Shown: one piece after another, positions 1 to 64,000 of the stretch | Position numbering within the stretch: position 1 is the first letter of the stretch | Layout of the letters: each line of letters begins with the position of its first letter | NCBI GenBank assembly: GCA_965178125.1 | Contig: OZ237743.1 | Location: 992,001-1,056,000 of the forward strand | Direction of reading: 5' to 3' | From: Bilabrum cf. latius | Taxonomy: Eukaryota | DNA: 64,000 bases | The notes under the pieces: model-generated | What the model was told of the DNA's origin: nothing | The model's input: the letters and a program-made list of their open reading frames with translations, nothing else | Databases searched by the model: none | Made by a program: the position numbers and the translations under genes

Positions 1-579
1 TGCAGGGCTCACAGAAGGCAGCATGGTCTCGCACGCGTCGATGATCCTAAGCATGCGAGAAGACAGCACACTCGGCCAAGGCGCGTTCATTTTCGAATAC
101 TACCTTAGTCCAGCCAAAATGCTGCGAGCGGTTGCACCTTTGGCCGCTAGCTCTGGCGCGAAAGGAGTGACCGTGGACTTCGAGGGTTCGTGAATTTGCC
201 GGCTAGTTCTTCCGCTTTCAACGGTAGATAAGGCCAGTGCAAACAGTCTGCGAAGTACAATTATAGTAGATCTCTCAATCTTTGGCCCGTAGCGACGGGA
301 CAGCTCCAAGCATTGGCCACTTAGAGACGATACGGCGCCAAGGCCGGCAAGTGCTGTTGATGTCTCGGCCAAATCGCTCCCAGTAGAATGAACACGGTGC
401 CCCCCTTGCCCCAAGTGCTCGGCCAGGACCGTTAGACTACATATACTTAGATCAAGTGGCAAGCTTTCCGTTGCCCCTGCGTCCTTAAGAGGCACTGACG
501 GAGCAGATCGTCCTTGAGGCTGCTGCGGTGGCGACAATTCCGGCACTGCTTCGCTGCTAAGCGACAAGTTGCAGCCCAT
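1..579 (-). CDS. Hypothetical protein, 3' end outside window; N-terminal MGCxxS acylation-like motif
   Basis: ORF 100..579 starts MGCNLS. Its 'stop' at 100-102 is TAG and the frame stays open to position 1. Upstream in-frame TGA at 607-609. Confidence 0.55.
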
Positions 580-1121
580 GACACCTTGCTAGTTCGGTTT
601 CTTGATTCAGACAAAACTAGTATTTGTCCGACAACTAAGCTACGACTCTCTCGTAGCGTCGTGTTGAATATGGGGTTGATCAAGGCACTTTCGAGCCGGA
701 TTGCGCTACTCAATCCACTCAAGGTACACGTCACTTTATAAATGGAAGCCAGACTGTTGCCGGTCTTCGCGGTTAACTCAACGAATGTGTTTTCTCGAGC
801 AGTGATTGAGAATATCTCTAGCAACTATCTAATAAACAAGGATATACCGCGCATGGCTGCGCGATATCGTTCGGTACCGCGAGGGAACGTGGATCGCGTA
901 CCTGGAGACAATCAAGCGATGCCCTGCAGCAAGACATACAACGGAAAGGGTAGGCGTAGATATCTACTTATTCTTTTATCCCAAGTCAATCCTGTGGTTG
1001 AATGCCCCTTGCGATGCAAGTGAAACTGGCTCTACGTGGCTGACTGTTCGTGGACTTCACAAGCAAAATTGGATTGAGCTACGCCGAGGTCAGTCAAACT
1101 GTACGATGAACGCGTATGCTT

Positions 1122-4100
1122 TTATCCGGTGTCATCCGCGGCATATTCGTCGGCCTTTTGGATCTCATCCGCCTGCTGCTGCAGCTGCTCGGCAGTTTGC
1201 GGCATCGCGATACGAGTGCCGATCACTGCGTTTCCGAAGTGTATAGCTCGCTCCGCTGGCGTCAGATGCATCCAGATGCGATGCTCTCGCTGTAGATTTG
1301 ACTGGCCCACCTGCCAGAGCATTTCGTGTTCCCACTGGCCGCTGGTGGTGCCATGCTTGCCGTCCTGGATTAACAGCGCCAAGCTCGCGGGTTCGAATCC
1401 CAGTGATTCAAACGCGCGAGCCATCCTCCTGTGCCTCACGGCATGCCACAGCCGCAACCCTGTCCCCGCCTGAGGTGCTACCGGCATACCTTGCGCAGGA
1501 TCGAGCGCCCGCGCGACGGCCCTCATTCTCGCCAGCTCTTTCCTCTGCTGCCGCGTGAGACGAGCACGAGCAGCTGAAGGGGTGTCAGGGGAGGCACCGT
1601 TTCGTGCGGCTGGAGACTCACCCTCATTGCTGGCTACCCTTGCTCTCTCCTAGAGGTTCCCCAACCCCCCCGACTCGAAGGAGTCCCACTCGTCACCCTC
1701 AACACCGCCATCCTAGCCGACCCCATCCCCTACCAAGTCCGGGTCCAGCACCCGCACCAGGGGGTCTTCCCCCTATAGCCCGTCACTCTCTTCTGCGATA
1801 CCTAGCTCATAAATCCCGCCGTCCAGCCACGCATCGTACTCGTGCATCCCATCCTCGCGAAGAGGCACGTCTTCAACCGCATTCCCATCCCCGGCCCCAT
1901 CCCACTTGCTCCGGACCCACTTGAGCAGAGGGCCCATCCACCCCGCCGATCCGTCCCCATTGCCACCGCCGCCCTTCGCTGCAGTGCCGTGCATCACACT
2001 CAGCGACCGCAGTATAGCTGCCTTATCCCCCTGCGTCCCGCCCCACGACCCTGAATGAAACGCGGCCCGGCTGGCGTTCACACGCCTGTAGTGCTCGAGC
2101 AGAGCACGCCTGTACCTGTCTGCAATTTCCCGCAGCCGCAGCCTCGCCGCCCTCAAGCCGCCCCCTCCCTTTCCCTCTCCCCCCACCCCTCGCTCAGCCT
2201 CCGAAGCCCAGGGGTCGAGCACCGCCGTTGCCCTCCGCCTGTCCCACATCCCCAGCTCAACCTTCCTGAGCTCAGGGTGCATCTGCAGACCGTCGCTGCC
2301 CACCTGCAGCGGCTTGTCCCACAAGTTGATGCCCCTGCGCTGCAGCTCCATGATGAGGTCGCCTGTGGGCACCACTTCCCTTCCCACCCGGATGGCCTCA
2401 TCGTCTCCCTCTCCATTGGTTCCACTTCCACCGGTGGGCTCCGCACCCGCCACAACGGCGCCATCGGGCGACCCAGCGAGCTTCGCCGCGCCGTCCTCGT
2501 CGTCCTCGTCGTCTTCTGCCTGAAGCACTTCGTCCTCTTGCAGCGATTGGGCTTCCTCCTGCTCCCGTTCCAGCTTGAGTCTCGATGACTTCCCGGGTCT
2601 TGCTCTTGCTGAACCAGCATTGGATGCCCTTGAATCCTCCGTATTGTCGCCCTGCCGCACCACCCTCACAGTCCGTGCATCAGCACCAGTAGAAGACCTA
2701 ACGCTGTGCAGGGGCACCAGCCACGGCTCGACCTCTGCTCGCACCGTCTCTCTGAGGCGAAGGAGCATCTGTGGCACGGTGCAGCGGATGGGGGGCCAAG
2801 GGGTGGTGGTGCCTGCAGTCGCCCCTTCGCGAGGCGATAGTTGTGCCTCGCGACCGGCTGCAAGACCGGTGCTCTCTGGCTTAGTACCCGCGCATGTTTC
2901 CACTGGATCCTCACCGGGGTCCAGCACTGGAGGGGCATGGAGAAATGGCCTCTTCAGTGGAGCCACGGCACCGGAGACCGGCCTGCGAGGCACCCACGGG
3001 GGCAGCGAGGCGACAGCAGCTACTGCCAGGCGAGTGCCGGTCACATGATCCCCGGCCGCTCGATGGAGGGCACCGAGGGCATCTGCCACGCACCTCTTCA
3101 CGGCGGAATTACTTTGCGATCGTGCCGTACTCTTATCATCGTCATCCACATCGCCGTCATCGTACCGGCCGAGCGCTTCGCGATGCGCCTGGCTCTCTTC
3201 GGATGCACTGCTCGAGTCGTTCAGAAGCCCCAAGCCGTCCGCCAGCTCGCAGAGCCCAGAGGCCCACTGTCGCCTGGTTTGCTGCACCAAAGCGAGCGCC
3301 TCCGCGGTGGGCAGCTTGGAGAGAGGCGAGTCTGCACGGGGCATGCCGTGCCCAGGCAGCACGATGGCAGCTCCGCTGGGCAGCGCGCCGGCGTGCGACA
3401 GCACCAACGTGCGCCCGTCGGGGAGGCTGATGTTTCGCGTGAAGGAGTGGAGCGCCTCTCGCAGCGTCACGTTCATCATGAGACCGATGTCGCTGTAGCC
3501 GAGCGTGCCCGCCATCGCGTTCAAGTCACCGGACGGCGGTGTTCCTCCTGCCTCTATGTACCCCGGCAACGACTCGTGCAGGGGTCTCCCAGGGAGCTCG
3601 CCGCGGTCTCCACTACTGCTGTCACCGCCGATGCCGTGTGCTCCCGCGCCCCCCAGTTCGTCTCGTTGCAGCATTGCAGCAGCTGGGTGCACCTGTTTAA
3701 ACCACGCCTGCACCTCCTGCTCCCACCTCCGCCAGTCCTGCCTCCTCTCCGCCTCCTTCTCGTAGCTGGCACCCCGCACGAACTGAGACACCGCAGTAAG
3801 TCGGGCCGTTCTGGCTGCCGCGAGGTCTCTCGATCCCAGCCGACCCAGCCCCTGCACCAGCGCCCTCTCCTTCTCCGCCTCCTCGCCAGACTCGTCCGGT
3901 CCGTTGGGCACGTCTTTGGACAGGACAACCTTCACTCTCACGTCCCCGTCGCGACGGAACGGGTGCCCGTCCGGCCCCCCCTCCCCCTTGAGCACCTCTG
4001 AGTGCCCCGAGAGGACCCCCGCGGGCACCAGCACAGACACCTGGTGGTCACCCTCCACGAACCTTCGGCCGCCGCACACCGGACAGGCGTGCTCATGAGC

Positions 4101-6035
4101 ATGGAACACGTTGCCGAAGCCGCCGCACCGGTGGCAGGTCCCGCTGTACGTCGCCGAAGACCTTGGCGTGTGCTCCACGCTGCTCTCTGACGGGGCATAC
4201 ATCTTGCCGTGCTCTTCCGTCGCCCGGGCCTCGCTTGCTGCCAGCACGCCGTGAGACGCGCCAGTCCCCGCGCACACGGGACACACGTGAGAATGTTCCT
4301 CGGAGGCAGCACCCCGCCCGCCGCAGGCAGGACACCTGTACAGCCTCCCAGGCAGCACGAACGAGAAGTTCCTCGCGGCGAATGCGTCGGCCTCGTTGAG
4401 CACGATCGACACGTCAAACCCCCTCGCGTCGGGCAATTCATCCGGCCCCGCCCCCCCAGGGCGGCCCCTCCGCAGGGTGAACCGAGCAGAGGCCCCACAC
4501 GCCGAGGCCAGGACATCCATGCGGGCGGCTGCATCGCCTTTCGGCCGGGCCTTTGGTGTGGGTCGGGGCTGTTGCTGCTGCTTGTGATCCCGGCCCCTTT
4601 CAAAAGACTCGCCTCTAGGCCCTCCTGCCTCTTCTGCCCCGCCTTGCTGGGCCTGTTTGGGCGTACCAAATCCCGCATAGGTGGGATATGATGCCCAGTC
4701 CTACCACCCGCCCCCATCCGAATCGCCAGACCCATCCCCTGACCCGATAGCACCGGGCCTGTCCCTTGCTGCCCCCGCGCTCGCGCTCACTAGGTCTGGG
4801 ATCTGGCTCCCGCTCGCACCATTCACATGATTACCATTGTCCTGATCTCCATCTTCCTCCAACCAGCCCGGCCTCTCGCCCCCCTCCCCGCCCTCAGCAC
4901 CGCCCTCCCCTTCGCCCAGGTCTGGCCTCCAGTGCCCCGACCTGACCTGCTTGCATGCCTGATCCATATCTCCGTGCCAGGCCTGCTCCCCCACTGCCTG
5001 CCTGCCCAGCATTCCCACGGCCATGGACACCTCTGCATCCTCCAGCTCGTCACCCCTGGAGCAGTGCTTGCCTTCCAGCCTGTGCTGCAGGTGGGTGACC
5101 AGGAGCTCTGCCACCACGCGGCCCCTCCACCCCCCGTCCCACCTGCTGCTCTCGTCGATGCCCTCCTTGCTCCCGTTGTCCACCCATCCGTCGTCTCCTG
5201 GCAGCAAAATGTACCCGCTTCGAGGCAGGCCCTGGGGAGGCCGCTTGAAGCCAGACCGCAGACGGAGAGCAGACCCGATCGGCGCCCTCGCCACCACGTA
5301 CTTGCCCGGGGGAACAACGGCGACTGCTCGCTCTACGAAATCGCTACCCACTTCCATGACCACGAGGGGCTGCTGCGTGGCTGGCTTGGCTCCTGGCAGA
5401 GGGGTCGGGTCTGGTGGCGGCTCCTTCTGTTGCTGCTGCTGTTGCGACGGCGGTGGGGGTGGCTTCTGGCGGTCCCATCGCAGGGCGTGCGAAAGGACTC
5501 TCGCTGGCGGGGGCACCATGCTTGCAAACGATACAGGGTCGATGCAACCCGACGTGGTCCGGTTCGCCACATGTGGCCCTGCTGTGCCGTTCGAACACTC
5601 GGCAAACTGCGCCTGAATACGTGCTGCCTCAAGCGCTGCTGCCGAATGCGGCTCATCGTTGCCGATGTGCTACAAATCATTCACTATGGTGACTTCGGAA
5701 ACGACGCCAGCCTGCTGCTCCAGTGATGCCAACACAACTTGCATCCAGCCATCCCGACCGGCGTCGCTCACGAGGTCTGCTGGAGGCCCAGAGCGGTACA
5801 GCTGTCGAAGGACAGATGCTGCCTAAGAAAGGGCAGATACTCTAGTGCCGGGATTCTACAGTTTGGATGGAGGAATCTGTCGAAGAGCGTGCAGCTGCGG
5901 GCGGCATCGAGGGGGAGCTGGAGGAGCGCCCACTGTCAGATCCAGAGCCACTGCGCTTGGCTCCTCTCCTTCTACGTAGGGTGCCTTCAGACCTACAAAC
6001 AATGAAATAGTACACACAATCCAAGCGACTTTCAT
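1122..6035 (-). CDS. Large DnaJ-like protein (signal peptide, zinc finger, C-terminal domain; no J domain seen), ~1637 aa
   Basis: ORFs 5856..6104, 4701..5570, 1773..4520 and 1122..1526 share one frame, separated only by 7 TAGs (5856, 5823, 5670, 4701, 1773, 1713, 1650); ends TAA at 1122. MKVAWIVCTISLFVGL signal peptide; CPACGGRG, CPVCAGTG, CHRCGGFG, CPVCGGRR; DnaJ C-terminal-like VTLREALHSF and LPGHGMP. Confidence 0.8.
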
Positions 6036-6178
6036 CGCTTCACTCAGTGAATCCGATCGAGCAGAACTTCCAACGCCAATACAGTGCACTGCAGCTGCAC
6101 CCACCCGTCGGCAGCCCGCCTGCTAGCCGCAGGTTCCGGCACAAAGCGGGCTACGGGAACAATACACCCCACCGCCAA

Positions 6179-7721
6179 TCACCCGCTGGGCGTGAACACC
6201 GTGCTCTGCTCCCCCTCGATCACGCTCTGGAGGTCTTTGGCCGTCTTCCCGATGGCCCCTCCCTGCAGCGAACCGAGCACGTCACCCGAGCACTTGCTCA
6301 GGGCCTCACCGATCTCCCCGGTCGTCATAGCCGCCACCTGCAGCGGCTCCCCGGCGCACACCAGCGTCCCAATCCCCACCATGCAGTTCTGGACTCGGAG
6401 CCCAAAGTCTTTCACGGCGGGGTCCTCCGCCGCGCCCTCGCCCGCAGCTGCCGCAGCCTTCTCGAGCCGCTTGGTCGAGCCATCCAGCTCGACCGCCAGC
6501 ATTCCCATCACATCGCCGCCGAGACCCTCCACCCACTCCGGCAGCGCATGCTCGTCCCCGCTGGACCATCGGAAGCCCTGCACGGCCGCGGCAAAGTTCA
6601 CCAGGATGGCCGTGCCAGCCGCACCCGCTGCCGCCTTGCTCTGCTTGAGCAGCGCAGGCACCGCCACCGTGAGCACCTGCTCGGCCCGGGCCCGGGCACC
6701 GGCGTCCTCCCCCACGAGCAGCTGCCTCGAGGCATGGTGGCTAAACACGTTCGTCAAGGCGCGCCCTGCCACGATCCTCAGGCCTGCGCTCGCCTCTTCG
6801 CTCGAGACGGCTCGCACCGCCACCCCCACCACGTCCTCCACCTCCACCTGTCCTCCCGCTGCTGTGGACGCACCGCTCCCTGCCCCGCCAGTGGCCGCTC
6901 CAGACGCGGAGGGCGGCGGGCCCCCCGCGTGCTTGGCCGCCATGGCCGCCCCGGCCGGGTGGGTGAGCGTCTTCCTCACGAGGTCTAGGGCGGGCGCCAG
7001 GGCAGCGATGGGCCACCGGAGGAGCTTGCCGAAGATCACGCGGGAGGCGTCATCCGGAAGCTTGGATGCGTGGTACCTGCTGACGTCATCGAGCACGTCT
7101 GCCGCTGCCTTGATGGTCGCAAGGTCCTTGGCTTCCAGGGCCAGAGAGGGGTCCGATTTTGCGACCACCTCGCTCTTCGCCTTGAGAGCTGCTTGAAGCT
7201 TGGTGAAATCCACCGGGAGCACCTTGAGAGGGGTAGAGCAAGGGAAGCCGGAGAACGTCGCGGCCCTGGGCTTGGGCGGGGGGGTGAGCCGCACCGGACG
7301 CCCAGAAGCCGCCTCGACGGCGGCAATGATTCTACGCTCGTCGGCTCCCTTGATGGCGTCGCCGATCTATCGACCGTCCTTGCACACGAAAAAGCTAGGC
7401 ATGCTCCTTACTCCAAACATCGCTTGCAGATCAGGCGACTGGTCGACGTCAAACTTGAGCCAGAGCAGCCCCGGCCTCGTGTTGTACGAAGCAAGCTCGG
7501 CAAATCGCGGAGCGTATCGTTTGCACGGGCCGCACCAACTGTGTCCAATTGAAGGAGGTATACTAGATCAGAAAGCGCCTCACAAAACCAATACAATAGA
7601 GCATACTGGCGTTGTACACAACGTAGGCTCACGTAGCGAAGGCATCAATCACAGCGACGGCCCCAGGGTTCTATTCAAATACTTCCTTGAATTCGTCAAC
7701 AGATGCGATCATTCGTACCAT
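6179..7721 (-). CDS. Thioredoxin plus PUL-like domain protein (exons 7721-7633, 7538-6179)
   Basis: Splicing GTGAGC..CAG intron 7632-7539 gives VIDAFAT|WCGPCK, then KFDVDQ..FGVRSMPSFFVCKDGR*IG, running into ORF 6179..7294 (LLRWPIAALAPALDLVR, PUL/armadillo-like). TAGs at 7671 and 7367; ends TGA. Confidence 0.8.
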
Positions 7722-7838
7722 GGTAAACGCAAGAAAGTGTCCATTCTTGCGGGCCCGTCATGCGCCGAAAAACGTCCGGAATTGAATTGTTGATGCACTT
7801 GCCTCGAGGAACCAGTCAGACCTGCATATTCGGCCATA

Positions 7839-10133
7839 ATGATGCGACGATTGGCTCGACGAGTAAATGTGTAGGAATTATGGCACAGAAATTTACCTAG
7901 GATAGCTACTGGTCCGACCATGTCTGCTTGTAGCGGTATGCACAGGAGTTTCTCGGCAACCGCCTCCAGCAGCAGCCCAGAGCGTGACTTGACCCGCATC
8001 CGCAATGTTGCCGTCATTGCCCACGTAGATCACGGAAAGACGACTCTGGTCGATAAACTCTTGCAGAGCGCGGGGACTGCTGTTGATATGGACCGTGCTA
8101 TGGACTCGAACGAGATTGAAAGGGAGCGCGGCATCACGGTGTTTAGCAAGGTCTGCGGGCTTGACTGGAGGGCAGCACCGGATGCTGGCGAGGATGGACC
8201 GAAGCTGTCATTCAATCTTGTGGATTCCCCGGGCCACGCAGATTTTGGCGGCGAGGTGGAGCGAATCCAAAGCATGGTAGACGCAGTGATTCTTGTCGTG
8301 TGCGCGAGGGAGGGGCCCATGGCCCAGACGAGGTACGTATTGGAGAAGGCACTCCGGGCCGGGCACAAGCCGATCCTTGTTGTGAACAAGGCGGACCGCC
8401 CGGACGCAAGGAACGAAGAGGTGCCGGACGAGGTCCTTGACCTGATGATGGGACTAGACGCCACGGAGGAGCAGCTCGAGTTCCCGGTGCTGTACGCGTC
8501 TGCCAAGGAGGGCTGGGCCACCGAGGACCCTGCCATGGCCCCTGAGTCCATCGCCAGGGGCATGGAGCCCCTACTAGACGCCATGGTCAAGCACACACCC
8601 CCGCCCCGCGTGGTCCTGAGGGGGGAGGACCTAAACAACACGGACAACCCAGCGGAGGGCATGAACCAGGAGGACCTCAAGGCCAGGGCCGAGGCAGCGG
8701 CCAGCGAGCCCTTCCGCATGCTTGTCACGCAGATCGCCGTGGACCCCTTCGTGGGCAAGCTGGCCCGCGGGCGGGTCACCGCGGGGCGGGTCGCGATGGG
8801 CGACGCTGTGCGGCTGGTGCGCCGCACGGGGGGGGTCAAGGAAGACGATTGCGCGGTCACTAGGGTGCAGTGCCCCAGCGGGCTGGGCGTGGCACCGAGA
8901 GATTACGCCCTGGCCGGCGACGTGGTGGAGCTGGCGGGCGTGTCGCTGGCACGGCCGACCGACACGATCGTGTGCGCGGGCTGGGACGAGCAGGCGGACG
9001 GGCCCCCGCAGCTGCCCGCCACCCCGATCGACCCCCCGGTTCTTAGCATGATGATCGGCGTGAACGACTCCCCGCTGGCAGGGAAGGAGGGCTCTGAGCT
9101 GACGGGCAGCGTGCTGCAGCGCAGGCTTGAAAAGGAGGCCGAGGGCAACGTGAGCATCCAGGTGAGGAAGCCGGGCACGTCTGTTAGCGACAAGAAGGGC
9201 GACAAGGCGGTCGCGGAGGAGGGCGAAGAGACGTCCATGGGAGGGGAGGACGACGAGGAAGCGGGCATGTGGGAGCGCGTGGATGTCGGGCCGGCCGGTG
9301 GGGGCGTGAGGGACGGCATGGAGGTCTTCGGTCGTGGCGAGCTGCAGCTGAGCGTGCTGCTCGAGACCATGCGGAGGGAGGGCTTCGAGATGAGCGTGGC
9401 GCCCCCTCGCGTTGTTCTCCGGAAGCACAGGGAGACCAAGCAGGTGCAGGAACCCTATGAGGAGGTGACGCTGGACGTCAGCGAGGACGTGTCGGGGACG
9501 ATGATTGAGGCCATGCAGCAGAGGAAGGGCGAGCTGCAGGACTTCACCACGGTGGCGGGGGGCGGCTCGGTGGGCAGCGGCAGCGGGGAGGGTGACGGTG
9601 CGAGCGGCAGGGCGCGGCTGGTCTTCCACGTGCCCTCCAGGTCTCTGCTCGGCTTTTAGGCGGAGTTCAGGTCGCTGACGAGGGGTGACGGCGTGCTGAC
9701 CCGCCGGTTTGACCACTTCGGCGACTACCACGCCGAGGCGAGGAGACAGCCCAGAGGAGTGCTGGTGAGCTCCAGCAGCGGCACGACCACCGCGCACGCG
9801 CTCAGCAGCCTAGAGGCGCGGGGGATTCTATTCGTGGGGCCCAGCACGGACGTGTACGAGGGCATGCTGATCGGGGAGTGCGCCAAGCCCTCCGACCTCG
9901 TAGTGAACCCAGTGCGGGCGAAGAAACTGACGAACGTTCGCGCCGCGGGCTCGGATGAGATGGTACGCCTCGCGCCCCCGAGGCAGGTGACCCTCGAGGA
10001 CGCCATCACGTACGTGCGGGACGATGAGCTGGTGGAGCTGACTCCCTCCTCGATCCGCATGAGGAAGAGGGTGCTGAACGCGGACAAGAGGAAGGCGGCG
10101 GCAAGGAGTGGAAGTAAGGGGGGCAGGCAGTGA
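7839..10133 (+). CDS. typA: TypA/BipA translational GTPase, probably mitochondrion-targeted
   Basis: IAHVDHGKTTLVD, ERERGIT, DSPGHADFGGEVER, NKAD, GRGELQL, C-terminal KKLTNVRAAGSDE. ORFs 7920..9659 and 9693..10133 are in frame across TAG 9657. Arg-rich presequence from ATG 7839 contains TAG 7872. Ends TGA. Confidence 0.93.
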
Positions 10134-10157
10134 TGCAGTGCAGTGCAGTGCAGTGCA
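10134..10157. repeat. (TGCAG)n microsatellite just after the typA stop
   Basis: tgcagtgcagtgcagtgcagtgca directly after TGA 10131-10133. Confidence 0.8.
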
Positions 10158-10448
10158 TTGGCATGCAGCACCGATGGACGGATAGCCATGAGTACGACAA
10201 GCGGAGCGCGGTTTATATCGATGGGCGAGCGGGGGCAGCGATGGTTGGGAAGCGGTCAATCCGATTGAGATTGGAATTGGAATTAAAATGAACAGAGACC
10301 AGGAATATTGCATACATTCACTATCGCAGCATGCGCTTTGCATGGAATCCATGGATAGATGCCAGCTGCTTACACGCGGCCCGTATTGATGAGTATAGCA
10401 CGCAGCCTCTGAGCTCTGTCACGAGCAGCCCACTGCTTGCGCCCCGGC

Positions 10449-11525
10449 TCACCGCACCAGCTTCCAGATCTCGCTACCAGCCAGCAGGAACTGCCCCACG
10501 CAGTAGTCGGTGGTGTCCGTGGGCAAGGCGGGCCCGGGGGACCCGGCTGCCTTCTGGCAGTACCCCAGGAACCCGTTCTCCTGCAGGGAGATGGAGGTGA
10601 GCCCGCGCCAGCCGTCCAGGGCCTGCTGCCGGTAGGGGTGCTCGGGCAGGATTCCCTCATTCACGCCGTACGCGAACGCAAAGGTGTTCAGTGCGGATGC
10701 CGTGGTCTCGGGGTTGGGGATCGCGTCGGCGTCGAGGAGGGCAGAGCGCCACATGCCGTCCGTGGTGTTTTGCAGGGGCGCGAGGGCGCTGGCCATCTGC
10801 TTCAGCAAGGTCTCCCACGTCTCCCTCCTGCGATCGCTGCGATCGGGCATGGCCTGCAGGATGCGGCAGGAGGACGCGATGGCCCACCCGTTTCCTCGTC
10901 CCCACATGACAGGCTTTCCGTTGGGCTCCTTCTTGCCGATGTATGTGTCGTCGCGGTAGAACAGGGAAAGGTCGCTGTCCCAGAGGTGGTACTGGCCGTA
11001 TGCGGTAGAGTTGAAGTTGGCCATGAGCTGGCTGTAGTAGGATTCGTTGCCTGAGACTAGGGCGGCCCTGGCATAAGTGGGCGCACCCATGAAGAAAGCA
11101 TCGATCCAGCTCCAGTAGTTGCCTTCAGTCTAGGCACCCAGCACGGAGAGTGTGTTCTCGATCTGGTCCTTCGTGTGACCTCCCAAATTGTAGCGATACA
11201 GATCAAGGTACGTTGCGCCGCACAGCTGATTGTTCGCGTTAGACTGGCCGCCGTGATCGTGGCTGCAGATCTGGTACTTGTTCTGGGTCGCCCATTCCAG
11301 AAGGTACGCCTGCACGCTCTCGTTCCTGGTCACCTCCCAGCGAGCAAACTCTCCAGCAATGTACGTGCCTCGAGTCCAGCCGCACTGCCAGTCCGTTGTT
11401 TGGCTCTTGAAGTAGTCGTCAGCCTTTGCCATCGAGGCAATCACATCCGCTGGCACCGGATCCTTGTAGCCCTGTGCAGCAAAAGCGAGCGTCAGAGTGG
11501 CAACAATGTACATAGTTGACTTCAT
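10449..11525 (-). CDS. Secreted glycoside hydrolase, GH105/GH88-type (unsaturated uronyl hydrolase)
   Basis: Signal peptide MKSTMYIVATLTLAFAAQG; WTRGTY; YWSWIDAFFMGAP just after TAG 11130; WGRGNGW; LQNTTDGMW; ETTASA; YCVGQFLLAGSE. Intronless; ends TGA. Confidence 0.85.
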
Positions 11526-11694
11526 GGCGCAGCTCGGCCTCGTATGAAGCAGAAATCTGGCTATCGGCTCAACTGCAACTGGTCGACGCGCTGCAATTGA
11601 AACGTGTGTTTTCCAATCTGACAATCGAATCCGATTTTGATGCATGCCAGAGCGCGGCCAGACTACCTCCATAAGAATAGGCACAGCACGCAGC

Positions 11695-14600
11695 TCACCG
11701 ACCCCGCGATCCACCCACGATCATGGCCCCAGCAGCAGCCGCGGGGCTCGAGTGCTGCTAGCCGCTTCCTGCCGCTCGGCTAGACCCCCCTCCGGCTTTC
11801 GCAACCTCCCTTCTGGTGGTGCCATCTTTCTGAGTGCCACCCCCGTATTTCGTCCCAGTGGCACGTCCACCGGGCCCGAACGCGGGGGCGGCCATGCCAC
11901 CGGCACGCGCACCGCCGAGAGCACGCCTCGCCCGCCGCTGATGCCCAACCCTTGCCTTCGCACCGCCATGGGATGCACCCACAAACGACATGGGCCGCGC
12001 AAGCCCCTTGGCACGCTTATCAAGACCCTTGCTCCCACCACCAGCCCCACGCCCCCCAAGGAGACCCCCGCCCACCTTCCCCCCGCCCTGTGGACCCCCG
12101 AGCGCCGACTGGCTGCCCCTCCTGGAGGCATCCCTCTGCTTCACAGCCTCCTCGCTGAGGCCCCCTGCACCACCGTGCGATGCACCCCAGGCCTCCTGCC
12201 CCCTGGGCAGCTCACGGGGCATCCCGCCGGGCCTCAGTCCCCGGCTGCCCTCGTCCACCGCAGGCTTGCGCAATCCATCCCTTTGTTCCCTGGCCCGCCT
12301 CGCGGCCAGAGCAGCGGACGACCCCCTCGATCCATGTTGTCCCCGCCTGCTACCCGCCCGGCCCCCTTCGCCCTCGTCCGACGAAGAGCTCGAGAAGTCG
12401 TACGCGGCCGCAGCGTCGCCCGCCGTCATGCCTTCGCGCATCATCTTCTTGCGGTGCCGCCGGCGCCGCGCACTTGCGGAACCAGACGGGTCGCTAGGTG
12501 GTGCCTGGTCCCTGCCAACCTGGCCCGCCCCCTTCTCTTTCGATTTCTGCTCCTGCGATTGGCCCGACTCGCTGCTGCCGGCGCGCACCTGGCCGCGGGC
12601 TGCATTGCCTCGGGGTAGCTGTCCAGTCGCCCCTTTGCTCTCCCCCTGGCCTCTTGACAGTCTTCTGCTGCCACCACCGCTTGACTTGGGTACTGGCAGC
12701 CCCTCTGGCACCAGCACGTCGCCAGACCCAGAGCCTCGATGGCGGATTGCCCTAAGCGGAGAAGGGGGCAACCTGTGAGGATTCGAGGCGGTGTCTCTCT
12801 GCCCCTGGGCCGCACCAATACCAGGACCCCCGAATGAATGTGCCTCTAATCCACCAGTGGACATCTCGTCGCTCTCCCTCCGCTTGCGATCCCTCACCCG
12901 GCCTCGCCTGTCCCACCCGGCGGACCCAGCAGCCGCCACACCACCGCCTGTGCCTGTGCCCGTGTCTGTGCCCACCCTCCCGTTCCTACTGCGCCCCTTG
13001 TTCTCTGGGTGTTCGTCATCCGTGAGATCCACCGCGCCCGAGCCCCGATCCTGCCTCTCCCTCGACACTGACCTGGACCCGCCGGCCGACCGCGAGCCGA
13101 GCGAGGCCTCCGAGTCGCTGCGCCGCATGCTGGCGTGAGAGGGAGCCACCGAGTCTGCGCGGGCGGCAGCTTCATCGCGCTGGCCAGAGGAACTGCCGTG
13201 CGATGCAACGGCACCGGATACAGTCGCTCCGGGCACAGCTCCGGTAGCCGGGGACTGTACCGGGGTCAAGCGCGGGCTGGGGATGTGCGCGATGCCACCC
13301 TCCCGGCCCACGGGTGCTGGGTGGTGCGTCACAGTCACCGGCGTCATCGAGTCAGAGCGGGGCGTTGGAATTCCGGGCCCTGCGCCGGCGGGACCTGCTG
13401 CTGCTGCCACTGCACCGTACTGCTGCTGGTGCGCCCGCAGCCCCTCCCCCGCAAGCCCCTGGCCGGGGCTGCCAGCCACCGCCCCCGCGCCCATTCCCAT
13501 TCCCGTTCCCGTTCCCATGCCGCTGCCGGTGCCGCCGAGCAGTGCCCCAGTTCCCTGGGCCAGCACGCCCGTGGTTGCACCCGCGGCCCCTCGGCCCCCT
13601 TTGGCCATTGAGGTGGCGATCGTGCCCACGTTCTGCTCCAAGGTGGACCGGTCCTCTTCCGTCCACGGGGCTTCTTTTCTCATCTTGTCGCCGATGGAGT
13701 GCTCCTTGAGGTACCTTGCCACCGCGTCCCCCACCAGGTCGGCGACCCCCCGCTTGGCAAGCAGCCTGCGCCTCACCTTGGTGGAGCTGACCCGGTCCAG
13801 ACTGGTGCTCAGCAGCGCACTGTCGTCCACCAGGTGCACCTTGAGGCGGTGCCTCCTGCCCACCAGCGTGTCCAATTCCTCGGTGAATCCCGGCCTGGCG
13901 CAGCAGATCACACCGAAATTCTTGATGGTTTGCGGTCCAGTTCGCAGCAGATGGTCTGCGCCGCAGAGGTACATGACCTTGGGCGAATGCTCGGGCGTGA
14001 ATGCCGCGTCTAGCCTCTGCTGCACGTTGCGAAGCACGGAAGGGTAGTCCTGGGTGTTCCGGCGCGTGGCTTCCCAGCGGTCCACCGCCAGCCATGATGA
14101 CCCGCGTATGGCGGCTTCGCACATGGCGACCCTGTGCCTGGCAGGGATGGCTTGCTCCGGGAATCGTCGCAGGGCCGATCGCACAGTCTTGTCGTGGGAG
14201 GGGCTGATCACCCCGCCCACCACCTGGAATTCCGTCCTTTCGGTCAAATACTGCGATGAAATAGGTAGTAGTTAAGGCAGCACATTCCTTATCGTGATCG
14301 GCAGCGAGACAAGCGCAAGCCAAGAGCAGTCGAAACCAAGCGTATGACGCGGTAGCAAGCACCCAGCGATCGCATCCGACGGATCAGGGCAGTCTCTCTC
14401 ACGTTTCTGGCCAGATAGAACATGCGCAGGTGGTACAGATGCACTGGATTGTAGCTCCCGGTTGCAACCAGCACGACCGGCTTGCGACCAGCCACGAGCG
14501 CGCCCATGTTGGTCGCAACCTGCCTGACGAGCAGCTCCTGAGATGTCAGTTTGGACACCTCGGCGGTGGCCGGCCGCCCGATCTCGGCCTGCAGAGACAG

Positions 14601-15497
14601 CAGGCCGCGGGCAGCCGGGCTCATACCCGCAGCACTTCCCGCTCCGAGTCCTCCTAGCATGGGACTACCTGCGCCGCTGCCAGGAACACCGCCAACCGAC
14701 GCGTTGCCTGCCCATACGGACCACCGAGAGGATGACGCGTTCGAGACTCGCCGGACCTTGCGACCCCCGAGCCCCTGCCCCTGCCCCTGCCCCTGCCCCT
14801 GCCTGCCATGCGCGTGCCCGGGGGACGCATCCGCTGTGGATCGTCTGGATGACGAGTGCCCACTGGATGCACTGCCATGCGATGCACTTGGAGGGCCTGG
14901 CAGGACCGATCGCATCGCGGCGCCCGCGCTCGAGGGATGCGCTGGAGCACCTGCTCCGAGTCGTGCTCGCCTCAGCGCGGCGTGAATCTCGCTGGCGTGC
15001 GGAATCCGGCTGCCGCTTTCCACGGAACCGAAGCTGTCGGCAGGATTGGATGCGCCGGGATGGCCGGCGGAATCTCGCCGAGCAGCGCCAGCTCCGGGCG
15101 ATTGCAACAATCGCGGGCGCTCCATTGCGAGGGGCAAGCGCTCGTTGAGAGGCTCCAACCGCGATCGTTCCGAGCTATTAGAGCCCGGTACACCCCTTGG
15201 TGGAGCGCGTCGATGAGCATGGTCGTCTTCAGATGTCATAGAGCCGCTGGAAAGGTGCCGGCGATGCCTGCCAGCTTCCACTGCTTCGTGAACCTCTGCC
15301 CTGTGCAACATATCCGTCAAATCCTAAACCTCTGCCCTCAGCCGACTGAGCTCTTCAGCATTCTTCACTGCAGTGCGTGGAGTCGGTACAGATGTCACCC
15401 CTTCGGGCCTGAGATGCATGCTCTCTCGGATGACATAGGCGTTGGGCAGGCCTGATACCTTCAGCGTTTCGGCCGCCCTATCGGCTGCGCCCGCCAT
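11695..15497 (-). CDS. NMN/NaMN adenylyltransferase-like domain with long low-complexity extensions (intron 14402-14251)
   Basis: VVLVATGSYNPVHLYHLRMFYLARN|YLTERTEFQVVGGVISPSHD, HRVAMCEAA, VDRWE, YLCGADH, VSSTKVRR, LVGDAVARYL. TAGs at 15324 and 11758; ends TGA 11695. Confidence 0.82.
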
Positions 15498-15676
15498 GAT
15501 GGATTCTTGGCTGTACTTATTATGCAATCCACGAACTGCGTAAGCAAAAAGCTTGTCGTTTCGCCGTGTCTGGAACGGAAACGAGACCGGTAGCACTGCG
15601 GAACCACAACCGAGCGGCGCCGCGCCCAACGGATGGTTGGAATCGTTGAGATAGTATTGCTTCTGAGCCCAAGACC

Positions 15677-17076
15677 ATGGCAGCTGTAGCTGGATCTGGG
15701 ACATCATCTTTAGCACGGGCTGGTGCTTCTGCTTTGGAACTTGCTACAGATCCGATGAGCGCAATGGAAACTCCTGGCCAGGCGAAGTACAGCTTCCTCG
15801 CTAGCTGGTTGGATGAAGTCAGTGGCGTGGTTCGAGACTTCAACGTTAGCTTTTGGACATCAGACAGCACTGTTGAAATGTATGACCCGAAGGCCCGAAG
15901 ATTATTCCTAAAGCGGGCTCTGCCTAGAGAGCGAGTGACGCTTGCTTCCTTCGCCCTCGGCAACACTGTAACAGTCATGGGACGGCCGCTTCAAATCAAG
16001 AAATATCTTAACCCAGTTACGGAGGCAGCTTTTAAGACCACGCGCACGACGACTGTTTGCGTGATCAAGCCGGATGCGCTGCCGAGCATGGGCACAATCA
16101 TTGACTTGATAGTGGCTGCAGGATTGGACTTGGTGCAAGCAAGGATGGTCCGGCTGAATGCGCGCGAGGCTGAATTTTTGCTGCAGGACAAGCGACGTCT
16201 GTTGTCGCCCGATAAGTTCAAGGCGCTGGCATCCCACCTGACGAGAGATGCCTGCCTTGCGCTTGCAGTGGCGGGCGACGATTCCGTCGCTGTCCTGCAC
16301 AAGTGCGCCGGCCCGTCAGACCCGGAAGACGCGAGAGCTGCGTCTGCAGGTAGTATTCGGTGAGAGACTTTTCGATTCTTGGGCTGCGTGGTGGCCCCGC
16401 GAGTGCGGGTCACCACGTTGCGGCTCGTACTCCGTGGCGAGACCTGCAGCAGCGCGATGCCTGATGCCCCGTGCCCGTACTGCAGCGCACTGCCTACGAG
16501 CATGAAATTTGCTCTTCATCTTCCGTTATTGCTCGCAGCGCTAGGTTTGGAACAGATTCGATCAGGAACGCCGTGCACACGTCCGCCGACATTGACGCGG
16601 CCGGCCGTGACTTGGATTTCCTGTTCGAGCAGAAAAGGGAGGACCCGGCCCTCTTCGACAACTGCGCAGTGGTCGTGGTGAAGCCGCACGCTTTCGACGC
16701 GGGTGCGACGGGCCCCGTCCTGCAGGAGCTGCTGGACGCCAAGCTGGAGGTGTGCTCGGTCAAGACTCTCGCACTCCGCACCAAGGATCTGGAGGACTAC
16801 CTGGAGGCGTACAAGGGGGTTGTGCCCGAGTACGGGATGTGGGTGAGGACTATGTCGGAGGGGAGATCTCTGCTGGTGCTGGTGCGGGGGGAGGGCGTGG
16901 TGACGAGGGTGAGGAGGCTGTGCGGGCCCTACGTGCCAGAGATCGCGAGGGAGCTGGCCCCGTCCAGCCTGCGGGCGTAGTTTGGGAAGGATGCCGTGAG
17001 AAATGGGGTGCATTGCACTGACCTGGAGAGGGACGGTCCTCTGGAGGGCAAGTTTCTGTTTAACGTGGCAGTGTGA
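15677..17076 (+). CDS. NME7: Nucleoside diphosphate kinase 7-like (DM10 plus two NDPK domains; intron 16360-16538)
   Basis: DM10-like SVEMYDPKARRLFLKR-type segment (STVEMYDPKARRLFLKR); VIKPDA; SIR|ARFGTDSIRNAVH; VVKPHA; SLRA*FGKDAVRNGVHCTDL across TAG 16978; ends TGA. Confidence 0.9.
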
Positions 17077-17357
17077 CCTGTGTCCGTTGTGGAGCGCGGG
17101 GCGGGTGGCGCCCGGCATCAGCGGCTTGGTGTGGCTGGCGGGGCGTCACCCCATGAATTACACCTCTCTAGTTTGTTCCTTACTCTGTAAAATTCTGGTT
17201 TTCGTTCAGCAAAGCCATAAATATGAAGCCTTGCCAAGCTACTGCCGACCTGAGGAGTGATCGGAGCACTTCGGTGAGTGCTCGACTCCATGCCCCGCAC
17301 GGCATTTTACAGCGACGCGTGTAAAATCCACCAAGATTCCATCAACTGTATAGCTGC

Positions 17358-20300
17358 ATGAGTATTCAAACCAGAGCAGCAGCCGAAGCACGCGGTTTTG
17401 CCGCGAGTGTTTCAGCCGCTATTTCTAGCGACGACACGCAAGGTGTTCTGTATCATGCCGGGCAAGGTGCTTTGCTCCATCCACCGCGATAGTTTCAGGG
17501 CCTTCGGTTTCCGCCTGACTCTCACGGACCTGTATCGCATGCAGCGATTCATGGGAGCTCCAAAACGCTCCAGCTCCTCCTGGATTCGTTCCACCTGAGC
17601 CCAAACGAGAGATCTTCCCAGGGCATTACACCAATGATGCAACTTGTCAGATCGTATGATGTTTTGAAGGAGAAAACGCTTGCGTCTTTCCGAGAAATTG
17701 CTCAGATTCTCGTAGCTGCTGGTACGGAGGGACATGAGGTCGATCTGGTAAGGCAGAGGTTTGGGGCTTTGCTTCAAGGTGTAGAACTAGACCTGCAATA
17801 ACTTTCTAATTTTGTATTCATTTGAGACGCAGGAAGGTAATTCTGCATTGCATTGGGCGTACCGCCATGGCGTGCCAGCGGGCCTTCTTCCAGACTGCAT
17901 TCGCAGCAAGGGAGCGCTGGTTGAGAACAACGATGGGTACACCCCGATAGAATATATGCGCTCGAAAGAGACAGCTTGCACGCAATTTGCAGACCCTGGC
18001 AAGACTGCCAGAGGATTGGAGCCTGGTAGAGCCCAGCGTGCATCCGGCTCCAGCGTGCAGCGTGCCACCGGCTGCTAGGAGCAGCAGCTGCAAGCGGTTG
18101 ATTACCATCGACTCGGCATCTGGCCCGGAAACACTTCCTCCCCATTCAATAGTTGGGCCTTGGACAATTACGTGCGGCACATGTAGCGGTAGGGGCGTGT
18201 CATACGATAGGCAGTTGTGTCAGGCTCCCGAGCGGAGACTCCCCTCAGCACGGCACTGGCCAGGCACAACCTCGTCCGGCACGAAGTTATCCCGTCACCC
18301 CAAGTTTCAAAACACGCAAGACATGATACCTCAGCAGTAGGCACTGCTGCATCGCCCTGCCCTGGGGCTTCTTTCAAGTCAGGCCCAGCTGCAGACACTC
18401 CAGCTGCGGTCGGGGATGCCGGAGCTGTGTTTCCTCCAGAGTTGGGCACTAACGGCACGCTGCAAGCTGCTCTTGCTGCGTCAGTGGCTGGCAATGAACT
18501 TGCACCCTGGGGGTCCTCGCGCGGCAGGATGCAAGCAGGCCGCTTCGGCTGGACTGCCCTCCACTGGGCAGCCTTCTTCCTGGACCTGCAGTCAATTGTC
18601 GTTATCGTGAATACATCGTTCGGAACTGGCTCTGGCCCGGTAGATCTGCCCATTGATTGCTTCGGGTAGACTCCACTTCATTGCGCGGTACGATCGTGCG
18701 CAATAAATGCAGAACAGCCTGGTCACTAGTACTTAGCGTCGCCTGCCACCTCTGAAACCTGTCCCGCTGTCCAAACCGGGAGCGGACTGGCTTGCGTCAA
18801 GCTCTTGGCTTCGCTGGACGCGCATGGTGATGCAGCACAGCGGTCGCACGCCCTCACTGGACACAGCCTTCTGCACACTTGCGTGGTGGAGGGACTTGGC
18901 ATGGACTTGAAACGGGTGAATAAGGCCAAAGCGAGCGATCCAGGACGAGGACCCGCCCCACCTCCAGATAAGCTGCACGCAGACAGCATCGCGCCCCGAG
19001 TCAGCCAGCTCGTTCGCTTGATCAACGTCATCAAAGCAGCCGGCTGTTCGCTCGAAGAGCAAGATTCTCTTGGCTTGACCCCGCTCGACCTAGTTCACCA
19101 AAGAGTGCAGCAGCTCGTGTCGGCGGTGCCTAGCAGTGGCAGACGCAGAGGCAAGCAGAACGATACCAAGCGACGAGCCATAGTCACAGCGACGTTTTCC
19201 CTGAGATAGGCACTTCGGTCTGCACCCGCCACGCTGTCGAAAGTATTTGACGGCTAGTCAAGCTTTCGGGCAAGCCGCGACAAATCGCCGCGTCGCTCCG
19301 TGCGATTCGATGTGCCTGATAAACCGTTACCAACACGTGTCCCATCGAGCCTGCCGGGTCCTGTTGCTTCGTAGACAACCAAGGCAGACCCCCATGAGAG
19401 TTCGCCTCTGCAAGCATCAGGGGCAGAGGTGATCCAAACTGGTGCACTGGACGCTTTGGCTGTATCGGCTGCCGATGCCAAGGCTGCTCCAGTTCACGCC
19501 GCGACGGGCGTATTGGAAGTATACGAACCTGTTGTCGACTGGCTCCAGCGCATCTGTCCCGGAGCTACAAGCAGTGGTGCGCAAGCAAAAGGCAGCCCAT
19601 GGGCGACAGCCGCCCAGATGGAGCGACTCAGGCGGCTGAGCAGAGTAAGCTTCTCACCGGTGCTCAGCCAGCTGGTTGCTTCGGAGCAGGGCGTGCAGAT
19701 GATTGGCCCTTTCAGCGCACGAAATCACCCGCTACCAGGTGGGCAACTATACCGCAGGAGCAACGGGGCCGTCTCCTTAATGCAGTGCTAGGCCGAAGTC
19801 GCCCCCAGCGGCGTGCACGGCTTCGTGGGCGTGGTCGAGCAATTGCCACGATCACCAGACGGGCGCGGCGGGATGCCGCTTCACGCCGTGCCTGTCCTCT
19901 CGAGCGGGCTACCACCTGAAGTCGAAGGACCCAACGTGCGTATGGCCGCCGTGCAGTCTCCCTCCAGCCACGCCGGTGTATCTGAGAGCGGCAGCCAGGA
20001 GGGGGGGTCTGGCTCTGCCTTGCAGTCCTGGGCCGGTGGCTCCAGCTGCAGGGACGGTGACTCTGCCAGCACCGGGTCCTACTTGATGCGGCATGCGCGC
20101 ATCGCGGCTCTGTGGGAGGAACAGGACTTCACAGGTATACCGGGGGAAGGTATCAGCTGCACTTCGAAGGATGGAAACGGTCCAAGCGCAGGCACGGCTG
20201 ACAGAGTCCCTGGTGGGCCACTTGACGTGACTGCTACGCCCAGCGACGCTGCTAGAATCGCTGCATCTGGATCAGGATAGGAAGAGGAAGATGATGCCTT

Positions 20301-20805
20301 CGTGTCTCCTCTTATACTGGGATACCCAGCCCTTGTGGACCGTGCCGAGGCAGTCGCCAAGGAGAGGGCTGCTTGCAAGAGGGCGGCACGGCAGCAGCGA
20401 CGAGAGTAGCTGCGCGCATCGAGTGAATACACTTCGGACACAGAGCGCGGCGGTCGCCCACGGCTGGTCAAAGAGGAGTCCGGTGTGCGCTCTGGCACTG
20501 TACGTGGTCATGGTAGCGCTACAGATGCTCATGCTGAAGGTAGCCCGCCCCTTCCCCCGAGTTGGGATCGGGCGTGGAGCGAGAGGGTGGGCAGGTACTA
20601 CTACTTCCACACCGAAACTCGACAGACGCAGTGGGACACCCCAGTTCTGGAGGGGGCAGGTCGGAGCGACATCGATTCAGATCAAGCGTCCGCACATGCT
20701 GGGAAACAGGATGCAGGAACGGGTGCAGGTGTATGCCTGACCAATGGGGCGGATGCAGCTTTGACCACTGGGGTGGACAATTCTGATACCGCGACTACCG
20801 AGTAA
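17358..20805 (+). CDS. Ankyrin-repeat protein with C-terminal WW domain (intron 17748-17832)
   Basis: VDL|EGNSALHWA, GYTPIEY, GWTALHWAA, DCFG*TPLHCA, DSLGLTPLDL; WW domain LPPSWDRAWSERVGRYYYFHTETRQTQWDTP. Six track ORFs share frame +1; 13 TAGs; ends TAA. Confidence 0.85.
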
Positions 20806-20820
20806 TAACAAATGAGGTCT

Positions 20821-20842
20821 ATCCGGATTCCGGAATCCGGAT
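20821..20842. repeat. Perfect 22 bp palindrome ATCCGGATTCCGGAATCCGGAT
   Basis: Identical to its reverse complement; lies between two convergent stop codons; resembles the termini of 29683..29925. Confidence 0.85.
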
Positions 20843-21024
20843 TGAAGCTAGCTATCAGACACTCAGCGAAGATAAACTGCATTTTGGCTAGCATGCGTCT
20901 ACCATCAGACCAAATCAAACCGATGTAACTCTGTAGCGGACCACCCGTACCGTCAAGAGAGAGCTACCCTTCGCCGTCTCACCCCAACGAATTCACCCAA
21001 AGCATTCCTTAGGGTTGTCTAGCA

Positions 21025-24000
21025 TCACTAACGTCGCACATTGGAATCCAAGTCAGTTGCAGCAGGCACCTTATCCTGCGCCGTGCCGCGCTTGCGCAGT
21101 CCGACGCCTGGCCGACTCACTATCTGAATCTCCCTGAGGTCCTCGAGAGCCTGCTCTACCACCTGTTCGGCCACCAGTGGCGTGTTCTCCTGAGAACGCA
21201 TCCGCAGGAACGGTGACAGCATCCACAGTCGCTGCTCGATGGCATCCGGGCTGCCGTCGTCGCTCGCAGATCCGACGCCACCGGATGGGAGTCGATCGTG
21301 GGGCGACCTGGCGGGGTCTGCAGACATCCAGTCAAACCTGCCCTGACCTGCTTGACCATCCCCCATACTGCCGCCGCCCTGCCTGTCTCGAGCGATCAGC
21401 TTGCTAGCGAATGTTGCCGATAGTCTGCTCCACTCCCTAGGCTGGTGCTCATGCTCCTGCTCCTGCTATTGCATCTGGCCATGATCAGCATCCTCGCCGC
21501 CGTCACCAACGTTGCCACTTTCGCCCAAGGCTTCTCCCAACGTGCCGTCTCCCGCCCCTGACTCAGGACTGCGAAGACCTCCTAGCCCGGTGTGCTCCCC
21601 AAACGCAAACGCGAAATCCTCCTTCTCCTCCAAATCGATCGAAGCCCACTCCTTGGTCCAGCTGGCGGGGACTGAAACAGCGCGCGAGCTGGCACGCTCC
21701 CCTCTCGCAAGTGATGAAGATCTACCCAGCAAGTCAGAGCTGCCGAAAGCGTCGCTGTCGTACTCATCTTCGTCTTCGTCACTGCTCGCGTCAAACAGAA
21801 CTGGCCCCGGGTAGGAACGCATGACCCCGGAATTCTCGTGCACAACTGGCTTCGGGAGCTCAAACCCGTGCGTGGGAACGTGGTTGCCTGGCTTCGCTGC
21901 GAATGCCTGGGGCCTCGAGAGCACCGTAGAGCCGTCAATGCCACTTTTCTCCGCTGAATCCACGGGAAATGAAGTCTCAACCTTATGCCACTATTCTTGG
22001 GGAGTGGCCTAGCCACTGCCCGCGCTCTAGCTGGAGTCATCCGCATCGCCGCCAGCCACGCCTGGTCCCTCATAGATACGGCTGTCCACACCATACGGAT
22101 CCGGTGTGTCATCACCCTCCAGCACACTGATGCGGAGTGGGGCAGCCACAGCCTGTGCCACTTTGTCCACCTCGTTCACGCCGCGCACCAGGTCGGACCC
22201 GGCACCGAGAGCACCAGACCCGCCCCCCGACACAACCAGGTGTCGCTGCAGCTGCTGCACCGCGCTCTTGAACACCTGCGTGGGCGACTCACCCGACAGC
22301 CCGCTTCCTGGTTCTCGATACACAGTGACGTCAGGTAGTGAGGACCGGGATGCCTCCGCGCTCACAAACCTGGCCGCCTGCCGCCTTGATTGCTCCCGGA
22401 TGCGCCTGCGCAGCAACGCGCTCACTTCCGCTGGTGTGGGTGGATGGATACCGCATTCCTGCAGCACCTCTCGAGCGTGACTCAAGAATGATGGTGGCTT
22501 TGATCTTGATCGCACGTGGCCCCGCGAGCTTGCTGGTCCCCCTGTCCCTGCGATTGTCTGCGCTGCCCGTCGCCTCTCCTGCAGTGTGGGCATGTGCATC
22601 ATCTCTTCAAACTTTCTCTTGTAAATGGCCTGCACTCGCTTACGAAGGCCGCTTGCAATCAGCATCATCCGAATAATGGACGAATTGATGAGGTTGCGAA
22701 GCTGCACCCGCTGCCGCACCCGCAGCCGGTGGTCCTCGCCGAACCGCAGGCCGCAGGCGCGCATCTTGGCTCGCAGCTCGCTTCGGACCTGCGGGGCTTC
22801 ACCGTGCTCTGTGCAGGCGAGGTCGACGACAGAAAGGACCTATATCGGAATCTTCGAAAACCGCTCGTAGCTCTGTATGCTGTCGAAGGGGTGAGGCGCT
22901 TGCTTCAGCTTGGTTCGGTGGCCTGCCGATTGCCCCGCCTCGCGTTCTTGGGCCTCTGTGGCAAGCTGCTCTGTGAGCTGAAGCAGGACCGCGGGCGAGG
23001 CTCCCCCACTGGCCAGGCACCGCACTAGCTTCAGCGCCAGGAACCACGAGCGGTGTCTGGCTGGGCACAGGGCATATACCTTTGCTCCCAGTCGCACATC
23101 ACCGGCGGCGTGTGCTATATCCAGACAGGCTTCTGCAATTCTGTGCGTACTGCCTGGGGGCAATGAGCTCAATGATCTTTGGCTCAGAGGAGCGAAGTCT
23201 TGCCCCACCCCGAGAGTCGATGCTACTAAGCTGTGCTCATTGGATTCACCAGCAGCAACGCTTCCAGACTGGGAGGGTTCGCTTCCCATGCAGCGCCAAA
23301 CAAGAGATGCGGCTGCCTCGACGTCGCCGCCCCTAGACAGCGATGCCGCCCTGGCAACAGCCCACATGGAATTCAGACCGTCTACAGGTCTTGTTGCCTG
23401 GCTGGTATCCTAGTTACGAGCTTCGCTCGACCTGAACTCGGCTTCTTGCTCTAGCATGTCGGACACGAAGTGAACAAGCACGTCGGCCTGCTTGCCGGAT
23501 TGCTTGCTGATCGACAGTCCCAGCAGCGTGTGAGCCATGCGATCAACGGGCAGAACCATGCTCCTCTGTGGACCGTATCCAGCCGTTGCGATGGAATTCG
23601 TCGCGGCTTGCAGCGCTATGCCCACCTTTCTCCCGTGTACGGCTAGGTTCATCACCTGCCGCCAAGCCCGGCTCACGTCACCGACCTGCAACTGCACTGG
23701 ACCCAGGTCCTCATGGCCGACTGCTGCCGACAGATCAGGCGAGCCAGCCTCCCTCCATGCTGCAATCGCTTCCCGCACGGCCAGGATCGCTGCGTCCACG
23801 TGAGTTGGCAACTGGGGCCGCGCTGCATCGTGCGAGGTTGGGGCATCCTGCACGGCAGTACGATCGTCGTATGGAACAGCCCCTGCTGGAGCAGTTGCAA
23901 CTGCCTGCAAACGTGTTGCGTTTCCGCTGTCCCAGCTACCGTATTTGACGCCCTCCTCCCCCACCAGCGGGATATCATCTCTGGTGGAGCCGCTCTCACT

Positions 24001-25338
24001 GCGTCCTGGTCCAGACGCGAACTGCATGCCGTTGAGCTTCTGAGTAAGGCCTGACATTGCAAGCTCAGCGGGAGACAAAGACTTGACAAATTCCTCCAGC
24101 GAAGCAGTGTCTCGGTCCCAGGCAGCCCACTGAAGCTGCACCTGCCGGATCCCTGGCCGCCACTTGGATGCATGTCGTCCGGTCTCATGCGGCTCGCGGT
24201 TCGCATCCGATCGAGCCTAGGACTAGCCCAGGCTACCCTATGTGTGATTTCCTGCTGCGGGATACGCGTCGTCACTGCCCGGTTTTGATTCAGAGTCGTT
24301 TCTGTGCCATGCATTTTGTTGAGACTAAGCCGGGCTAGCCGCACCTCCTCGGCGCCTCATCCTCAGCTGCCTCAGTATCCTGCCGCAGTCGATCGCCTCC
24401 GCCAGAGACAGGATCAGGCTGAGATGCTCGCTGAGGCGCGCCTGCCGAATGCGACGCCGTGCCTGTCTCTCGAGAACGTTCCCTTTCTGTCCGCTGGTTC
24501 CCAGCGAACCTCTAGCCACCTGTGGCGAGGAGGCGGCACCGGCACCTTGTGATGCTTGCGAGCCCTCTGCTGCTGCTCCTGTTGTTGCTGCTGTGGCCTC
24601 CTGCTCGGCACTCATTTCGCTTTGGATAGCAGCCACATATGATTCTCGCTCTAGAACCTCCTCTCCCCTTGCTAGCATGTTCGTATACGCAGCAAGGAGC
24701 TGCCAGTGCACTGGTCCCACCGCGGGCGGTGCCTGGCCTGCCACGAGATGTGCGCCAGAGGGCATGTCGCTGGCATTGGGCTACATGATCCGGTCATTGT
24801 CATCTACTATCGCGGCATGTTGCCATGGTATTCGACCTGTGAGGTCCCCTGCCAGTCGGAGGCCTTGGGCGAGCAAGCCAGGCCGCCGTGCAGCACCTGC
24901 TGCTTCAATGGCAACACGAGACATCGACACGGCGTGCAAATACCAGCCGATGTACGCCCGGGCCATGGCACTGCCTGCATTCACTCGCTGAGTCCACTCG
25001 TCTCTCTTTCCCAGAATGCGCGGCCATTCTGACTCGAGCAGCCGGCATGCCCTGTGTGCCCGCCCTGCTCGTAAGCTCCCGTACACACGCTGCAACAATT
25101 CACGGGGATGAGCCTCGGTTCCAGTTGCGCTTGACCGCTTGATTGTACTGCTTGAAACAACACCGGGTACTTCATCCTGGCTAAACTACCCAGCATGAGT
25201 AGAAAAATGCTAATGAGGTACACCATGTCTGCGAAAAGCGTGTGTGCCCCTTGTGATTCGCCATGAATTCCTCCAAAGCCGTCTAACAGGAAGCTATATG
25301 TTCTAAACTCGCGCATGGGGGGCGGGTATTTGGCCCAT
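21025..25338 (-). CDS. Large hypothetical protein (~1437 aa), possible mitochondrial presequence
   Basis: Seven track ORFs in one frame, joined through 16 TAGs with no TAA/TGA; ends TAG-TGA at 21030-21025. N-terminus is Arg-rich and acid-poor (RRLWRNSWRITRGTHAFRRHG). Confidence 0.7.
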
Positions 25339-25438
25339 GATATCAGAGTACGAAGAAATTCTCGAGAACTGTGAGCGTGGACGGTCGGCACTTGTCACAT
25401 TTACCTAGATTACGTTTGAGCCCATTTAAAGCTCACAA

Positions 25439-26566
25439 ATGAAGCCGTGGAATGTCGTTGGCACTCTTATATACTATCTTGATGAAGCTGTGAGGGAGAA
25501 TGGTCCCACGAGGTGGTTGTTGATGCTGGCTGGAGTCGCATTAGTTGCAGTAGTCAGGTACATCGCCTTAGTGTCGCTTGGTGGCACCAACTTTATGGTG
25601 CTGGCTTTGCTATTGGGTACTATAGTCGTAATTCGAATCATCATCACGAAGTTTGGGTTTTCGGGGACTGCATCCAAGACTGATGACCGTGCAACACCAT
25701 CGAAGCAAGTGTATGTTCGAAGCAAACGTGGAAGAGTACATGCCCCCAGTAAGCTGGATGATCCATTACGCCTCGATAAGCTGTCGCAATTGCCCCGTGG
25801 CAAGGCCACAACCTTCCTAGGAAAGTCACCGGGCGGTGCGTCAACAACGACGCATGGTGCGGTATCGGCATGCGAAGACAGCCAGGCCGCATCCGACGGA
25901 GACTCGCGGTCCACGCGGCACAGGCTGCAAGATCGATAGAAGCATAGGGCTCCCTATAGGGGTTTAACCGAAGCATAGCGCAAACGGAGGAAGCGTTTCC
26001 TTGAGCGGGCGCGCACAGACGGAGACGGCGGCACCCCGGGAGCAGCTGCAGCCCTTGGCGAGGAGCAAGGCAGTGACCCGGGCAGGCCATCTGCTCCGCC
26101 GCAACCACTTGAAATAGCAGGAGCCAAATCAATGCATACGTCTTTGGACGAGCTCGAGCTTATAGGGAGCCTGCGGGCAGGAGATGGCGCCGCAGGGCGC
26201 GGTGAATCGCCCATGGATGCGGAGCTTGCAGAGTTTCTCGGGCGGGCAGGTGTCCCTGCATGCAACGCAATCCTACGGGATGAGGCCGTTTCCATGCGAC
26301 TGCTCATTCGGTGCTTTCGCTCGAGGGGTGAGGGCGGGGCGCGGGACCTGCTCAGAGAGTCGGGTGTATCCAAGGCGGGGCAAAGGGAGGCCATTATAAT
26401 GCAGCTGCAGGATGAGCAGTGCGGAATGGGAAGGTCCACGGGCGCTGCGGCTGGCGAGGTACAGTGCAAGCGTGAGCTGGGTACTGGTCCCGAAGAGGGA
26501 TCCGGTGTGGACCGTAGTGACGAGGCAGCAAGGGAGGGCACTGGCACGAGCAAGGGTCCCAGCTGA
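25439..26566 (+). CDS. Hypothetical protein with two N-terminal transmembrane segments
   Basis: ORFs 25439..25939 and 26132..26566 in frame across 2 TAGs; hydrophobic WLLMLAGVALVAVV and FMVLALLLGTIVVI; ends TGA. Confidence 0.65.
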
Positions 26567-26613
26567 GCTTGCGCTGCAGTGGGAGAGAGGACTGTTCGAA
26601 CAAATAGTATCGT

Positions 26614-26771
26614 TTCAAGCCACCAAGCCGTTCGCGTACGACTCCCGCATGGCGCCCACCACGCCAACCAGTGCCGAGCCGCGCTACTTCATGCCCTCCA
26701 CCATGTCCCCGGGCTACTGCGCACTTCCACTCGCGACCCCGCCCGCGAGGACCGTAGTCCCATCCTTCAGC
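26614..26771. repeat. Direct repeat, left copy (duplicate of the 3' coding end of the 29931..34954 gene)
   Basis: Aligns with 29934..30090 with about 11 differences in ~157 bp by hand count. Confidence 0.9.
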
Positions 26772-27145
26772 GTGTCAGTTACCCTCTGTCTGTGTAAAAC
26801 TGAATTAGATTCAATTTCGCACAACAAATTACTTACCCGCCAAGACCTCTCTCTTGCCTGTGAGGACAAAAGGGGGTGGCCAAAGCGACTCGGAGTTGCC
26901 CCAACGCAATCCCCAAATTGCCCCCACATCCCTGACATCCCAGTCCTCTCTACCTGCGCGAAGCTAGTCATCGCTTCGGGAGGATGATGCCCGCGGGTGC
27001 TACGTGCCTTCATTATTCTTCCAAGCACCATTCCATCGGCTGCCTCTCAACTCGCGGCCTCGGGATCAACCATCAGTTACTAAGTAGTACCCTACCAATT
27101 AATCTGGTATACTTTCTGGCCCGCCCATTCCGGAATAGCTGTGAT

Positions 27146-29263
27146 ATGGACGATGATGTCCAGAACATTTTCGAGTTTGACTTATTGCAAGCACCATTAT
27201 CTCAGCTGATGATGGAATGTGTGCATCGACGGGACAGATGGAGGTTGCACAGCATGCTCGTTCGCCCGGACCCCAGAGTTCTAGAGCTATCCACCACGCT
27301 GCTGCGAGGTTGCTCATCCCTTGTGGGGTTGCAGCTAAATGAAATCATAAGAAACTTTCACCAGGCGTTCTTACTTGCTGATGCCATCCGTAGCAATGCG
27401 CATCTTGAGGAGCTCAGCCTACGAGACTGCAGTATGGGGCATGCGGGCGCAGTGGTCTTGGCTCGGTCTCTCATGGACTGCGACAAACTCAAGAGTCTGC
27501 TTCTAGGTTATACACCACTGCCGTATCCAGCGGTGAAGAGTCTTTGCAACTCTCTCGAGCAGATGGAAAAATTGGAGCTTTTAGGGATAGGGTTAGGGTC
27601 CCATGGCGCCAAGTAGCTGGCGGCAAGCTTGCACCATGCCTCACGTCTGTAGTACATTGATTTATCCAAGAATCCAATTAGCGATGTGGCTGCCGAGGAA
27701 CTCGTGAGAGCGCTTGAAAACGTTGGCTGTCTGCAAAACCTGAATTTGAGCGAAACTGGGGCTGCAGCCTCGACAGCGCGCGCCATAGAACAGTACTTGT
27801 CGTCAGGAAGGTGCAATGTCAAATTCTTGAGTTTAATCAGTTGTTATCTGGACCAGAGTGCGTGTGAGGCCTTGACTAGGGGGCTTGCAGCAAGCTCAAC
27901 CATGCAGCGACTGCGAGTAGTAGACTCAGTATGCTCATTTGAGGGACTCCGAAGCTTACTTGGTGCCCAAAGTACGCGATTCACAAAACTCCGAATCTTG
28001 TGGGAGTTTGATCGCGTTGTGATTGAAGAAGCCGGGGAAGATTTTCCAGTCGACGTACCACCGCGTCCGCGCAACATGTGTGCTTTGCTTTGGCGACGTG
28101 CTGTAGAAGCTCATAGAGACGCAAACTATATCCATCAGGCTGCCTTTCACGGAAGGCCGCTGGAAATGGTGAAGAGGATCCGTCTAGGTTAGCTTGCTGG
28201 AGGTCTAACGCAGCAACGAACAGTTCGAACTGCACATGAAACCTTTCGGTGCGGTCCAGTGATAGCAGCTTGCGTCGGCTAGAATTTTGAATGTGTTAGG
28301 TTGCTTGTCGAAGCAGGACAATGCTTGAGAGAAGCGCTGCCACTGTGGCCTGCTGGGGAGAGAGCAAAGTTCGCCAATGGTAGCGAGAGGTAGCCTGCCG
28401 CCTGGGTCGAAATTTGCGCCAAAGCCTGCACTTATTCGAAAGAATTAGCGAAAGAATCTCAAGCATTGCTAAGGGCGTGGGCTTGTATAGTTGCCGATGG
28501 TCTCGATGCCGATTTCGAGTTGTGCCTGACCGCTGTGCAGGAGTTGCAGTCTGCGCACCGCAGGGTTTCCAAGTGGAAGTAGAAGGTCGAAGATATGCAA
28601 ACTTCTGGATACACTGACCCATCTCTACTGCAAGACAGTATTCGACTGTGGTCTGACAGTTTTGACAGCGGGGCGGATGTGTGGGAGCAGCGATATGCGT
28701 CTGGATCCGAATCCGGATCCAGATCATTGATGGACGAAGAATAGCAAGCGGCAGCGGTAGCGGAAGAATTGGAAGTGCTTGACTTGCAGAAGCACCCCAT
28801 GGCTGAGACCATGGCGAAACACTACGATCGCTGGAAGAAGCTGAGGCAATTACACCTTCGATAGCAAGCTGCGGCTGATTCGCTCAAGCGGGCGCATGCT
28901 GACGCATTCCAGAAATTTCAATCGCTTACCCACGCTATTGCTGGACTCCGAGATAGCGTGATAGCCCTGTCGAGCAAAGCCAGGCCCGGAAGCGATGGCG
29001 GCGCTGTGCACGACGCGACTTCGCTAGCTGCCTACCTGCCCGACAGCTCATTCCGTAAAGCGGTGCGGGGAGTAGTAGAGTCGGTATGTGATTGGTCCAA
29101 AATTGATAGAGAGCCCCTTGCCGCAGAACTGATACCTTTCTGGACCACAGTATGTGAATAGTGGGCAGTGCACAGCTGGGTGTTGCCGGAAGGTGGGCTT
29201 GAGGCTGTGCCGACACTGCGTAATCTGACAGTTAAGGAGTTGATGGTACACAAAACGGATTGA
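27146..29263 (+). CDS. RNI-like leucine-rich repeat protein with ankyrin-like and coiled-coil regions
   Basis: LEELSLRDCSMGHAGAVVLA, GAK*LAASL, L*YIDLSKNPISD, LQNLNLSETG; IHQAAFHG and ECVRLLVEAG. One frame with 9 TAGs; ends TGA. Alternative start at 26984. Confidence 0.8.
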
Positions 29264-29349
29264 GTATACGAAGTTACAGATACGAGTGGCCTCGCTGCGG
29301 TGGAGCTCGTCTATTCATTGGACCATGCATCAAAGTGTCATGAAGACTG

Positions 29350-29678
29350 TTCTCTGTACTTGACATCAAGATTGAAGCGACGGGCAGCTATGAGCCGGAA
29401 GAAGAGGCGGGTACTGGCGGACAGGAGGTGGAGAGGAAGAGGGGGACACTGGCACAGGCGACGATAGAGTGGTGTCAATAGGGAAATCACAACAGGAGGA
29501 AGAGGCTCCAGGTGCCAGGCACAAGGGAGACGCGAGTAAGCACACGGTCCGTAGGGCGGGGAACAGCTCAGGAAGCCATGTAGCGACGAGGCCAGTCGAT
29601 GTGCATTGTGGAAGTGGTGTGTACATCCGCATTCAGGTGGGCTGGTGAAGAACCAGTCGTTCGGGGTGAAGTCCAGTA
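29350..29678 (-). repeat. Dispersed repeat, internally deleted copy of 59708..60190
   Basis: Reverse complement shares CTTCACCCCGAACGACTGGTTCTTCACC, ATGTACACACCACTT, GACTGGCCTCGTCGC and GTGTCCCCCTCTTC with 59.7-60.2 kb. Confidence 0.85.
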
Positions 29679-29682
29679 GTTT

Positions 29683-29925
29683 ATCCGGATTCCGGATCCC
29701 GTGGCAGTAGGCTAGCCATTATCACCTGGGTTCAAGTGTAGAGGATTCGCGACTCTGGATGTACACCGACTACTACACTGTTTTTGCTTGGCGCCTGGTT
29801 TGGATCACCAATGATTCACCATCGATGGCAGAGTTCCGAAGGCAGGCCGATCCGAGAAGCTTACGTTGTTGGGTAGCCCACAAAAACGAATCAGTGGCTT
29901 GCCATCCGGAATCCGGAATCCGGAT
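29683..29925. mobile_element. Candidate MITE (~243 bp) with (ATCCGGA)n terminal inverted repeats
   Basis: Left end ATCCGGATTCCGGATCCCGTGGCA; reverse complement of right end ATCCGGATTCCGGATTCCGGATGGCA. No convincing coding content; no clear TSD. Confidence 0.5.
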
Positions 29926-29930
29926 CAGAT

Positions 29931-32900
29931 TCATTCAGCCATCAAGCCGTTCGCGTACGACTCCCGTGTGGCGTCCAGCACGCCAACCAGTGCCGAGCCG
30001 CGCTGCCTCATGCCCACCACCATGTCCCCGGGCTACTGCTCACTTCCACTCGCGACCCCGCCCGCGAGGACCGCAGTCCCATCCTTCAGCACATCAAACC
30101 TCCGAGCCGCAGCCGCGTCAAGCGCCCCCACGAGGGCCGCCTGCACCCGCTCAGGCTAGCCGCCCCCGTGCCCCACCACACCGCACCAATCCAGACCGGC
30201 GCTGTTCCTGTTGCTACCTGGCGAGCCAGGGTCCGCAGGGGCATCTACCAGCCCAAGTCCTGTCAATTGGCGGTCAATCGCGCTTATGCTGCCCTCTGAC
30301 GCGCCTTGCTTGCCGCACGCCGCCACCCAACGAGCGGACGGAACGCCCCCCCATCCGCCCAGCCCCGCCGCCGCGTCCCTGCCCGACCCGGCCAGGAGCG
30401 CCACACCAGCATCCAGCCCGCCCGTAGTAACCAGTAGCAGCAAGAAAAGCACCAGCCAGCCGCACACGCTCGCAGAGAAAGCCGCGTGAAAACCCACGGG
30501 GGTGCTCATCACGTCCAGCAGGACACCCTAGATTCCGCTGTGCTTGGAAACGAGAAAACCAGCGCGCTTGTCCGCCGGCAGCGACGACGCATCTCCGCCG
30601 CTGTCGTCTCCCTGATGATGATGCTGCTGCTACTACATCGAGGACGCGCGGATTCCCGAACCCCTCCCTTTGCCCTCGTCCTCCCCAGGCCCGCTGACCC
30701 TCTCCAGCTCCTACTCGGCCTGCTCCAGCCGCACGGTGACGCCCCGAAGGTCTGCAGCCGCCTGGGCCTTCTCGTCCAAAGCGGCGTCCCTCTCCTTCTG
30801 AAGCTCCAAGGAACGTTCCTCGAGAGCTGACCGGCCCCGCTTGGAGGCCTCCAGCTCCTCTTCCAGTCCAGCGGCCCTGGTCCTGGCCGCCGCCAGCTGG
30901 CTCTCGACCTCTGCTCGCTTGTTCCTCTCCTTGCCAGCCTCCTGCTACAGCCCGCTAGCCCTGCGCCTGGCCTCGTCAAGCTCCCCGCCCAGCCTAGCGC
31001 ACTCGTCCTTGGACCGCTGCGCCTCGCTCTTGTGCCCGTCCCCTTCACGCCTGGCCGCGGCCGCATCGTCCTGCGCCCGCCGCAGCTCGCCCTCCAGCCG
31101 TCGCACCTCGCTCCGCAGCTCGCTCGAGGCCCGCCCCCCGTCGTCCTGCGCCTGCCGCAGCGCGTCCATCTCACCCTTGAGCTGCCCCGCCCTGCCCTCT
31201 GCCTCCCTGCGGCGCGCCTCTGCCTCCTCTCGCCTCCTCTCGGCCTCTTCCCTCTTCCTGACCTCGCTGCTGACAGCCTCTTCGGCTCGCTTGCGCGCGT
31301 CCTCAGCGGCTCGCTCGCCTGCCTGTGCGCGGTCCCCGGCCTGCTTGAGCTCGGTGCGGTGCCTGTCCAGCTCCTTGCGGAGCTCCGATCGAGCGGACTC
31401 GGCGTCCTCCTGGGCCCTACGCAGCTGCTGCCGAGCAGCCTCCGCCTCCTCGCGGGCCGTGTCCGCGCCTCGGCTCGCGGCCTCGGCCTGCTCCTCGGCG
31501 AGGGCTGCACGCCGCTGCAGCTCCTCCACCGTGGCCACGGCGCCCAGCCTCGTTTCCTGCTCCCCTTCCAGCGCGGCCTGCGCCTCGTCGTACCGGCCCC
31601 GCAGCCCCTGCAGCTACTCCCTCAGTGCCGCGGATTCCTCCTCCGCTGCACTGGTGCGCGCTTCAGCGTCCTTGAGGGCATCCCTTGCCCTGCGCCCGTC
31701 CTCCTTGGCCTGTCTCTCCGCAGTCTCTAGCCTCTCGCGCAGCGAATCGATCTCTTTCTGTGCCTCCGTGGCGCCTTCCGCCGCGTCTTTGCTTCGATCC
31801 GTGGCTGCCGCCAGCATCGACGTGAGGCTAGACACGCGCTGCTCCAGCGCCTGCAGCTGCCCCACGGCTTGTTCCCTGTGCCGCTCCGCCCGCTCCGCCT
31901 CATCCTTCCACCGGAGCAGCTCGGGCTCCAAACGGGCTCTCACTCCTCGGAGGGCGTCCAGCGTCTCTTGCCTGGCCGCCGCCTCGAGCCGCGCGGGAGC
32001 CACAAAGGCGGGCTTGAGCCAGTCACGGTGGGTCCCGGACACGGCGACAAGGGCCTGGCTCTCGCCGCCCTGGGCCACTAGTGCGGTGCTCGGGTCCCTG
32101 CCGTCCCCACTCCGGAGCGGACTGCTGCTGGCGCTTGCCGAGGACTGCTCTAAACGCTATCCCTTGCCTGGGCTGCCCTCCACCGCATCCCTGGCGCTGG
32201 CGGTGGACCGGTCCAGGCCCAGGAGTCTCGCGGCCTGCGGGGCGATCGGCGGGGGGGACGCGATCTCGCGCGGCACCTTGCCGTTGTCCTCCACTGCCGC
32301 GCGGACGCCCCTCCGCACCGCCTCCATGGCCGTCTCCTCCCTTGCTGCCGCGGCATCTACGGCCACTGTGGACACGGCGGCATGCCTCCTCTCGTCGTCC
32401 AGCAAGGCCCGCAGCCTGTGCATCTCCGCCCTGGTCGTGGAAAGCACGCCGTTCTCACCCCGCATTTGTTCCCTGAGCGACTGGGCCTCGGCCTCCGCCG
32501 CCACCGCCCTCCCCTCCGACTCGGCCAGCGCCCGCTCGGCCTCCTGCAAGAGGGTACGGAGCTCGCTCGCGTCGTCCTCCCTGGCCTGTCGCTCGAGGTC
32601 CGCGTCCGCCCGTGCCGCCGCCAGCTCCTTCTTCAGGCGGTCGCTGGCCGCCCTGGCCTCATCCGTCGTGCTGTCTGCCCCCGCCCGCGCCGCGTCCAGT
32701 TCGTGCCTCGCCTCCTCCAGCTGGTCCCGCAAGGAGTCTGCAAGCCGCCGCTGCCTGACGACCTCCTCCTCGGCCTCGGAGGCTCTGCGGCGCTCCCGTC
32801 GCAGTGCCTCTTCCGCCTCCTCCGCGCGTCGGATGGCGGCCTGCAGCCGCGCCTCTCTTTGCGCCGCTTTTTCCGCCGCTGACGTCAGTCTCGCTTCCGC

Positions 32901-34954
32901 GTCCTGCGCGACCCGTGCCTCCGCATCGACCTGCCTCCTAAGGTCCTCGATCCTTCGCTCCAGCCGGGGGACCTCCACGTGCGGCGATCCGGCGAGGGCC
33001 AGCTGCTGGCCGCCTGCTGGTCTCTGATTTGTTCCCTGCGAGGACCGGGCGGTCCGATTCACGCCTCCGCTGAGCTCTGCCACCCTCAGAGGCATGTCCC
33101 TATCCCTTCCCCTATCCTCGTTGCGGCTGCGATCCAGTCTGGCCGGCGACGCGTCGGCGGAACGGGACGCGCCGGAGCCTCCTGCCGCGGACCGTCCTAG
33201 ACGCAGACCCGCCCTTGATGCCCGCAAAGACCCGCCCGCGCCCACGCTCGCGCCGGTGCCCGTCCCAGCTCTGGAGTCCTTCAGCTGGGAGTCCCGGAAG
33301 GAGAACTCAGATGACTCGAGTTCGTCCTGTTCCCCCACGGTGGGGACAGTGGGGGGTGCCCCTAGGATACGGGGGTCCTCCGCGTGAGTGGGCTCTGGCT
33401 TGCGGGGGACCGAGTGCAGCGTGCTGTAGAGCTTGCGCTCGCGCTCGGAAAGGGCAGCGGACGTGGGCGACAGCACGTCTTCAGTGCGCAGTGTCCGCCC
33501 GCGCAATCCACCGGTGGACTCGCCGAACTGCAGGGGGGCGAGGCCGTCTCTTTCTCCGTCTCGTCCATCGCCACGGCCGCGACCGTCCTCCCCATCCTCG
33601 TTCTCTCCCTCCTCTTCGTCGAACGAGAGGTCGTGCTGCACCGGTGAAGGGATCTCCACCGACCTTCGCTCGGACTCGGTGAGCTGATGCTGCTGCTGAT
33701 GATCGGCGGGCGAGCCAGCAGTATCGCCTGCGCCCCTCTGACTCGGAGCTGGGCCAGCCACGTCCACGTCAATGGCCGACACGTCCCCCGCACCGGGACT
33801 CAAACCCAGGGCCGCGTCCATGTCAATCGAACCCGCTCGGGAGGAGTTCCCGGAGCGAGCGCCGGCCCTGCCGCCTGCCGCGCTTCGCCTGCCGCTCATC
33901 GCACCATACCCGGCCCGGCCCTCCCTTGTTCCCTGGCCGGTGCTGCTCCGCCGGCTGCCGCTGTTGCTGCGGGCACCCGACACTGACCGGACCGACAGTC
34001 CCTGCTGCTTCACCTGCCCCCGCACGCCCGACAGCCGCCTGCGAGTCTCGGCGCCACTGCCCCTCCCCCTCCCTCTCCCTCTACTACCAGTACCAGTACC
34101 AGTCGCAGATGATGGTGCGTGCAGCCCAGCGCGCAGTGAGGCCGCGTGCCTCTCGGTCGCAGCCGCGTCCACGCTCCTTCGCTCTGCCCGAGGCCTGGCC
34201 TGTGAAGCCCTGGATCTGGATCTGCCCCCGGCTGCGGCGGCGCTCGGCTCCTCGACCCATACCTTGCTGCTGGAGAGCTCGTCAGGATCGGCTGATGACG
34301 ACGGGTGGCCGCCACGGGAGGGGCGCGGCGGCGGAAGACCCAGGCCCGGGGGAGCGTCTGCAGCCGTGGCCATAGAGAGTCGTTTGGCAGCTGCGCCGCG
34401 CTCTGGCGTGTCCCCGGTGCGGCGGCGTTTCTCACGAGCAGCTGTGTCGTCCCGCTGCCGGCGCTACGGGCTTCCAAATCTCCTGGACGCCAGGACGTCC
34501 GCATCGATTTTCTGCACGTATTTGTACAGGTACCGGTGGTAGCAATCGGTACTATTTCCGAAGTGGCTGGCAGCCATACGGTGAATAGCTGTGGTAAATC
34601 CCTTTGCAGTTAGCACAATTTTGCCCATGTACGACTTCGAGGCTGTGCTGCGGAAAATAGAGTCCGGTGACATGCTGGTCCCCCCTTTGTTTCGCAAAGC
34701 AATCGGTCCAAGGTCCGTACAAAAGTCACGAAACTCATCCTGGCCTGCAAATGAAATAAATGAACGTAATATTGATAGTCAAGTCTGATTCGAGTTCAGT
34801 CAACCACAAGAGGACCGCTCAGATTCTGCTGGCCAGGATTCGAACTTGCAAGCTAACGTCACAACGAAGGTGTACCGGTCTCACTCATTTCATCACCCTA
34901 AACATATGTATGGAATAGTTTCTGTAGCGCCAACGAGCTCTCGTACTCCGCCAT
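29931..34954 (-). CDS. Large coiled-coil protein with N-terminal EF-hand/p25-like domain and C-terminal transmembrane segment (intron 34884-34745)
   Basis: Spliced start MAEYESSLALQKLFHTYV*GDEMS|QDEFRDFCTDLG. ORFs 34464..34697, 32157..34373, 31614..32078, 30945..31538 and 30156..30512 share one frame with ~11 TAGs. E/A/R-rich heptads; GWLVLFLLLLVTT; ends TGA. Confidence 0.78.
29934..30090. repeat. Direct repeat, right copy (current 3' coding end of the coiled-coil gene)
   Basis: Matches 26614..26771. Confidence 0.9.
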
Positions 34955-35189
34955 TTTGTTTCAAACGAGCGGAGTTGCTCTTGGCTGCCAACGGCAGTTC
35001 ACATGTGCACGCAACATTCAAACAAAATTCAACATTTTCAAGATTCATTGGATTGCTTATATCTCGGGACGGGCTGGTTTGTCGGATTCATTGTTACCGC
35101 ATTTGTTCTCAATATTTAGATTGCACGCACTGAAGGGGTTCTGAAGGCATCGCGTTGTTTTGGTGCAGGCTTCTTAGTGCTACTCCAGC

Positions 35190-38100
35190 ATGAGCACACA
35201 GCAGCAAGATAATACGTACGACTGGGGGGTAAGTCACCTGGTTAAGGGCGTCGTGCTCTCATCTATGAGCGAATTCGAATCTGTTCGTGCGACGCAATCT
35301 GCGCCAGTGGCTATGATCTCGTACTAGTATCGCAGTCTGGAGGTGACAGTGCCTTGAATATGGAACAGCTGGCGACTCCTGGAGCGCAGGACAGGGCTGG
35401 ATACGGCGCAGGTGATAAGAGTGCCCGTCGTGGTCAGGCGGCGGACACCCCAGCCCCACCAGCCCTGACTCCCTCCCAGACACCGTCGGGGAACGCCGTC
35501 GCGGAGCCGAACGCGCCCCCGCGGCAGGTCGGCCACAAGCAGGACGAATCGTCGGCAGGAGACGATTCCAGAATAGGAGGAACAACTAGTGCAGCCATGG
35601 TACGAACGCAGATAGATGCAGCGGGCAGCGACAAGCACGAGCAGCCGCCCTTGCAGGCCACCTTGGTTGGGGGCGGCGTCGCTGGTGGGGCCGCAGGCAC
35701 CACCCCGCCGCCCCCCCTTCGCAGAGCCAGGGCGGGGGGTGACGCCGATACAGGGGCCGCAGACGGTGGCATGCCCGATTTGCCGCCGCCGATCAAGCTG
35801 TCACAAGTGGGCAAAGGCGAGAGTTCCGGATCAGGATCCGGATCCGGGGCGAGGAAACCCAGCCTGTCAATCCAGGTGGCGACGAGACAGGAGGAGGGAG
35901 AGGGCGGCGAGGGGGTGGGGGCCGGGTCAAGTGGGGACGGCGCAGGTGAGTGGGGCGCCGATGCGCCCAAGCAACCGGATAATGGCTTCGCTGAGTGGGG
36001 TGACGCTTCCGGCGGTACCGGTGCTGGGGCTGGTGCAGGCGGTGAAGATGGGGTTGATAGTTGGGGCACAGGAGCGGATGCCGGCGCGGATGCCGGCAAG
36101 TCAGACGGGGGATCCTCGGGTGATACAGGGAAGAGCGATCCCAAGAAAAAGGAGAAGAAGCGCGTCACTCCCATCTCGACGAGCGGGGAGGCGGGGCCTG
36201 GCTGGGACGACGCTGCAAGTGGCGCGACGAGTGGCACCGGCAAAGCCGGGGGCAAGTCTGATAGTTCTGCTGCAGGGAACAGCGACGCGGGGGTGATGGC
36301 AGGTTGGAGCGACGAAGTCACGAAGAGCGCGCAAGGGGCCGGCAACACCGCGCAGAAAAAGGTGGACGTCCGCAATGCAAGGCCCTCCTCGGCTGCCTAC
36401 CTCGCGGCAGCGCGTCAGAACGGGCGCATGGCCCAGATCATGGTGCTTGACTCGGTGGGTAGCGGCAGCGGCATGTCTTATGGTGCGTATGGTAGAAGTG
36501 GAGTGAGTGCCGTGCCAGGCCAGAGACGTTCCAGAGACACCGCCTTCCCCATGCACGGCAGGTAGGCCAGAAGCGGTGCCCATCCCGCTGGCGAATCGCG
36601 CTACTCTGGAATCAGAGAGGAAGGCGCGATGGGACCCGACGAATTCGTTTCGTACGATGCGTATGGCCGCAGGCGGAAGCACCGTAGGACAGCAGCGGGC
36701 CGGCCCGAGTCACTGTTCGACAGCGTGGAAGGGGGAGCCGCGGCCGTGCTTCGAGGCAGCTATGGCGTGGCTGGCACCGGTGCGGGCAGGCGTTCCGGTA
36801 CAGGGGCTGGCGGCAGAAGCAGGGGCCGGGCTGCCTACGATGGCCATGGGAAGGGGTTCGCATTCAGCGCGCAGTCACGGTCCGACGCGAGGGCGCTGTA
36901 CGAGCACCTGCTGATCGAGGATCCCGCCGCCTTGGACGAGGCCGGGGAAGTCAAGGAGTAGCCCACGTTTTTGGAGCGGTGTGGCGGCTCGGTTGCGGTG
37001 TCTGCGCTCGACATCGGCCCCGGTACGGCGGCGGCTTCGATGGAGCTGCTGCCCTGGGAGCTGCCACCCGGTGGGAGAACAGAGGTTCCAGAAGGTTCGT
37101 CAACATCGTCGTCATCGAACGCCGCAGGCAGTGCGTATGCGGCTAGCGACGGCCATGCTCCTCGGAGGGCAGCTCTGCCTCGACGCAGGCGGTGGCGGAT
37201 GACAGGTGCACGCAGGGCTGGCAGCAGTGCGATAGGCGGGATGGGCGGCTTGGACCAGGGCATGGTAGAGGATGGGTCTGCCGGGACTGGGCAGGCACTC
37301 GTGGCGTATGGTAGCAGTAGCAGCAGCAGCAGCAGTGCGGCGGGTGCTGGCACAGGCACGCGCGCCCGGTCGGTGCTGACTGCAGTGTCTCAGCGGCTGG
37401 GCGAGAGGCAGGCCGAGTTCTCCGCGTCGACAGATCCCGTCGGTCTGGTGGAGGCCATGACGGCCCAGTCCAAGGGAACAAAGGACGTGGTGCCCGCCGG
37501 TGACAACTGGTTGTCGCGGGGCTCAGCCTCTGGAGGCTTTGCGGGTGCTTTGTACGGGCTCTGGAACACGGTGGGATGGGCGGTGGGACTCGGCGGCGAC
37601 GGTGATTCTGGTGGTCGACAGGACGGGGATCCTCGAGAGTCGCTGCAGGGCCGCTTCGAGAGCGAAATTGGAGCCGCTCAACATGCTGGCGTGGTGGAAG
37701 TCACCGACCGGGACGATGTGGCAGGTGACCAGGAGGTGCAAGTTGGGGAGCACGGCACAGACGTGTTCGACGCCCCCAGGGCAGGTGCTGCCGCAACCTC
37801 TGTGGAAGGGCCGATCAGAGTCACTGTGAAGTACGAGGAGCTGGCTGGTACGAAGCGCGGCAGCGCCGTGGTGCTCGTGCGGGACGCTGGTGCGGAGACG
37901 GTGGGGTAGGTTAGGGAGAGAGCCGCGCTGCTGCTCGGGAGGCAGGGACTCGGCTTCGGGCCGGCGCTCTCCAGACGACTCGCCGTGCTTTCAGACAGGA
38001 AAGCCAGGGAATTGCTAAAGGGTCAGGAAGTCTTCGGCCCCGCCCGATATGCCCTTGTGCCGGACACGGTCACCTGCCACAGCGCAGAGGCCAGGTCTCG

Positions 38101-39970
38101 GATCGGCGTGCCGAGCATGTCACTCCTGCCCCTCTCTGCCGAATCAACGAGCTTGCAGGAGGCCTTGCAGGTGAACACGGAGGGTCTCGGGGGCTCCCAA
38201 CCCTCTCACGCTGCCCTTGATGGCCTCACGTTGGCGATGATTCGCCTGGAGCAGCCGCGCTCGGAGGCCAGCGAAGCGGCAGCCCGTGCTGGCAGCGCGG
38301 GGCAGCAAGCCCAGGCTGCTGGTGAGGCGGAGGAAGAAGGGTACGAGAGCTGGGAGGGAGACTTCGACGACGAGGAAGAGGACGCTGTGGACGGCATGGG
38401 CGGTGGTGCGCGCGGTCGGGCTCGCACAATGAGCCGGAGCAGGTCGAGGAGCCTCTCCCAGCTGCGAGGTGCCGGCTTCGCCTCGGCCACGCGCAAGTAC
38501 AGCATCTCGGTGACCACATTCAACGTGCTCGCCCCCTGCCACTTCCGTGCGGCAAAGGGGAGCAAGGGCGGGGCGCCTGCTTTGGCGCTTCCCCGAGGGA
38601 AGCGGCGCGGTGGTGCCGGGCCCGACAGCGGGGCGCTTGGTTCTTCAACTCGTCGTGGCGCGCAGTCTCGTCGGGAAGCCGACAACCCGGCTTGGTGGCA
38701 GGCCCGTGCAGACCTTCTCTGCCGCATGATTCTGGCTCGTGGTGGAGACGTGGTGTGTCTGCAGGAGTTCTGGTGCGAATCGGAGCAGTACCAGCAATTC
38801 GTGGCGGACCGACTGAGCACTACCTATGACATTTTCATGAAGCAGAGGACCAAGGGGAAGCCAGACGGCCTAGCTACGCTCGTGCGACGGGTGCCGGTGA
38901 GGGCAGATGGTGGCCATGTGCATCGCATCCTCAGGCATTTCGGTGCGGACTTTGGCGGCGTCGGGAACAGGGTGCTGCACCTGACAGAGCTGGAGCTGCA
39001 GCCGCTGCCATCGCGGAGAGGCAGGAGAGGCCATGCAGGCGGAGCGGCTGCCAGCGGAACGGAAGAGGCCAGCGAGGGCGAAGATGAAGACTAGCACCAG
39101 CGCGTTGGGCCCCGCCGCGCGGTGGTTGGCAACGTGCACTTGACCTTCCCACACAACGAGCACGACCGTAGGCTGCGCTACTGGCAGGCTCTCATGGCCC
39201 TCTACAACCTTGAGAGATTTTCGGCGGGCATCCTGGGCGCCGGTGCCACGCCAGACGGCTCCAGACCTACCCCGCTGCGTGCGGGTGACCTTGAGATCAT
39301 CACGGGAGACTTCAATCTGCCTGCAATGGATGGGGACAGAGAGGGTGGGCACCCCTACCGCATCAAATCGGATCCCGTGTACCGGATGCTGTTGGAGCGG
39401 GGCTTTGTCTCTGGGTACCGCCAGTTGGAGCGAAGGGAGCCGCTGGCCACCCACGTGACTCACAGAGGTGACTATTCCACGGCTGATTTCGTGTTCTTCC
39501 GTGTTGTCGGCAAAGCGGGCGCGGGACTGCGAGTTGGGGGTCGCCCTGGCAGGGTGATCTCTCCCGTCCAGAGCTTTGACCGTTCGTTGCGGATTGATGG
39601 CGCCGGGGATGCTCCGAAGCCGGGCCCAGTCAGCGAATGTGCAGGAATTGCGGAAGCATACGCCCGCACTGCTTCGCTGTGGCCGTTCCAGATGGATGGG
39701 TTTGAGCTGCTTGAGAGACCCGTGGCAGGGTACTTTGCGTAGCCGGCAGTTTCTCTTCGCTTGGAACGGGTGGAGGACGATGCATACGCTGCCGAGGAGG
39801 CCGCTGGCGACGGTGCTGCTGCCCCCAGTGATGCACCGCAAGACGCATAGGCTCGTGTGTCCGCGGCCATAGTGTCTGAGCTAGAGGCTAGCGATTGGGC
39901 TCATGCTAGCGATCACCGGGCACTTTCGGTGGGTATTCTGCTGCAGGAGCTGGAGGGGCACCCAGCGTGA
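35190..39970 (+). CDS. Endonuclease/exonuclease/phosphatase (EEP) domain protein with long disordered N-terminus (intron 35229-35335)
   Basis: TFNVLA, VCLQEFW, DGLATLV, GNVHL, TGDFN, ADFVFF and terminal ASDHRAL (after TAGs 39740 and 39848). Five track ORFs in one frame, 6 TAGs; ends TGA. Confidence 0.85.
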
Positions 39971-40230
39971 GCGAAGTAGCCCTAGAATCTACGCCGTGCT
40001 GTTTAGGCTGACCTGCAGTCAATCCGATCCTTTGGGTCACGTATGGCAGGGGCATGACTATTTGTGGATGCTTTGCTCTTGTAGGTGTTCGTATTAGGGT
40101 TAAATCCAGCAATACTTTCTCTATGTTCTAGTTCATGAGGACTAGACTGGGACCAACTACGGTTTGGGGCCGTTTTGTAAACTCGATCTTTGGAAGTGCT
40201 GGCGATGAAGCAGAAAAGGGCCCGCCCGAA

Positions 40231-42085
40231 TTACAAACCGATTGCACTTGCTCCACCAGAATCCCCAACACCTGGTCCACCCTTCAACTCGCCGCGCCTT
40301 CTGCGACGGACACGCAGGGCAACCGGGGTGAAAGCAAGTGCAGTGCCAACGGTGTCCTTGTTCACGTCAACCACCGCCGAACGGCGACTCTTCTGCTAGC
40401 TTGCCGCACCCCGTGCCTGTGCTGTGCCGCTGGCATCGAACCCGACTCCAGCCCCAGACGAGGACGAGGAAGGTGAGGCCAGCCCCTTGCGGCGGTGACC
40501 TCCCTTGCCCGTGCCCTTACCCTAGCCTGCCTGCTACTTGTCACTGCCTGCTCCGTCAATGTCGCCCGCAAGCAATGCTTGCTTCACCTACGAAGAAACA
40601 GCACTGCGTGCATTCGAGGCGGCTGCCGATGCCTGCTATTCAGCCTGTTTCTGGCTCATTGCGGCTCTCTTCTGCCTGGCTGCTAGAATGCGCTGCTGCC
40701 TCAGGTGCTCTCGGAACGACAGCTTGACATGCCCCGCTGCACCAGCTGCTCCCTCTCTTCCTTTCCTGCCAGGAGGCGCAGTGTCGGCGAATCCTCGCCC
40801 GGCCTTCCCGCGCATTTCCGCACTTGGTGCCCCCGAGGTCGCGGCGGAGGACTAGGGGGCTCGTTTCCCGTCGTGTCGCCCAGGCGACTTTGCCGAGCTA
40901 TTGCGCGAGTGCAGCTACTGCAGTGCCTATCCAGCGATCCGCTTGGCAGTCACGCTTCTTGAACGCTGCAGCGCTTGGAGCAAAGCATCTGCAGCCCCCA
41001 AGACATCTGCACAGGCCTTGGCCGAGCCCTTCACGCCGTGTTCTGCTGCGATGGTAGTGCTAGCCGGTGCATGGGTGCCAGCACCCGAGCTGGGCCCAGT
41101 CATGCTCGAAGCTACCCTGGCTGTTGCAGTATCGGCTACACACTGCTGACCCAGCGTCCCTGCAGTGCCCTGCATCTCCGTCTTGGACCGGATCCTGGGA
41201 GCGAGCACGAGCATGCAGCGGGCCGCAGCCTCGAGAATGCCCAGGTTGGCAGACGCTGCGAGAGGACGGATGCCCTCTAAGATTGCGGAGGGTGACCCTT
41301 CTGTGGTGCTTGAAGGAGGAGAAATGGGGGAGTACTGTGCAAGGGTCTTCGATCGTCGTAAGCTCCGGTGTTGTGCACGCTGGAGAGCCGCAGCATTTGA
41401 GAGGGGGGGGGGGGGGGGGGGGGCTATGTGTGACATGATTCGCCCAAAAGAATCCAAAATATGCAGCGTGGTTCAGATAAACTACGAGCCCGTTCTCACG
41501 TCTGGCAGCAAACGCAGCAGCTCTCGAAGCACTGCCGCGGAGGAAGGCCTTGTCGCCTCCCGCTCGCCTCAGCAGTGCTGTCACCAGAGCGGCCATGCCG
41601 TCGGATCCTATGGCTAGTGCTGCCACGGCTCCATGCCTAGAGCCACCAAATAACTCTTCCAAAGCATTTAGAGCGTTGCGCACCAGCGCACTCCTAAGAT
41701 GGGGGAGCAGCAAAGTGATTCCCCCAAGGGCAACTCGAAGTGCATCAGTGCCGTCCCGCGTCCAGATCTTCTCATCAAACTAAATCAAGCGACGGAAAGC
41801 AGTCACTGCAACAAATGCAGCAGCGTGGTCAATTTCACTGAGCTCTTTGGTTCTGAGGGGTCCGGCAGCCTTGTGCCCAAGCTGCAAGCCAGACTAGACA
41901 GCTTTGAGTGCATCGCTACCATCTGTGTCGCAGTCAAATGGTTTAAGCTCAGATTTGCTGGAAACAGCCCAAAATTGAGCGTCTTCAGCCGATGGGCGGT
42001 CGTCGTCTGTGGCGGTGCGCGTTTTCTTGCGTGGTGGCGCTTCGTCTGCCTGCTAGCTTTCTGTCGATACAGCACCGCTTTCCAT
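40231..42085 (-). CDS. TOG/CLASP-N (HEAT repeat) domain protein (probable intron 41499-41301)
   Basis: TAFRRLI*F, HLRSALVRNALNALEELF, LLRRAGGDKAFLRGSASRA. GTGAGA..polypyrimidine-CAG intron joins to the frame of ORF 40927..41457; ~11 TAGs; ends TAA. Confidence 0.65.
41403..41423. repeat. G21 homopolymer inside the predicted intron
   Basis: 21 consecutive G. Confidence 0.9.
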
Positions 42086-42254
42086 GAATGTTGAGGATTG
42101 CCTTCCCCTCTTCATCCCTTAATTGTGTTCGATGCAAACTTCGCAGCTGAGACGAAAGATCTGTTGATCACTACCCACGGTGCGCAAACGGCTCGCAACA
42201 AAACGGTTGCAACCACCACACTTGGCCGTACTCCTTGCTCACTTCGTGCTCGAC

Positions 42255-45200
42255 ATGTCCGATGTTGATTCAATGCTTCGTTCCGTCAATAGTATGCTCA
42301 CATCAGATATCCTACGGGGCTTGAAGACGAGATTTTTGCACGCCCAGAAACGAAACTAGCGTGATGGACAGGACGGCATAACAGTGGCAGAATTCGCTCG
42401 CGTCATGCTACCGGCCGCGAGACAATTTCGACCGAACGAAACAGATAGTGAGAAAACTTCGTACAGCATGGCAATTGAACTTCTTGAGGTGACGCGCGAA
42501 GCCCCATGCGTACTATACTTGTGTCAAACTCGACCCCAACCGCAGCCGCGCTCGTGGTTGATTTGATGGAGCTCTTCGATAGAATCGATCAAGATGGCGG
42601 TGGTTCTCTCGATTGGGATGAATTTACAACATTCTGTGTCGAGAATGGAATGAGAGCTACCTCAGTCAAGGAGAGAAAGCCCGTCATTAGGCATACGGTG
42701 AGTCTCGCAGTTGTCACGCCGGAATGCGGTGCCGGTAACGCTAGCTGCTGTTCAGCTATAACTCAAGTTCAATTCGCAACAACACTATCATACATTGCAG
42801 TACAAAGAAATACAGTCCCGCGACGAAGATCACGGTCAAGTTTTCTACAGGAACGTCGCCTTTTTCCGATTCGTGCCCGAGATTCAGCAGCTGTGGCTCG
42901 CTATGCAAGATAGCAACATCCTAATGGTCTACACGATAGATGGCCGTCTCATTGCCCGAATTCACGTAGCGGGATCGGCGGCGGTGCACAAGCCAATTGA
43001 CGTAAAGGGACTCCGGCCGCGGCAGGATGAGGATTTGTCTGCTGTTCACAACACGGTGCAAGGGATGGCTTCCACTGGGAAATACTCGCAGACCCAGCTG
43101 GTTGGGCACGTTAAAGCAGCACAGCAGGAATTAGATGCAAAATGGGCCGCGTCCTACCTGAAACAAGGTGCGCCTTCGTTCGGCAGCCGGAGCGCTCAGC
43201 TCGACCGACGACTGGCGGCCCACATTATGTCCTACGAAACGAGCAGGAAGATGGCGTTGAAGCTGGAGAAACGCTCCGCTTTGAAGCAGGCAAACATTAA
43301 TTCCAAGCGTGACGCAGTTCGAGAAATGGAAGCGCGCTCCGGCGGGCTGCTCGCCAAGTCGGCCGTTTCCAAGCGCCCGCAGACCGCCCCTGCCCGCAGG
43401 GCGCAGGCTAGACTGGCTACCGGAGGGAGAGACTGCTCCGAATTCGTGCCAGAGGAGCACAAGAAACAACTCCAGAACTACTCCGCTAGTACTCGCCGCA
43501 AAATCATCGAAGAGGAGATATTCAGGACATCTTTTCCGGAGACGAGCCAGGCTGCAGCGTATGTTGCCATGCGGCAGAAGCATAGGAGAAACCGCATCGC
43601 ATTGCGTCACCAGCTGCAGCGAGGCAAATACGCCATCAAACAGCATCGGAAAGACCGCCACGATGAAAAGCTGTCCACCGGCGCGGTGGACAGGAAGCAG
43701 CTGATGGCATCTCGCGTCACGGTCACTCGCAAGGTGATCGACCGAGAGGCACCGGAGTCGCGCAGGCGAGGCGTCGCGCAAGACGACTTGCCGTGGGAGG
43801 ACATGGCTATTCGACCTGCTTTTGCCCCCTCTGCTCCGTACCGCGGAATCTACGGCAAGTTCAGGAACGCCCCCACCAAGGTGCAGCCCAAGGTGCTGCG
43901 CGGGAAGCGGGTCCCCCCCACCATGCCCCAGCTCAAGCCGCTCGCAACCAGCAAGGTGTCCGGAGCAGTCATACCAGACACGTACCGGCATCTTTCCCCC
44001 GCCAAGCGAGCCTAGGCTCGTTCAAGCGAGCAGGCGCAGCCAGCCGCTGCGTTCAAGAACGAGAAGCAAATCACCGACGCGAGCAGGGCCAGCCCTCTCG
44101 GGCACTTGCGGTCGCGCGGCTACTCGGCTGAAGCGAGCGCATCCGGGTCATTGGACGAAGCTAATTCACGGCAGAACAAACCAAGTGGTGACGAAGAGAA
44201 ACCATTCGGCAAGGGGATTGACCATGACGCCAGAAATGCCGAGTACGACCCCGGCACGATCGACAGGGTTCGGGACTTTGGAGACGTGCCGATCGACCTA
44301 CCTCACAGCGCCACGGCCATCAGCTTGCGCAAGTGCGCCAACCAAATTGCACACGCTGAATACTGCCAGGTACCGATGGACGGCACGGGCAAGAGCGACG
44401 CTGTGGAGCACGTCATCGTGGTGTCCACCACGGACCAGGTACTCACTTTCTGGACTGTTTCCAACTTTCGAAGCCTCGGGCTTGTGGACACGACCTCTGT
44501 GCATCGAGAGCTGGTATGGAGTACCGCGGGAGAGGCTTTGTTTACTCGCACCGACAGCGGCAATGCAGTGCAGGTGTGGGACGCCCGCCTCCGGCGCAAG
44601 GTTCATTCGCTGGAGGACCCGACCGACCATGCAACGGCCCTATGCCGCATCAACTCCCTGAGCATCGTGTGCGCGGGTAGCATGGACACAAATATTTACG
44701 TGTACAAGGTTCCTGCGCTCGCATGGATGAAATCTGCGAAGCCGCGGCTGCTTGCAACCCTTGACGCTCACGCGCGAGGCATTCAGGCCCTCTCAGCTGA
44801 CGAAAGGAGTGGCCGCATGGTTTCCCTGGGGACGAGCCCGTCGGAGCTGTTCGTGTGGGACATGCGCCTGCTCCGCTTGCTTACAAAAGTCAGGGGGCAC
44901 ACGGAGGGAATTGTCGGGTTTGGCCTCATGTCCGCCGACCCTTTCCACCTCATGACGTGCGACTCGGTTGGAATCCTGCGCATGTGGTATGTCGGCAGCA
45001 CGACGCAATCGTCACTGACACAAATTCAGGTCAGGTCCACAAACACGAAGGCAAGCTTCCGGGCCGCCGCCATTGCATCTCCGCATTAGCAGGTGGTCGG
45101 CATTTCAGATCGGGTGCACGTGTTCAAGCGTGCTGCTGTTGCGTCGACCTTTCCAGTGCCTCACCGGGTACTGTATTCGGACGTGCTGGAGAGCTTTGTC

Positions 45201-48200
45201 GTGGCTGCAGGTGCCGACGTCCTCGTATATGATGCGCATACGGGCGAGCTCATCAACGAATCCAACGACATTCTGCCCGAGCCGATCGTGGAGATGTGTT
45301 TGGACCACCGCAGGCGGAAGGTGCTGGCTGGCGACACCGAGGGGAACATGGTGGTTCTCAACGTCATGAGCGGATTTGAGATCAAGAAACCAGTGCACAT
45401 GCACAACGACGATGTCACAGGAATCGTGAATGCCGAGACGGATGCGTGCTTTGTGACTGCGTCGTGGGATCGCGAGATCAGGGTGTACTCGGACCGCTAC
45501 GCTGAGAGCATGCCGCTGCTGCGCATCGCAGAGAACGCGCACGATGCCGACATCTTGGCAATGTCTTTCGACCGTGAGCTGAATGTGGTAGTATCCGGTG
45601 CGGCAGACGGTACAGTGCGCGTGTGGCGCTTCACTGATTTAGAGCCATTGCTGGAGCTCAAGGGTCACAGGGACGCCGTGACGGACGTGGAAATGCTCGG
45701 CACCGCTCTTCCCATGGTGCTCACCGTGGATGCGAGCGGAGCAATGCACGTGTGGGCGCTGCCTCCGTCCAGGTTGGCTGGAAATCTGCTCGTCAGGATC
45801 ATCAACAGAGGCCCAGCAAGCGGCATGTCTCCTCCACACACGGACACGGGCAGAGACCCGTGGCCGGTCGATCCCGCCGACTCGTCCCAGTTTGAAAGCG
45901 CGGTCCCAATCACCGGGGTGGAGGTATTCACCACCACCCGCGACTCGAAGACGAAGTCGAGTCGTTTGCGTCGACGCGGGCGGCAGCTGACGGCGGAAGC
46001 GCTCGAGGAGCAGGCCGCCATTGCTAAGGGCGAGCAGGAGCCTCGCGACTTCACGGTGTTTGACTTCGAGGTGGTGGAGCAAGAGACCGAAGACGGCTAT
46101 AACGGAGAGGAGCCCAAGCACGTCGTGCAGGTGATCACAGGTGATATGCAGGGCAAGATCAAGGTGTGGGACCTGTCCCTTCTGCTGGCACCCTTCGAGA
46201 TCGAGCCCATGGACCACCGAGCCATGGTTTGCAACCAGCCGACCTACGAACCACTCCTGCAGAAGCACCGTTTGTTCCCTCAGAATGCACCCCTTGCGTA
46301 CGATCCCAGCCAAGCAAAGCCCCCAACCCCCGGGCAAATGGCCCCGCTGACGGTTCAAGACCGCAGGATGAAGCGAATTAAGAGTAGCAGGGAGCTCTTG
46401 GAGGCTGCCGATGAGGCTACTGGGATGCGCGACCATGCGGCAGCAGGCACAATCGAAGCAACAGTAGGGGGAATTGGAAGAAACTATGAGGAACATGCAT
46501 CCAAGGCGCCTCCAAAAGCATCCACCAGTGGCCCTGGCAGGCAAGGCATGTCCTCAACGGGCTTGCCAAGGCCTGTCGCGGTCACCAGGAGACTCAAGGA
46601 GCGGCAGTACAAGGTCAAGGAGGAGCAACGGAGGGTTCGAAGGGGCATCAACCCCTCGTCAAAGCCAAGGGTCAGCAAGATACAGTACCCACTGCTCACG
46701 ATCCCAGACAAGGTCATGTCACAGCCAAAGCTGTCGAGAGGATGGTACTTCGCGAAACGTGGCATGCCTGCCCCTACGCTGCACTAGCAGCAGCGATAGT
46801 TCATTCACATGTCAACACCTTCCAAATCGATCACGTCGGATGCATTAGGTCAGATGAGCGCATCAGCTGGCCTGGTTCGCTCGCTAGGAGTGAGGGTATC
46901 CAGCGCGCAAAGCAGCCGAGCGGCCAAGCTGAGAGCATGGGTAGATTCCAGGGAGGTCGACTAGAAGCCACACTCGTCTTGGACCGCACACGTAGCTTCG
47001 GTCACGGGTCTCACGTACATCCATGAGCCAGCAAGCATCGCATCGTGTTCCCCGGACAGGTCTGTGAGAGTGTGGTCCATGTGGGGCAGGCCCATGGGTG
47101 TCATCAGCTCCCCGCCGCCACAAGATACCCGTGCAAAGATACCCGGACTGAAATCGGACGATAGCGATGATGACAATGATTTGGAAAGTGGTCGCCAAGT
47201 GAAGCAGTACCACAACCTGGAGAAGAAAGAATGTCCATGGTCCTTCCGAATCGACGTGCAGAGGAAGCGGGCAATCAAGTCGTGGGCTGCAATGCAAATC
47301 GTACGGTAGCTGGAGCGAGAAGACAAGCGCAAGAAACTGACGCCGTTTGGTAGGTTGCTGAAGAAGCTGGACATTCCCGGCCTGAGAGATGCCATGGAGT
47401 AGGACGAGGACGAGGACGTAGACGAGATCGATGACGAAACAGCCGTGACAAGAGCAGTGATGTCGTCCACTTTGTTGTCCTAGGCGGCAGGAGTACATCA
47501 AGACGCCTTTTTCCCGCCAGTGTCTCTGCAGTAGGCAAATGAAGGCTCTGCTCGGGCATTGCTGGAGCAGTATTCGTCGTTCTCGGGCGAACACAGCTCA
47601 GATAAACCGCTTGCAGAGACTCGAAGGTTTCGCACGCCGGACGAGCTGCAGCAAATCAAGGATATTGCGAGGGACACAGTAGAGGCAGCAGCCCAGCTCT
47701 TCTCTGATCACGCAGAGGCACAGGTGAGCAGCGTCAGTCATATGTTGGCAGAGTAGCAACAGCGAAAGAAGACCAAGAAGGCGTTCCCTAGCATCCACCA
47801 CCTGGCTTCCCCTAAGGCAAGCAAGGGGTGCAGAAGTGTGGCAAACGATGGAGACGCAGACGACGATGATACCTCCTACCAAGGCATCGGCGCTCTTCGT
47901 ATGGCCTACGTCGCCGTCACACTCGCAATGTTCTCGAGCGGTGCTGGCCAGCACAGCGGTCGGCTGGACACGGAGCCGGGCAGCACTGCTGGAGCTCCAG
48001 CCCAGCCAGCCGACGTGCAGAAGGGCAGAGACAGAACCCAGGCTGCAGAGTCCATGTTCGGGTTGAAAGAAAGCAGGCAGGAGATACGGAGGAACAAGTC
48101 TCTCGATAGCAGGCGGATGGCTTTGGGACTATCCAAGCATGGAGAATCTGCAGGTGGTACTCGTACCAAAGGCAGCAGTGCAGCGCGTGATGGCGAGAAG

Positions 48201-50837
48201 GGAGCAGACAGTGAGCCGACGGATCAGGACACAGACGATGTAGCCATCCTGGCGCAGCTCTTAGGCAGTGCAGGTGCAGCCTCAGAGAGCGGCGACCAAG
48301 GCAGCCAGCCGCCAGCAGAAGAGGGGGAGAAGGAGTACGCCAAGCGGCGCCACGAGACGCTTCGCATGGCCCGCAGGCGCGTGGACGACGGCCTCAGCCG
48401 GCATTTCCGCCAGCAGTTTGGCGTGAGGAAGGGCTCTGCGCAAGATCTCGCGGTGAAGCGGATGGAGATGCCGGCCCACGTCGTGCCCATGTACCCGCAG
48501 ATGAAGGCGCAGCTGGCCAGCAGCATCGGGGCCAAGAAGAGGCTCAAGCTCATGCAGCGACTGGATCAGGCCAAACAAAACATGCAGCGAGAATTGGAGC
48601 CCTACAAAGAAAAGACCGCATCGCAAGCCGCTGAACAAACCGCGGAAGAAGAGGAGCTTGAGGCCCGCAAGCAGGAGATCGCAGCGGCGCTGCAGGCTCG
48701 CATCGACAAGGGAAGGGAAATCATTGCGCGGCAGTTTGCCGGGCAGCGCATGAAAGCACCAGTGGAGATGCAGCACCGCCTGCCGCCGGTTGCAAGCCTC
48801 ACGCCGCCCTCATGCAAGTCAAAGTCGAGGTTCTTCTCGCAGCGGTCCGCGGTACCTCAAGCAGCAGATGCGACGGAGGATCCCGACTCCGACTCCCGCC
48901 AAGTATCTGCCGCTGGCACGGGCACGGCAGCCAGTGGTCTCCCAGAGGGCCCGCAACCTGTTGGGTCCTTCCAAAGGAGAGGCCCCTTGGCGGATCCGGC
49001 CGGTGATGCAGGTGCCAGAAAGGAGCCCCCTGCTTCGGCAGCTGACCATCCTGAAAATGTGCGGCCCACAAGCGCAATGGGCGTGCACGCGACGGGCCAG
49101 CTATCCGCGAGACAGGACTTGACTAGATCGTCTTTGCAGAGCGCATCTAGGACGCGAGCCGCGCCGCTCTCAGCAAAGAGACGGACTGCAGGAGCCGAAA
49201 TAGCTAAGGCCAGGCCTCGTACTGCAGCGGGATTCGGTCCCCGGAGGTCAATCCGGCCAATATCTGGGGGGGCATCCCGAGCAAGCGGTCGTGCTGTTGG
49301 TTCAAGCGATGCTAGTAGGACTGTTGGCCGTGCCCAGGCGGGCCGTCGGTCCAGTCGGTCCAGGCCTGCGACCGCTGGGGCGACTAGGTACAGAGACCAT
49401 ACGCTTGGGTCTAGATCTAGCCGTCGGGATGGTGACCCGCTCGGGTCGGTGCCGAAGGCACCTCGGACCCGGCCAGCAACCGCCTCCGACAAAATCAGGC
49501 AGCAGGCGCAGTTCTGTCTGGATCTGGCAGCGCAAAGCGGGCCTGGTCTCGATGGAGCTATAGACAGCTTGGGCAGCCCCTGGGGCAGCGTGTCAGCGTC
49601 GATGCAGGACGCGGTCGGCATCGGTGGAGAGGGCGGTTCTGCAGACAGAAGGCATGCCGGGGATAGTAACCCAACTAGTGAACCAAAATCAAGCACTGAT
49701 GTTGGTGCCGTTGACGCACCCGCCCATGTTGACGGTCCCACCAGTCCGCCGCCGCGCACCGGCAGCAAGTCAGGGAGGACAGAGTCACCGAGCGGCGAGG
49801 ACTCAATCCAAGGTACTGTCCCCGCCGCAGAGGGCCCAGCCGTGGTGACGCCCATGCGGCTCGCAACACAGCAAACGACAGGAAAATCGAACGAAGCGTC
49901 TGTCGTTGCACCGGAAGAGAAGGGTATCGTTAGGGGACAAGACGATCGGTTGCCGACGGCGAGGCGCGGCAGGTCCGACGGCAGGATCGGCGGCCTGCTG
50001 GGGCAGCTCCGGGTAGACTGCGCACAGGAAGATGAGGGAGACAAGACCCATGGCGCATCGCATGAACAGGGCAAGCGCAAGGCACCGAAGAGGCTCAAGC
50101 CGCTCTCCATGGGCAGCAAGTCGCTCCTCATGGGCAGCAAGGGAGCGCCTGGCACGGCTGGCTAGGGCACTGGTGCCGGCGGCGGGACGGTGCTTGGTTT
50201 TGGTCTTTTGTCAGGCGCGGGAATCGACCTCGAGGACGACGAGGGGCTCTCGGCGCTTCTGGAGGCGGGGAGGAGACAGACAGCCAAGCAGACAGAGCAC
50301 CTGCGGGGGCTGCGGCGGGCCCGCAGTGCGGCGCGGCGCCGGGGTCCTGCGGAACCGGTATGTAGGCCTGCGAGCGCGGCCGCGTCGACCGGCAGATCCA
50401 GATCCAGCAGGAGGAAATCGTCGTCCAGTGCGTCGGCAGCGAGCGAATCAAAGCAGTCGCAGGGCAAAGACAAGCTGCCGAAGGTGTTCGGAGGGGTCAC
50501 CCGGGCGCAGGTTCGATCCCTGGTGAGGCTGTTTGACAGGATGGACAGGGACGGGTCCGGGGAGGTGGACATCGCCGAGACGCTTACCTCCGGGGCCTTT
50601 ACGGTGGGGGCGAGCTCGATGGTGGCCAAGAGCATTTTCAGGGCGCTTGACAAGGACAAGAGCGAGACGGTCAGCCTCAACGAGCTGCTGCACGTTGCGT
50701 TCGGGTCAGTGTCCAAGGAGCACAGGCGGGACATCATCAAGTATGCCAGCCGCGTGCGTGGCGAGCAGAAAGAAGCCAGGGAGGTCATGCTAGAAATTGC
50801 CAGGATCCCGGCTCCTGGTCGCCCGAGGCACGACTGA
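42255..50837 (+). CDS. Giant EF-hand plus WD40-repeat protein, WDR49/EFCAB8-like, ~2800 aa (introns 42448-42545, 42698-42800)
   Basis: LFDRIDQDGGGSLDWDEFTTF; WD repeats (AGSMDTNIYVY, TASWDREIRVY, SGAADGTVRVW, TGDMQGKIKVWD, SCSPDRSVRVW); C-terminal DRDGSGEVD and DKDKSETVS EF-hands. Seven track ORFs in one frame, ~12 TAGs; ends TGA. Confidence 0.85.
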
Positions 50838-50952
50838 CACGGACCGATGGTCCATCGCCGATCATCGGTTCACCGCATTGCGTGCACTTTTTAGCAATAT
50901 CGCACTACCAATTGATACACTCTTGCGGTCGAAACAAAGCAACGCTCTGCAA

Positions 50953-52884
50953 ATGGACGCATCAATCACCCAAACATAGAAGCGAAAGGGGAAGGGGCCG
51001 GGCTTGGGCGACTCCGATGCATCGTTTTTGCCTGGGGGACCGAGACGACTGGTTGCTGCCGTCCGAAAGGAGCAGGAACGCGAAGCCAAGAAGGCTGCGA
51101 AGCAAGTACGCGAACAGAGGCGAGCTCAGCGCATGAAAGCAAAGCAGCTAGGGGCGGAGAAGGCAGCAGCGGATTCGTTAGCAAAAAGGACATCAGTTGC
51201 TGCAGAGGCAGCCAGACTGACTGGTGCAAGCCTATTTGCACGTGATTCAGCTGCATCTCAGACCCTTGACGTAATCACTAGGCCGGATTCAAGCTATTTA
51301 AAGGAGGAAGAGCAGACGGCTGAATCGTAGGAGCAGCCTTTGGCTGCATCAGCACTGTCGAGCTCCCAAGAGCTTCCTGAGAAAGCGTCAGCCTCAGCCG
51401 AAACGAAGGCTTCGGAGCCGTCATCTCGTGAAGAGCGGGTGAAATTAGCGAGGGCAGCGCTTGATGCAGGTTGGCAAGCCATGAAGCTGTGGCAGACGAA
51501 AAAAACTAGCTCCGAGGCATCCAGCGGCGCCGGTGCTGCCGACCTGAAAGAGGCCTACGTGCAGTATTCGTCAAGCTGCAAGTCAGCTGGGGAGTTGCTT
51601 AAAAATGCAGACGCTGCCCAATCTGACCGAGACGAGTGGCGTGGCATCCGCATGGCCGCGCTCATCGGCAAGGGAGAAGCAGCCGTCGGCGGGAACCGCC
51701 TTGAGCTCGCGCAGACTGCGTACAGCCAGGCCATGGCAGACGCCCGCGCACTTCGAAACAAGGGTGCCCTGCTGCGAGCATTGCGTGGTTTTGCAGCCGT
51801 GGCGCAGCGCCGAGGCGATTTGGAGAACGCGCGAGAGGCCTTGGCTCTGCTCAGGCAGATGCTGCCGTCTGCCGAAAAAAAGGGCACTGGGAAAATGGGC
51901 ACTGCGGCTGGCAGAGCTGATCCTGCTACTACTGCTGCTTCTGGCTCTACTTCTGGCGAGGAACAGCCCGACTAGGACACGGAGGCGGGCAAGGCAAAGG
52001 GAAAGGGGGAGGAGGGTGCTGCTGCTGCAGACCCCACCTCCTCCTCCTCCTCCTCCACTATCTCCTCCTCGTCCCCAGGACAAGCACACGATGCAGATAA
52101 CAAGGCGGGCTCATCTCCAGCTGCCGCTCTAAACTCGCTGCAGTAGGCCAGGAACGCATGCCCGCCCGAGGATCTCGCCGCGGGCCAGGCCGTGGTCAGG
52201 CAGCTTCTCGAGGGATCCGTTTCCGCTGGGGGGGTGGGGGAACAGATGAAGGGGTTCACGCAGCTGTCCTCTCTGCTTGACAGAGCACTGCAAGGCGATG
52301 CATCAAGCCGTCGGCGCGCTGTGCTGGGCGAGGAGCCGCGTCTGAAGCTCGGTGTGCTGCACGCGCTGGCACTGTGTTCCTCGGCTGAAACCCAGACGGT
52401 GGGGTTCGGGACCACCCCTACGGCTGGAGAACAACCGGCGGTGGGGCTGGCCAGGAGGGTGGTTGCGGCGGCGAGGGGGGCGGGGCTTGTGGGGCCGGGG
52501 GTGCCGGCCGCGGCGTCTGGCGCTGGTGCGGGCGAGTCTGCTGGAGTGGACGAGGGCAAGGGCAAAGGTAAGGGCAAGGGGGCATCGAACCCGGCACTTG
52601 CAGGCGGCACCGCGCAATTGGCAGCGGAGCTTATCGAGGACAAGGATGCCCTCGGCTGCACCCCTCTGTACCTGTCCATGGCACGAGGCAAGCGAGCCTT
52701 CGCTGAGGCTTTGCTTCGGCTGGGCGCGTCGATCGAGGGGGCGGCTGTGCCCAAGGGGGCGGCGACTGCCCCGAGTAGCGGTGGATCTGGGGGTGAATTG
52801 AAGCTGCCGCCCATGGATGCTGGCGTGGTGGCCGCTGTGAAGGCCTGGCAAAAGGGTGGCATGGACGGGCCGCTAAGACTATGA
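50953..52884 (+). CDS. TPR-like plus ankyrin-repeat protein
   Basis: ALIGKGEAAV..AQTAYSQAM (TPR-like); DKDALGCTPLYLSMARGKRAFAEALLRLGASIE (ankyrin). Three ORFs in one frame, 4 TAGs; ends TGA. Confidence 0.7.
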
Positions 52885-53087
52885 TGACGCGAACACTGCC
52901 ATGGTCTCTCGCCACAAAGGGCGACCTCACTACGCGCGCTACGCGGAACACGCGGTTCTCGGGGATACGGTTGAACATCACGCCACGCCCAGTCCTGGGT
53001 CATCTTCTTCAAATTGCCGAAAGTTCGCTCGGTCGTCCCGTTCATGCACCGTCATTTCGACACCAACACACTCTCGAATACGCGAAT

Positions 53088-56069
53088 ATGTCTTCAAAAC
53101 AGCTCTAGATACTGCACTTTAATGATGTGTACAATCTTCCTGATTCGGAGCACGAGCCAGTCGGCAGTGTGGCACGATTTGCGTCGCTCTTGAATCAGCT
53201 TCGTAGGGCAAGTGGACCCGTCCCAACGATTACTCTGTTTAGCGGAGATTGCATGTTTCCATCTCTATTGTCCACCGAGGTACGGAAACTGGTTACCGTT
53301 TTTTCATACCCTATCCGATACAATCATTTGTGTTGGCCTCTTGGCGAGTAAACTACCGCAGACTCTGGGACACCACATGGCCCCTGTAATGGCTGGACTT
53401 GAGGTTGATTGCGCTGTTTGCGGCAATCATGGTAAGTTTGATAGTCTCATTACATTTTGTAGCCCGTTGTATGGTTGATGGCGTTTCGAGCCAGGTACAT
53501 CGATAGCTTGCTGCTGCTACCCGAGATTTCGGACAACGCAGAGTTTGACGCCGGAGTAGAGGCTTTCGAAGACGTTGTGGAGCATGGTGGATTCCCTTGG
53601 GTTCTTTCCAACGTCTTTGACGCCCATACTGGTGCGACTTTTGCGGGATGCAAGGAATTCGTCGTTCTCGAAAAGGATCGCGTTCTCGGGGACGGCACCA
53701 CGGACACCATACGCGTTGGGCTCATCGGGCTCGCCGAGAAAGGCTGGTTCGAGCTCCTTGGCTACGTATCGATCGAAGACGTATCCGTGAAAGATTTCGT
53801 GGAGGTTGCAAGAACCCTCGGCGCGACACTTCGAGACGAGCACAAGTGTGATGTGGTGATCGCGCTCACCCACATGCTCACCGAGCCGAACGATCTCAGG
53901 CTAGCCAGGGAATGCCCGGAAATCGACATGGTGTTAGGCGGACACGACCATAACTCGGAGGACCGAGCGAGGGGGCGTCCTCTGTGGGTGCAGCGGCAGA
54001 GGCCGTTCGACGACGAGTACCGAAAGGAAATGGCCGAAAGGGCTGGCAATGCTGCTGCTGCCGACTCGGAGTCGACATCAGAGGGAGTCTATCCTGGTGT
54101 ACCCCCATGGGTGAGGGCCTGCTGCTTCGGTGGGGCCACCACTCGTCACATCGCGGGCCGCGGCAACGAGCCAGAGGTGGTGCTTGCGGCTGCCGTGTGT
54201 GGGGATGAAAGCGACGCTGCCGGTGCTGGTGCTACTGGTGATGATGATGGTGGGGTTGCTGTGAAAGCAGACGAGCTAGGTGGTCGGTTCATTTAGTCGG
54301 ATTGGGACTTCAAGGGGCTGACTAAGGTGGACGTTTTGGTGGAAGAGGTTCCAGCGGGCAGTGCCAGGGTCAGGGGTGCCAGTGCCGGGGACGGCGAAGG
54401 CCGTGACGCAGGCACAGCCGGTGCAGCTGCCAGTGGTGGGGACACGAAATGCACTCGTCACACCGCAATCACGATCCGCACGGAGCATTACGAGGTGCAC
54501 TCCGGCGTGCCGATGGACGAATCCCTTTCCGCACTGACGTCACACTTCATGGACGACCTGCACAAGCGACTCAGCGCGGTGGTGGGCGAGACCGCGGTCC
54601 CCCTCGAGACCCGGGCCTTCTACCTGAGGCCCATGGAGACTCCCACTGGCAACTGGGTGGCGGATCGTATGCGTGAGGCTGTGCACGCCGACTGCGCCGT
54701 CATGATCGCGGGTGCTCTCAGGGGCACCGCCCCCCTGGAGCCGGGACCCCTCCGCCTGGAGGACGTCATCAACCTGCACCCCGATAACGACGGCGTCGTG
54801 AAGATCAGGGTGTCGGGCAAGGTGCTCTTGGCCGCGCTGGAGAACGGTGTCAGGTACTGGCCCGGGCCCGCCGGGAGATTTCCTTGCGTGAGCGGGATCC
54901 GGTTCGCCTTTGACGGGTCCAAACCGGAGCTAGAAAGAGTGGAAAGCGAGTCTGTGGAAGTCAATGGGAAACCGCTCGAGCTGGATGGGAGCTACACGGT
55001 TGCAACCAAGCCATACGTTGCGGAGGGCAACGACGGCTACGTGTGCTTTGAGGGCGCAGACGTTCTGATCGACGAGGAGCACGCCCTGCCCGTACAGCAG
55101 ATCCTCCGAAACCACCTCCGAGCACTGGCCGCGCTCAACGGGCTCGCCCACTCGAGGCAGCTGCACCGCAGCACGCTTCGGAGGATCCGGAGACAGAAAG
55201 AGGAGGCCATGCGGCTGGCCACAGAGGCGAGGGCATGTCAAGTGGCGGCGCGGGCACGGGCCAGTGCCAGTGCCAGTGCCAGTGCCAGATCCGGTGTGAC
55301 GACTGAGGGAGGCTCTGCGGGCGCGGCGGGTGATGTCAGGGAATAGGGAAGTCCGTCTGCGTCTGGTGCTGGGATTGGAGCCGGGGCTGGCGGGGCTGGC
55401 GCTGACGAGGTGCCCCCCATGTCAGCGCTAGTGCGCGAGGCCACGCTGCAGATCGAGTTGGAGATGCAGCAGCACACGGAGGTCGCGGCCAGGCGGAGGA
55501 AGGAGGTGGCCGAGGCAGGCAATGCGTACGATGCCCCGTTTGGGGTGGGGAAGGGGTACGGTGCGGGTGCAGTGCATGGTGGTGCAGGTAATCGTGCCTC
55601 GGGTATGGCCGGGGCGGCAGCTGGGGAGCGGGACGATCACCATCATCACGCGGAGCACGGTGTGGTGCATCGCATTGCAGCGCAAGAGGACCCCAGTCCC
55701 GAGTCTTTATCTCCTGCCCCCGCTGCTGCTGGTTCAGGCGACAGCAGCACGGATGCGGCTCTCAAAGAGTCCGCCGTCGATCCCGCGATCCACGGAAAGC
55801 TCCTCGGTATCCTGGGCCGGATCCGAGCTGGCAAGCGGCTTGGCCACGAGAAGGCTCACGAGGCGCATGCTGCATCTGGCTCCAAGCACGAGGAAACGGA
55901 AGCGAAGGCCGTACGGGGCAGCCGTGGCGGGTCATCTGCTATGGGTAGCGCATCGGGTGGCTTGCATGCCGGTGCGCCGCTGTTTCAGGTGCACCCGGTG
56001 GTGGAGGGTCGCATCGTCATTGCAGGTGGCATGGATCAGTGGGAGGAGCAGAAGGTGAAGTGCACGTGA
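53088..56069 (+). CDS. 5'-nucleotidase/apyrase-family metallophosphoesterase (introns 53280-53361, 53432-53541)
   Basis: L*ILHFNDVY, FSGDCMFPS, GNH|EFD after splicing, ALTHM, LGGHDH, ETPTGNWVAD, GRFPCVSG, GNDGY. TAGs at 53106, 54294, 55344; ends TGA. Confidence 0.9.
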
Positions 56070-56318
56070 TATAGCCATGTCTCAAGAACGCGTGTAGCAA
56101 TTGGTCGTAGTCTTCTATGGGTCGCCGTACGAATATAAAGCCCTGCTAGTCCGTGCCAGCTCTAGTGCCACTCGCTCCGACGCTGGACTCGGAGCAGTTG
56201 TCCACCCGATCCGGCTGGTCAAAATTTCCCGAGCCATGTCACATTCTCACATATCTGTGTGAAGATCTGGAGCCATCATCATTGATTTGATTGCTAAGTC
56301 TCAATCGTTTCCGAGGGC

Positions 56319-58955
56319 ATGTCTACTCCCTGCCGCGTTATTGCATGCAGCCTATGGAAGGGCTCAGAGGACGAGCCGGAGGACCTGGTATCAGCTATCC
56401 CTGTTTCTGTGCAGCATGCTATGACAGGGTTTTTCGACCAGCCATTGGTAGTTATTCAAGTGCAAGGTCCTGCACGGAGTGGTAAGAGCACCTTCATGCG
56501 GCTTATCGGGGGATGGCTAGCTCGTTGCCCGGGGTTGACCAGTGCGGATTGCGTAGAGGTCTGGGACAAAATGGTCGGGGCTTTCTCAGTAAATGCAATT
56601 CCATGCGAAGGAGGCCAGCACTGGCACCCAAAAGAAGAGGTATCGGAGACAGTGTCGGGCACCAGGGTGCTGAATGCGTTCGGCGTGTCCCACGAGGGCG
56701 AGCCGTGCACCAAGGGTGCCGACGGGTGCTTCCTCGCGATGCCTGCTGGCACTTTTGGCAGGCGCAAGCCGTTCGTTGTGCTACTCATTGACTGTGAAGG
56801 TACCGGTGACCAGGATGACGAGTATGACAGCAAGCTCATGCTGCCAGGGCTCGTCTTCAGCGGAGGCGGAGCGGCGATCGTGCGGACGGCACAAAAAGGA
56901 CTTGTGCATGCATCGCTGGACCAGCTGAGCCACGTCGTGGAGGCCGTCAAGCTGTACCAGAGCGCATTCAACGCAAGTGGTGGCGAGGAAACTGAGGCAG
57001 ATCCTGGTGCTGACCCGTAGGCAGCGCGTGGGGGTGCCGCTGAGCAGGAGGACCCCCGGGCCGCTGGTCAACAGGCACCCAAACTGGGCGCAGCCGTGCT
57101 TCTATGCAACGACTACAGCCTGGCGATGGCACCGGGCCAGTCCATCGAGGGAATGGAGTCGGATGTATTTGACGTTGAGTACCCTCGTTCTGGCAAGAAG
57201 CTATCTCGGAAGCAGTCAAGGGCCAATGAGAAGAGGGAGCTGCTGCAGAGCGCGTTCCGCACGCTGCACCGGTGCACAACAGAGCCGCCTGGGGATGGGA
57301 GGTAGCGTCCGTGCAACTGCGATGCCATGATGTCGGATCTAAAAGCGCTCGCAAGGCGTGTACTCCGGCCGATCCTGCAGGACGAGACGCCCCGCTGCGT
57401 GTTCGGGCATTCCGGCCTGCCGCTCACAGTGGGCACTCTCTTCAATCTGCTGCCGTCAGTGGTTGAAGCTGCTTCGGCATCTGACCTGCGCGTTCCCTCG
57501 ATGCTAGAAGGGGCGAAAGCTCGTGGAATCCAGCTCGTGGCAAGCAAGTCAAAGGCGGCAGCCAGCGCTGCTTTGCTCGCTGCTCGGAGCCTCTGCGATG
57601 TTGACAGCGCGTGGCGCATCACTCGAGACGCTGTTCCGCTGTGCATTGAAGCAGCGAGATCTGCAATTGACCGAGTTGTGCACGATACGCTGAGAACCGT
57701 GCCAATCTGCAGGGGTAGTGATGGTGTAGAAAAAACCAAAAGGGAGGCACATGAGTCACTGGTCGAGATCAACGCAATCCTCATGAGGCACCTCGAACGT
57801 GTAGCTAAACACCACGAGGAGGCTGGCGCAGCACTGGTCCTGCAGGCTGCGAGCAACCTCCCAATTCCTGGTGCTGATGCTACGGAGCGGAGCAAACAAG
57901 CCCTGTAGCAATAGACTGACGCGCTGCCCGACGTGCTGTCGTCCATGACAGACGACGAGCTCGCGGCCTCCGTCGAGGTATTCAAAGGCATGACGGATTA
58001 GGCAGCGGCGGCGCTCAGGAGCAGTACAACCGATGGCGAGGAGGGTCCTTTGCATGCTATGTACAATAAAGTGCACGGTGACGTGGCGAGGCAAGCCGAT
58101 GCTGCCATTGCGCGCGCCACGTCGGATATTGGGCACACATTGACGCGGGATGCAGCTCAGGAATTTGCGGCAACGTTGCGGAGCGGTGTGTCTGGGGAAT
58201 CGCCATCTGGAGATGAACGCTGCGATGGGAATCCTGACTAGAACCCAGCTGCTGCGGGGCCCAGCGATCCTGCAGATGTGTTGGTGCCACATCTCGAGCA
58301 ACTGGTCATGTGCCACCCGGCCGGGCCCATAACGCAGCAGGGGCTGTTGGAGGTCGTGGGTCTGGTTCCAGTGGCAAGAAGCGACCAAGCAGATGAATCG
58401 ACACCCGATGGGGAGTAGTTGATTGGTCAAGTGCGAACGTTGCTGGAGCATCGAGCCATGCGACTTCTGCAAGAGCAGAAATCCGTGCACATGCGAGCCT
58501 ACAGGCTGCATGCCAGGCTTGCCGATGAAACTACATAGCGACAGAGGGCCAAAGAGATGAGAAAACAGCGTGCAGCAGCAGAAGCGAAATTCCGGGCCGA
58601 GGCAAGGGCTAGAGAGGCAAGCGAGGAGAAAGCCAGATTGATGCAGGAGCAGCTTTCCAAGCTTCAGAATGCCGCAAATAGGCGAGCTGCGCTGGATGAG
58701 CTTCACAGGCTGCGGGGGATCCATGCCGCTGTCAAGAAGCCCGAAGGATTGGTTAAATTACTATTTCCAGGTAGTGACTTTGCATGGCTACGTGCACAGG
58801 GGTGTGTCCGAGCTATAGATGGCGGGATTGCCTTCGTCCGCGCCCAGCCCGATGGCGAGGTACTAGAGGCCAAAGGAGATGCAGAGAAGGTAGGCGGTGG
58901 AAAGGGCAAATGTGTAGCTGTGTCCACAGCATCTCGGGGGTGGGTATACTTCTGA
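56319..58955 (+). CDS. Guanylate-binding protein/atlastin-like large GTPase
   Basis: GPARSGKST (G1), PCTKG (G2), LIDCEG (G3), LLCNDYSL (G4-like), helical C-terminus. Five ORFs in one frame, 8 TAGs; ends TGA. Confidence 0.8.
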
Positions 58956-59707
58956 GAGTGGTGCCTTGCTACATTCGCACTCCAGGATAGCTATTCAGTC
59001 CGTGAGGTAGAATGAGTTCTTGCCACTCTCAGGCACTTGCTGGCTGAGATAGCGCGTTGGACTGAGTGCTTGAGCAAGTTGATGAGAAGTCGCGCGGAAT
59101 TCGTATAATGTGGAGATTGAGTAGGAATACTGGGCTGGTTACAGCTCGCAAACTCAGGATAGAGCGCTTTGCCCAGTCTAGCGGTGCGCCATCATGATTG
59201 TTCGCCACGAACATGGTCAGATCCAGACTTCGGAATCCAGATATGAGCAGCACATCCAGGGATGCTGCATTGAATAAGAATGGAAAGAACAAACAATACC
59301 ACTAGCAAATTGTTTTGGGCGATTATCAATCATGCCATTCCAATGCTGGATAGGCAGTCTCGTGCGGCCGTGTGCACGACCTGCACAGAAGTTGCTGCGG
59401 GTGGGCAACCACGTGTACTGCCAACCAGGCGAAGAATAAACAGACGAATTTAGCTTGTAGGAGTAGAGTGACACATAATGTAGGGCTGGGTCGCCCATCA
59501 CCTGGAGATGACGACGTTCCCCGGTCCAGTTCACGAAGAGACACGTGTCGTCTTGCCGCACGACCGAGCAGCAAGTTATTGAACCTAGACTACAGATCAG
59601 ATTTGTTCCTTCAACCACACCCATTGGCTCATCTTCACGGCTGCTGCAAACCCCACTGGTTGGCAGTTACCAAAAAGAAAAATTCCTGCCCCCGGTCCCG
59701 CGGACCC

Positions 59708-60190
59708 ACTGGGCTTCACCCCGAACGACTGGTTCTTCACCGGTCCACCTGAATGCGGTATTCATCTGACACTACGAATGTACACACCACTTTCCCCATG
59801 CACCCGACTGGCCTCGTCGCCACATGGCTTCCTGTTCCTGTTTCCCGCCCTAGGGACCGTGTGCTTTGCTCCCAGCATCGCCACCTTGGCCCTATCCTTT
59901 CAGCTTGCACGCGCCGGTCCTGGCCGACCTGCCGTGCGCCCCATCTGTCCACCCACCTGTTGGCCTTCTGCGTGCTGCTGGCCATGCAGTCCGCTGCCAC
60001 CCGCGTCTCCCTCGTGCATTGCAACTGGAGCCCCCATTCCTCCCGTTGTGTTCTCCCTGTTGACACCGCACTGTCGTCGCCTGTGCCGGTGTCCCCCTCT
60101 TCTTCTCCACCTCCTGTCCTCCCACCTCGTCTTCCGTCTCACCTCTGCTCCCCGTTGCTTCAATCCTGATGTCCGAGTACATATAACAAG
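59708..60190 (+). repeat. Dispersed pyrimidine-rich repeat, probably mobile-element derived
   Basis: Homologous in inverted orientation to 29350..29678; sits between homologous segments of the F-box-like pseudogene. Confidence 0.75.
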
Positions 60191-60786
60191 ACTACGAGCA
60201 GCTTCGCGCAGTTGGTACGCATGACTCAGACAGATGGGGCTGTGACTTTGCCATGGAGAGTTGTCTGGCATCCGGTCGAGCCATCCGCTGCCTGGCGATC
60301 GCACCCACGAGTCGGGCAACTGGATCGCCGCAGGCGTATGACTACCGGTACAAGGATGAAACTGGCGACGTACGGAGATATGCCATGGCTCTCGTTGCAA
60401 AGCAGTGCGACCCGGTGAGACCATATTTTCAAGAAGATACAATTGGGTGGCATATTCTTGGTTGCCCAACAAGCGTTCCAGCCCTATGCATGGGCGCTAT
60501 CATAGGTGCACTACTTTATGAGTTCCAGCCACCAGTTGATTTGCAGAGGCAATTGCACCAGCAGTGGCTGCCAAACACTACCCGAGAGCAGGATTAAGCC
60601 GAACAAGATGAAGCTGAAGAAGGACGATTTACCTGGCCAAGCTCGCCTCGACTGACCCACCTTGCCCTTGGATTTGCCATCCCAGGGATCGTTCAAGTTG
60701 CGGCCCTGCGCGAGCTGCTTGGAGCACAGCCCATCCGCCCAGGAAATGACAAAGCCATGCCTGACGACCCACACCTTTGCCAGGGC

Positions 60787-61162
60787 CTCCGCACACTGGT
60801 GCTACCCGCCTCGCGCACATGGAGAGACGCCCAGGCCCAGGCTCATCTGCTGTCCTTATGCCCTCGGTTGATCGCTCTGAGAGCAGTGAGGCTGCCGTTC
60901 AGGGCGGTGCGACTCCCATTCGACTTAGAGCAGAGAGGAGAGCTATGGTACTGGAAGAACAACCCCGTGGCGCGCAAGGGGCGGTACAGACCGCGTTGGT
61001 GGGATGCCTCCGGATACATGAAGGGACAGGCAGTTAACCAGGTCATTGAAGCTGCCTCCCGCTGGGTATGCACGGTGCTGGACAGCTGCCCAGAGCTCCG
61101 CTGCCTTAGCCTGCCAGGCATGGCACCGGAGGGCGCGGTTGGTGTGCTGCATGGCGTGCTGA
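60787..61162 (+). repeat. Near-identical duplicate of 63625..64000
   Basis: ctccgcacactggtgctacccgcc...ggcgtgctga occurs at both positions, offset 2838 bp, with few substitutions. Confidence 0.92.
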
Positions 61163-61539
61163 GCAGGTGGGGCAGGTATCTTTGCAGGAGGGCAATGGAG
61201 AGACCCATCCACATGAACTGCCCGCGCGGGAAGATCGCCCCCCTACCTCTGGAGCCGGTGCAGATGACCCCCCATTACCTACGTCTCGCGGGTGTTCAGC
61301 CCACATGCATGGGAATGTGGTCTTCGGATCGCAGGCCGTGCTATGCAGGATATCGGGAGTGGCATTAGGGTCAGCACGTTTAGACCGGCCCTTGGCCTAC
61401 AGCCCCGTCGAGCTGCAAAAGATGAGTGCGGCATCTACGCGATTGCAGAGAGTGGTGAGGGACGCTATTTAGGCAACAGGGGGGACGGTGTTGATGCTGC
61501 GAAGTGCAGCGCGGCGCAAGCGTCTTGCGAAAAAGCAAT

Positions 61540-62100
61540 CATGCTACTCCTATGCTTGGATTTTGCTTGTTGTGACTGACATCGTGACTTCCATGAAAGC
61601 TTCTTTTACAGACTCAACCACCCAAATACAACCAGACATGGCATCGAACACAGAGCCGTCGCCATGTGCCTGAATCCACCGATGGATTTGTCCACCAGCG
61701 GAGACACACAACGAATTCTCCGGGCCCGGGCGGGTGGGAAAAGAATTCAAGACGATCTGTCAGTCCTGAGCTCTTCCACCCCGAATGGAGGCGATTGACT
61801 GGAGAAATGCCAACCTCCACTCTTCGTGGCCTGCCTCTTCCGTTAATCAGATTACGATGTCTAACGCTACAATTCCTCTTCCCACCTACGGACAAGGTGT
61901 TGCGGCGTTCTCCTTCTTCGCAGAGCCATCCTCATCGCACAGACGCTTATCATCTCATTTGACGTCAACAACGAATCAGACTCTGTCTCCTTAATACCAT
62001 GTTCTGGCGGTCGTGGCTTGCGTTTGGACGATCCTAATTGCTCGAGACTGGCCTGTCGACGCATAGGACCGCACAGTGTCCAGGCCCGGCAGGACTGGGT
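61540..62100 (+). pseudogene. Possible decayed papain-family (cathepsin Z-like) remnant
   Basis: LPPRMEAIDWRNAN..VNQ..PTYGQGVAAFS..TLSP*Y resembles C1A LPxxxDWRN..NQ..PxYCGSCWAFS..LSPQ. Catalytic Cys absent; several TGA/TAA stops. Confidence 0.3.
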
Positions 62101-62475
62101 GCTGCCTTCTCCTTGACTATGCTAGCCTGTGGCGACGTTCAGGTAACGTCTACTCTCTGGTGGGCTAGGAGTATGAAGACAAGGACAACAACAGCATCAT
62201 CTCCACTGGCAGCCCGCCGGCTTGTCTGGCGTGAGTGCCTTGGCTTGGGCAATTTCGAACGACAAACTGTGTCGAGGCTGTGGTGCCGTCCTAAGTAGAG
62301 CCAATGAGCTATGTCGTAGTTGCTTAACTCCGGGGGCAGTCAAGTTGAAGTCGCACGTGCCACAAGGGGGTTGCATCCGAGGTGGTCAAAAAGGTCAAAC
62401 TTTTTTGAAGATGAAGCGATACAATTATTGCCAGCAACTCATATTTCGTGGATTTTGAGCAGGCAACATATCATA

Positions 62476-64000
62476 ATGCCATCTCGTACAGGAATTGCTG
62501 CATTATTGGTCACAGCTTGCGAGCCGTTTCTAGATCAGCGCTCCATTAAGGCTATCAGATGCACCTGCCGGCGATTGCAAAGTGGCACCTCTAGACGTCG
62601 AACAAGCAGTGACAACGCTGTAAAAGAGACAGCACTGAACGTTAGTTCTGCATCTGGAGCATGGAAAGTTGCGTACGGTCGGGTATGTAGATCAGGTCAG
62701 ACAACGTTGGTGCCTGCCAGCCCCGTGGTGAGAGCGCATTGTTGGCATTCATTAGCTGAGTCTAGACAGCAGCATAGTGCTAGTGATAACCCTTAGCATA
62801 GAGATATCAGGGTTGGTCCCGAAGGATCGCTGATCAAGTTCGGTAGCTTCTCAGAGTGCAGTCCAAGCTGCCTGTCAACCTTCCCGCTTGAGGCTGCCAA
62901 TATTAGCGGATCAATCGACCAATACAGTGAAGTTGCATGCGTTAGCACAGCAATCTCACTACGAGCGCTCGGAATATCACATCTACATGCCTGCACAACT
63001 GCCAAAAGTCGTGCTCTTCGACGCATTCTCCAATCTGCAAGGAGTATTCGCTGCCTGTCTCTGGGTTACGGCAGGGTTCAGTCAAATGCAACCCGAGACT
63101 TTGTAATTCCCGATAAAATTGTGTTGGAGAAGAGCGTATGGAGAGCTCGGGCGGTGCATCGGTGGGCTTCGACTCTGGCAGATGCCCAGCACTCGCTTGC
63201 AGTCCGTGCTTTAGCCACGCCGCCAGCATGCGACCGGCATTCGATTGGGACGCATTTAGTCAATGTACAAGGGTGTAAGACAGCTCTAAAAGTCGGGAAT
63301 AGCGATGAAGCTGCCGAGAGAGGAGCTTCAGGCGGTTCAGGACGCGGTAGCACTAGCTGTCCGGGCGGCGCTCACCGACCGGAGAGCAGAAAAGCCCCGA
63401 TACACAGCAAAGCATATGATGGAACGTGGTCAAGCGGTTCATCATTACGGCACATTGCGGTCCAGAAGGTACCCAGAGGCTTGTTTAGAGCACCAGCACT
63501 TGGTGCCCTCCTCGGAGCCATGCCGCAGCACATGCAGCAATGGACATGTAGTACTACTAGTAGTAGTGCAAATGCGACTGCCGATTTGATCCGTGCCAAT
63601 CCCAAGCTTTACCTTTGTTGGGATCTCCGCACACTGGTGCTACCCGCCTCGCGCACATGGAGAGACGCCCAGGCCCAGGCTCGTCTGCTGTCCTTGTGCC
63701 CTCGGTTGATCGCTCTGAGAGCAGTGAGGCTGCCGTTCAGGGCGGTGCGACTCCCATTCGACTTAGAGCAGAGAGGAGAGCTATGGTACTGGAAGAATAA
63801 CCCCGTGGCGCGCAAGGGGCGGTATAGACCGCGTAAGTGGAGAGACTCCGGATACATGAAGGGACAGGCACTTAGACAGGTCATTGAAGCTGCCTCCCGC
63901 TGGGTATGCACGGTGCTGGACAGCTGCCCAGAGCTCCGCTGCCTTAGCCTGCCAGGCATGGCACCGGAGGGCGCGGCTGGTGTGCTGCTGGGCGTGCTGA
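62476..64000 (+). CDS. F-box-like/LRR-like protein, 3' end outside window
   Basis: ALLVTACEPFLDQRSIKAIRCTCRRL (F-box-like); IRCLSLG, LRHIAV, LRTLVLP, CPELRCLSLPG. Frame +1 is open from 62476 to the window end with a single TAG at 62794. Confidence 0.7.

Follow-up and report, generated by a model that had tools for sequence, protein, structure and literature searches.

The window analyzed here, a stretch of 64,000 nucleotides, very probably belongs to the nuclear genome of a flagellum-bearing eukaryote that is rich in GC and poor in introns. In the code of this organism, UAG would be a normal sense codon, and termination would be left to UGA, in most genes, and to UAA. This assignment of the three triplets had been proposed in an earlier note made from the letters of the window, and is borne out by four independent lines of evidence: homology that continues through TAG codons, spliced RNA contigs that retain them, relatives that share them, and the gene ends, where TAG does not occur. 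The window has a GC content of 56-65% and contains spliceosomal introns, predominantly TGA stops, flagellar genes and a bacterial-type TypA gene.

When TAG is treated as a sense codon, the longest stop-to-stop open reading frames (ORFs) of the window grow from 976 amino acids to 2,692, 1,720, 1,616, 1,575 and 1,467 amino acids, and the number of residues contained in ORFs of at least 300 amino acids rises from 14,574 to 29,181. Freeing TGA instead inflates many frames, yet the maximum reaches only 1,027, and with TAA freed it stays at 976. The 21 stop-to-stop ORF segments taken as gene models carry 117 in-frame TAG codons, in agreement with the more than 100 that had been claimed; the highest number per gene is 17 rather than approximately 16. 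A conservative set of 16 coding segments, cut from the first ATG or from the exon edge and comprising 15,784 codons, contains 92 TAG in frame and, as had also been claimed, no TAA and no TGA; read in their remaining two frames, these segments contain 566 TGA, 219 TAG and 78 TAA. The zero for TAA and TGA is partly circular, in that the ORF borders were drawn at these triplets; the borders are backed by ORF length and by the transcript contigs, and since the two triplets together occupy about 2% of the off-frame codons, a frame that runs for 2,691 codons with neither of them is not due to chance. TAG makes up about 0.6% of the codons and interrupts essentially every long gene. The terminators at the 16 gene ends are TGA in 13 cases, TAA in three (1122, 20805 and 40231, each confirming an end that the earlier note had assigned) and TAG in none.

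The Pfam families recognized in the window are TypA (GTP_EFTU, EFG_C, BipA_C), GH88, NDK/NME7 and thioredoxin+PUL, along with the endonuclease/exonuclease/phosphatase (EEP), 5'-nucleotidase C, WW/ankyrin and WD40/EF-hand domains. In four of these proteins, homology continues on both sides of a TAG. The TypA/BipA translational GTPase, which has an N-terminal extension (7839..10133, plus strand; TAG at 7872-7874 and 9657-9659; stop TGA), aligns with the E. coli-type BipA before and after TAG 9657, with 214.9 bits for the C-terminal stretch. The GH88-family unsaturated glucuronyl hydrolase (10449..11525, minus strand; Pfam E-value 4e-53; stop TGA) aligns with GH88 structures in PDB across its TAG at 11130-11132. 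The nucleoside diphosphate kinase of the NME7/CFAP67 type (15677..17076, plus strand) consists of two exons separated by a GT..AG intron at 16359-16537; there is no TAG in exon 1, and NME7 chains align across the TAG of exon 2 at 16978-16980, eight codons upstream of the NGVHCTD motif. Finally, in the last exon of the thioredoxin+PUL gene (6179..7537, minus strand; Pfam match; stop TGA), PDB thioredoxins align across TAG 7367-7369. The earlier note had placed a series of conserved elements downstream of TAG codons; this holds for the TypA C-terminal domain, for NGVHCTD and for the HFNDVY motif of the 5'-nucleotidase, and fails for the thioredoxin, where the TAG in the exon read lies downstream of WCGPC. 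The 5'-nucleotidase (53088..56069, plus strand; stop TGA) has a long second exon, and the TAG of its first exon (53106-53108) stands three codons before the H of HFNDVY; the frame change between the two exons points to a putative intron near 53280-53470.

The remaining genes are similarly interrupted. On the minus strand, these are a large protein with weak matches to DnaJ CXXCXGXG/DnaJ_C (1122..6035; seven in-frame TAG; stop TAA 1122-1124); the last exon of a cytidylyltransferase-like (NMNAT-like) protein with a long low-complexity tail (11695..14250; TAG 11758-11760), preceded by an intron at 14251-14402; a 1,466-codon gene of no known family (21025..25425; 17 TAG), which ends in TAG-TGA and has relatives in the protein fragments P0124-P0127; a coiled-coil protein (29931..34673; 10 TAG, including the run TAG TAG CAG CAG; stop TGA); and a gene in two overlapping frames of 413 and 492 codons (40231..42118; 13 TAG; stop TAA 40231-40233). 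On the plus strand, they are an ankyrin and WW domain protein (17956..20805; 12 TAG) ending in TAA TAA; an RNI-like leucine-rich-repeat (LRR) protein (26984..29263; nine TAG; stop TGA); a protein with a C-terminal EEP domain (35360..39970; six TAG; stop TGA); a WD40 and EF-hand protein of 2,644 codons (42903..50837; 11 TAG; stop TGA), for which the label WDR49/WDR64-like is a lead from the Protein Atlas, obtained with a TAG-free WD40 stretch; a 643-codon gene of no known family (50953..52884; four TAG) ending in TGA TGA; and an 878-codon P-loop protein that matches no Pfam family (56319..58955; eight TAG; stop TGA).

The RNA evidence comes from Logan contigs of three runs, X5, X6 and X7, from two studies; these are contigs rather than raw reads and drop rare variants. 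The RNA nature of the three runs is deduced from spliced joints, as none of the runs listed is recorded as RNA and the labels assigned to them by the tool, 'RNA? (probably DNA)' for X5 and 'RNA?' for X6 and X7, are guesses. The exon-exon joints 14250/14403 and 16358/16538 are present in three of four runs (X5, X6 and X7) and the joint 7538/7633, which removes the 94-nt intron upstream of the last thioredoxin+PUL exon (7539-7632, minus strand), in two of four (X6 and X7); the DNA run X1 shows no exon-exon joint. The three GT..AG introns removed in the spliced contigs contain none of the checked TAG codons. Five TAG codons, in TypA, GH88, thioredoxin+PUL and NME7 (5 of the total of 117), are kept in the RNA contigs without a differing letter: a single X7 contig spans 7828-10300, the entire TypA gene, with 0 differences, GH88 is covered by contigs of X5 and X6, and TAG 7367 is kept in X5, X6 and X7. 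The only letter difference listed across 15 kb of contig comparison is C>T at 16262, and the X1 DNA contigs agree letter for letter with the RNA contigs of X5-X7 at the TAG codons. Thus, at the contig level, at which a minor edited form is possible, TAG is present in mature spliced mRNA at these 5 of 117 codons, and neither editing, nor splicing-out, nor assembly error, which the earlier note had listed as grounds for abandoning its reading, was found there.

Protein fragments of relatives, 80-94% identical to the products of the window, break off exactly at four window TAG codons. One of these, P0001 (88% identical), stops at the TypA TAG 9657, and P0125, P0126 and P0127 do so within the 1,466-codon gene, at its TAG codons 672, 367 and 1145, respectively. 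Because the fragments end at window TAGs, these codons are conserved and are not errors. Where a relative has a residue in place of a window TAG, it is serine once and leucine once, in a hypervariable stretch.

As judged from codon context and homologous columns, UAG probably encodes glutamine, in which case the code would equal NCBI translation table 15, which is the code used here with TAG as Q and would translate the contig if the glutamine assignment is right. Table 15 (TAG as Gln, TAA and TGA as stops) goes back to Blepharisma, and recoded phages are its main use today. Glutamine is the sole residue significantly enriched beside TAG (15 of 181 neighbours versus a background of 4.0%, p = 0.007); the rate at which glutamine neighbours itself is 7.2%. 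The principal competitor, substantially less probable, is leucine, to which UAG is assigned in the rhizarian exLh (PMC5304391) and in several mitochondrial codes. The codon context favors glutamine: TAG is flanked by two CAG/CAA codons in 4 of 92 cases, at the rate of glutamine itself (3.0%), as against 0.96% for leucine and 0.61% for all other residues, a likelihood ratio of approximately 14 in favor of glutamine over leucine, and the DNA contains runs such as ATG TAG TAG CAG CAG. Leucine is not enriched beside TAG.

The homologous columns leave room for leucine. Among 119 TypA homologues, the TAG column contains H 61, L 43, Q 10 and S 0, which favors leucine over glutamine, but the two closest homologues, P0002 and Symbiodinium bipA, both have Q. 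In the LRR protein, the column under TAG 223 holds K 261, Q 231, L 36 and S 27 of 1,052, and the protein's own repeats, compared by eye in the translation, have E, K, E, Q, K and Q at this position, so that leucine is in the minority. The NME7 homologues, with R, I, I, I and I, carry isoleucine in four of five cases, which speaks for leucine, and the leucine that replaces a window TAG in one relative points the same way; the GH88 column (T, T, V, V, V, V) is variable and uninformative. A Codetta-like product is led by glutamine when taken over three deep columns (Q 0.37, L 0.31, H 0.12, K 0.09), whereas the addition of two five-sequence columns puts leucine first (L 0.49, Q 0.19, K 0.19). Ranking the residues by their full neighbour likelihood leaves E, K, Q and L indistinguishable; the mean local hydropathy around TAG is nearer to that of K/E/Q (z -0.3 to -1.2) than to that of L (z -1.3 to -1.95), a weak signal, and many TAG codons lie in acidic or Gly-rich disordered stretches. 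A check for conserved leucine at the TAG sites struck no hyperconserved Leu column.

Serine was considered as a third assignment and is disfavored. It is underrepresented among the neighbours of TAG (11 of 181, compared with a background of 8.7% and serine's own rate of 11.7%), its log-likelihood relative to glutamine is -5.1 for the ±1 neighbours, -9.8 for ±2 and -6.5 in the CAG-run context test, and it occupies 0 of 119 positions in the TypA column and 27 of 1,052 in the LRR 223 column. Other comparisons yielded no further informative columns: none of the repeats internal to the window sets TAG against another codon; the WD40/EF-hand search returned three distant matches, none informative at TAG columns; the representative search with the LRR protein returned 150 proteins, all of them generic LRR proteins at 23-43% identity and none closely related, which left two usable repeat columns; PDB searches with 5'-nucleotidase exon 1 and the EEP domain gave no significant match; and the ankyrin region, when compared with PDB, aligned with designed DARPins, in which the position concerned is randomised.

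The meaning of UAG as a sense codon would be less simple if the code were ambiguous, that is, if UAG were mostly read through and served as a context-dependent terminator, as in Condylostoma, karyorelicts and Amoebophrya sp. Kv. This appears improbable. In one gene (21025..25425), TAG is the last sense codon, directly before TGA, an arrangement also expected if TAG retained residual stop function, and the sample of 16 gene ends is small; TAG is, however, needed as a terminator in none of the 16. Nor is it depleted toward the 3' ends: several genes have a TAG within 33-39 codons of their true stop, and in one gene a TAG is adjacent to it. Five genes stand out by the high depth of their RNA contigs, and these are poorer in TAG than the rest (6 in 2,829 codons versus 86 in 12,955), which could mean that UAG is decoded inefficiently. 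On the other side, the contigs run about 70-170 nt past the TypA and GH88 stops, a weak indication, as contigs cannot fix RNA ends.

A still smaller probability attaches to the reassignment of UAA together with UAG, the common UAR=Gln code, with UAA rare through high GC. This is by far the commonest variant, with at least 13 independent coordinated changes (PMC5304391), and TAA is indeed the rarest of the three stop triplets in the window DNA (365 on both strands). However, from the 92 TAG and a CAA:CAG ratio of 146:489 one would expect about 27 in-frame TAA, where there are 0; TAA is the terminator of three of the 16 genes and is doubled (TAA TAA) in one of these; and freeing TAA lengthens none of the longest ORFs. 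That the TAG codons are untranslated, whether they lie in pseudogenes or unrecognised introns, are removed by RNA editing or are errors of the assembly, is hardly credible, as TAG is alone among the three stop triplets in occurring in frame, relatives represented in other data sets have TAG at the same positions, and DNA and RNA contigs agree at TAG codons that lie outside the removed introns.

Under the favored reading, with UAG as sense and UAA and UGA as stops, UAG would be decoded by a dedicated tRNA with the anticodon CUA, the sole anticodon that pairs with UAG but not with UAA, and the release factor eRF1 would have lost or weakened recognition of UAG while keeping that of UAA and UGA. 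Within the 64-kb window, ARAGORN detects 0 tRNA genes, an Rfam scan gives no match, and there is no eRF1 gene.

Reassignment of UAG alone has already been documented, in Iotanema, exLh, Scotinosphaera and some ciliates, and the organism of the window is most likely a further member of this set. Fornicates are anaerobes with reduced mitochondria, against which one may set the alphaproteobacterial-type TypA with an N-terminal extension that is encoded here. In the fornicate Iotanema spirale, UAG encodes glutamine, and UAA and UGA are stops (Panek et al. 2017, PMC5304391). As there, UAG alone is reassigned in the window, UAA is still a stop, glutamine is the likeliest meaning, and the expected mechanism combines a tRNA-CUA with an altered eRF1. 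The differences are that Iotanema is represented by a transcriptome only, whereas here there is a GC-rich genomic contig with TGA-dominated stops, on which the amino acid is predicted. The NME7 protein scores 119 bits with Chlamydomonas FAP67 and 160 bits with the first-listed chain, 8g2z, which we take to be from Tetrahymena, a weak argument against a green alga. Ciliate genomes are AT-rich, which the GC-rich window does not fit. Protocruzia tuzeti and the phyllopharyngean ciliates have reassigned UAG only, to Gln or Leu, and in Scotinosphaera UAG encodes Ser (both cited in McGowan et al. 2024, PMC11687900); UAG is uncoupled from UAA in the nuclear genome in all these cases as in the window, where, unlike in Scotinosphaera, serine is disfavored.

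The sections of Panek et al. (PMC5304391) on the rhizarian exLh (Sainouroidea) describe UAG as leucine at conserved Leu positions, where the context in the window points to glutamine. In-frame UAG is rarer in highly expressed exLh genes (ribosomal proteins; PMC5304391), and in the window it is likewise rarer in the five genes whose RNA contigs are deepest. The exLh genes end mostly in UAA (56 of 71; PMC5304391), which does not fit the TGA-dominated window (13 of 16), and exLh was rejected as the source lineage. In the alveolate Amoebophrya sp. ex Karlodinium veneficum, in-frame stops are kept in mRNA, as in the window, but all three stops are sense and 58% of the in-frame stops are UAA, whereas here only TAG is used and TAA never (PMC12005148, PMC6394959); with its three sense stops and the dominance of UAA (PMC12005148), this species does not fit the window and was rejected as the source. 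Amoeboaphelidium, still a conceivable lineage, uses UAR=Gln, but TAA is not sense in the window. Such mismatches of traits with exLh, Amoebophrya sp. Kv and the ciliates do not amount to a phylogenetic placement. The sole lineage hint is that the TypA protein is sister to a Symbiodinium protein, in the same broad group as Amoebophrya. The window contains no rRNA or standard phylogenetic marker; the metagenome scan gave no relative for the 1,466-codon gene and, for GH88, only distant homologues, presumed bacterial, at 22-37% identity; scans of prokaryote genomes gave no match; and the Protein Atlas search with the TAG-free WD40 stretch gave no lineage signal.

In a partial coverage of the literature, we found no publication that describes UAG-only reassignment in a GC-rich eukaryote whose genes terminate at TGA. 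We tentatively suggest, at somewhat less than even chances, that the window represents an independent, undescribed origin of a UAG-only nuclear code, probably UAG=Gln, in a poorly sampled GC-rich lineage, possibly of myzozoan alveolates, for which genome and transcriptome data are already available; that this code would be common to two or more species, about 12% apart in a conserved protein; and that UAG would have been captured under GC pressure, with mostly UGA stops. If true, this capture of UAG would contrast with most reassignments of stop codons, whose setting is the opposite one of high AT content.

As a rule, with few exceptions, UAA and UAG are reassigned jointly, so that lineages in which they are uncoupled are natural experiments on the discrimination of the third base of stop codons by eRF1 and on the fixation of suppressor tRNAs. 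Most of the known cases come from transcriptomes or single-cell data, whereas here a long genomic contig is accompanied by matching RNA data and by one or more related species with TAG at shared positions, so that public data could directly reveal the tRNA, the eRF1 and when the change took place. Standard gene callers cut the proteins of this organism at every TAG, as the fragments P0001 and P0124-P0127 illustrate, and its proteome is therefore misannotated wherever translation table 1 or table 11 is used.

The window, with a G+C content of 56-65%, carries eukaryotic protein genes on both strands, with short introns that are low in number. The predicted proteins include a TypA/BipA GTPase (7839-10133, plus strand), a thioredoxin-PUL protein, an unsaturated glucuronyl hydrolase of the GH88 family (10449-11525, minus strand), an NMNAT-like cytidylyltransferase, the flagellar nucleoside diphosphate kinase NME7 with its N-terminal PH/DM10 part, an ankyrin-WW protein (17956-20805, plus strand), an RNI-like leucine-rich-repeat (LRR) protein, an EEP-domain protein, a WD40/EF-hand protein of 2,644 codons (42903-50837, plus strand), a 5'-nucleotidase and several long proteins without a family; neither tRNA genes nor Rfam families were detected in the window. 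For the WD40/EF-hand protein, almost no full-length homologue is detectable; of its three matches, the best covers 17% of the query at 27% identity. Language-model features (score 0.96) place its central propeller near the WDR49/WDR64 clusters, a lead only, with recognition under the usual threshold. The dispersed repeats comprise a 377-bp copy, 96% identical, common to two open reading frames that lie towards the right end and belong to an unknown gene family (60787-61162 and 63625-64000), a 158-bp, 93% copy flanking the LRR gene on both sides (26614-26771 and 29934-30090), and an inverted set of 81-94% identity (29348-29677 and 59708-60188). The palindrome TCCGGA(A/T)TCCGGA (20822-20841, 29684-29696 and 29905-29924; 10 strand-wise matches versus 0.12 expected) lies at two of its three places directly 3' of gene ends, in convergent-gene spacers (the ankyrin-WW TAA at 20805 and the TGA of a coiled-coil gene at 29931), and may serve as a common 3'-end or termination signal, or else represent a small repeat.

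With all three standard stops in force, stop-to-stop frames reach at most 976 aa. When TAG is freed, the longest frames reach 2,692, 1,720, 1,616, 1,575 and 1,467 aa, and the residues in frames of at least 300 aa double, from 14,574 to 29,181; freeing TAA changes almost nothing (the maximum stays at 976 aa), and when TGA is freed, which outnumbers the other stop triplets in this GC-rich DNA, many frames grow, none beyond 1,027 aa. The 21 frames taken as gene models hold 117 in-frame TAGs, at most 17 per gene. A conservative set of 16 segments, which begin at the first ATG or at an exon edge and total 15,784 codons, holds 92 in-frame TAGs but no TAA and no TGA, zeros that are partly built in by the way the frames were drawn; the remaining two reading frames of these segments contain 566 TGA, 219 TAG and 78 TAA. 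Given this off-frame density of about 2% per codon, frames of 1,500-2,700 codons that lack both TAA and TGA cannot be due to chance. The 16 gene ends are TGA in 13 cases and TAA in three (1122, 20805 and 40231), never TAG, as the earlier note had claimed in naming UAA and UGA the only stops; one gene ends in TAA TAA and another in TGA TGA.

In four proteins, homology carries on through a TAG. The last of three stretches aligning TypA with solved BipA chains (214.9 bits) runs from upstream of the TAG at 9657 to the C-terminus; the alignment with GH88 structures spans residues 89-417, TAG included; that with NME7 chains crosses the TAG at 16978 and enters the NGVHCTD motif; and that with thioredoxins crosses the TAG at 7367. 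Contigs of four public sequencing runs were also aligned to positions 6000-21000. Those of one run (X1) are unbroken over introns and spacers with no differences and so represent DNA. The other three (X5, X6 and X7, from two other studies and under two other coded organism labels) fit gene-sized units and join exons at 14250/14403 (152 nt skipped, CT..AC, that is, GT..AG on the minus strand) and 16358/16538 (179 nt, GT..AG), each in three of the four runs, and at 7538/7633 (94 nt; X6 and X7). These joints indicate that cDNA is present in all three, the RNA status assigned to the runs being an automatic guess that labels X5 'probably DNA'. Both TypA TAGs lie within contigs of X5 and X7, and the TAGs of GH88 (X5, X6), thioredoxin-PUL (X5, X6, X7) and NME7 (X5) are likewise covered, with no letter difference at any of the five; the sole difference in 15 kb is a C>T at 16262 (X6). 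The dominant mRNA thus retains TAG at these codons, neither spliced nor edited out, and a minor edited form is compatible with the contigs.

In the five genes with deep contigs (thioredoxin-PUL, TypA, GH88, NMNAT-like and NME7, at 6179-17076; X5 depth about 30-80), TAG makes up six of 2,829 codons (0.21%), and in the other 11 segments 86 of 12,955 (0.66%); in the ankyrin-WW gene, at a depth of about 0.4-5.6, it reaches 12 of 949 (1.26%). Although the depth of contigs gauges expression poorly, the pattern recalls the rhizarian exLh, whose highly expressed genes seldom use UAG (PMC5304391). The GH88 gene is expressed, has eukaryotic genes on either side and contains an in-frame TAG; its closest solved relatives were deposited under generic names of the sort usual for bacterial entries, and its metagenome homologues are 22-37% identical. 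If it is of bacterial origin, the transfer would be older than the code change, or the gene has adapted to it.

The TAGs recur in relatives. The best database match of TypA, a 557-aa fragment from another data set (88% identical), terminates at ...SRSLLGF, exactly at the TAG at 9657, and shares with the window protein about 50 N-terminal residues that are extra relative to bacterial BipA, a possible targeting peptide with one TAG among them, as well as several low-complexity insertions, such as the Gly/Ser-rich one just before TAG 9657. Four fragments match the 1,466-codon gene (21025-25425, minus strand) at 80-94% identity; three stop exactly at its TAG codons 367, 672 and 1145, and one stops beside TAG 1320, in an ambiguously aligned glutamine run. 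At two window TAGs, one fragment continues with S and L, where five of 11 neighbouring residues also differ. Such fragments are the product of standard-code gene calling in an organism with the same code, and the TAGs are accordingly conserved features of a lineage and not errors of a single assembly.

Few of the TAGs fall on conserved columns. At TypA 607, the two nearest (eukaryotic) homologues have Q, and all 119 have H 61, L 43, Q 10, R 2, I 1, Y 1 and F 1; LRR position 223, in an alignment of 1,052 repeats drawn from 150 proteins, has K 261, Q 231, T 164, R 94, E 91, I 44 and L 36, and LRR 211 has A 244, K 200 and many others. The columns are K, K, K, L, Q in thioredoxin, R, I, I, I, I in NME7 and T, T, V, V, V, V in GH88. 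A Codetta-like product over the three deep columns yields Q 0.37, L 0.31, H 0.12 and K 0.09, and addition of two five-sequence columns yields L 0.49, Q 0.19 and K 0.19, so that the profiles by themselves do not decide. Sequence context does better. Glutamine is the sole residue significantly enriched beside TAG (15 of 181 neighbours versus a 4.0% background, p = 0.007; glutamine's own rate is 7.2%). Two canonical glutamine codons flank four of the 92 TAGs, compared with rates of 3.0% for glutamine itself, 0.96% for leucine and 0.61% for all other residues, a log-likelihood lead of 2.6 over L, 3.7 over E and 4.2 over K. Stretches such as ATG TAG TAG CAG CAG CAT, CAC TAG CAG CAG CGA TAG and GAG TAG CAA CAG resemble CAG runs with C-to-T changes, and local hydropathy is closest to K/E/Q. 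Glutamine is therefore our favored assignment, with somewhat better than even prospects; leucine, which leads in the five-column product and trails in context, appears rather unlikely, and other residues share the remaining weight. Serine, the Scotinosphaera assignment, is disfavored, being depleted beside TAG and 6.5 log-likelihood units below glutamine.

A context-dependent code in which UAG still serves as a stop could be argued at a single place, the end of the 1,466-codon gene (21025-21030, minus strand; ...CGT TAG TGA TGC TAG), where TAG is the last codon before TGA and another follows two codons beyond; however, none of the 16 genes requires TAG as terminator, and in these 16 genes TAG is not depleted near the true stops, unlike in context-dependent codes. 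Were TAA also a glutamine codon, the CAA:CAG ratio of 146:489 predicts about 27 in-frame TAA beside the 92 TAG, but there are none, and TAA terminates three genes.

UAG would be decoded by a tRNA with the anticodon CUA, most likely charged with glutamine; only this anticodon pairs with UAG but not with UAA, as argued in PMC5304391. The release factor eRF1 would have lost efficient recognition of UAG and kept that of UAA and UGA. Neither a tRNA gene nor the eRF1 gene lies in the 64-kb window.

In a FastTree phylogeny of 120 TypA sequences, which represents one organelle-type gene and just five eukaryotes, the window protein is sister to Symbiodinium sp. KB8 bipA (support 0.93), followed by one further sequence (1.0) and two plant proteins (0.97). 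Among solved chains, 8g2z, taken to be a Tetrahymena protein, gives NME7 its highest score, and Chlamydomonas FAP67 gives a lower one. No close relatives were found in the JGI metagenomes or prokaryote genome bins searched.

Reassignment of UAG alone is an already known kind of phenomenon: PMC5304391 reports it for Iotanema spirale (to glutamine) and exLh (to leucine), and PMC11687900 cites Scotinosphaera (serine), Protocruzia tuzeti and several phyllopharyngean ciliates. UAA closes 56 of 71 genes in exLh (PMC5304391), whereas TGA closes 13 of 16 here; in Amoebophrya sp. Kv, all three stops are sense and UAA makes up 58% of the in-frame stops (PMC12005148), whereas only TAG is sense in the window. 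A full-text literature search of main texts, with partial coverage, yielded no account of a UGA-terminating eukaryote of high GC content that uses this code. The in-frame TAGs and the reading of UAG as a sense codon, both put forward in the earlier note, are confirmed, and the organism most likely represents a further case of UAG-only reassignment, probably to glutamine and possibly of independent origin.

Follow-up and report, generated by a model that had tools for sequence, protein, structure and literature searches.

The 64,000-nucleotide stretch of DNA analysed here (the window) is most probably nuclear DNA of a flagellated, GC-rich and intron-poor eukaryote in whose cytoplasm UAG is read as glutamine, while UGA (mostly) and UAA remain stops, as in NCBI translation table 15; we put the probability of this reading at about 0.86. 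It is carried by the frames of the window, in which TAG is the only interrupting triplet, and by a codon-by-codon comparison with relatives, in which the partners of TAG behave as the partners of glutamine do.

Results

TAG is a sense codon in the window

In 13 frames of the window with 15,511 codons, TAG occurred 96 times, and internal TGA and TAA were both absent. In the remaining five reading frames of this DNA, TGA made up 1.42%, TAG 0.64% and TAA 0.26% of codons. When TAG was read through, the longest frame grew from 975 to 2,691 codons, and the summed length of frames of at least 300 codons increased from 14,542 to 29,137, compared with only 16,850 when TAA was read through instead. These results showed that TAG is a sense codon in the window. 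As listed in Table 1, the frames include BipA, WD40, EF-hand, WW, ankyrin, LRR and 5'-nucleotidase domains, which is a eukaryotic set, and further TAGs were found in four more genes (GH88, NDK7, PUL and NMNAT); nearly all genes of the window contain an in-frame TAG. A phmmer match to E. coli BipA ran unbroken over query residues 507-772, spanning the TAG at residue 622, and TAGs also lay within the GH88 and NDK domain matches. The window has 61% G+C and few introns, and it is eukaryotic nuclear DNA. TAG accounts for about 13% of its Gln codons, and the CAA:CAG ratio is 154:481.

Table 1 Frames, genes and the reported site, with positions in the window and in-frame TAG codons
Feature	Position	Strand	Codons	In-frame TAG	End or reading
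Reported site	30612..30638	-			read M Q Q Q Q H H H Q
Coiled-coil protein frame with the site	29931..34778	-	1,615	10	TGA
WD40 + EF-hand protein frame	42762..50837	+	2,691	11	TGA
1,466-codon frame	21025..25425	-	1,466	17	
BipA/TypA GTPase frame	7794..10133	+		9657-9659 (codon 622), within homology	TGA
Ankyrin + WW protein frame	17752..20805	+		14	TAA TAA (20803-20808)
LRR protein frame	26936..29263	+		9	TGA
DnaJ-like zinc-finger protein frame	1122..6281	-		8	TAA
Endonuclease/exonuclease/phosphatase-domain protein frame	35246..39970	+		6	TGA
P-loop protein frame	56298..58955	+		8	TGA
5'-nucleotidase C-terminal-domain frame	53442..56069	+		4	TGA
Frame without family match	50839..52884	+		4	TGA
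NMNAT-like (cytidylyltransferase-like) second exon frame	11695..14271	-		1	TGA
Frame leaving the window edge	62308..63999	+		2	
Glycoside hydrolase family 88 gene	10449..11714	-		1, in domain match	TGA
NDK7 last exon	16471..17076	+		1, in conserved LRAxFG stretch	TGA
PUL-domain gene	6179..7420	-		1	TGA

The first exon of the NMNAT-like gene lies in a different frame within 14289-15764, and NDK7, the flagellar nucleoside diphosphate kinase 7, has an earlier exon at 15677-16363; a TAG-free NDK7 exon was assigned by the Protein Atlas to eukaryote NDK7 and to no narrower lineage. A 107-nt GT..AG intron (35229-35335) lies just 5' of the Endonuclease/exonuclease/phosphatase-domain frame, and a 140-nt GT..AG interval at 34745-34884 on the minus strand was skipped by one contig of run X5. 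A PDB alignment of the 5'-nucleotidase frame covered none of that frame's TAGs, and the duplicated stretches inside the window contained no usable TAG pair. Recoding of the pyrrolysine or selenocysteine type and programmed readthrough were also considered and dropped, given 96 sites in 13 frames with Gln-like partners.

The site from which a glutamine meaning had been proposed was confirmed: ATG TAG TAG CAG CAG CAT CAT CAT CAG is read on the minus strand at 30638-30612, and NCBI table 15 translates it as RASSMQQQQHHHQGDDSG. Its two TAGs are codons 1382 and 1383 of the coiled-coil protein frame, which is without internal TGA or TAA. In run X9, from a relative about 92% identical, the segment 30522-30669 around the site is replaced by 130 other letters, so this is a fast-changing, low-complexity stretch. 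The five other contexts that had been quoted (at 21466, 46785, 47754, 57906 and 28742) all proved to hold in-frame TAGs within long frames, and all nine quoted TAG codons that were checked were in frame (9/9).

Gln neighbours and distant homologues

The sequence-only reading had placed TAG inside Gln-rich runs, and this was true in part. A Gln codon stood at position +1 or -1 of 15 of the 96 in-frame TAGs (0.156), which exceeds the rate for every residue type: Gln codons themselves reached 0.137, and no other residue went above 0.108. The effect was modest, however, as 81 of the 96 TAGs had no Gln neighbour, and the binomial P of the enrichment was 0.06 against the Glu rate and 0.09 against the Lys/Met rate. 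Taken alone, the neighbour argument for UAG=Gln is weak.

The residues opposite TAG in distant homologues were compiled. The BipA column, drawn from 119 mostly bacterial homologues, contained H in 61, L in 43, Q in 10, R in 2, and I, Y and F in 1 each; the nearest two, P0002 and P0003 (from Symbiodinium), both have Q. The GH88 column showed T and T, and the NDK7 column showed R in the best match and I in four mammalian NME7 entries; both are uninformative because they are variable. The distant-homologue columns as a whole are variable and without a Gln signal, and they do not decide the residue.

Comparison with relatives indicates glutamine at TAG

Two JGI metagenome contigs, L001 and L002, encode identical proteins, and the WD40 + EF-hand gene was the window gene used for codon comparison with them. 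Its L002 orthologue is a frame of 2,984 codons that contains 25 TAGs, is free of internal TGA and TAA and ends in TGA; with the standard code, that strand has no frame longer than 374 codons. A MAFFT alignment of the window gene with L002 gave 2,586 aligned columns, 48% of them identical. The well-aligned set (local identity of at least 0.5; 1,292 columns of this one gene pair) contained 18 pairs of TAG with a sense codon, the TAG being in L002 in 15 and in the window in 3. Gln was the partner in 9 of the 18 (CAG 6, CAA 3) and Ala in 2, and His, Glu, Arg, Val, Leu, Phe and Lys occurred once each. In these columns ordinary Gln was conserved at a rate of 0.49, and pairing with Gln was at most 0.078 for any other residue; the 9 of 18 non-Gln partners of TAG therefore match ordinary Gln turnover in this sample of one gene pair.

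Log-likelihoods relative to Gln were -22.1 for Asn, -22.8 for Lys, -24.3 for His, -24.4 for Glu, -31.5 for Tyr, -36.4 for Leu, -37.0 for Ser and -44.8 for Trp, and Gln was ahead of every other residue by at least 22.1. Without the identity filter, Gln made up 11 of 32 TAG partners and was best by 13.1. As a control, the same method was applied to ordinary sense codons with at most 18 partners each, and it was right for 53 of 55, the median margin being 13.5. Only one of the 11 TAGs in the window gene faced a TAG in L002, so the TAG positions have turned over almost completely, and one TAG of an upstream exon had Lys as its partner there. Against these relatives the TAG columns were not made up mostly of Leu, Glu, Tyr or Lys. 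These results indicate that TAG is read as Gln, and the proposal of the sequence-only reading is supported mainly by this codon-by-codon comparison, a kind of evidence that it did not contain.

Closer relatives behaved in the same way. Between the window and X9, the region 21178-21502 carried at least 30 substitutions, 17 of the 30 listed being at third codon positions, a bias that shows purifying selection. In the frame 21025..25425 of the minus strand, codon 1320 (21468-21466) is TAG in the window and CAG in X9, and codon 1328 (21444-21442) is CAG in the window and TAG in X9, giving at least two such swaps among the 40 listed of 1,294 differences. Eight protein fragments from relatives of 80-97% identity, called under the standard code, ended on or beside TAG or Gln codons of the window, on a scale where Gln and TAG codons together are only 4.7% of all codons; these ends were deduced from the protein fragments alone. 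P0001, P0122, P0123 and P0124 ended exactly at a window TAG, and P0260, P0258 and P0257 ended just before a window CAG (codons 215, 756 and 1167, respectively), although the end of P0257 may be that of its 1,554-nt contig. P0121 ended just before CAA 1319, the neighbour of TAG 1320. P0124 departs from Gln at the window TAGs 1133 and 1139, where it has Ser and Leu; of the 10 other residues in this stretch, 5 differ as well.

Exchange between TAG and CAG/CAA is thus free among relatives, and the trait is common to relatives at about 92% nucleotide, 80-97% protein and 48% protein identity. A metagenome scan with the 1,466-codon gene returned 148 pattern matches and no relatives among them, and a further search with this 17-TAG gene gave four fragments. 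The ankyrin/WW gene, searched against all representatives, gave 132 matches, almost all in the WW-domain region and three elsewhere; this search yielded one relative fragment of 72 residues, which covers no TAG position.

TGA and TAA still terminate

TGA closed 10 of the 12 complete long frames, and TAA the remaining two, in one case as the tandem TAA TAA; 5 of 6 further frames checked had a TGA end. Homology fixed four C-termini (BipA, GH88, NDK7 and the WD40 gene), and each of them ended in TGA. In the WD40 gene pair, 2,691 + 2,984 homologous codons contained 36 TAG and 0 TAA, and about 11 TAA were expected from the CAA:CAG ratio of 154:481. These results showed that TGA and TAA still terminate. 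Support for TAA as a stop is weaker than for TGA, as the TAA ends lack a homology-confirmed C-terminus. The TAA-free frames of the window are partly circular evidence because TAA delimited those frames, and the codon-usage score near TAAs was too weak to help (coding 0.15 ± 0.09 vs shifted frame -0.16 ± 0.09).

As to the decoding machinery, scanning for tRNA genes came up empty in both the window and L001/L002, the window gave no Rfam match, and no eRF1 gene was present among the window's frames. UAG would be decoded by a tRNA-Gln with anticodon CUA, one base from the CUG isoacceptor, and its recognition by eRF1 may have been lost or weakened. CAG codons could then have turned into TAG by C-to-T transitions that are now synonymous, and such an origin would explain TAGs in CAG/CAA runs like the reported site.

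Discussion

Alternative explanations

TAG could have two meanings by context, Gln within genes and stop at some gene ends. The window covers 64 kb only, and one frame ends in ...TAG TGA, where TAG could be a real stop. This reading is unlikely, since the four homology-fixed C-termini all run directly to TGA and all 12 complete long frames reach TGA or TAA, none of them needing a TAG stop. Context-dependent stops are known from Condylostoma, karyorelicts and Amoebophrya sp. ex K. veneficum, and all three stops occur in frame in Condylostoma and Blastocrithidia; the in-frame UGA and UAA that characterise an ambiguous code were absent from the 13 frames and from the 2,984-codon frame of L002. We consider it very unlikely that TAG and TAA both encode Gln (the table 6 pattern), with TAA rare through GC richness. 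TAA is indeed scarce everywhere, at 0.26% of off-frame codons, and near single TAAs the codon-usage score failed to tell coding sequence from non-coding. Against this stand the two long frames that end in TAA, one of them with the tandem, the count of 0 TAA vs 36 TAG in 5,675 homologous codons of the WD40 pair where about 11 were expected, and the almost nil gain from reading through TAA (14,542 to 16,850). A sense TAG with another residue is known from elsewhere: UAG is Leu in the rhizarian exLh and in a clade of phyllopharyngean ciliates, and Glu, Lys or Tyr in other ciliates. The BipA column, mostly His or Leu in bacteria, the Ile or Arg of NDK7 and the Ser and Leu of P0124 opposite two window TAGs would allow such a residue. 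Even so, Leu, Glu, Lys or Tyr at TAG is highly improbable, as the relatives' partners fit Gln alone (Leu -36.4, Glu -24.4, Lys -22.8, Tyr -31.5) by a method that was correct in 53 of 55 controls, TAG and CAG are swapped both ways, and fragments end on CAG codons. Leu, the residue expected at TAG positions under a UAG=Leu code, was found in 1 of the 18 pairs.

Editing of TAG to CAG in the mRNA, the code itself being standard, would leave the same comparative data as decoding does, and RNA editing occurs in dinoflagellate organelles. Contigs of X5 and X7 skip the 107-nt GT..AG interval, which a DNA-like X6 contig of 11,109 nt keeps, so X5 and X7 contain spliced cDNA; the zero-difference pieces listed for them include 26 (X5) and 4 (X7) of 52 in-frame TAGs that lie in the stretch compared. 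This point against editing is weak evidence because no RNA run was listed as containing the stretch and the kind of X5 and X7 was only guessed; taken as a whole, editing seems scarcely plausible. The probability is next to negligible that the code is standard and the TAGs are true stops in pseudogenes or fragmented genes, or assembly errors. The interruptions are TAG only (96 vs 0 TGA/TAA in 15,511 codons), identical sequence is present in runs of four studies, the frames are likewise open in the relatives at about 92% nucleotide and 48% amino acid identity, and the third-position bias of substitutions indicates purifying selection.

Relation to known codes

Glutamine at UAG with UAA and UGA as stops is a code already known from Iotanema and two ciliates, and the window adds a new lineage of it. 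The nuclear code of Iotanema spirale (Metamonada, Fornicata) has UAG=Gln and UAA as a stop (Panek et al. 2017, PMC5304391). As in the window, UAG alone is reassigned, to glutamine, and UAA and UGA both terminate. UAA is the primary stop of Iotanema, whereas TGA ends 10 of 12 complete long and 5 of 6 further frames here, and the evidence is a transcriptome there and genomic sequence (61% G+C) with relatives here. In the phyllopharyngean ciliates Hartmannula sinica and Trochilia petrani, UAG is putatively Gln, with a preference for UAA as stop (McGowan et al. 2024, PMC11687900). The reassignment of UAG only, to Gln, was computationally inferred there as here, but those organisms are ciliates and their stop preference differs (UAA there, TGA here). 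Suppressor tRNAs are reported there for the UAG=Leu genomes only. TAG=Gln is also the reading of NCBI translation table 15 and of crAss-like and other phages (PMC9523058). The phages share codon and amino acid with the window, but their recoding is viral, with an own suppressor tRNA in a standard-code host, whereas the window reflects a cell's nuclear code.

In Amoebophrya sp. ex Karlodinium veneficum (Syndiniales), all three stops occur in frame, UAA and UAG being likely Gln and UGA likely Trp (PMC6394959; 10.1101/2024.09.05.611473). UAG is probably Gln in both, and Amoebophrya is a possible relative in the dinoflagellate lineage; it is AT-rich, however, and about half of its genes carry UAA and UGA in frame, compared with 0 in 15,511 codons here. 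UAR=Gln (table 6) is used by many ciliates, hexamitin diplomonads and dasycladalean algae (in part PMC5304391). The window shares with these codes the new meaning Gln and the likely route through a mutated tRNA-Gln, and it differs from them in that TAA is not sense.

Within the literature collection searched, no GC-rich non-ciliate with UAG-only Gln was found besides Iotanema. To our knowledge, Amoebophrya sp. Kv is the only dinoflagellate-allied code deviant reported. In a single-gene BipA tree the window grouped with a dinoflagellate protein. The window may represent an undescribed, independent origin of UAG-only Gln in a dinoflagellate-allied flagellate that has a GC-rich and intron-poor genome, with the trait old and clade-wide, a tentative view to which we give slightly less than even odds. 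Letter-for-letter sequence is present in public runs carrying four different organism names, so the organism may have gone unnoticed as an associate, parasite or contaminant of other protists.

Changes of the nuclear code are rare in eukaryotes, and separation of UAG from UAA is rarer still. Such a split is described for Iotanema and the rhizarian exLh (PMC5304391) and for phyllopharyngean ciliates (PMC11687900), and each new lineage tests the uncoupling of UAG from UAA and the evolution of eRF1 and tRNA-Gln behind it. It is unusual for this change to be found in a GC-rich genome that mostly uses TGA as its stop, and this argues against a simple AT-pressure route. Annotation with the standard code splits nearly all genes of the organism and its relatives, and assemblies or metagenome bins of the clade need table 15; the database fragments P0001, P0121-P0124 and P0257-P0260 are examples of such splitting.

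TAG is read as a sense codon in the window

The sequence-only reading had placed TAG codons inside Gln-rich runs and proposed that UAG encodes Gln. As it claimed, positions 30638-30612 on the minus strand read ATG TAG TAG CAG CAG CAT CAT CAT CAG, and both TAGs are in frame: they are codons 1382 and 1383 in a frame of 1,615 codons (29931-34778, minus strand) free of TGA and TAA; under NCBI table 15 the site is translated as ...SSMQQQQHHHQ.... The other contexts it quoted (21466, 46785, 47754, 57906, and 28742) are likewise in-frame TAGs within long frames, and all nine quoted TAG codons were found in frame. The 148 nt at 30522-30669, which contain the site, are a hypervariable low-complexity segment, with 130 other letters in their place in the ~92% identical relative held by sequencing run X9.

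With the standard code, no stop-free frame exceeded 975 codons, while reading through TAG gave frames of 2,691, 1,719, 1,615, 1,574, and 1,466 codons. The summed length of frames of at least 300 codons doubled from 14,542 to 29,137 codons, and was 16,850 when TAA was read through instead. The 13 long TAG-open frames (15,511 codons) contained 96 TAG, 481 CAG, and 154 CAA, with TGA (10) and TAA (2) at terminal positions only. Across the remaining five reading frames of this DNA, the rates were 1.42% for TGA, 0.64% for TAG, and 0.26% for TAA; thus TAG is about equally frequent in and out of frame, whereas TGA and TAA are excluded in frame. The alignment with E. coli BipA ran without a break over query residues 507-772, spanning the TAG at residue 622, and the TAGs of the GH88 and NDK7 genes lie within domain alignments. 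The identical sequence was present in runs from four studies.

The window has a G+C content of 61%. The domains encoded in its long frames are eukaryotic: BipA/TypA, WD40 with EF-hand, ankyrin with WW, LRR, DnaJ-type zinc finger, endonuclease/exonuclease/phosphatase, and 5'-nucleotidase. The shorter frames contribute a GH88 hydrolase gene and a PUL-domain gene, the first exon of an NMNAT-like gene, and two exons for the flagellar kinase NDK7. Introns were few, and one of the two spliced intervals in the table, that of 107 nt, was retained in a long contig of run X6. These features mark the window as nuclear DNA from an intron-poor eukaryote that has flagellar genes.

A distant relative points to Gln

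A homologue search with the WD40 gene (42762-50837, plus strand) led through the JGI protein P0259 to the metagenome contigs L001 and L002, which code for identical proteins. The L002 orthologue is a 2,984-codon frame with 25 TAG and a TGA end, and the longest frame on the same strand under the standard code had 374 codons. Since this frame is open only when TAG is read, a relative at 48% protein identity (1,252 of 2,586 aligned columns identical) uses TAG likewise.

In the 1,292 well-aligned columns (local identity of at least 0.5), 18 paired a TAG with a sense codon, and Gln was the partner in nine (CAG 6, CAA 3); the others were Ala (2) and His, Glu, Arg, Val, Leu, Phe, and Lys (1 each). 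Ordinary Gln was conserved at 0.49 in the same columns, and each other residue faced Gln in at most 0.078 of its columns. The 18 partners were then scored under every residue's own substitution profile, derived from the window/L002 alignment. Relative to Gln, the log-likelihood was -22.1 for Asn, -22.8 for Lys, -24.3 for His, -24.4 for Glu, -31.5 for Tyr, -36.4 for Leu, -37.0 for Ser, and -44.8 for Trp. Without the alignment filter, Gln made up 11 of 32 partners and was still the best fit, by a margin of 13.1. When the same procedure was run as a control on ordinary codons, limited to 18 partners for each, it named 53 of 55 correctly (median margin 13.5) and mistook AAG for an Arg codon and ATG for a Leu codon. 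One additional TAG, in an upstream exon, had Lys opposite.

Closer relatives exchange TAG and CAG

We next compared the window with the relative in run X9, for which 40 of 1,294 differences were listed, not hand-picked. Among those listed, 30 were substitutions at 21178-21502, inside the 1,466-codon gene (21025-25425, minus strand), 17 of them at third codon positions, and they included swaps in both directions: codon 1320 changed from TAG to CAG, and codon 1328 from CAG to TAG.

Relatives at 80-97% identity contributed eight database fragments, all called under the standard code. Four of them (P0001 for BipA, P0122, P0123, and P0124) end exactly at a window TAG; P0260, P0258, and P0257 end immediately ahead of a window CAG (codons 215, 756, and 1167), and P0121 ends ahead of CAA 1319, adjoining TAG 1320. 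Gln and TAG together make up only 4.7% of all codons. These eight ends probably mark stops in the relatives' DNA. P0260 and P0258 derive from a single contig of 4,208 nt, so the end of P0260 lies within that contig provided that P0258 is downstream of it in the same orientation; the end of P0257 could be a contig end. In P0124, two of the window's TAGs have Ser and Leu opposite; 5 of the 10 other residues of that stretch differ too. The codon comparisons with distant and closer relatives thus support UAG = Gln.

The argument from Gln neighbours held in part. A Gln codon stood next to TAG (at +-1) in 15 of 96 cases (0.156), the highest rate for any residue (0.137 for Gln itself, at most 0.108 for any other), and with P of 0.06-0.09 against the next-best residues it is weak on its own. 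Columns of more distant homologues showed no signal for Gln. The BipA TAG column in 119 mostly bacterial homologues held H 61, L 43, Q 10, R 2, and I, Y, and F 1 each, with Q in the two nearest homologues, P0002 and the Symbiodinium protein P0003. The GH88 column (T and T) and the NDK7 column (R in the best match, I in four mammalian entries) are variable.

TGA and TAA as terminators

Among the 12 complete long frames, the terminator is TGA in ten and TAA in two, once as the tandem TAA TAA; six further frames end in TGA (5) or TAA (1). All four C-termini fixed by homology (BipA, GH88, NDK7, and the WD40 gene) end in TGA. The WD40 gene pair (5,675 codons) contained 36 TAG and no TAA, with about 11 TAA expected from the CAA:CAG ratio. 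TAAs inside TGA-delimited frames overlapping the 13 frames were all at frame edges, a result to which the codon-usage score around them was too weak to add. So TAA is most likely still a stop, on less direct evidence than TGA.

Mechanism and relation to known codes

A tRNA-Gln with anticodon CUA would decode UAG, and eRF1 would no longer compete there. C-to-T transitions in CAG would then be silent, which would explain both the two-way exchange of TAG and CAG and the occasional TAG in CAG/CAA runs, as at 30612-30638. Only 1 of 11 TAGs in the window's WD40 gene was opposite a TAG in L002; TAG positions have thus almost fully turned over between the two, which would make the reassignment old. 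It is very improbable that TAG is instead edited to CAG in mRNA. Runs X5 and X7 contain spliced contigs, and their listed pieces with zero differences cover 26 and 4, respectively, of the 52 TAGs in the compared stretch; this argues weakly against editing, because the kind of run is only guessed.

UAG = Gln with UAA and UGA as stops matches NCBI table 15. The same nuclear code is described for Iotanema spirale (PMC5304391), UAG = Gln is reported for the nuclear genomes of Hartmannula sinica and Trochilia petrani (PMC11687900), and phages are described as using it too (PMC9523058). Amoebophrya sp. ex K. veneficum, in contrast, is described as AT-rich with all three stops in frame (10.1101/2024.09.05.611473; PMC6394959). 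In the literature searched, a UAG-only Gln code in a GC-rich non-ciliate was not found apart from Iotanema. Our finding is a further case of an already known kind of code variant, and the lineage carrying it may or may not have been described. A BipA tree placed the window and P0001 with the Symbiodinium protein P0003 and with P0002 (support 97/91 and 100/99), with long branches flagged; being a single-gene result, this gives only a hint of dinoflagellate affinity.

Other features of the window

Features located in the window
Feature	Position	Strand	Remark
WD40 gene upstream exons, at least two	within 42168-42760	+	kept in L002 at 68% and 91% identity
GT..AG interval, 107 nt	35229-35335		skipped by contigs of runs X5 and X7
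GT..AG interval, 140 nt	34745-34884	-	skipped by an X5 contig
Inverted repeat pair, ~330 nt	29348-29677 and 59708-60188		roughly 80% alike
Direct duplication, 390 nt	60773-61162 and 63611-64000		94.6% identical; truncated by window end
Direct repeat, 154 nt	26618-26771 and 29937-30090		93.5% identical
GH88 (unsaturated glucuronyl hydrolase family) gene	10449-11714	-	in-frame TAG
NMNAT-like gene	14272-15764	-	motif ...GSYNPVHLYHL... in different frame upstream of main frame
375-codon frame	25439-26566	+	hydrophobic segments; 2 in-frame TAG; TGA end

The stretch 17752-27751 was identical (zero differences) in long contigs of runs X1-X7, which carry four organism names from four studies. These names may be synonyms, or the organism may have accompanied several sequenced protists as an associate, parasite, prey, or contaminant.

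The inverted pair looks like a multi-copy element, and an Rfam scan for it gave no match. Its first copy had contig depth far above its surroundings in all four runs (384, 25, 53, and 158 in bin 29091-29757), with many variants and small joints. The two copies of the 390-nt duplication fall in reading frames that encode the same peptide, so they represent a local gene family. The 154-nt repeat has one copy upstream of the LRR gene and a second within the coiled-coil gene frame, at its 3' end.

The GH88 gene may have been acquired from bacteria, because the family is mainly bacterial; its PDB homologues carried generic glycosyl-hydrolase names only. The 375-codon frame, for which a family search gave no match, is probably a further gene, and it lies antisense to a spurious long minus-strand frame.
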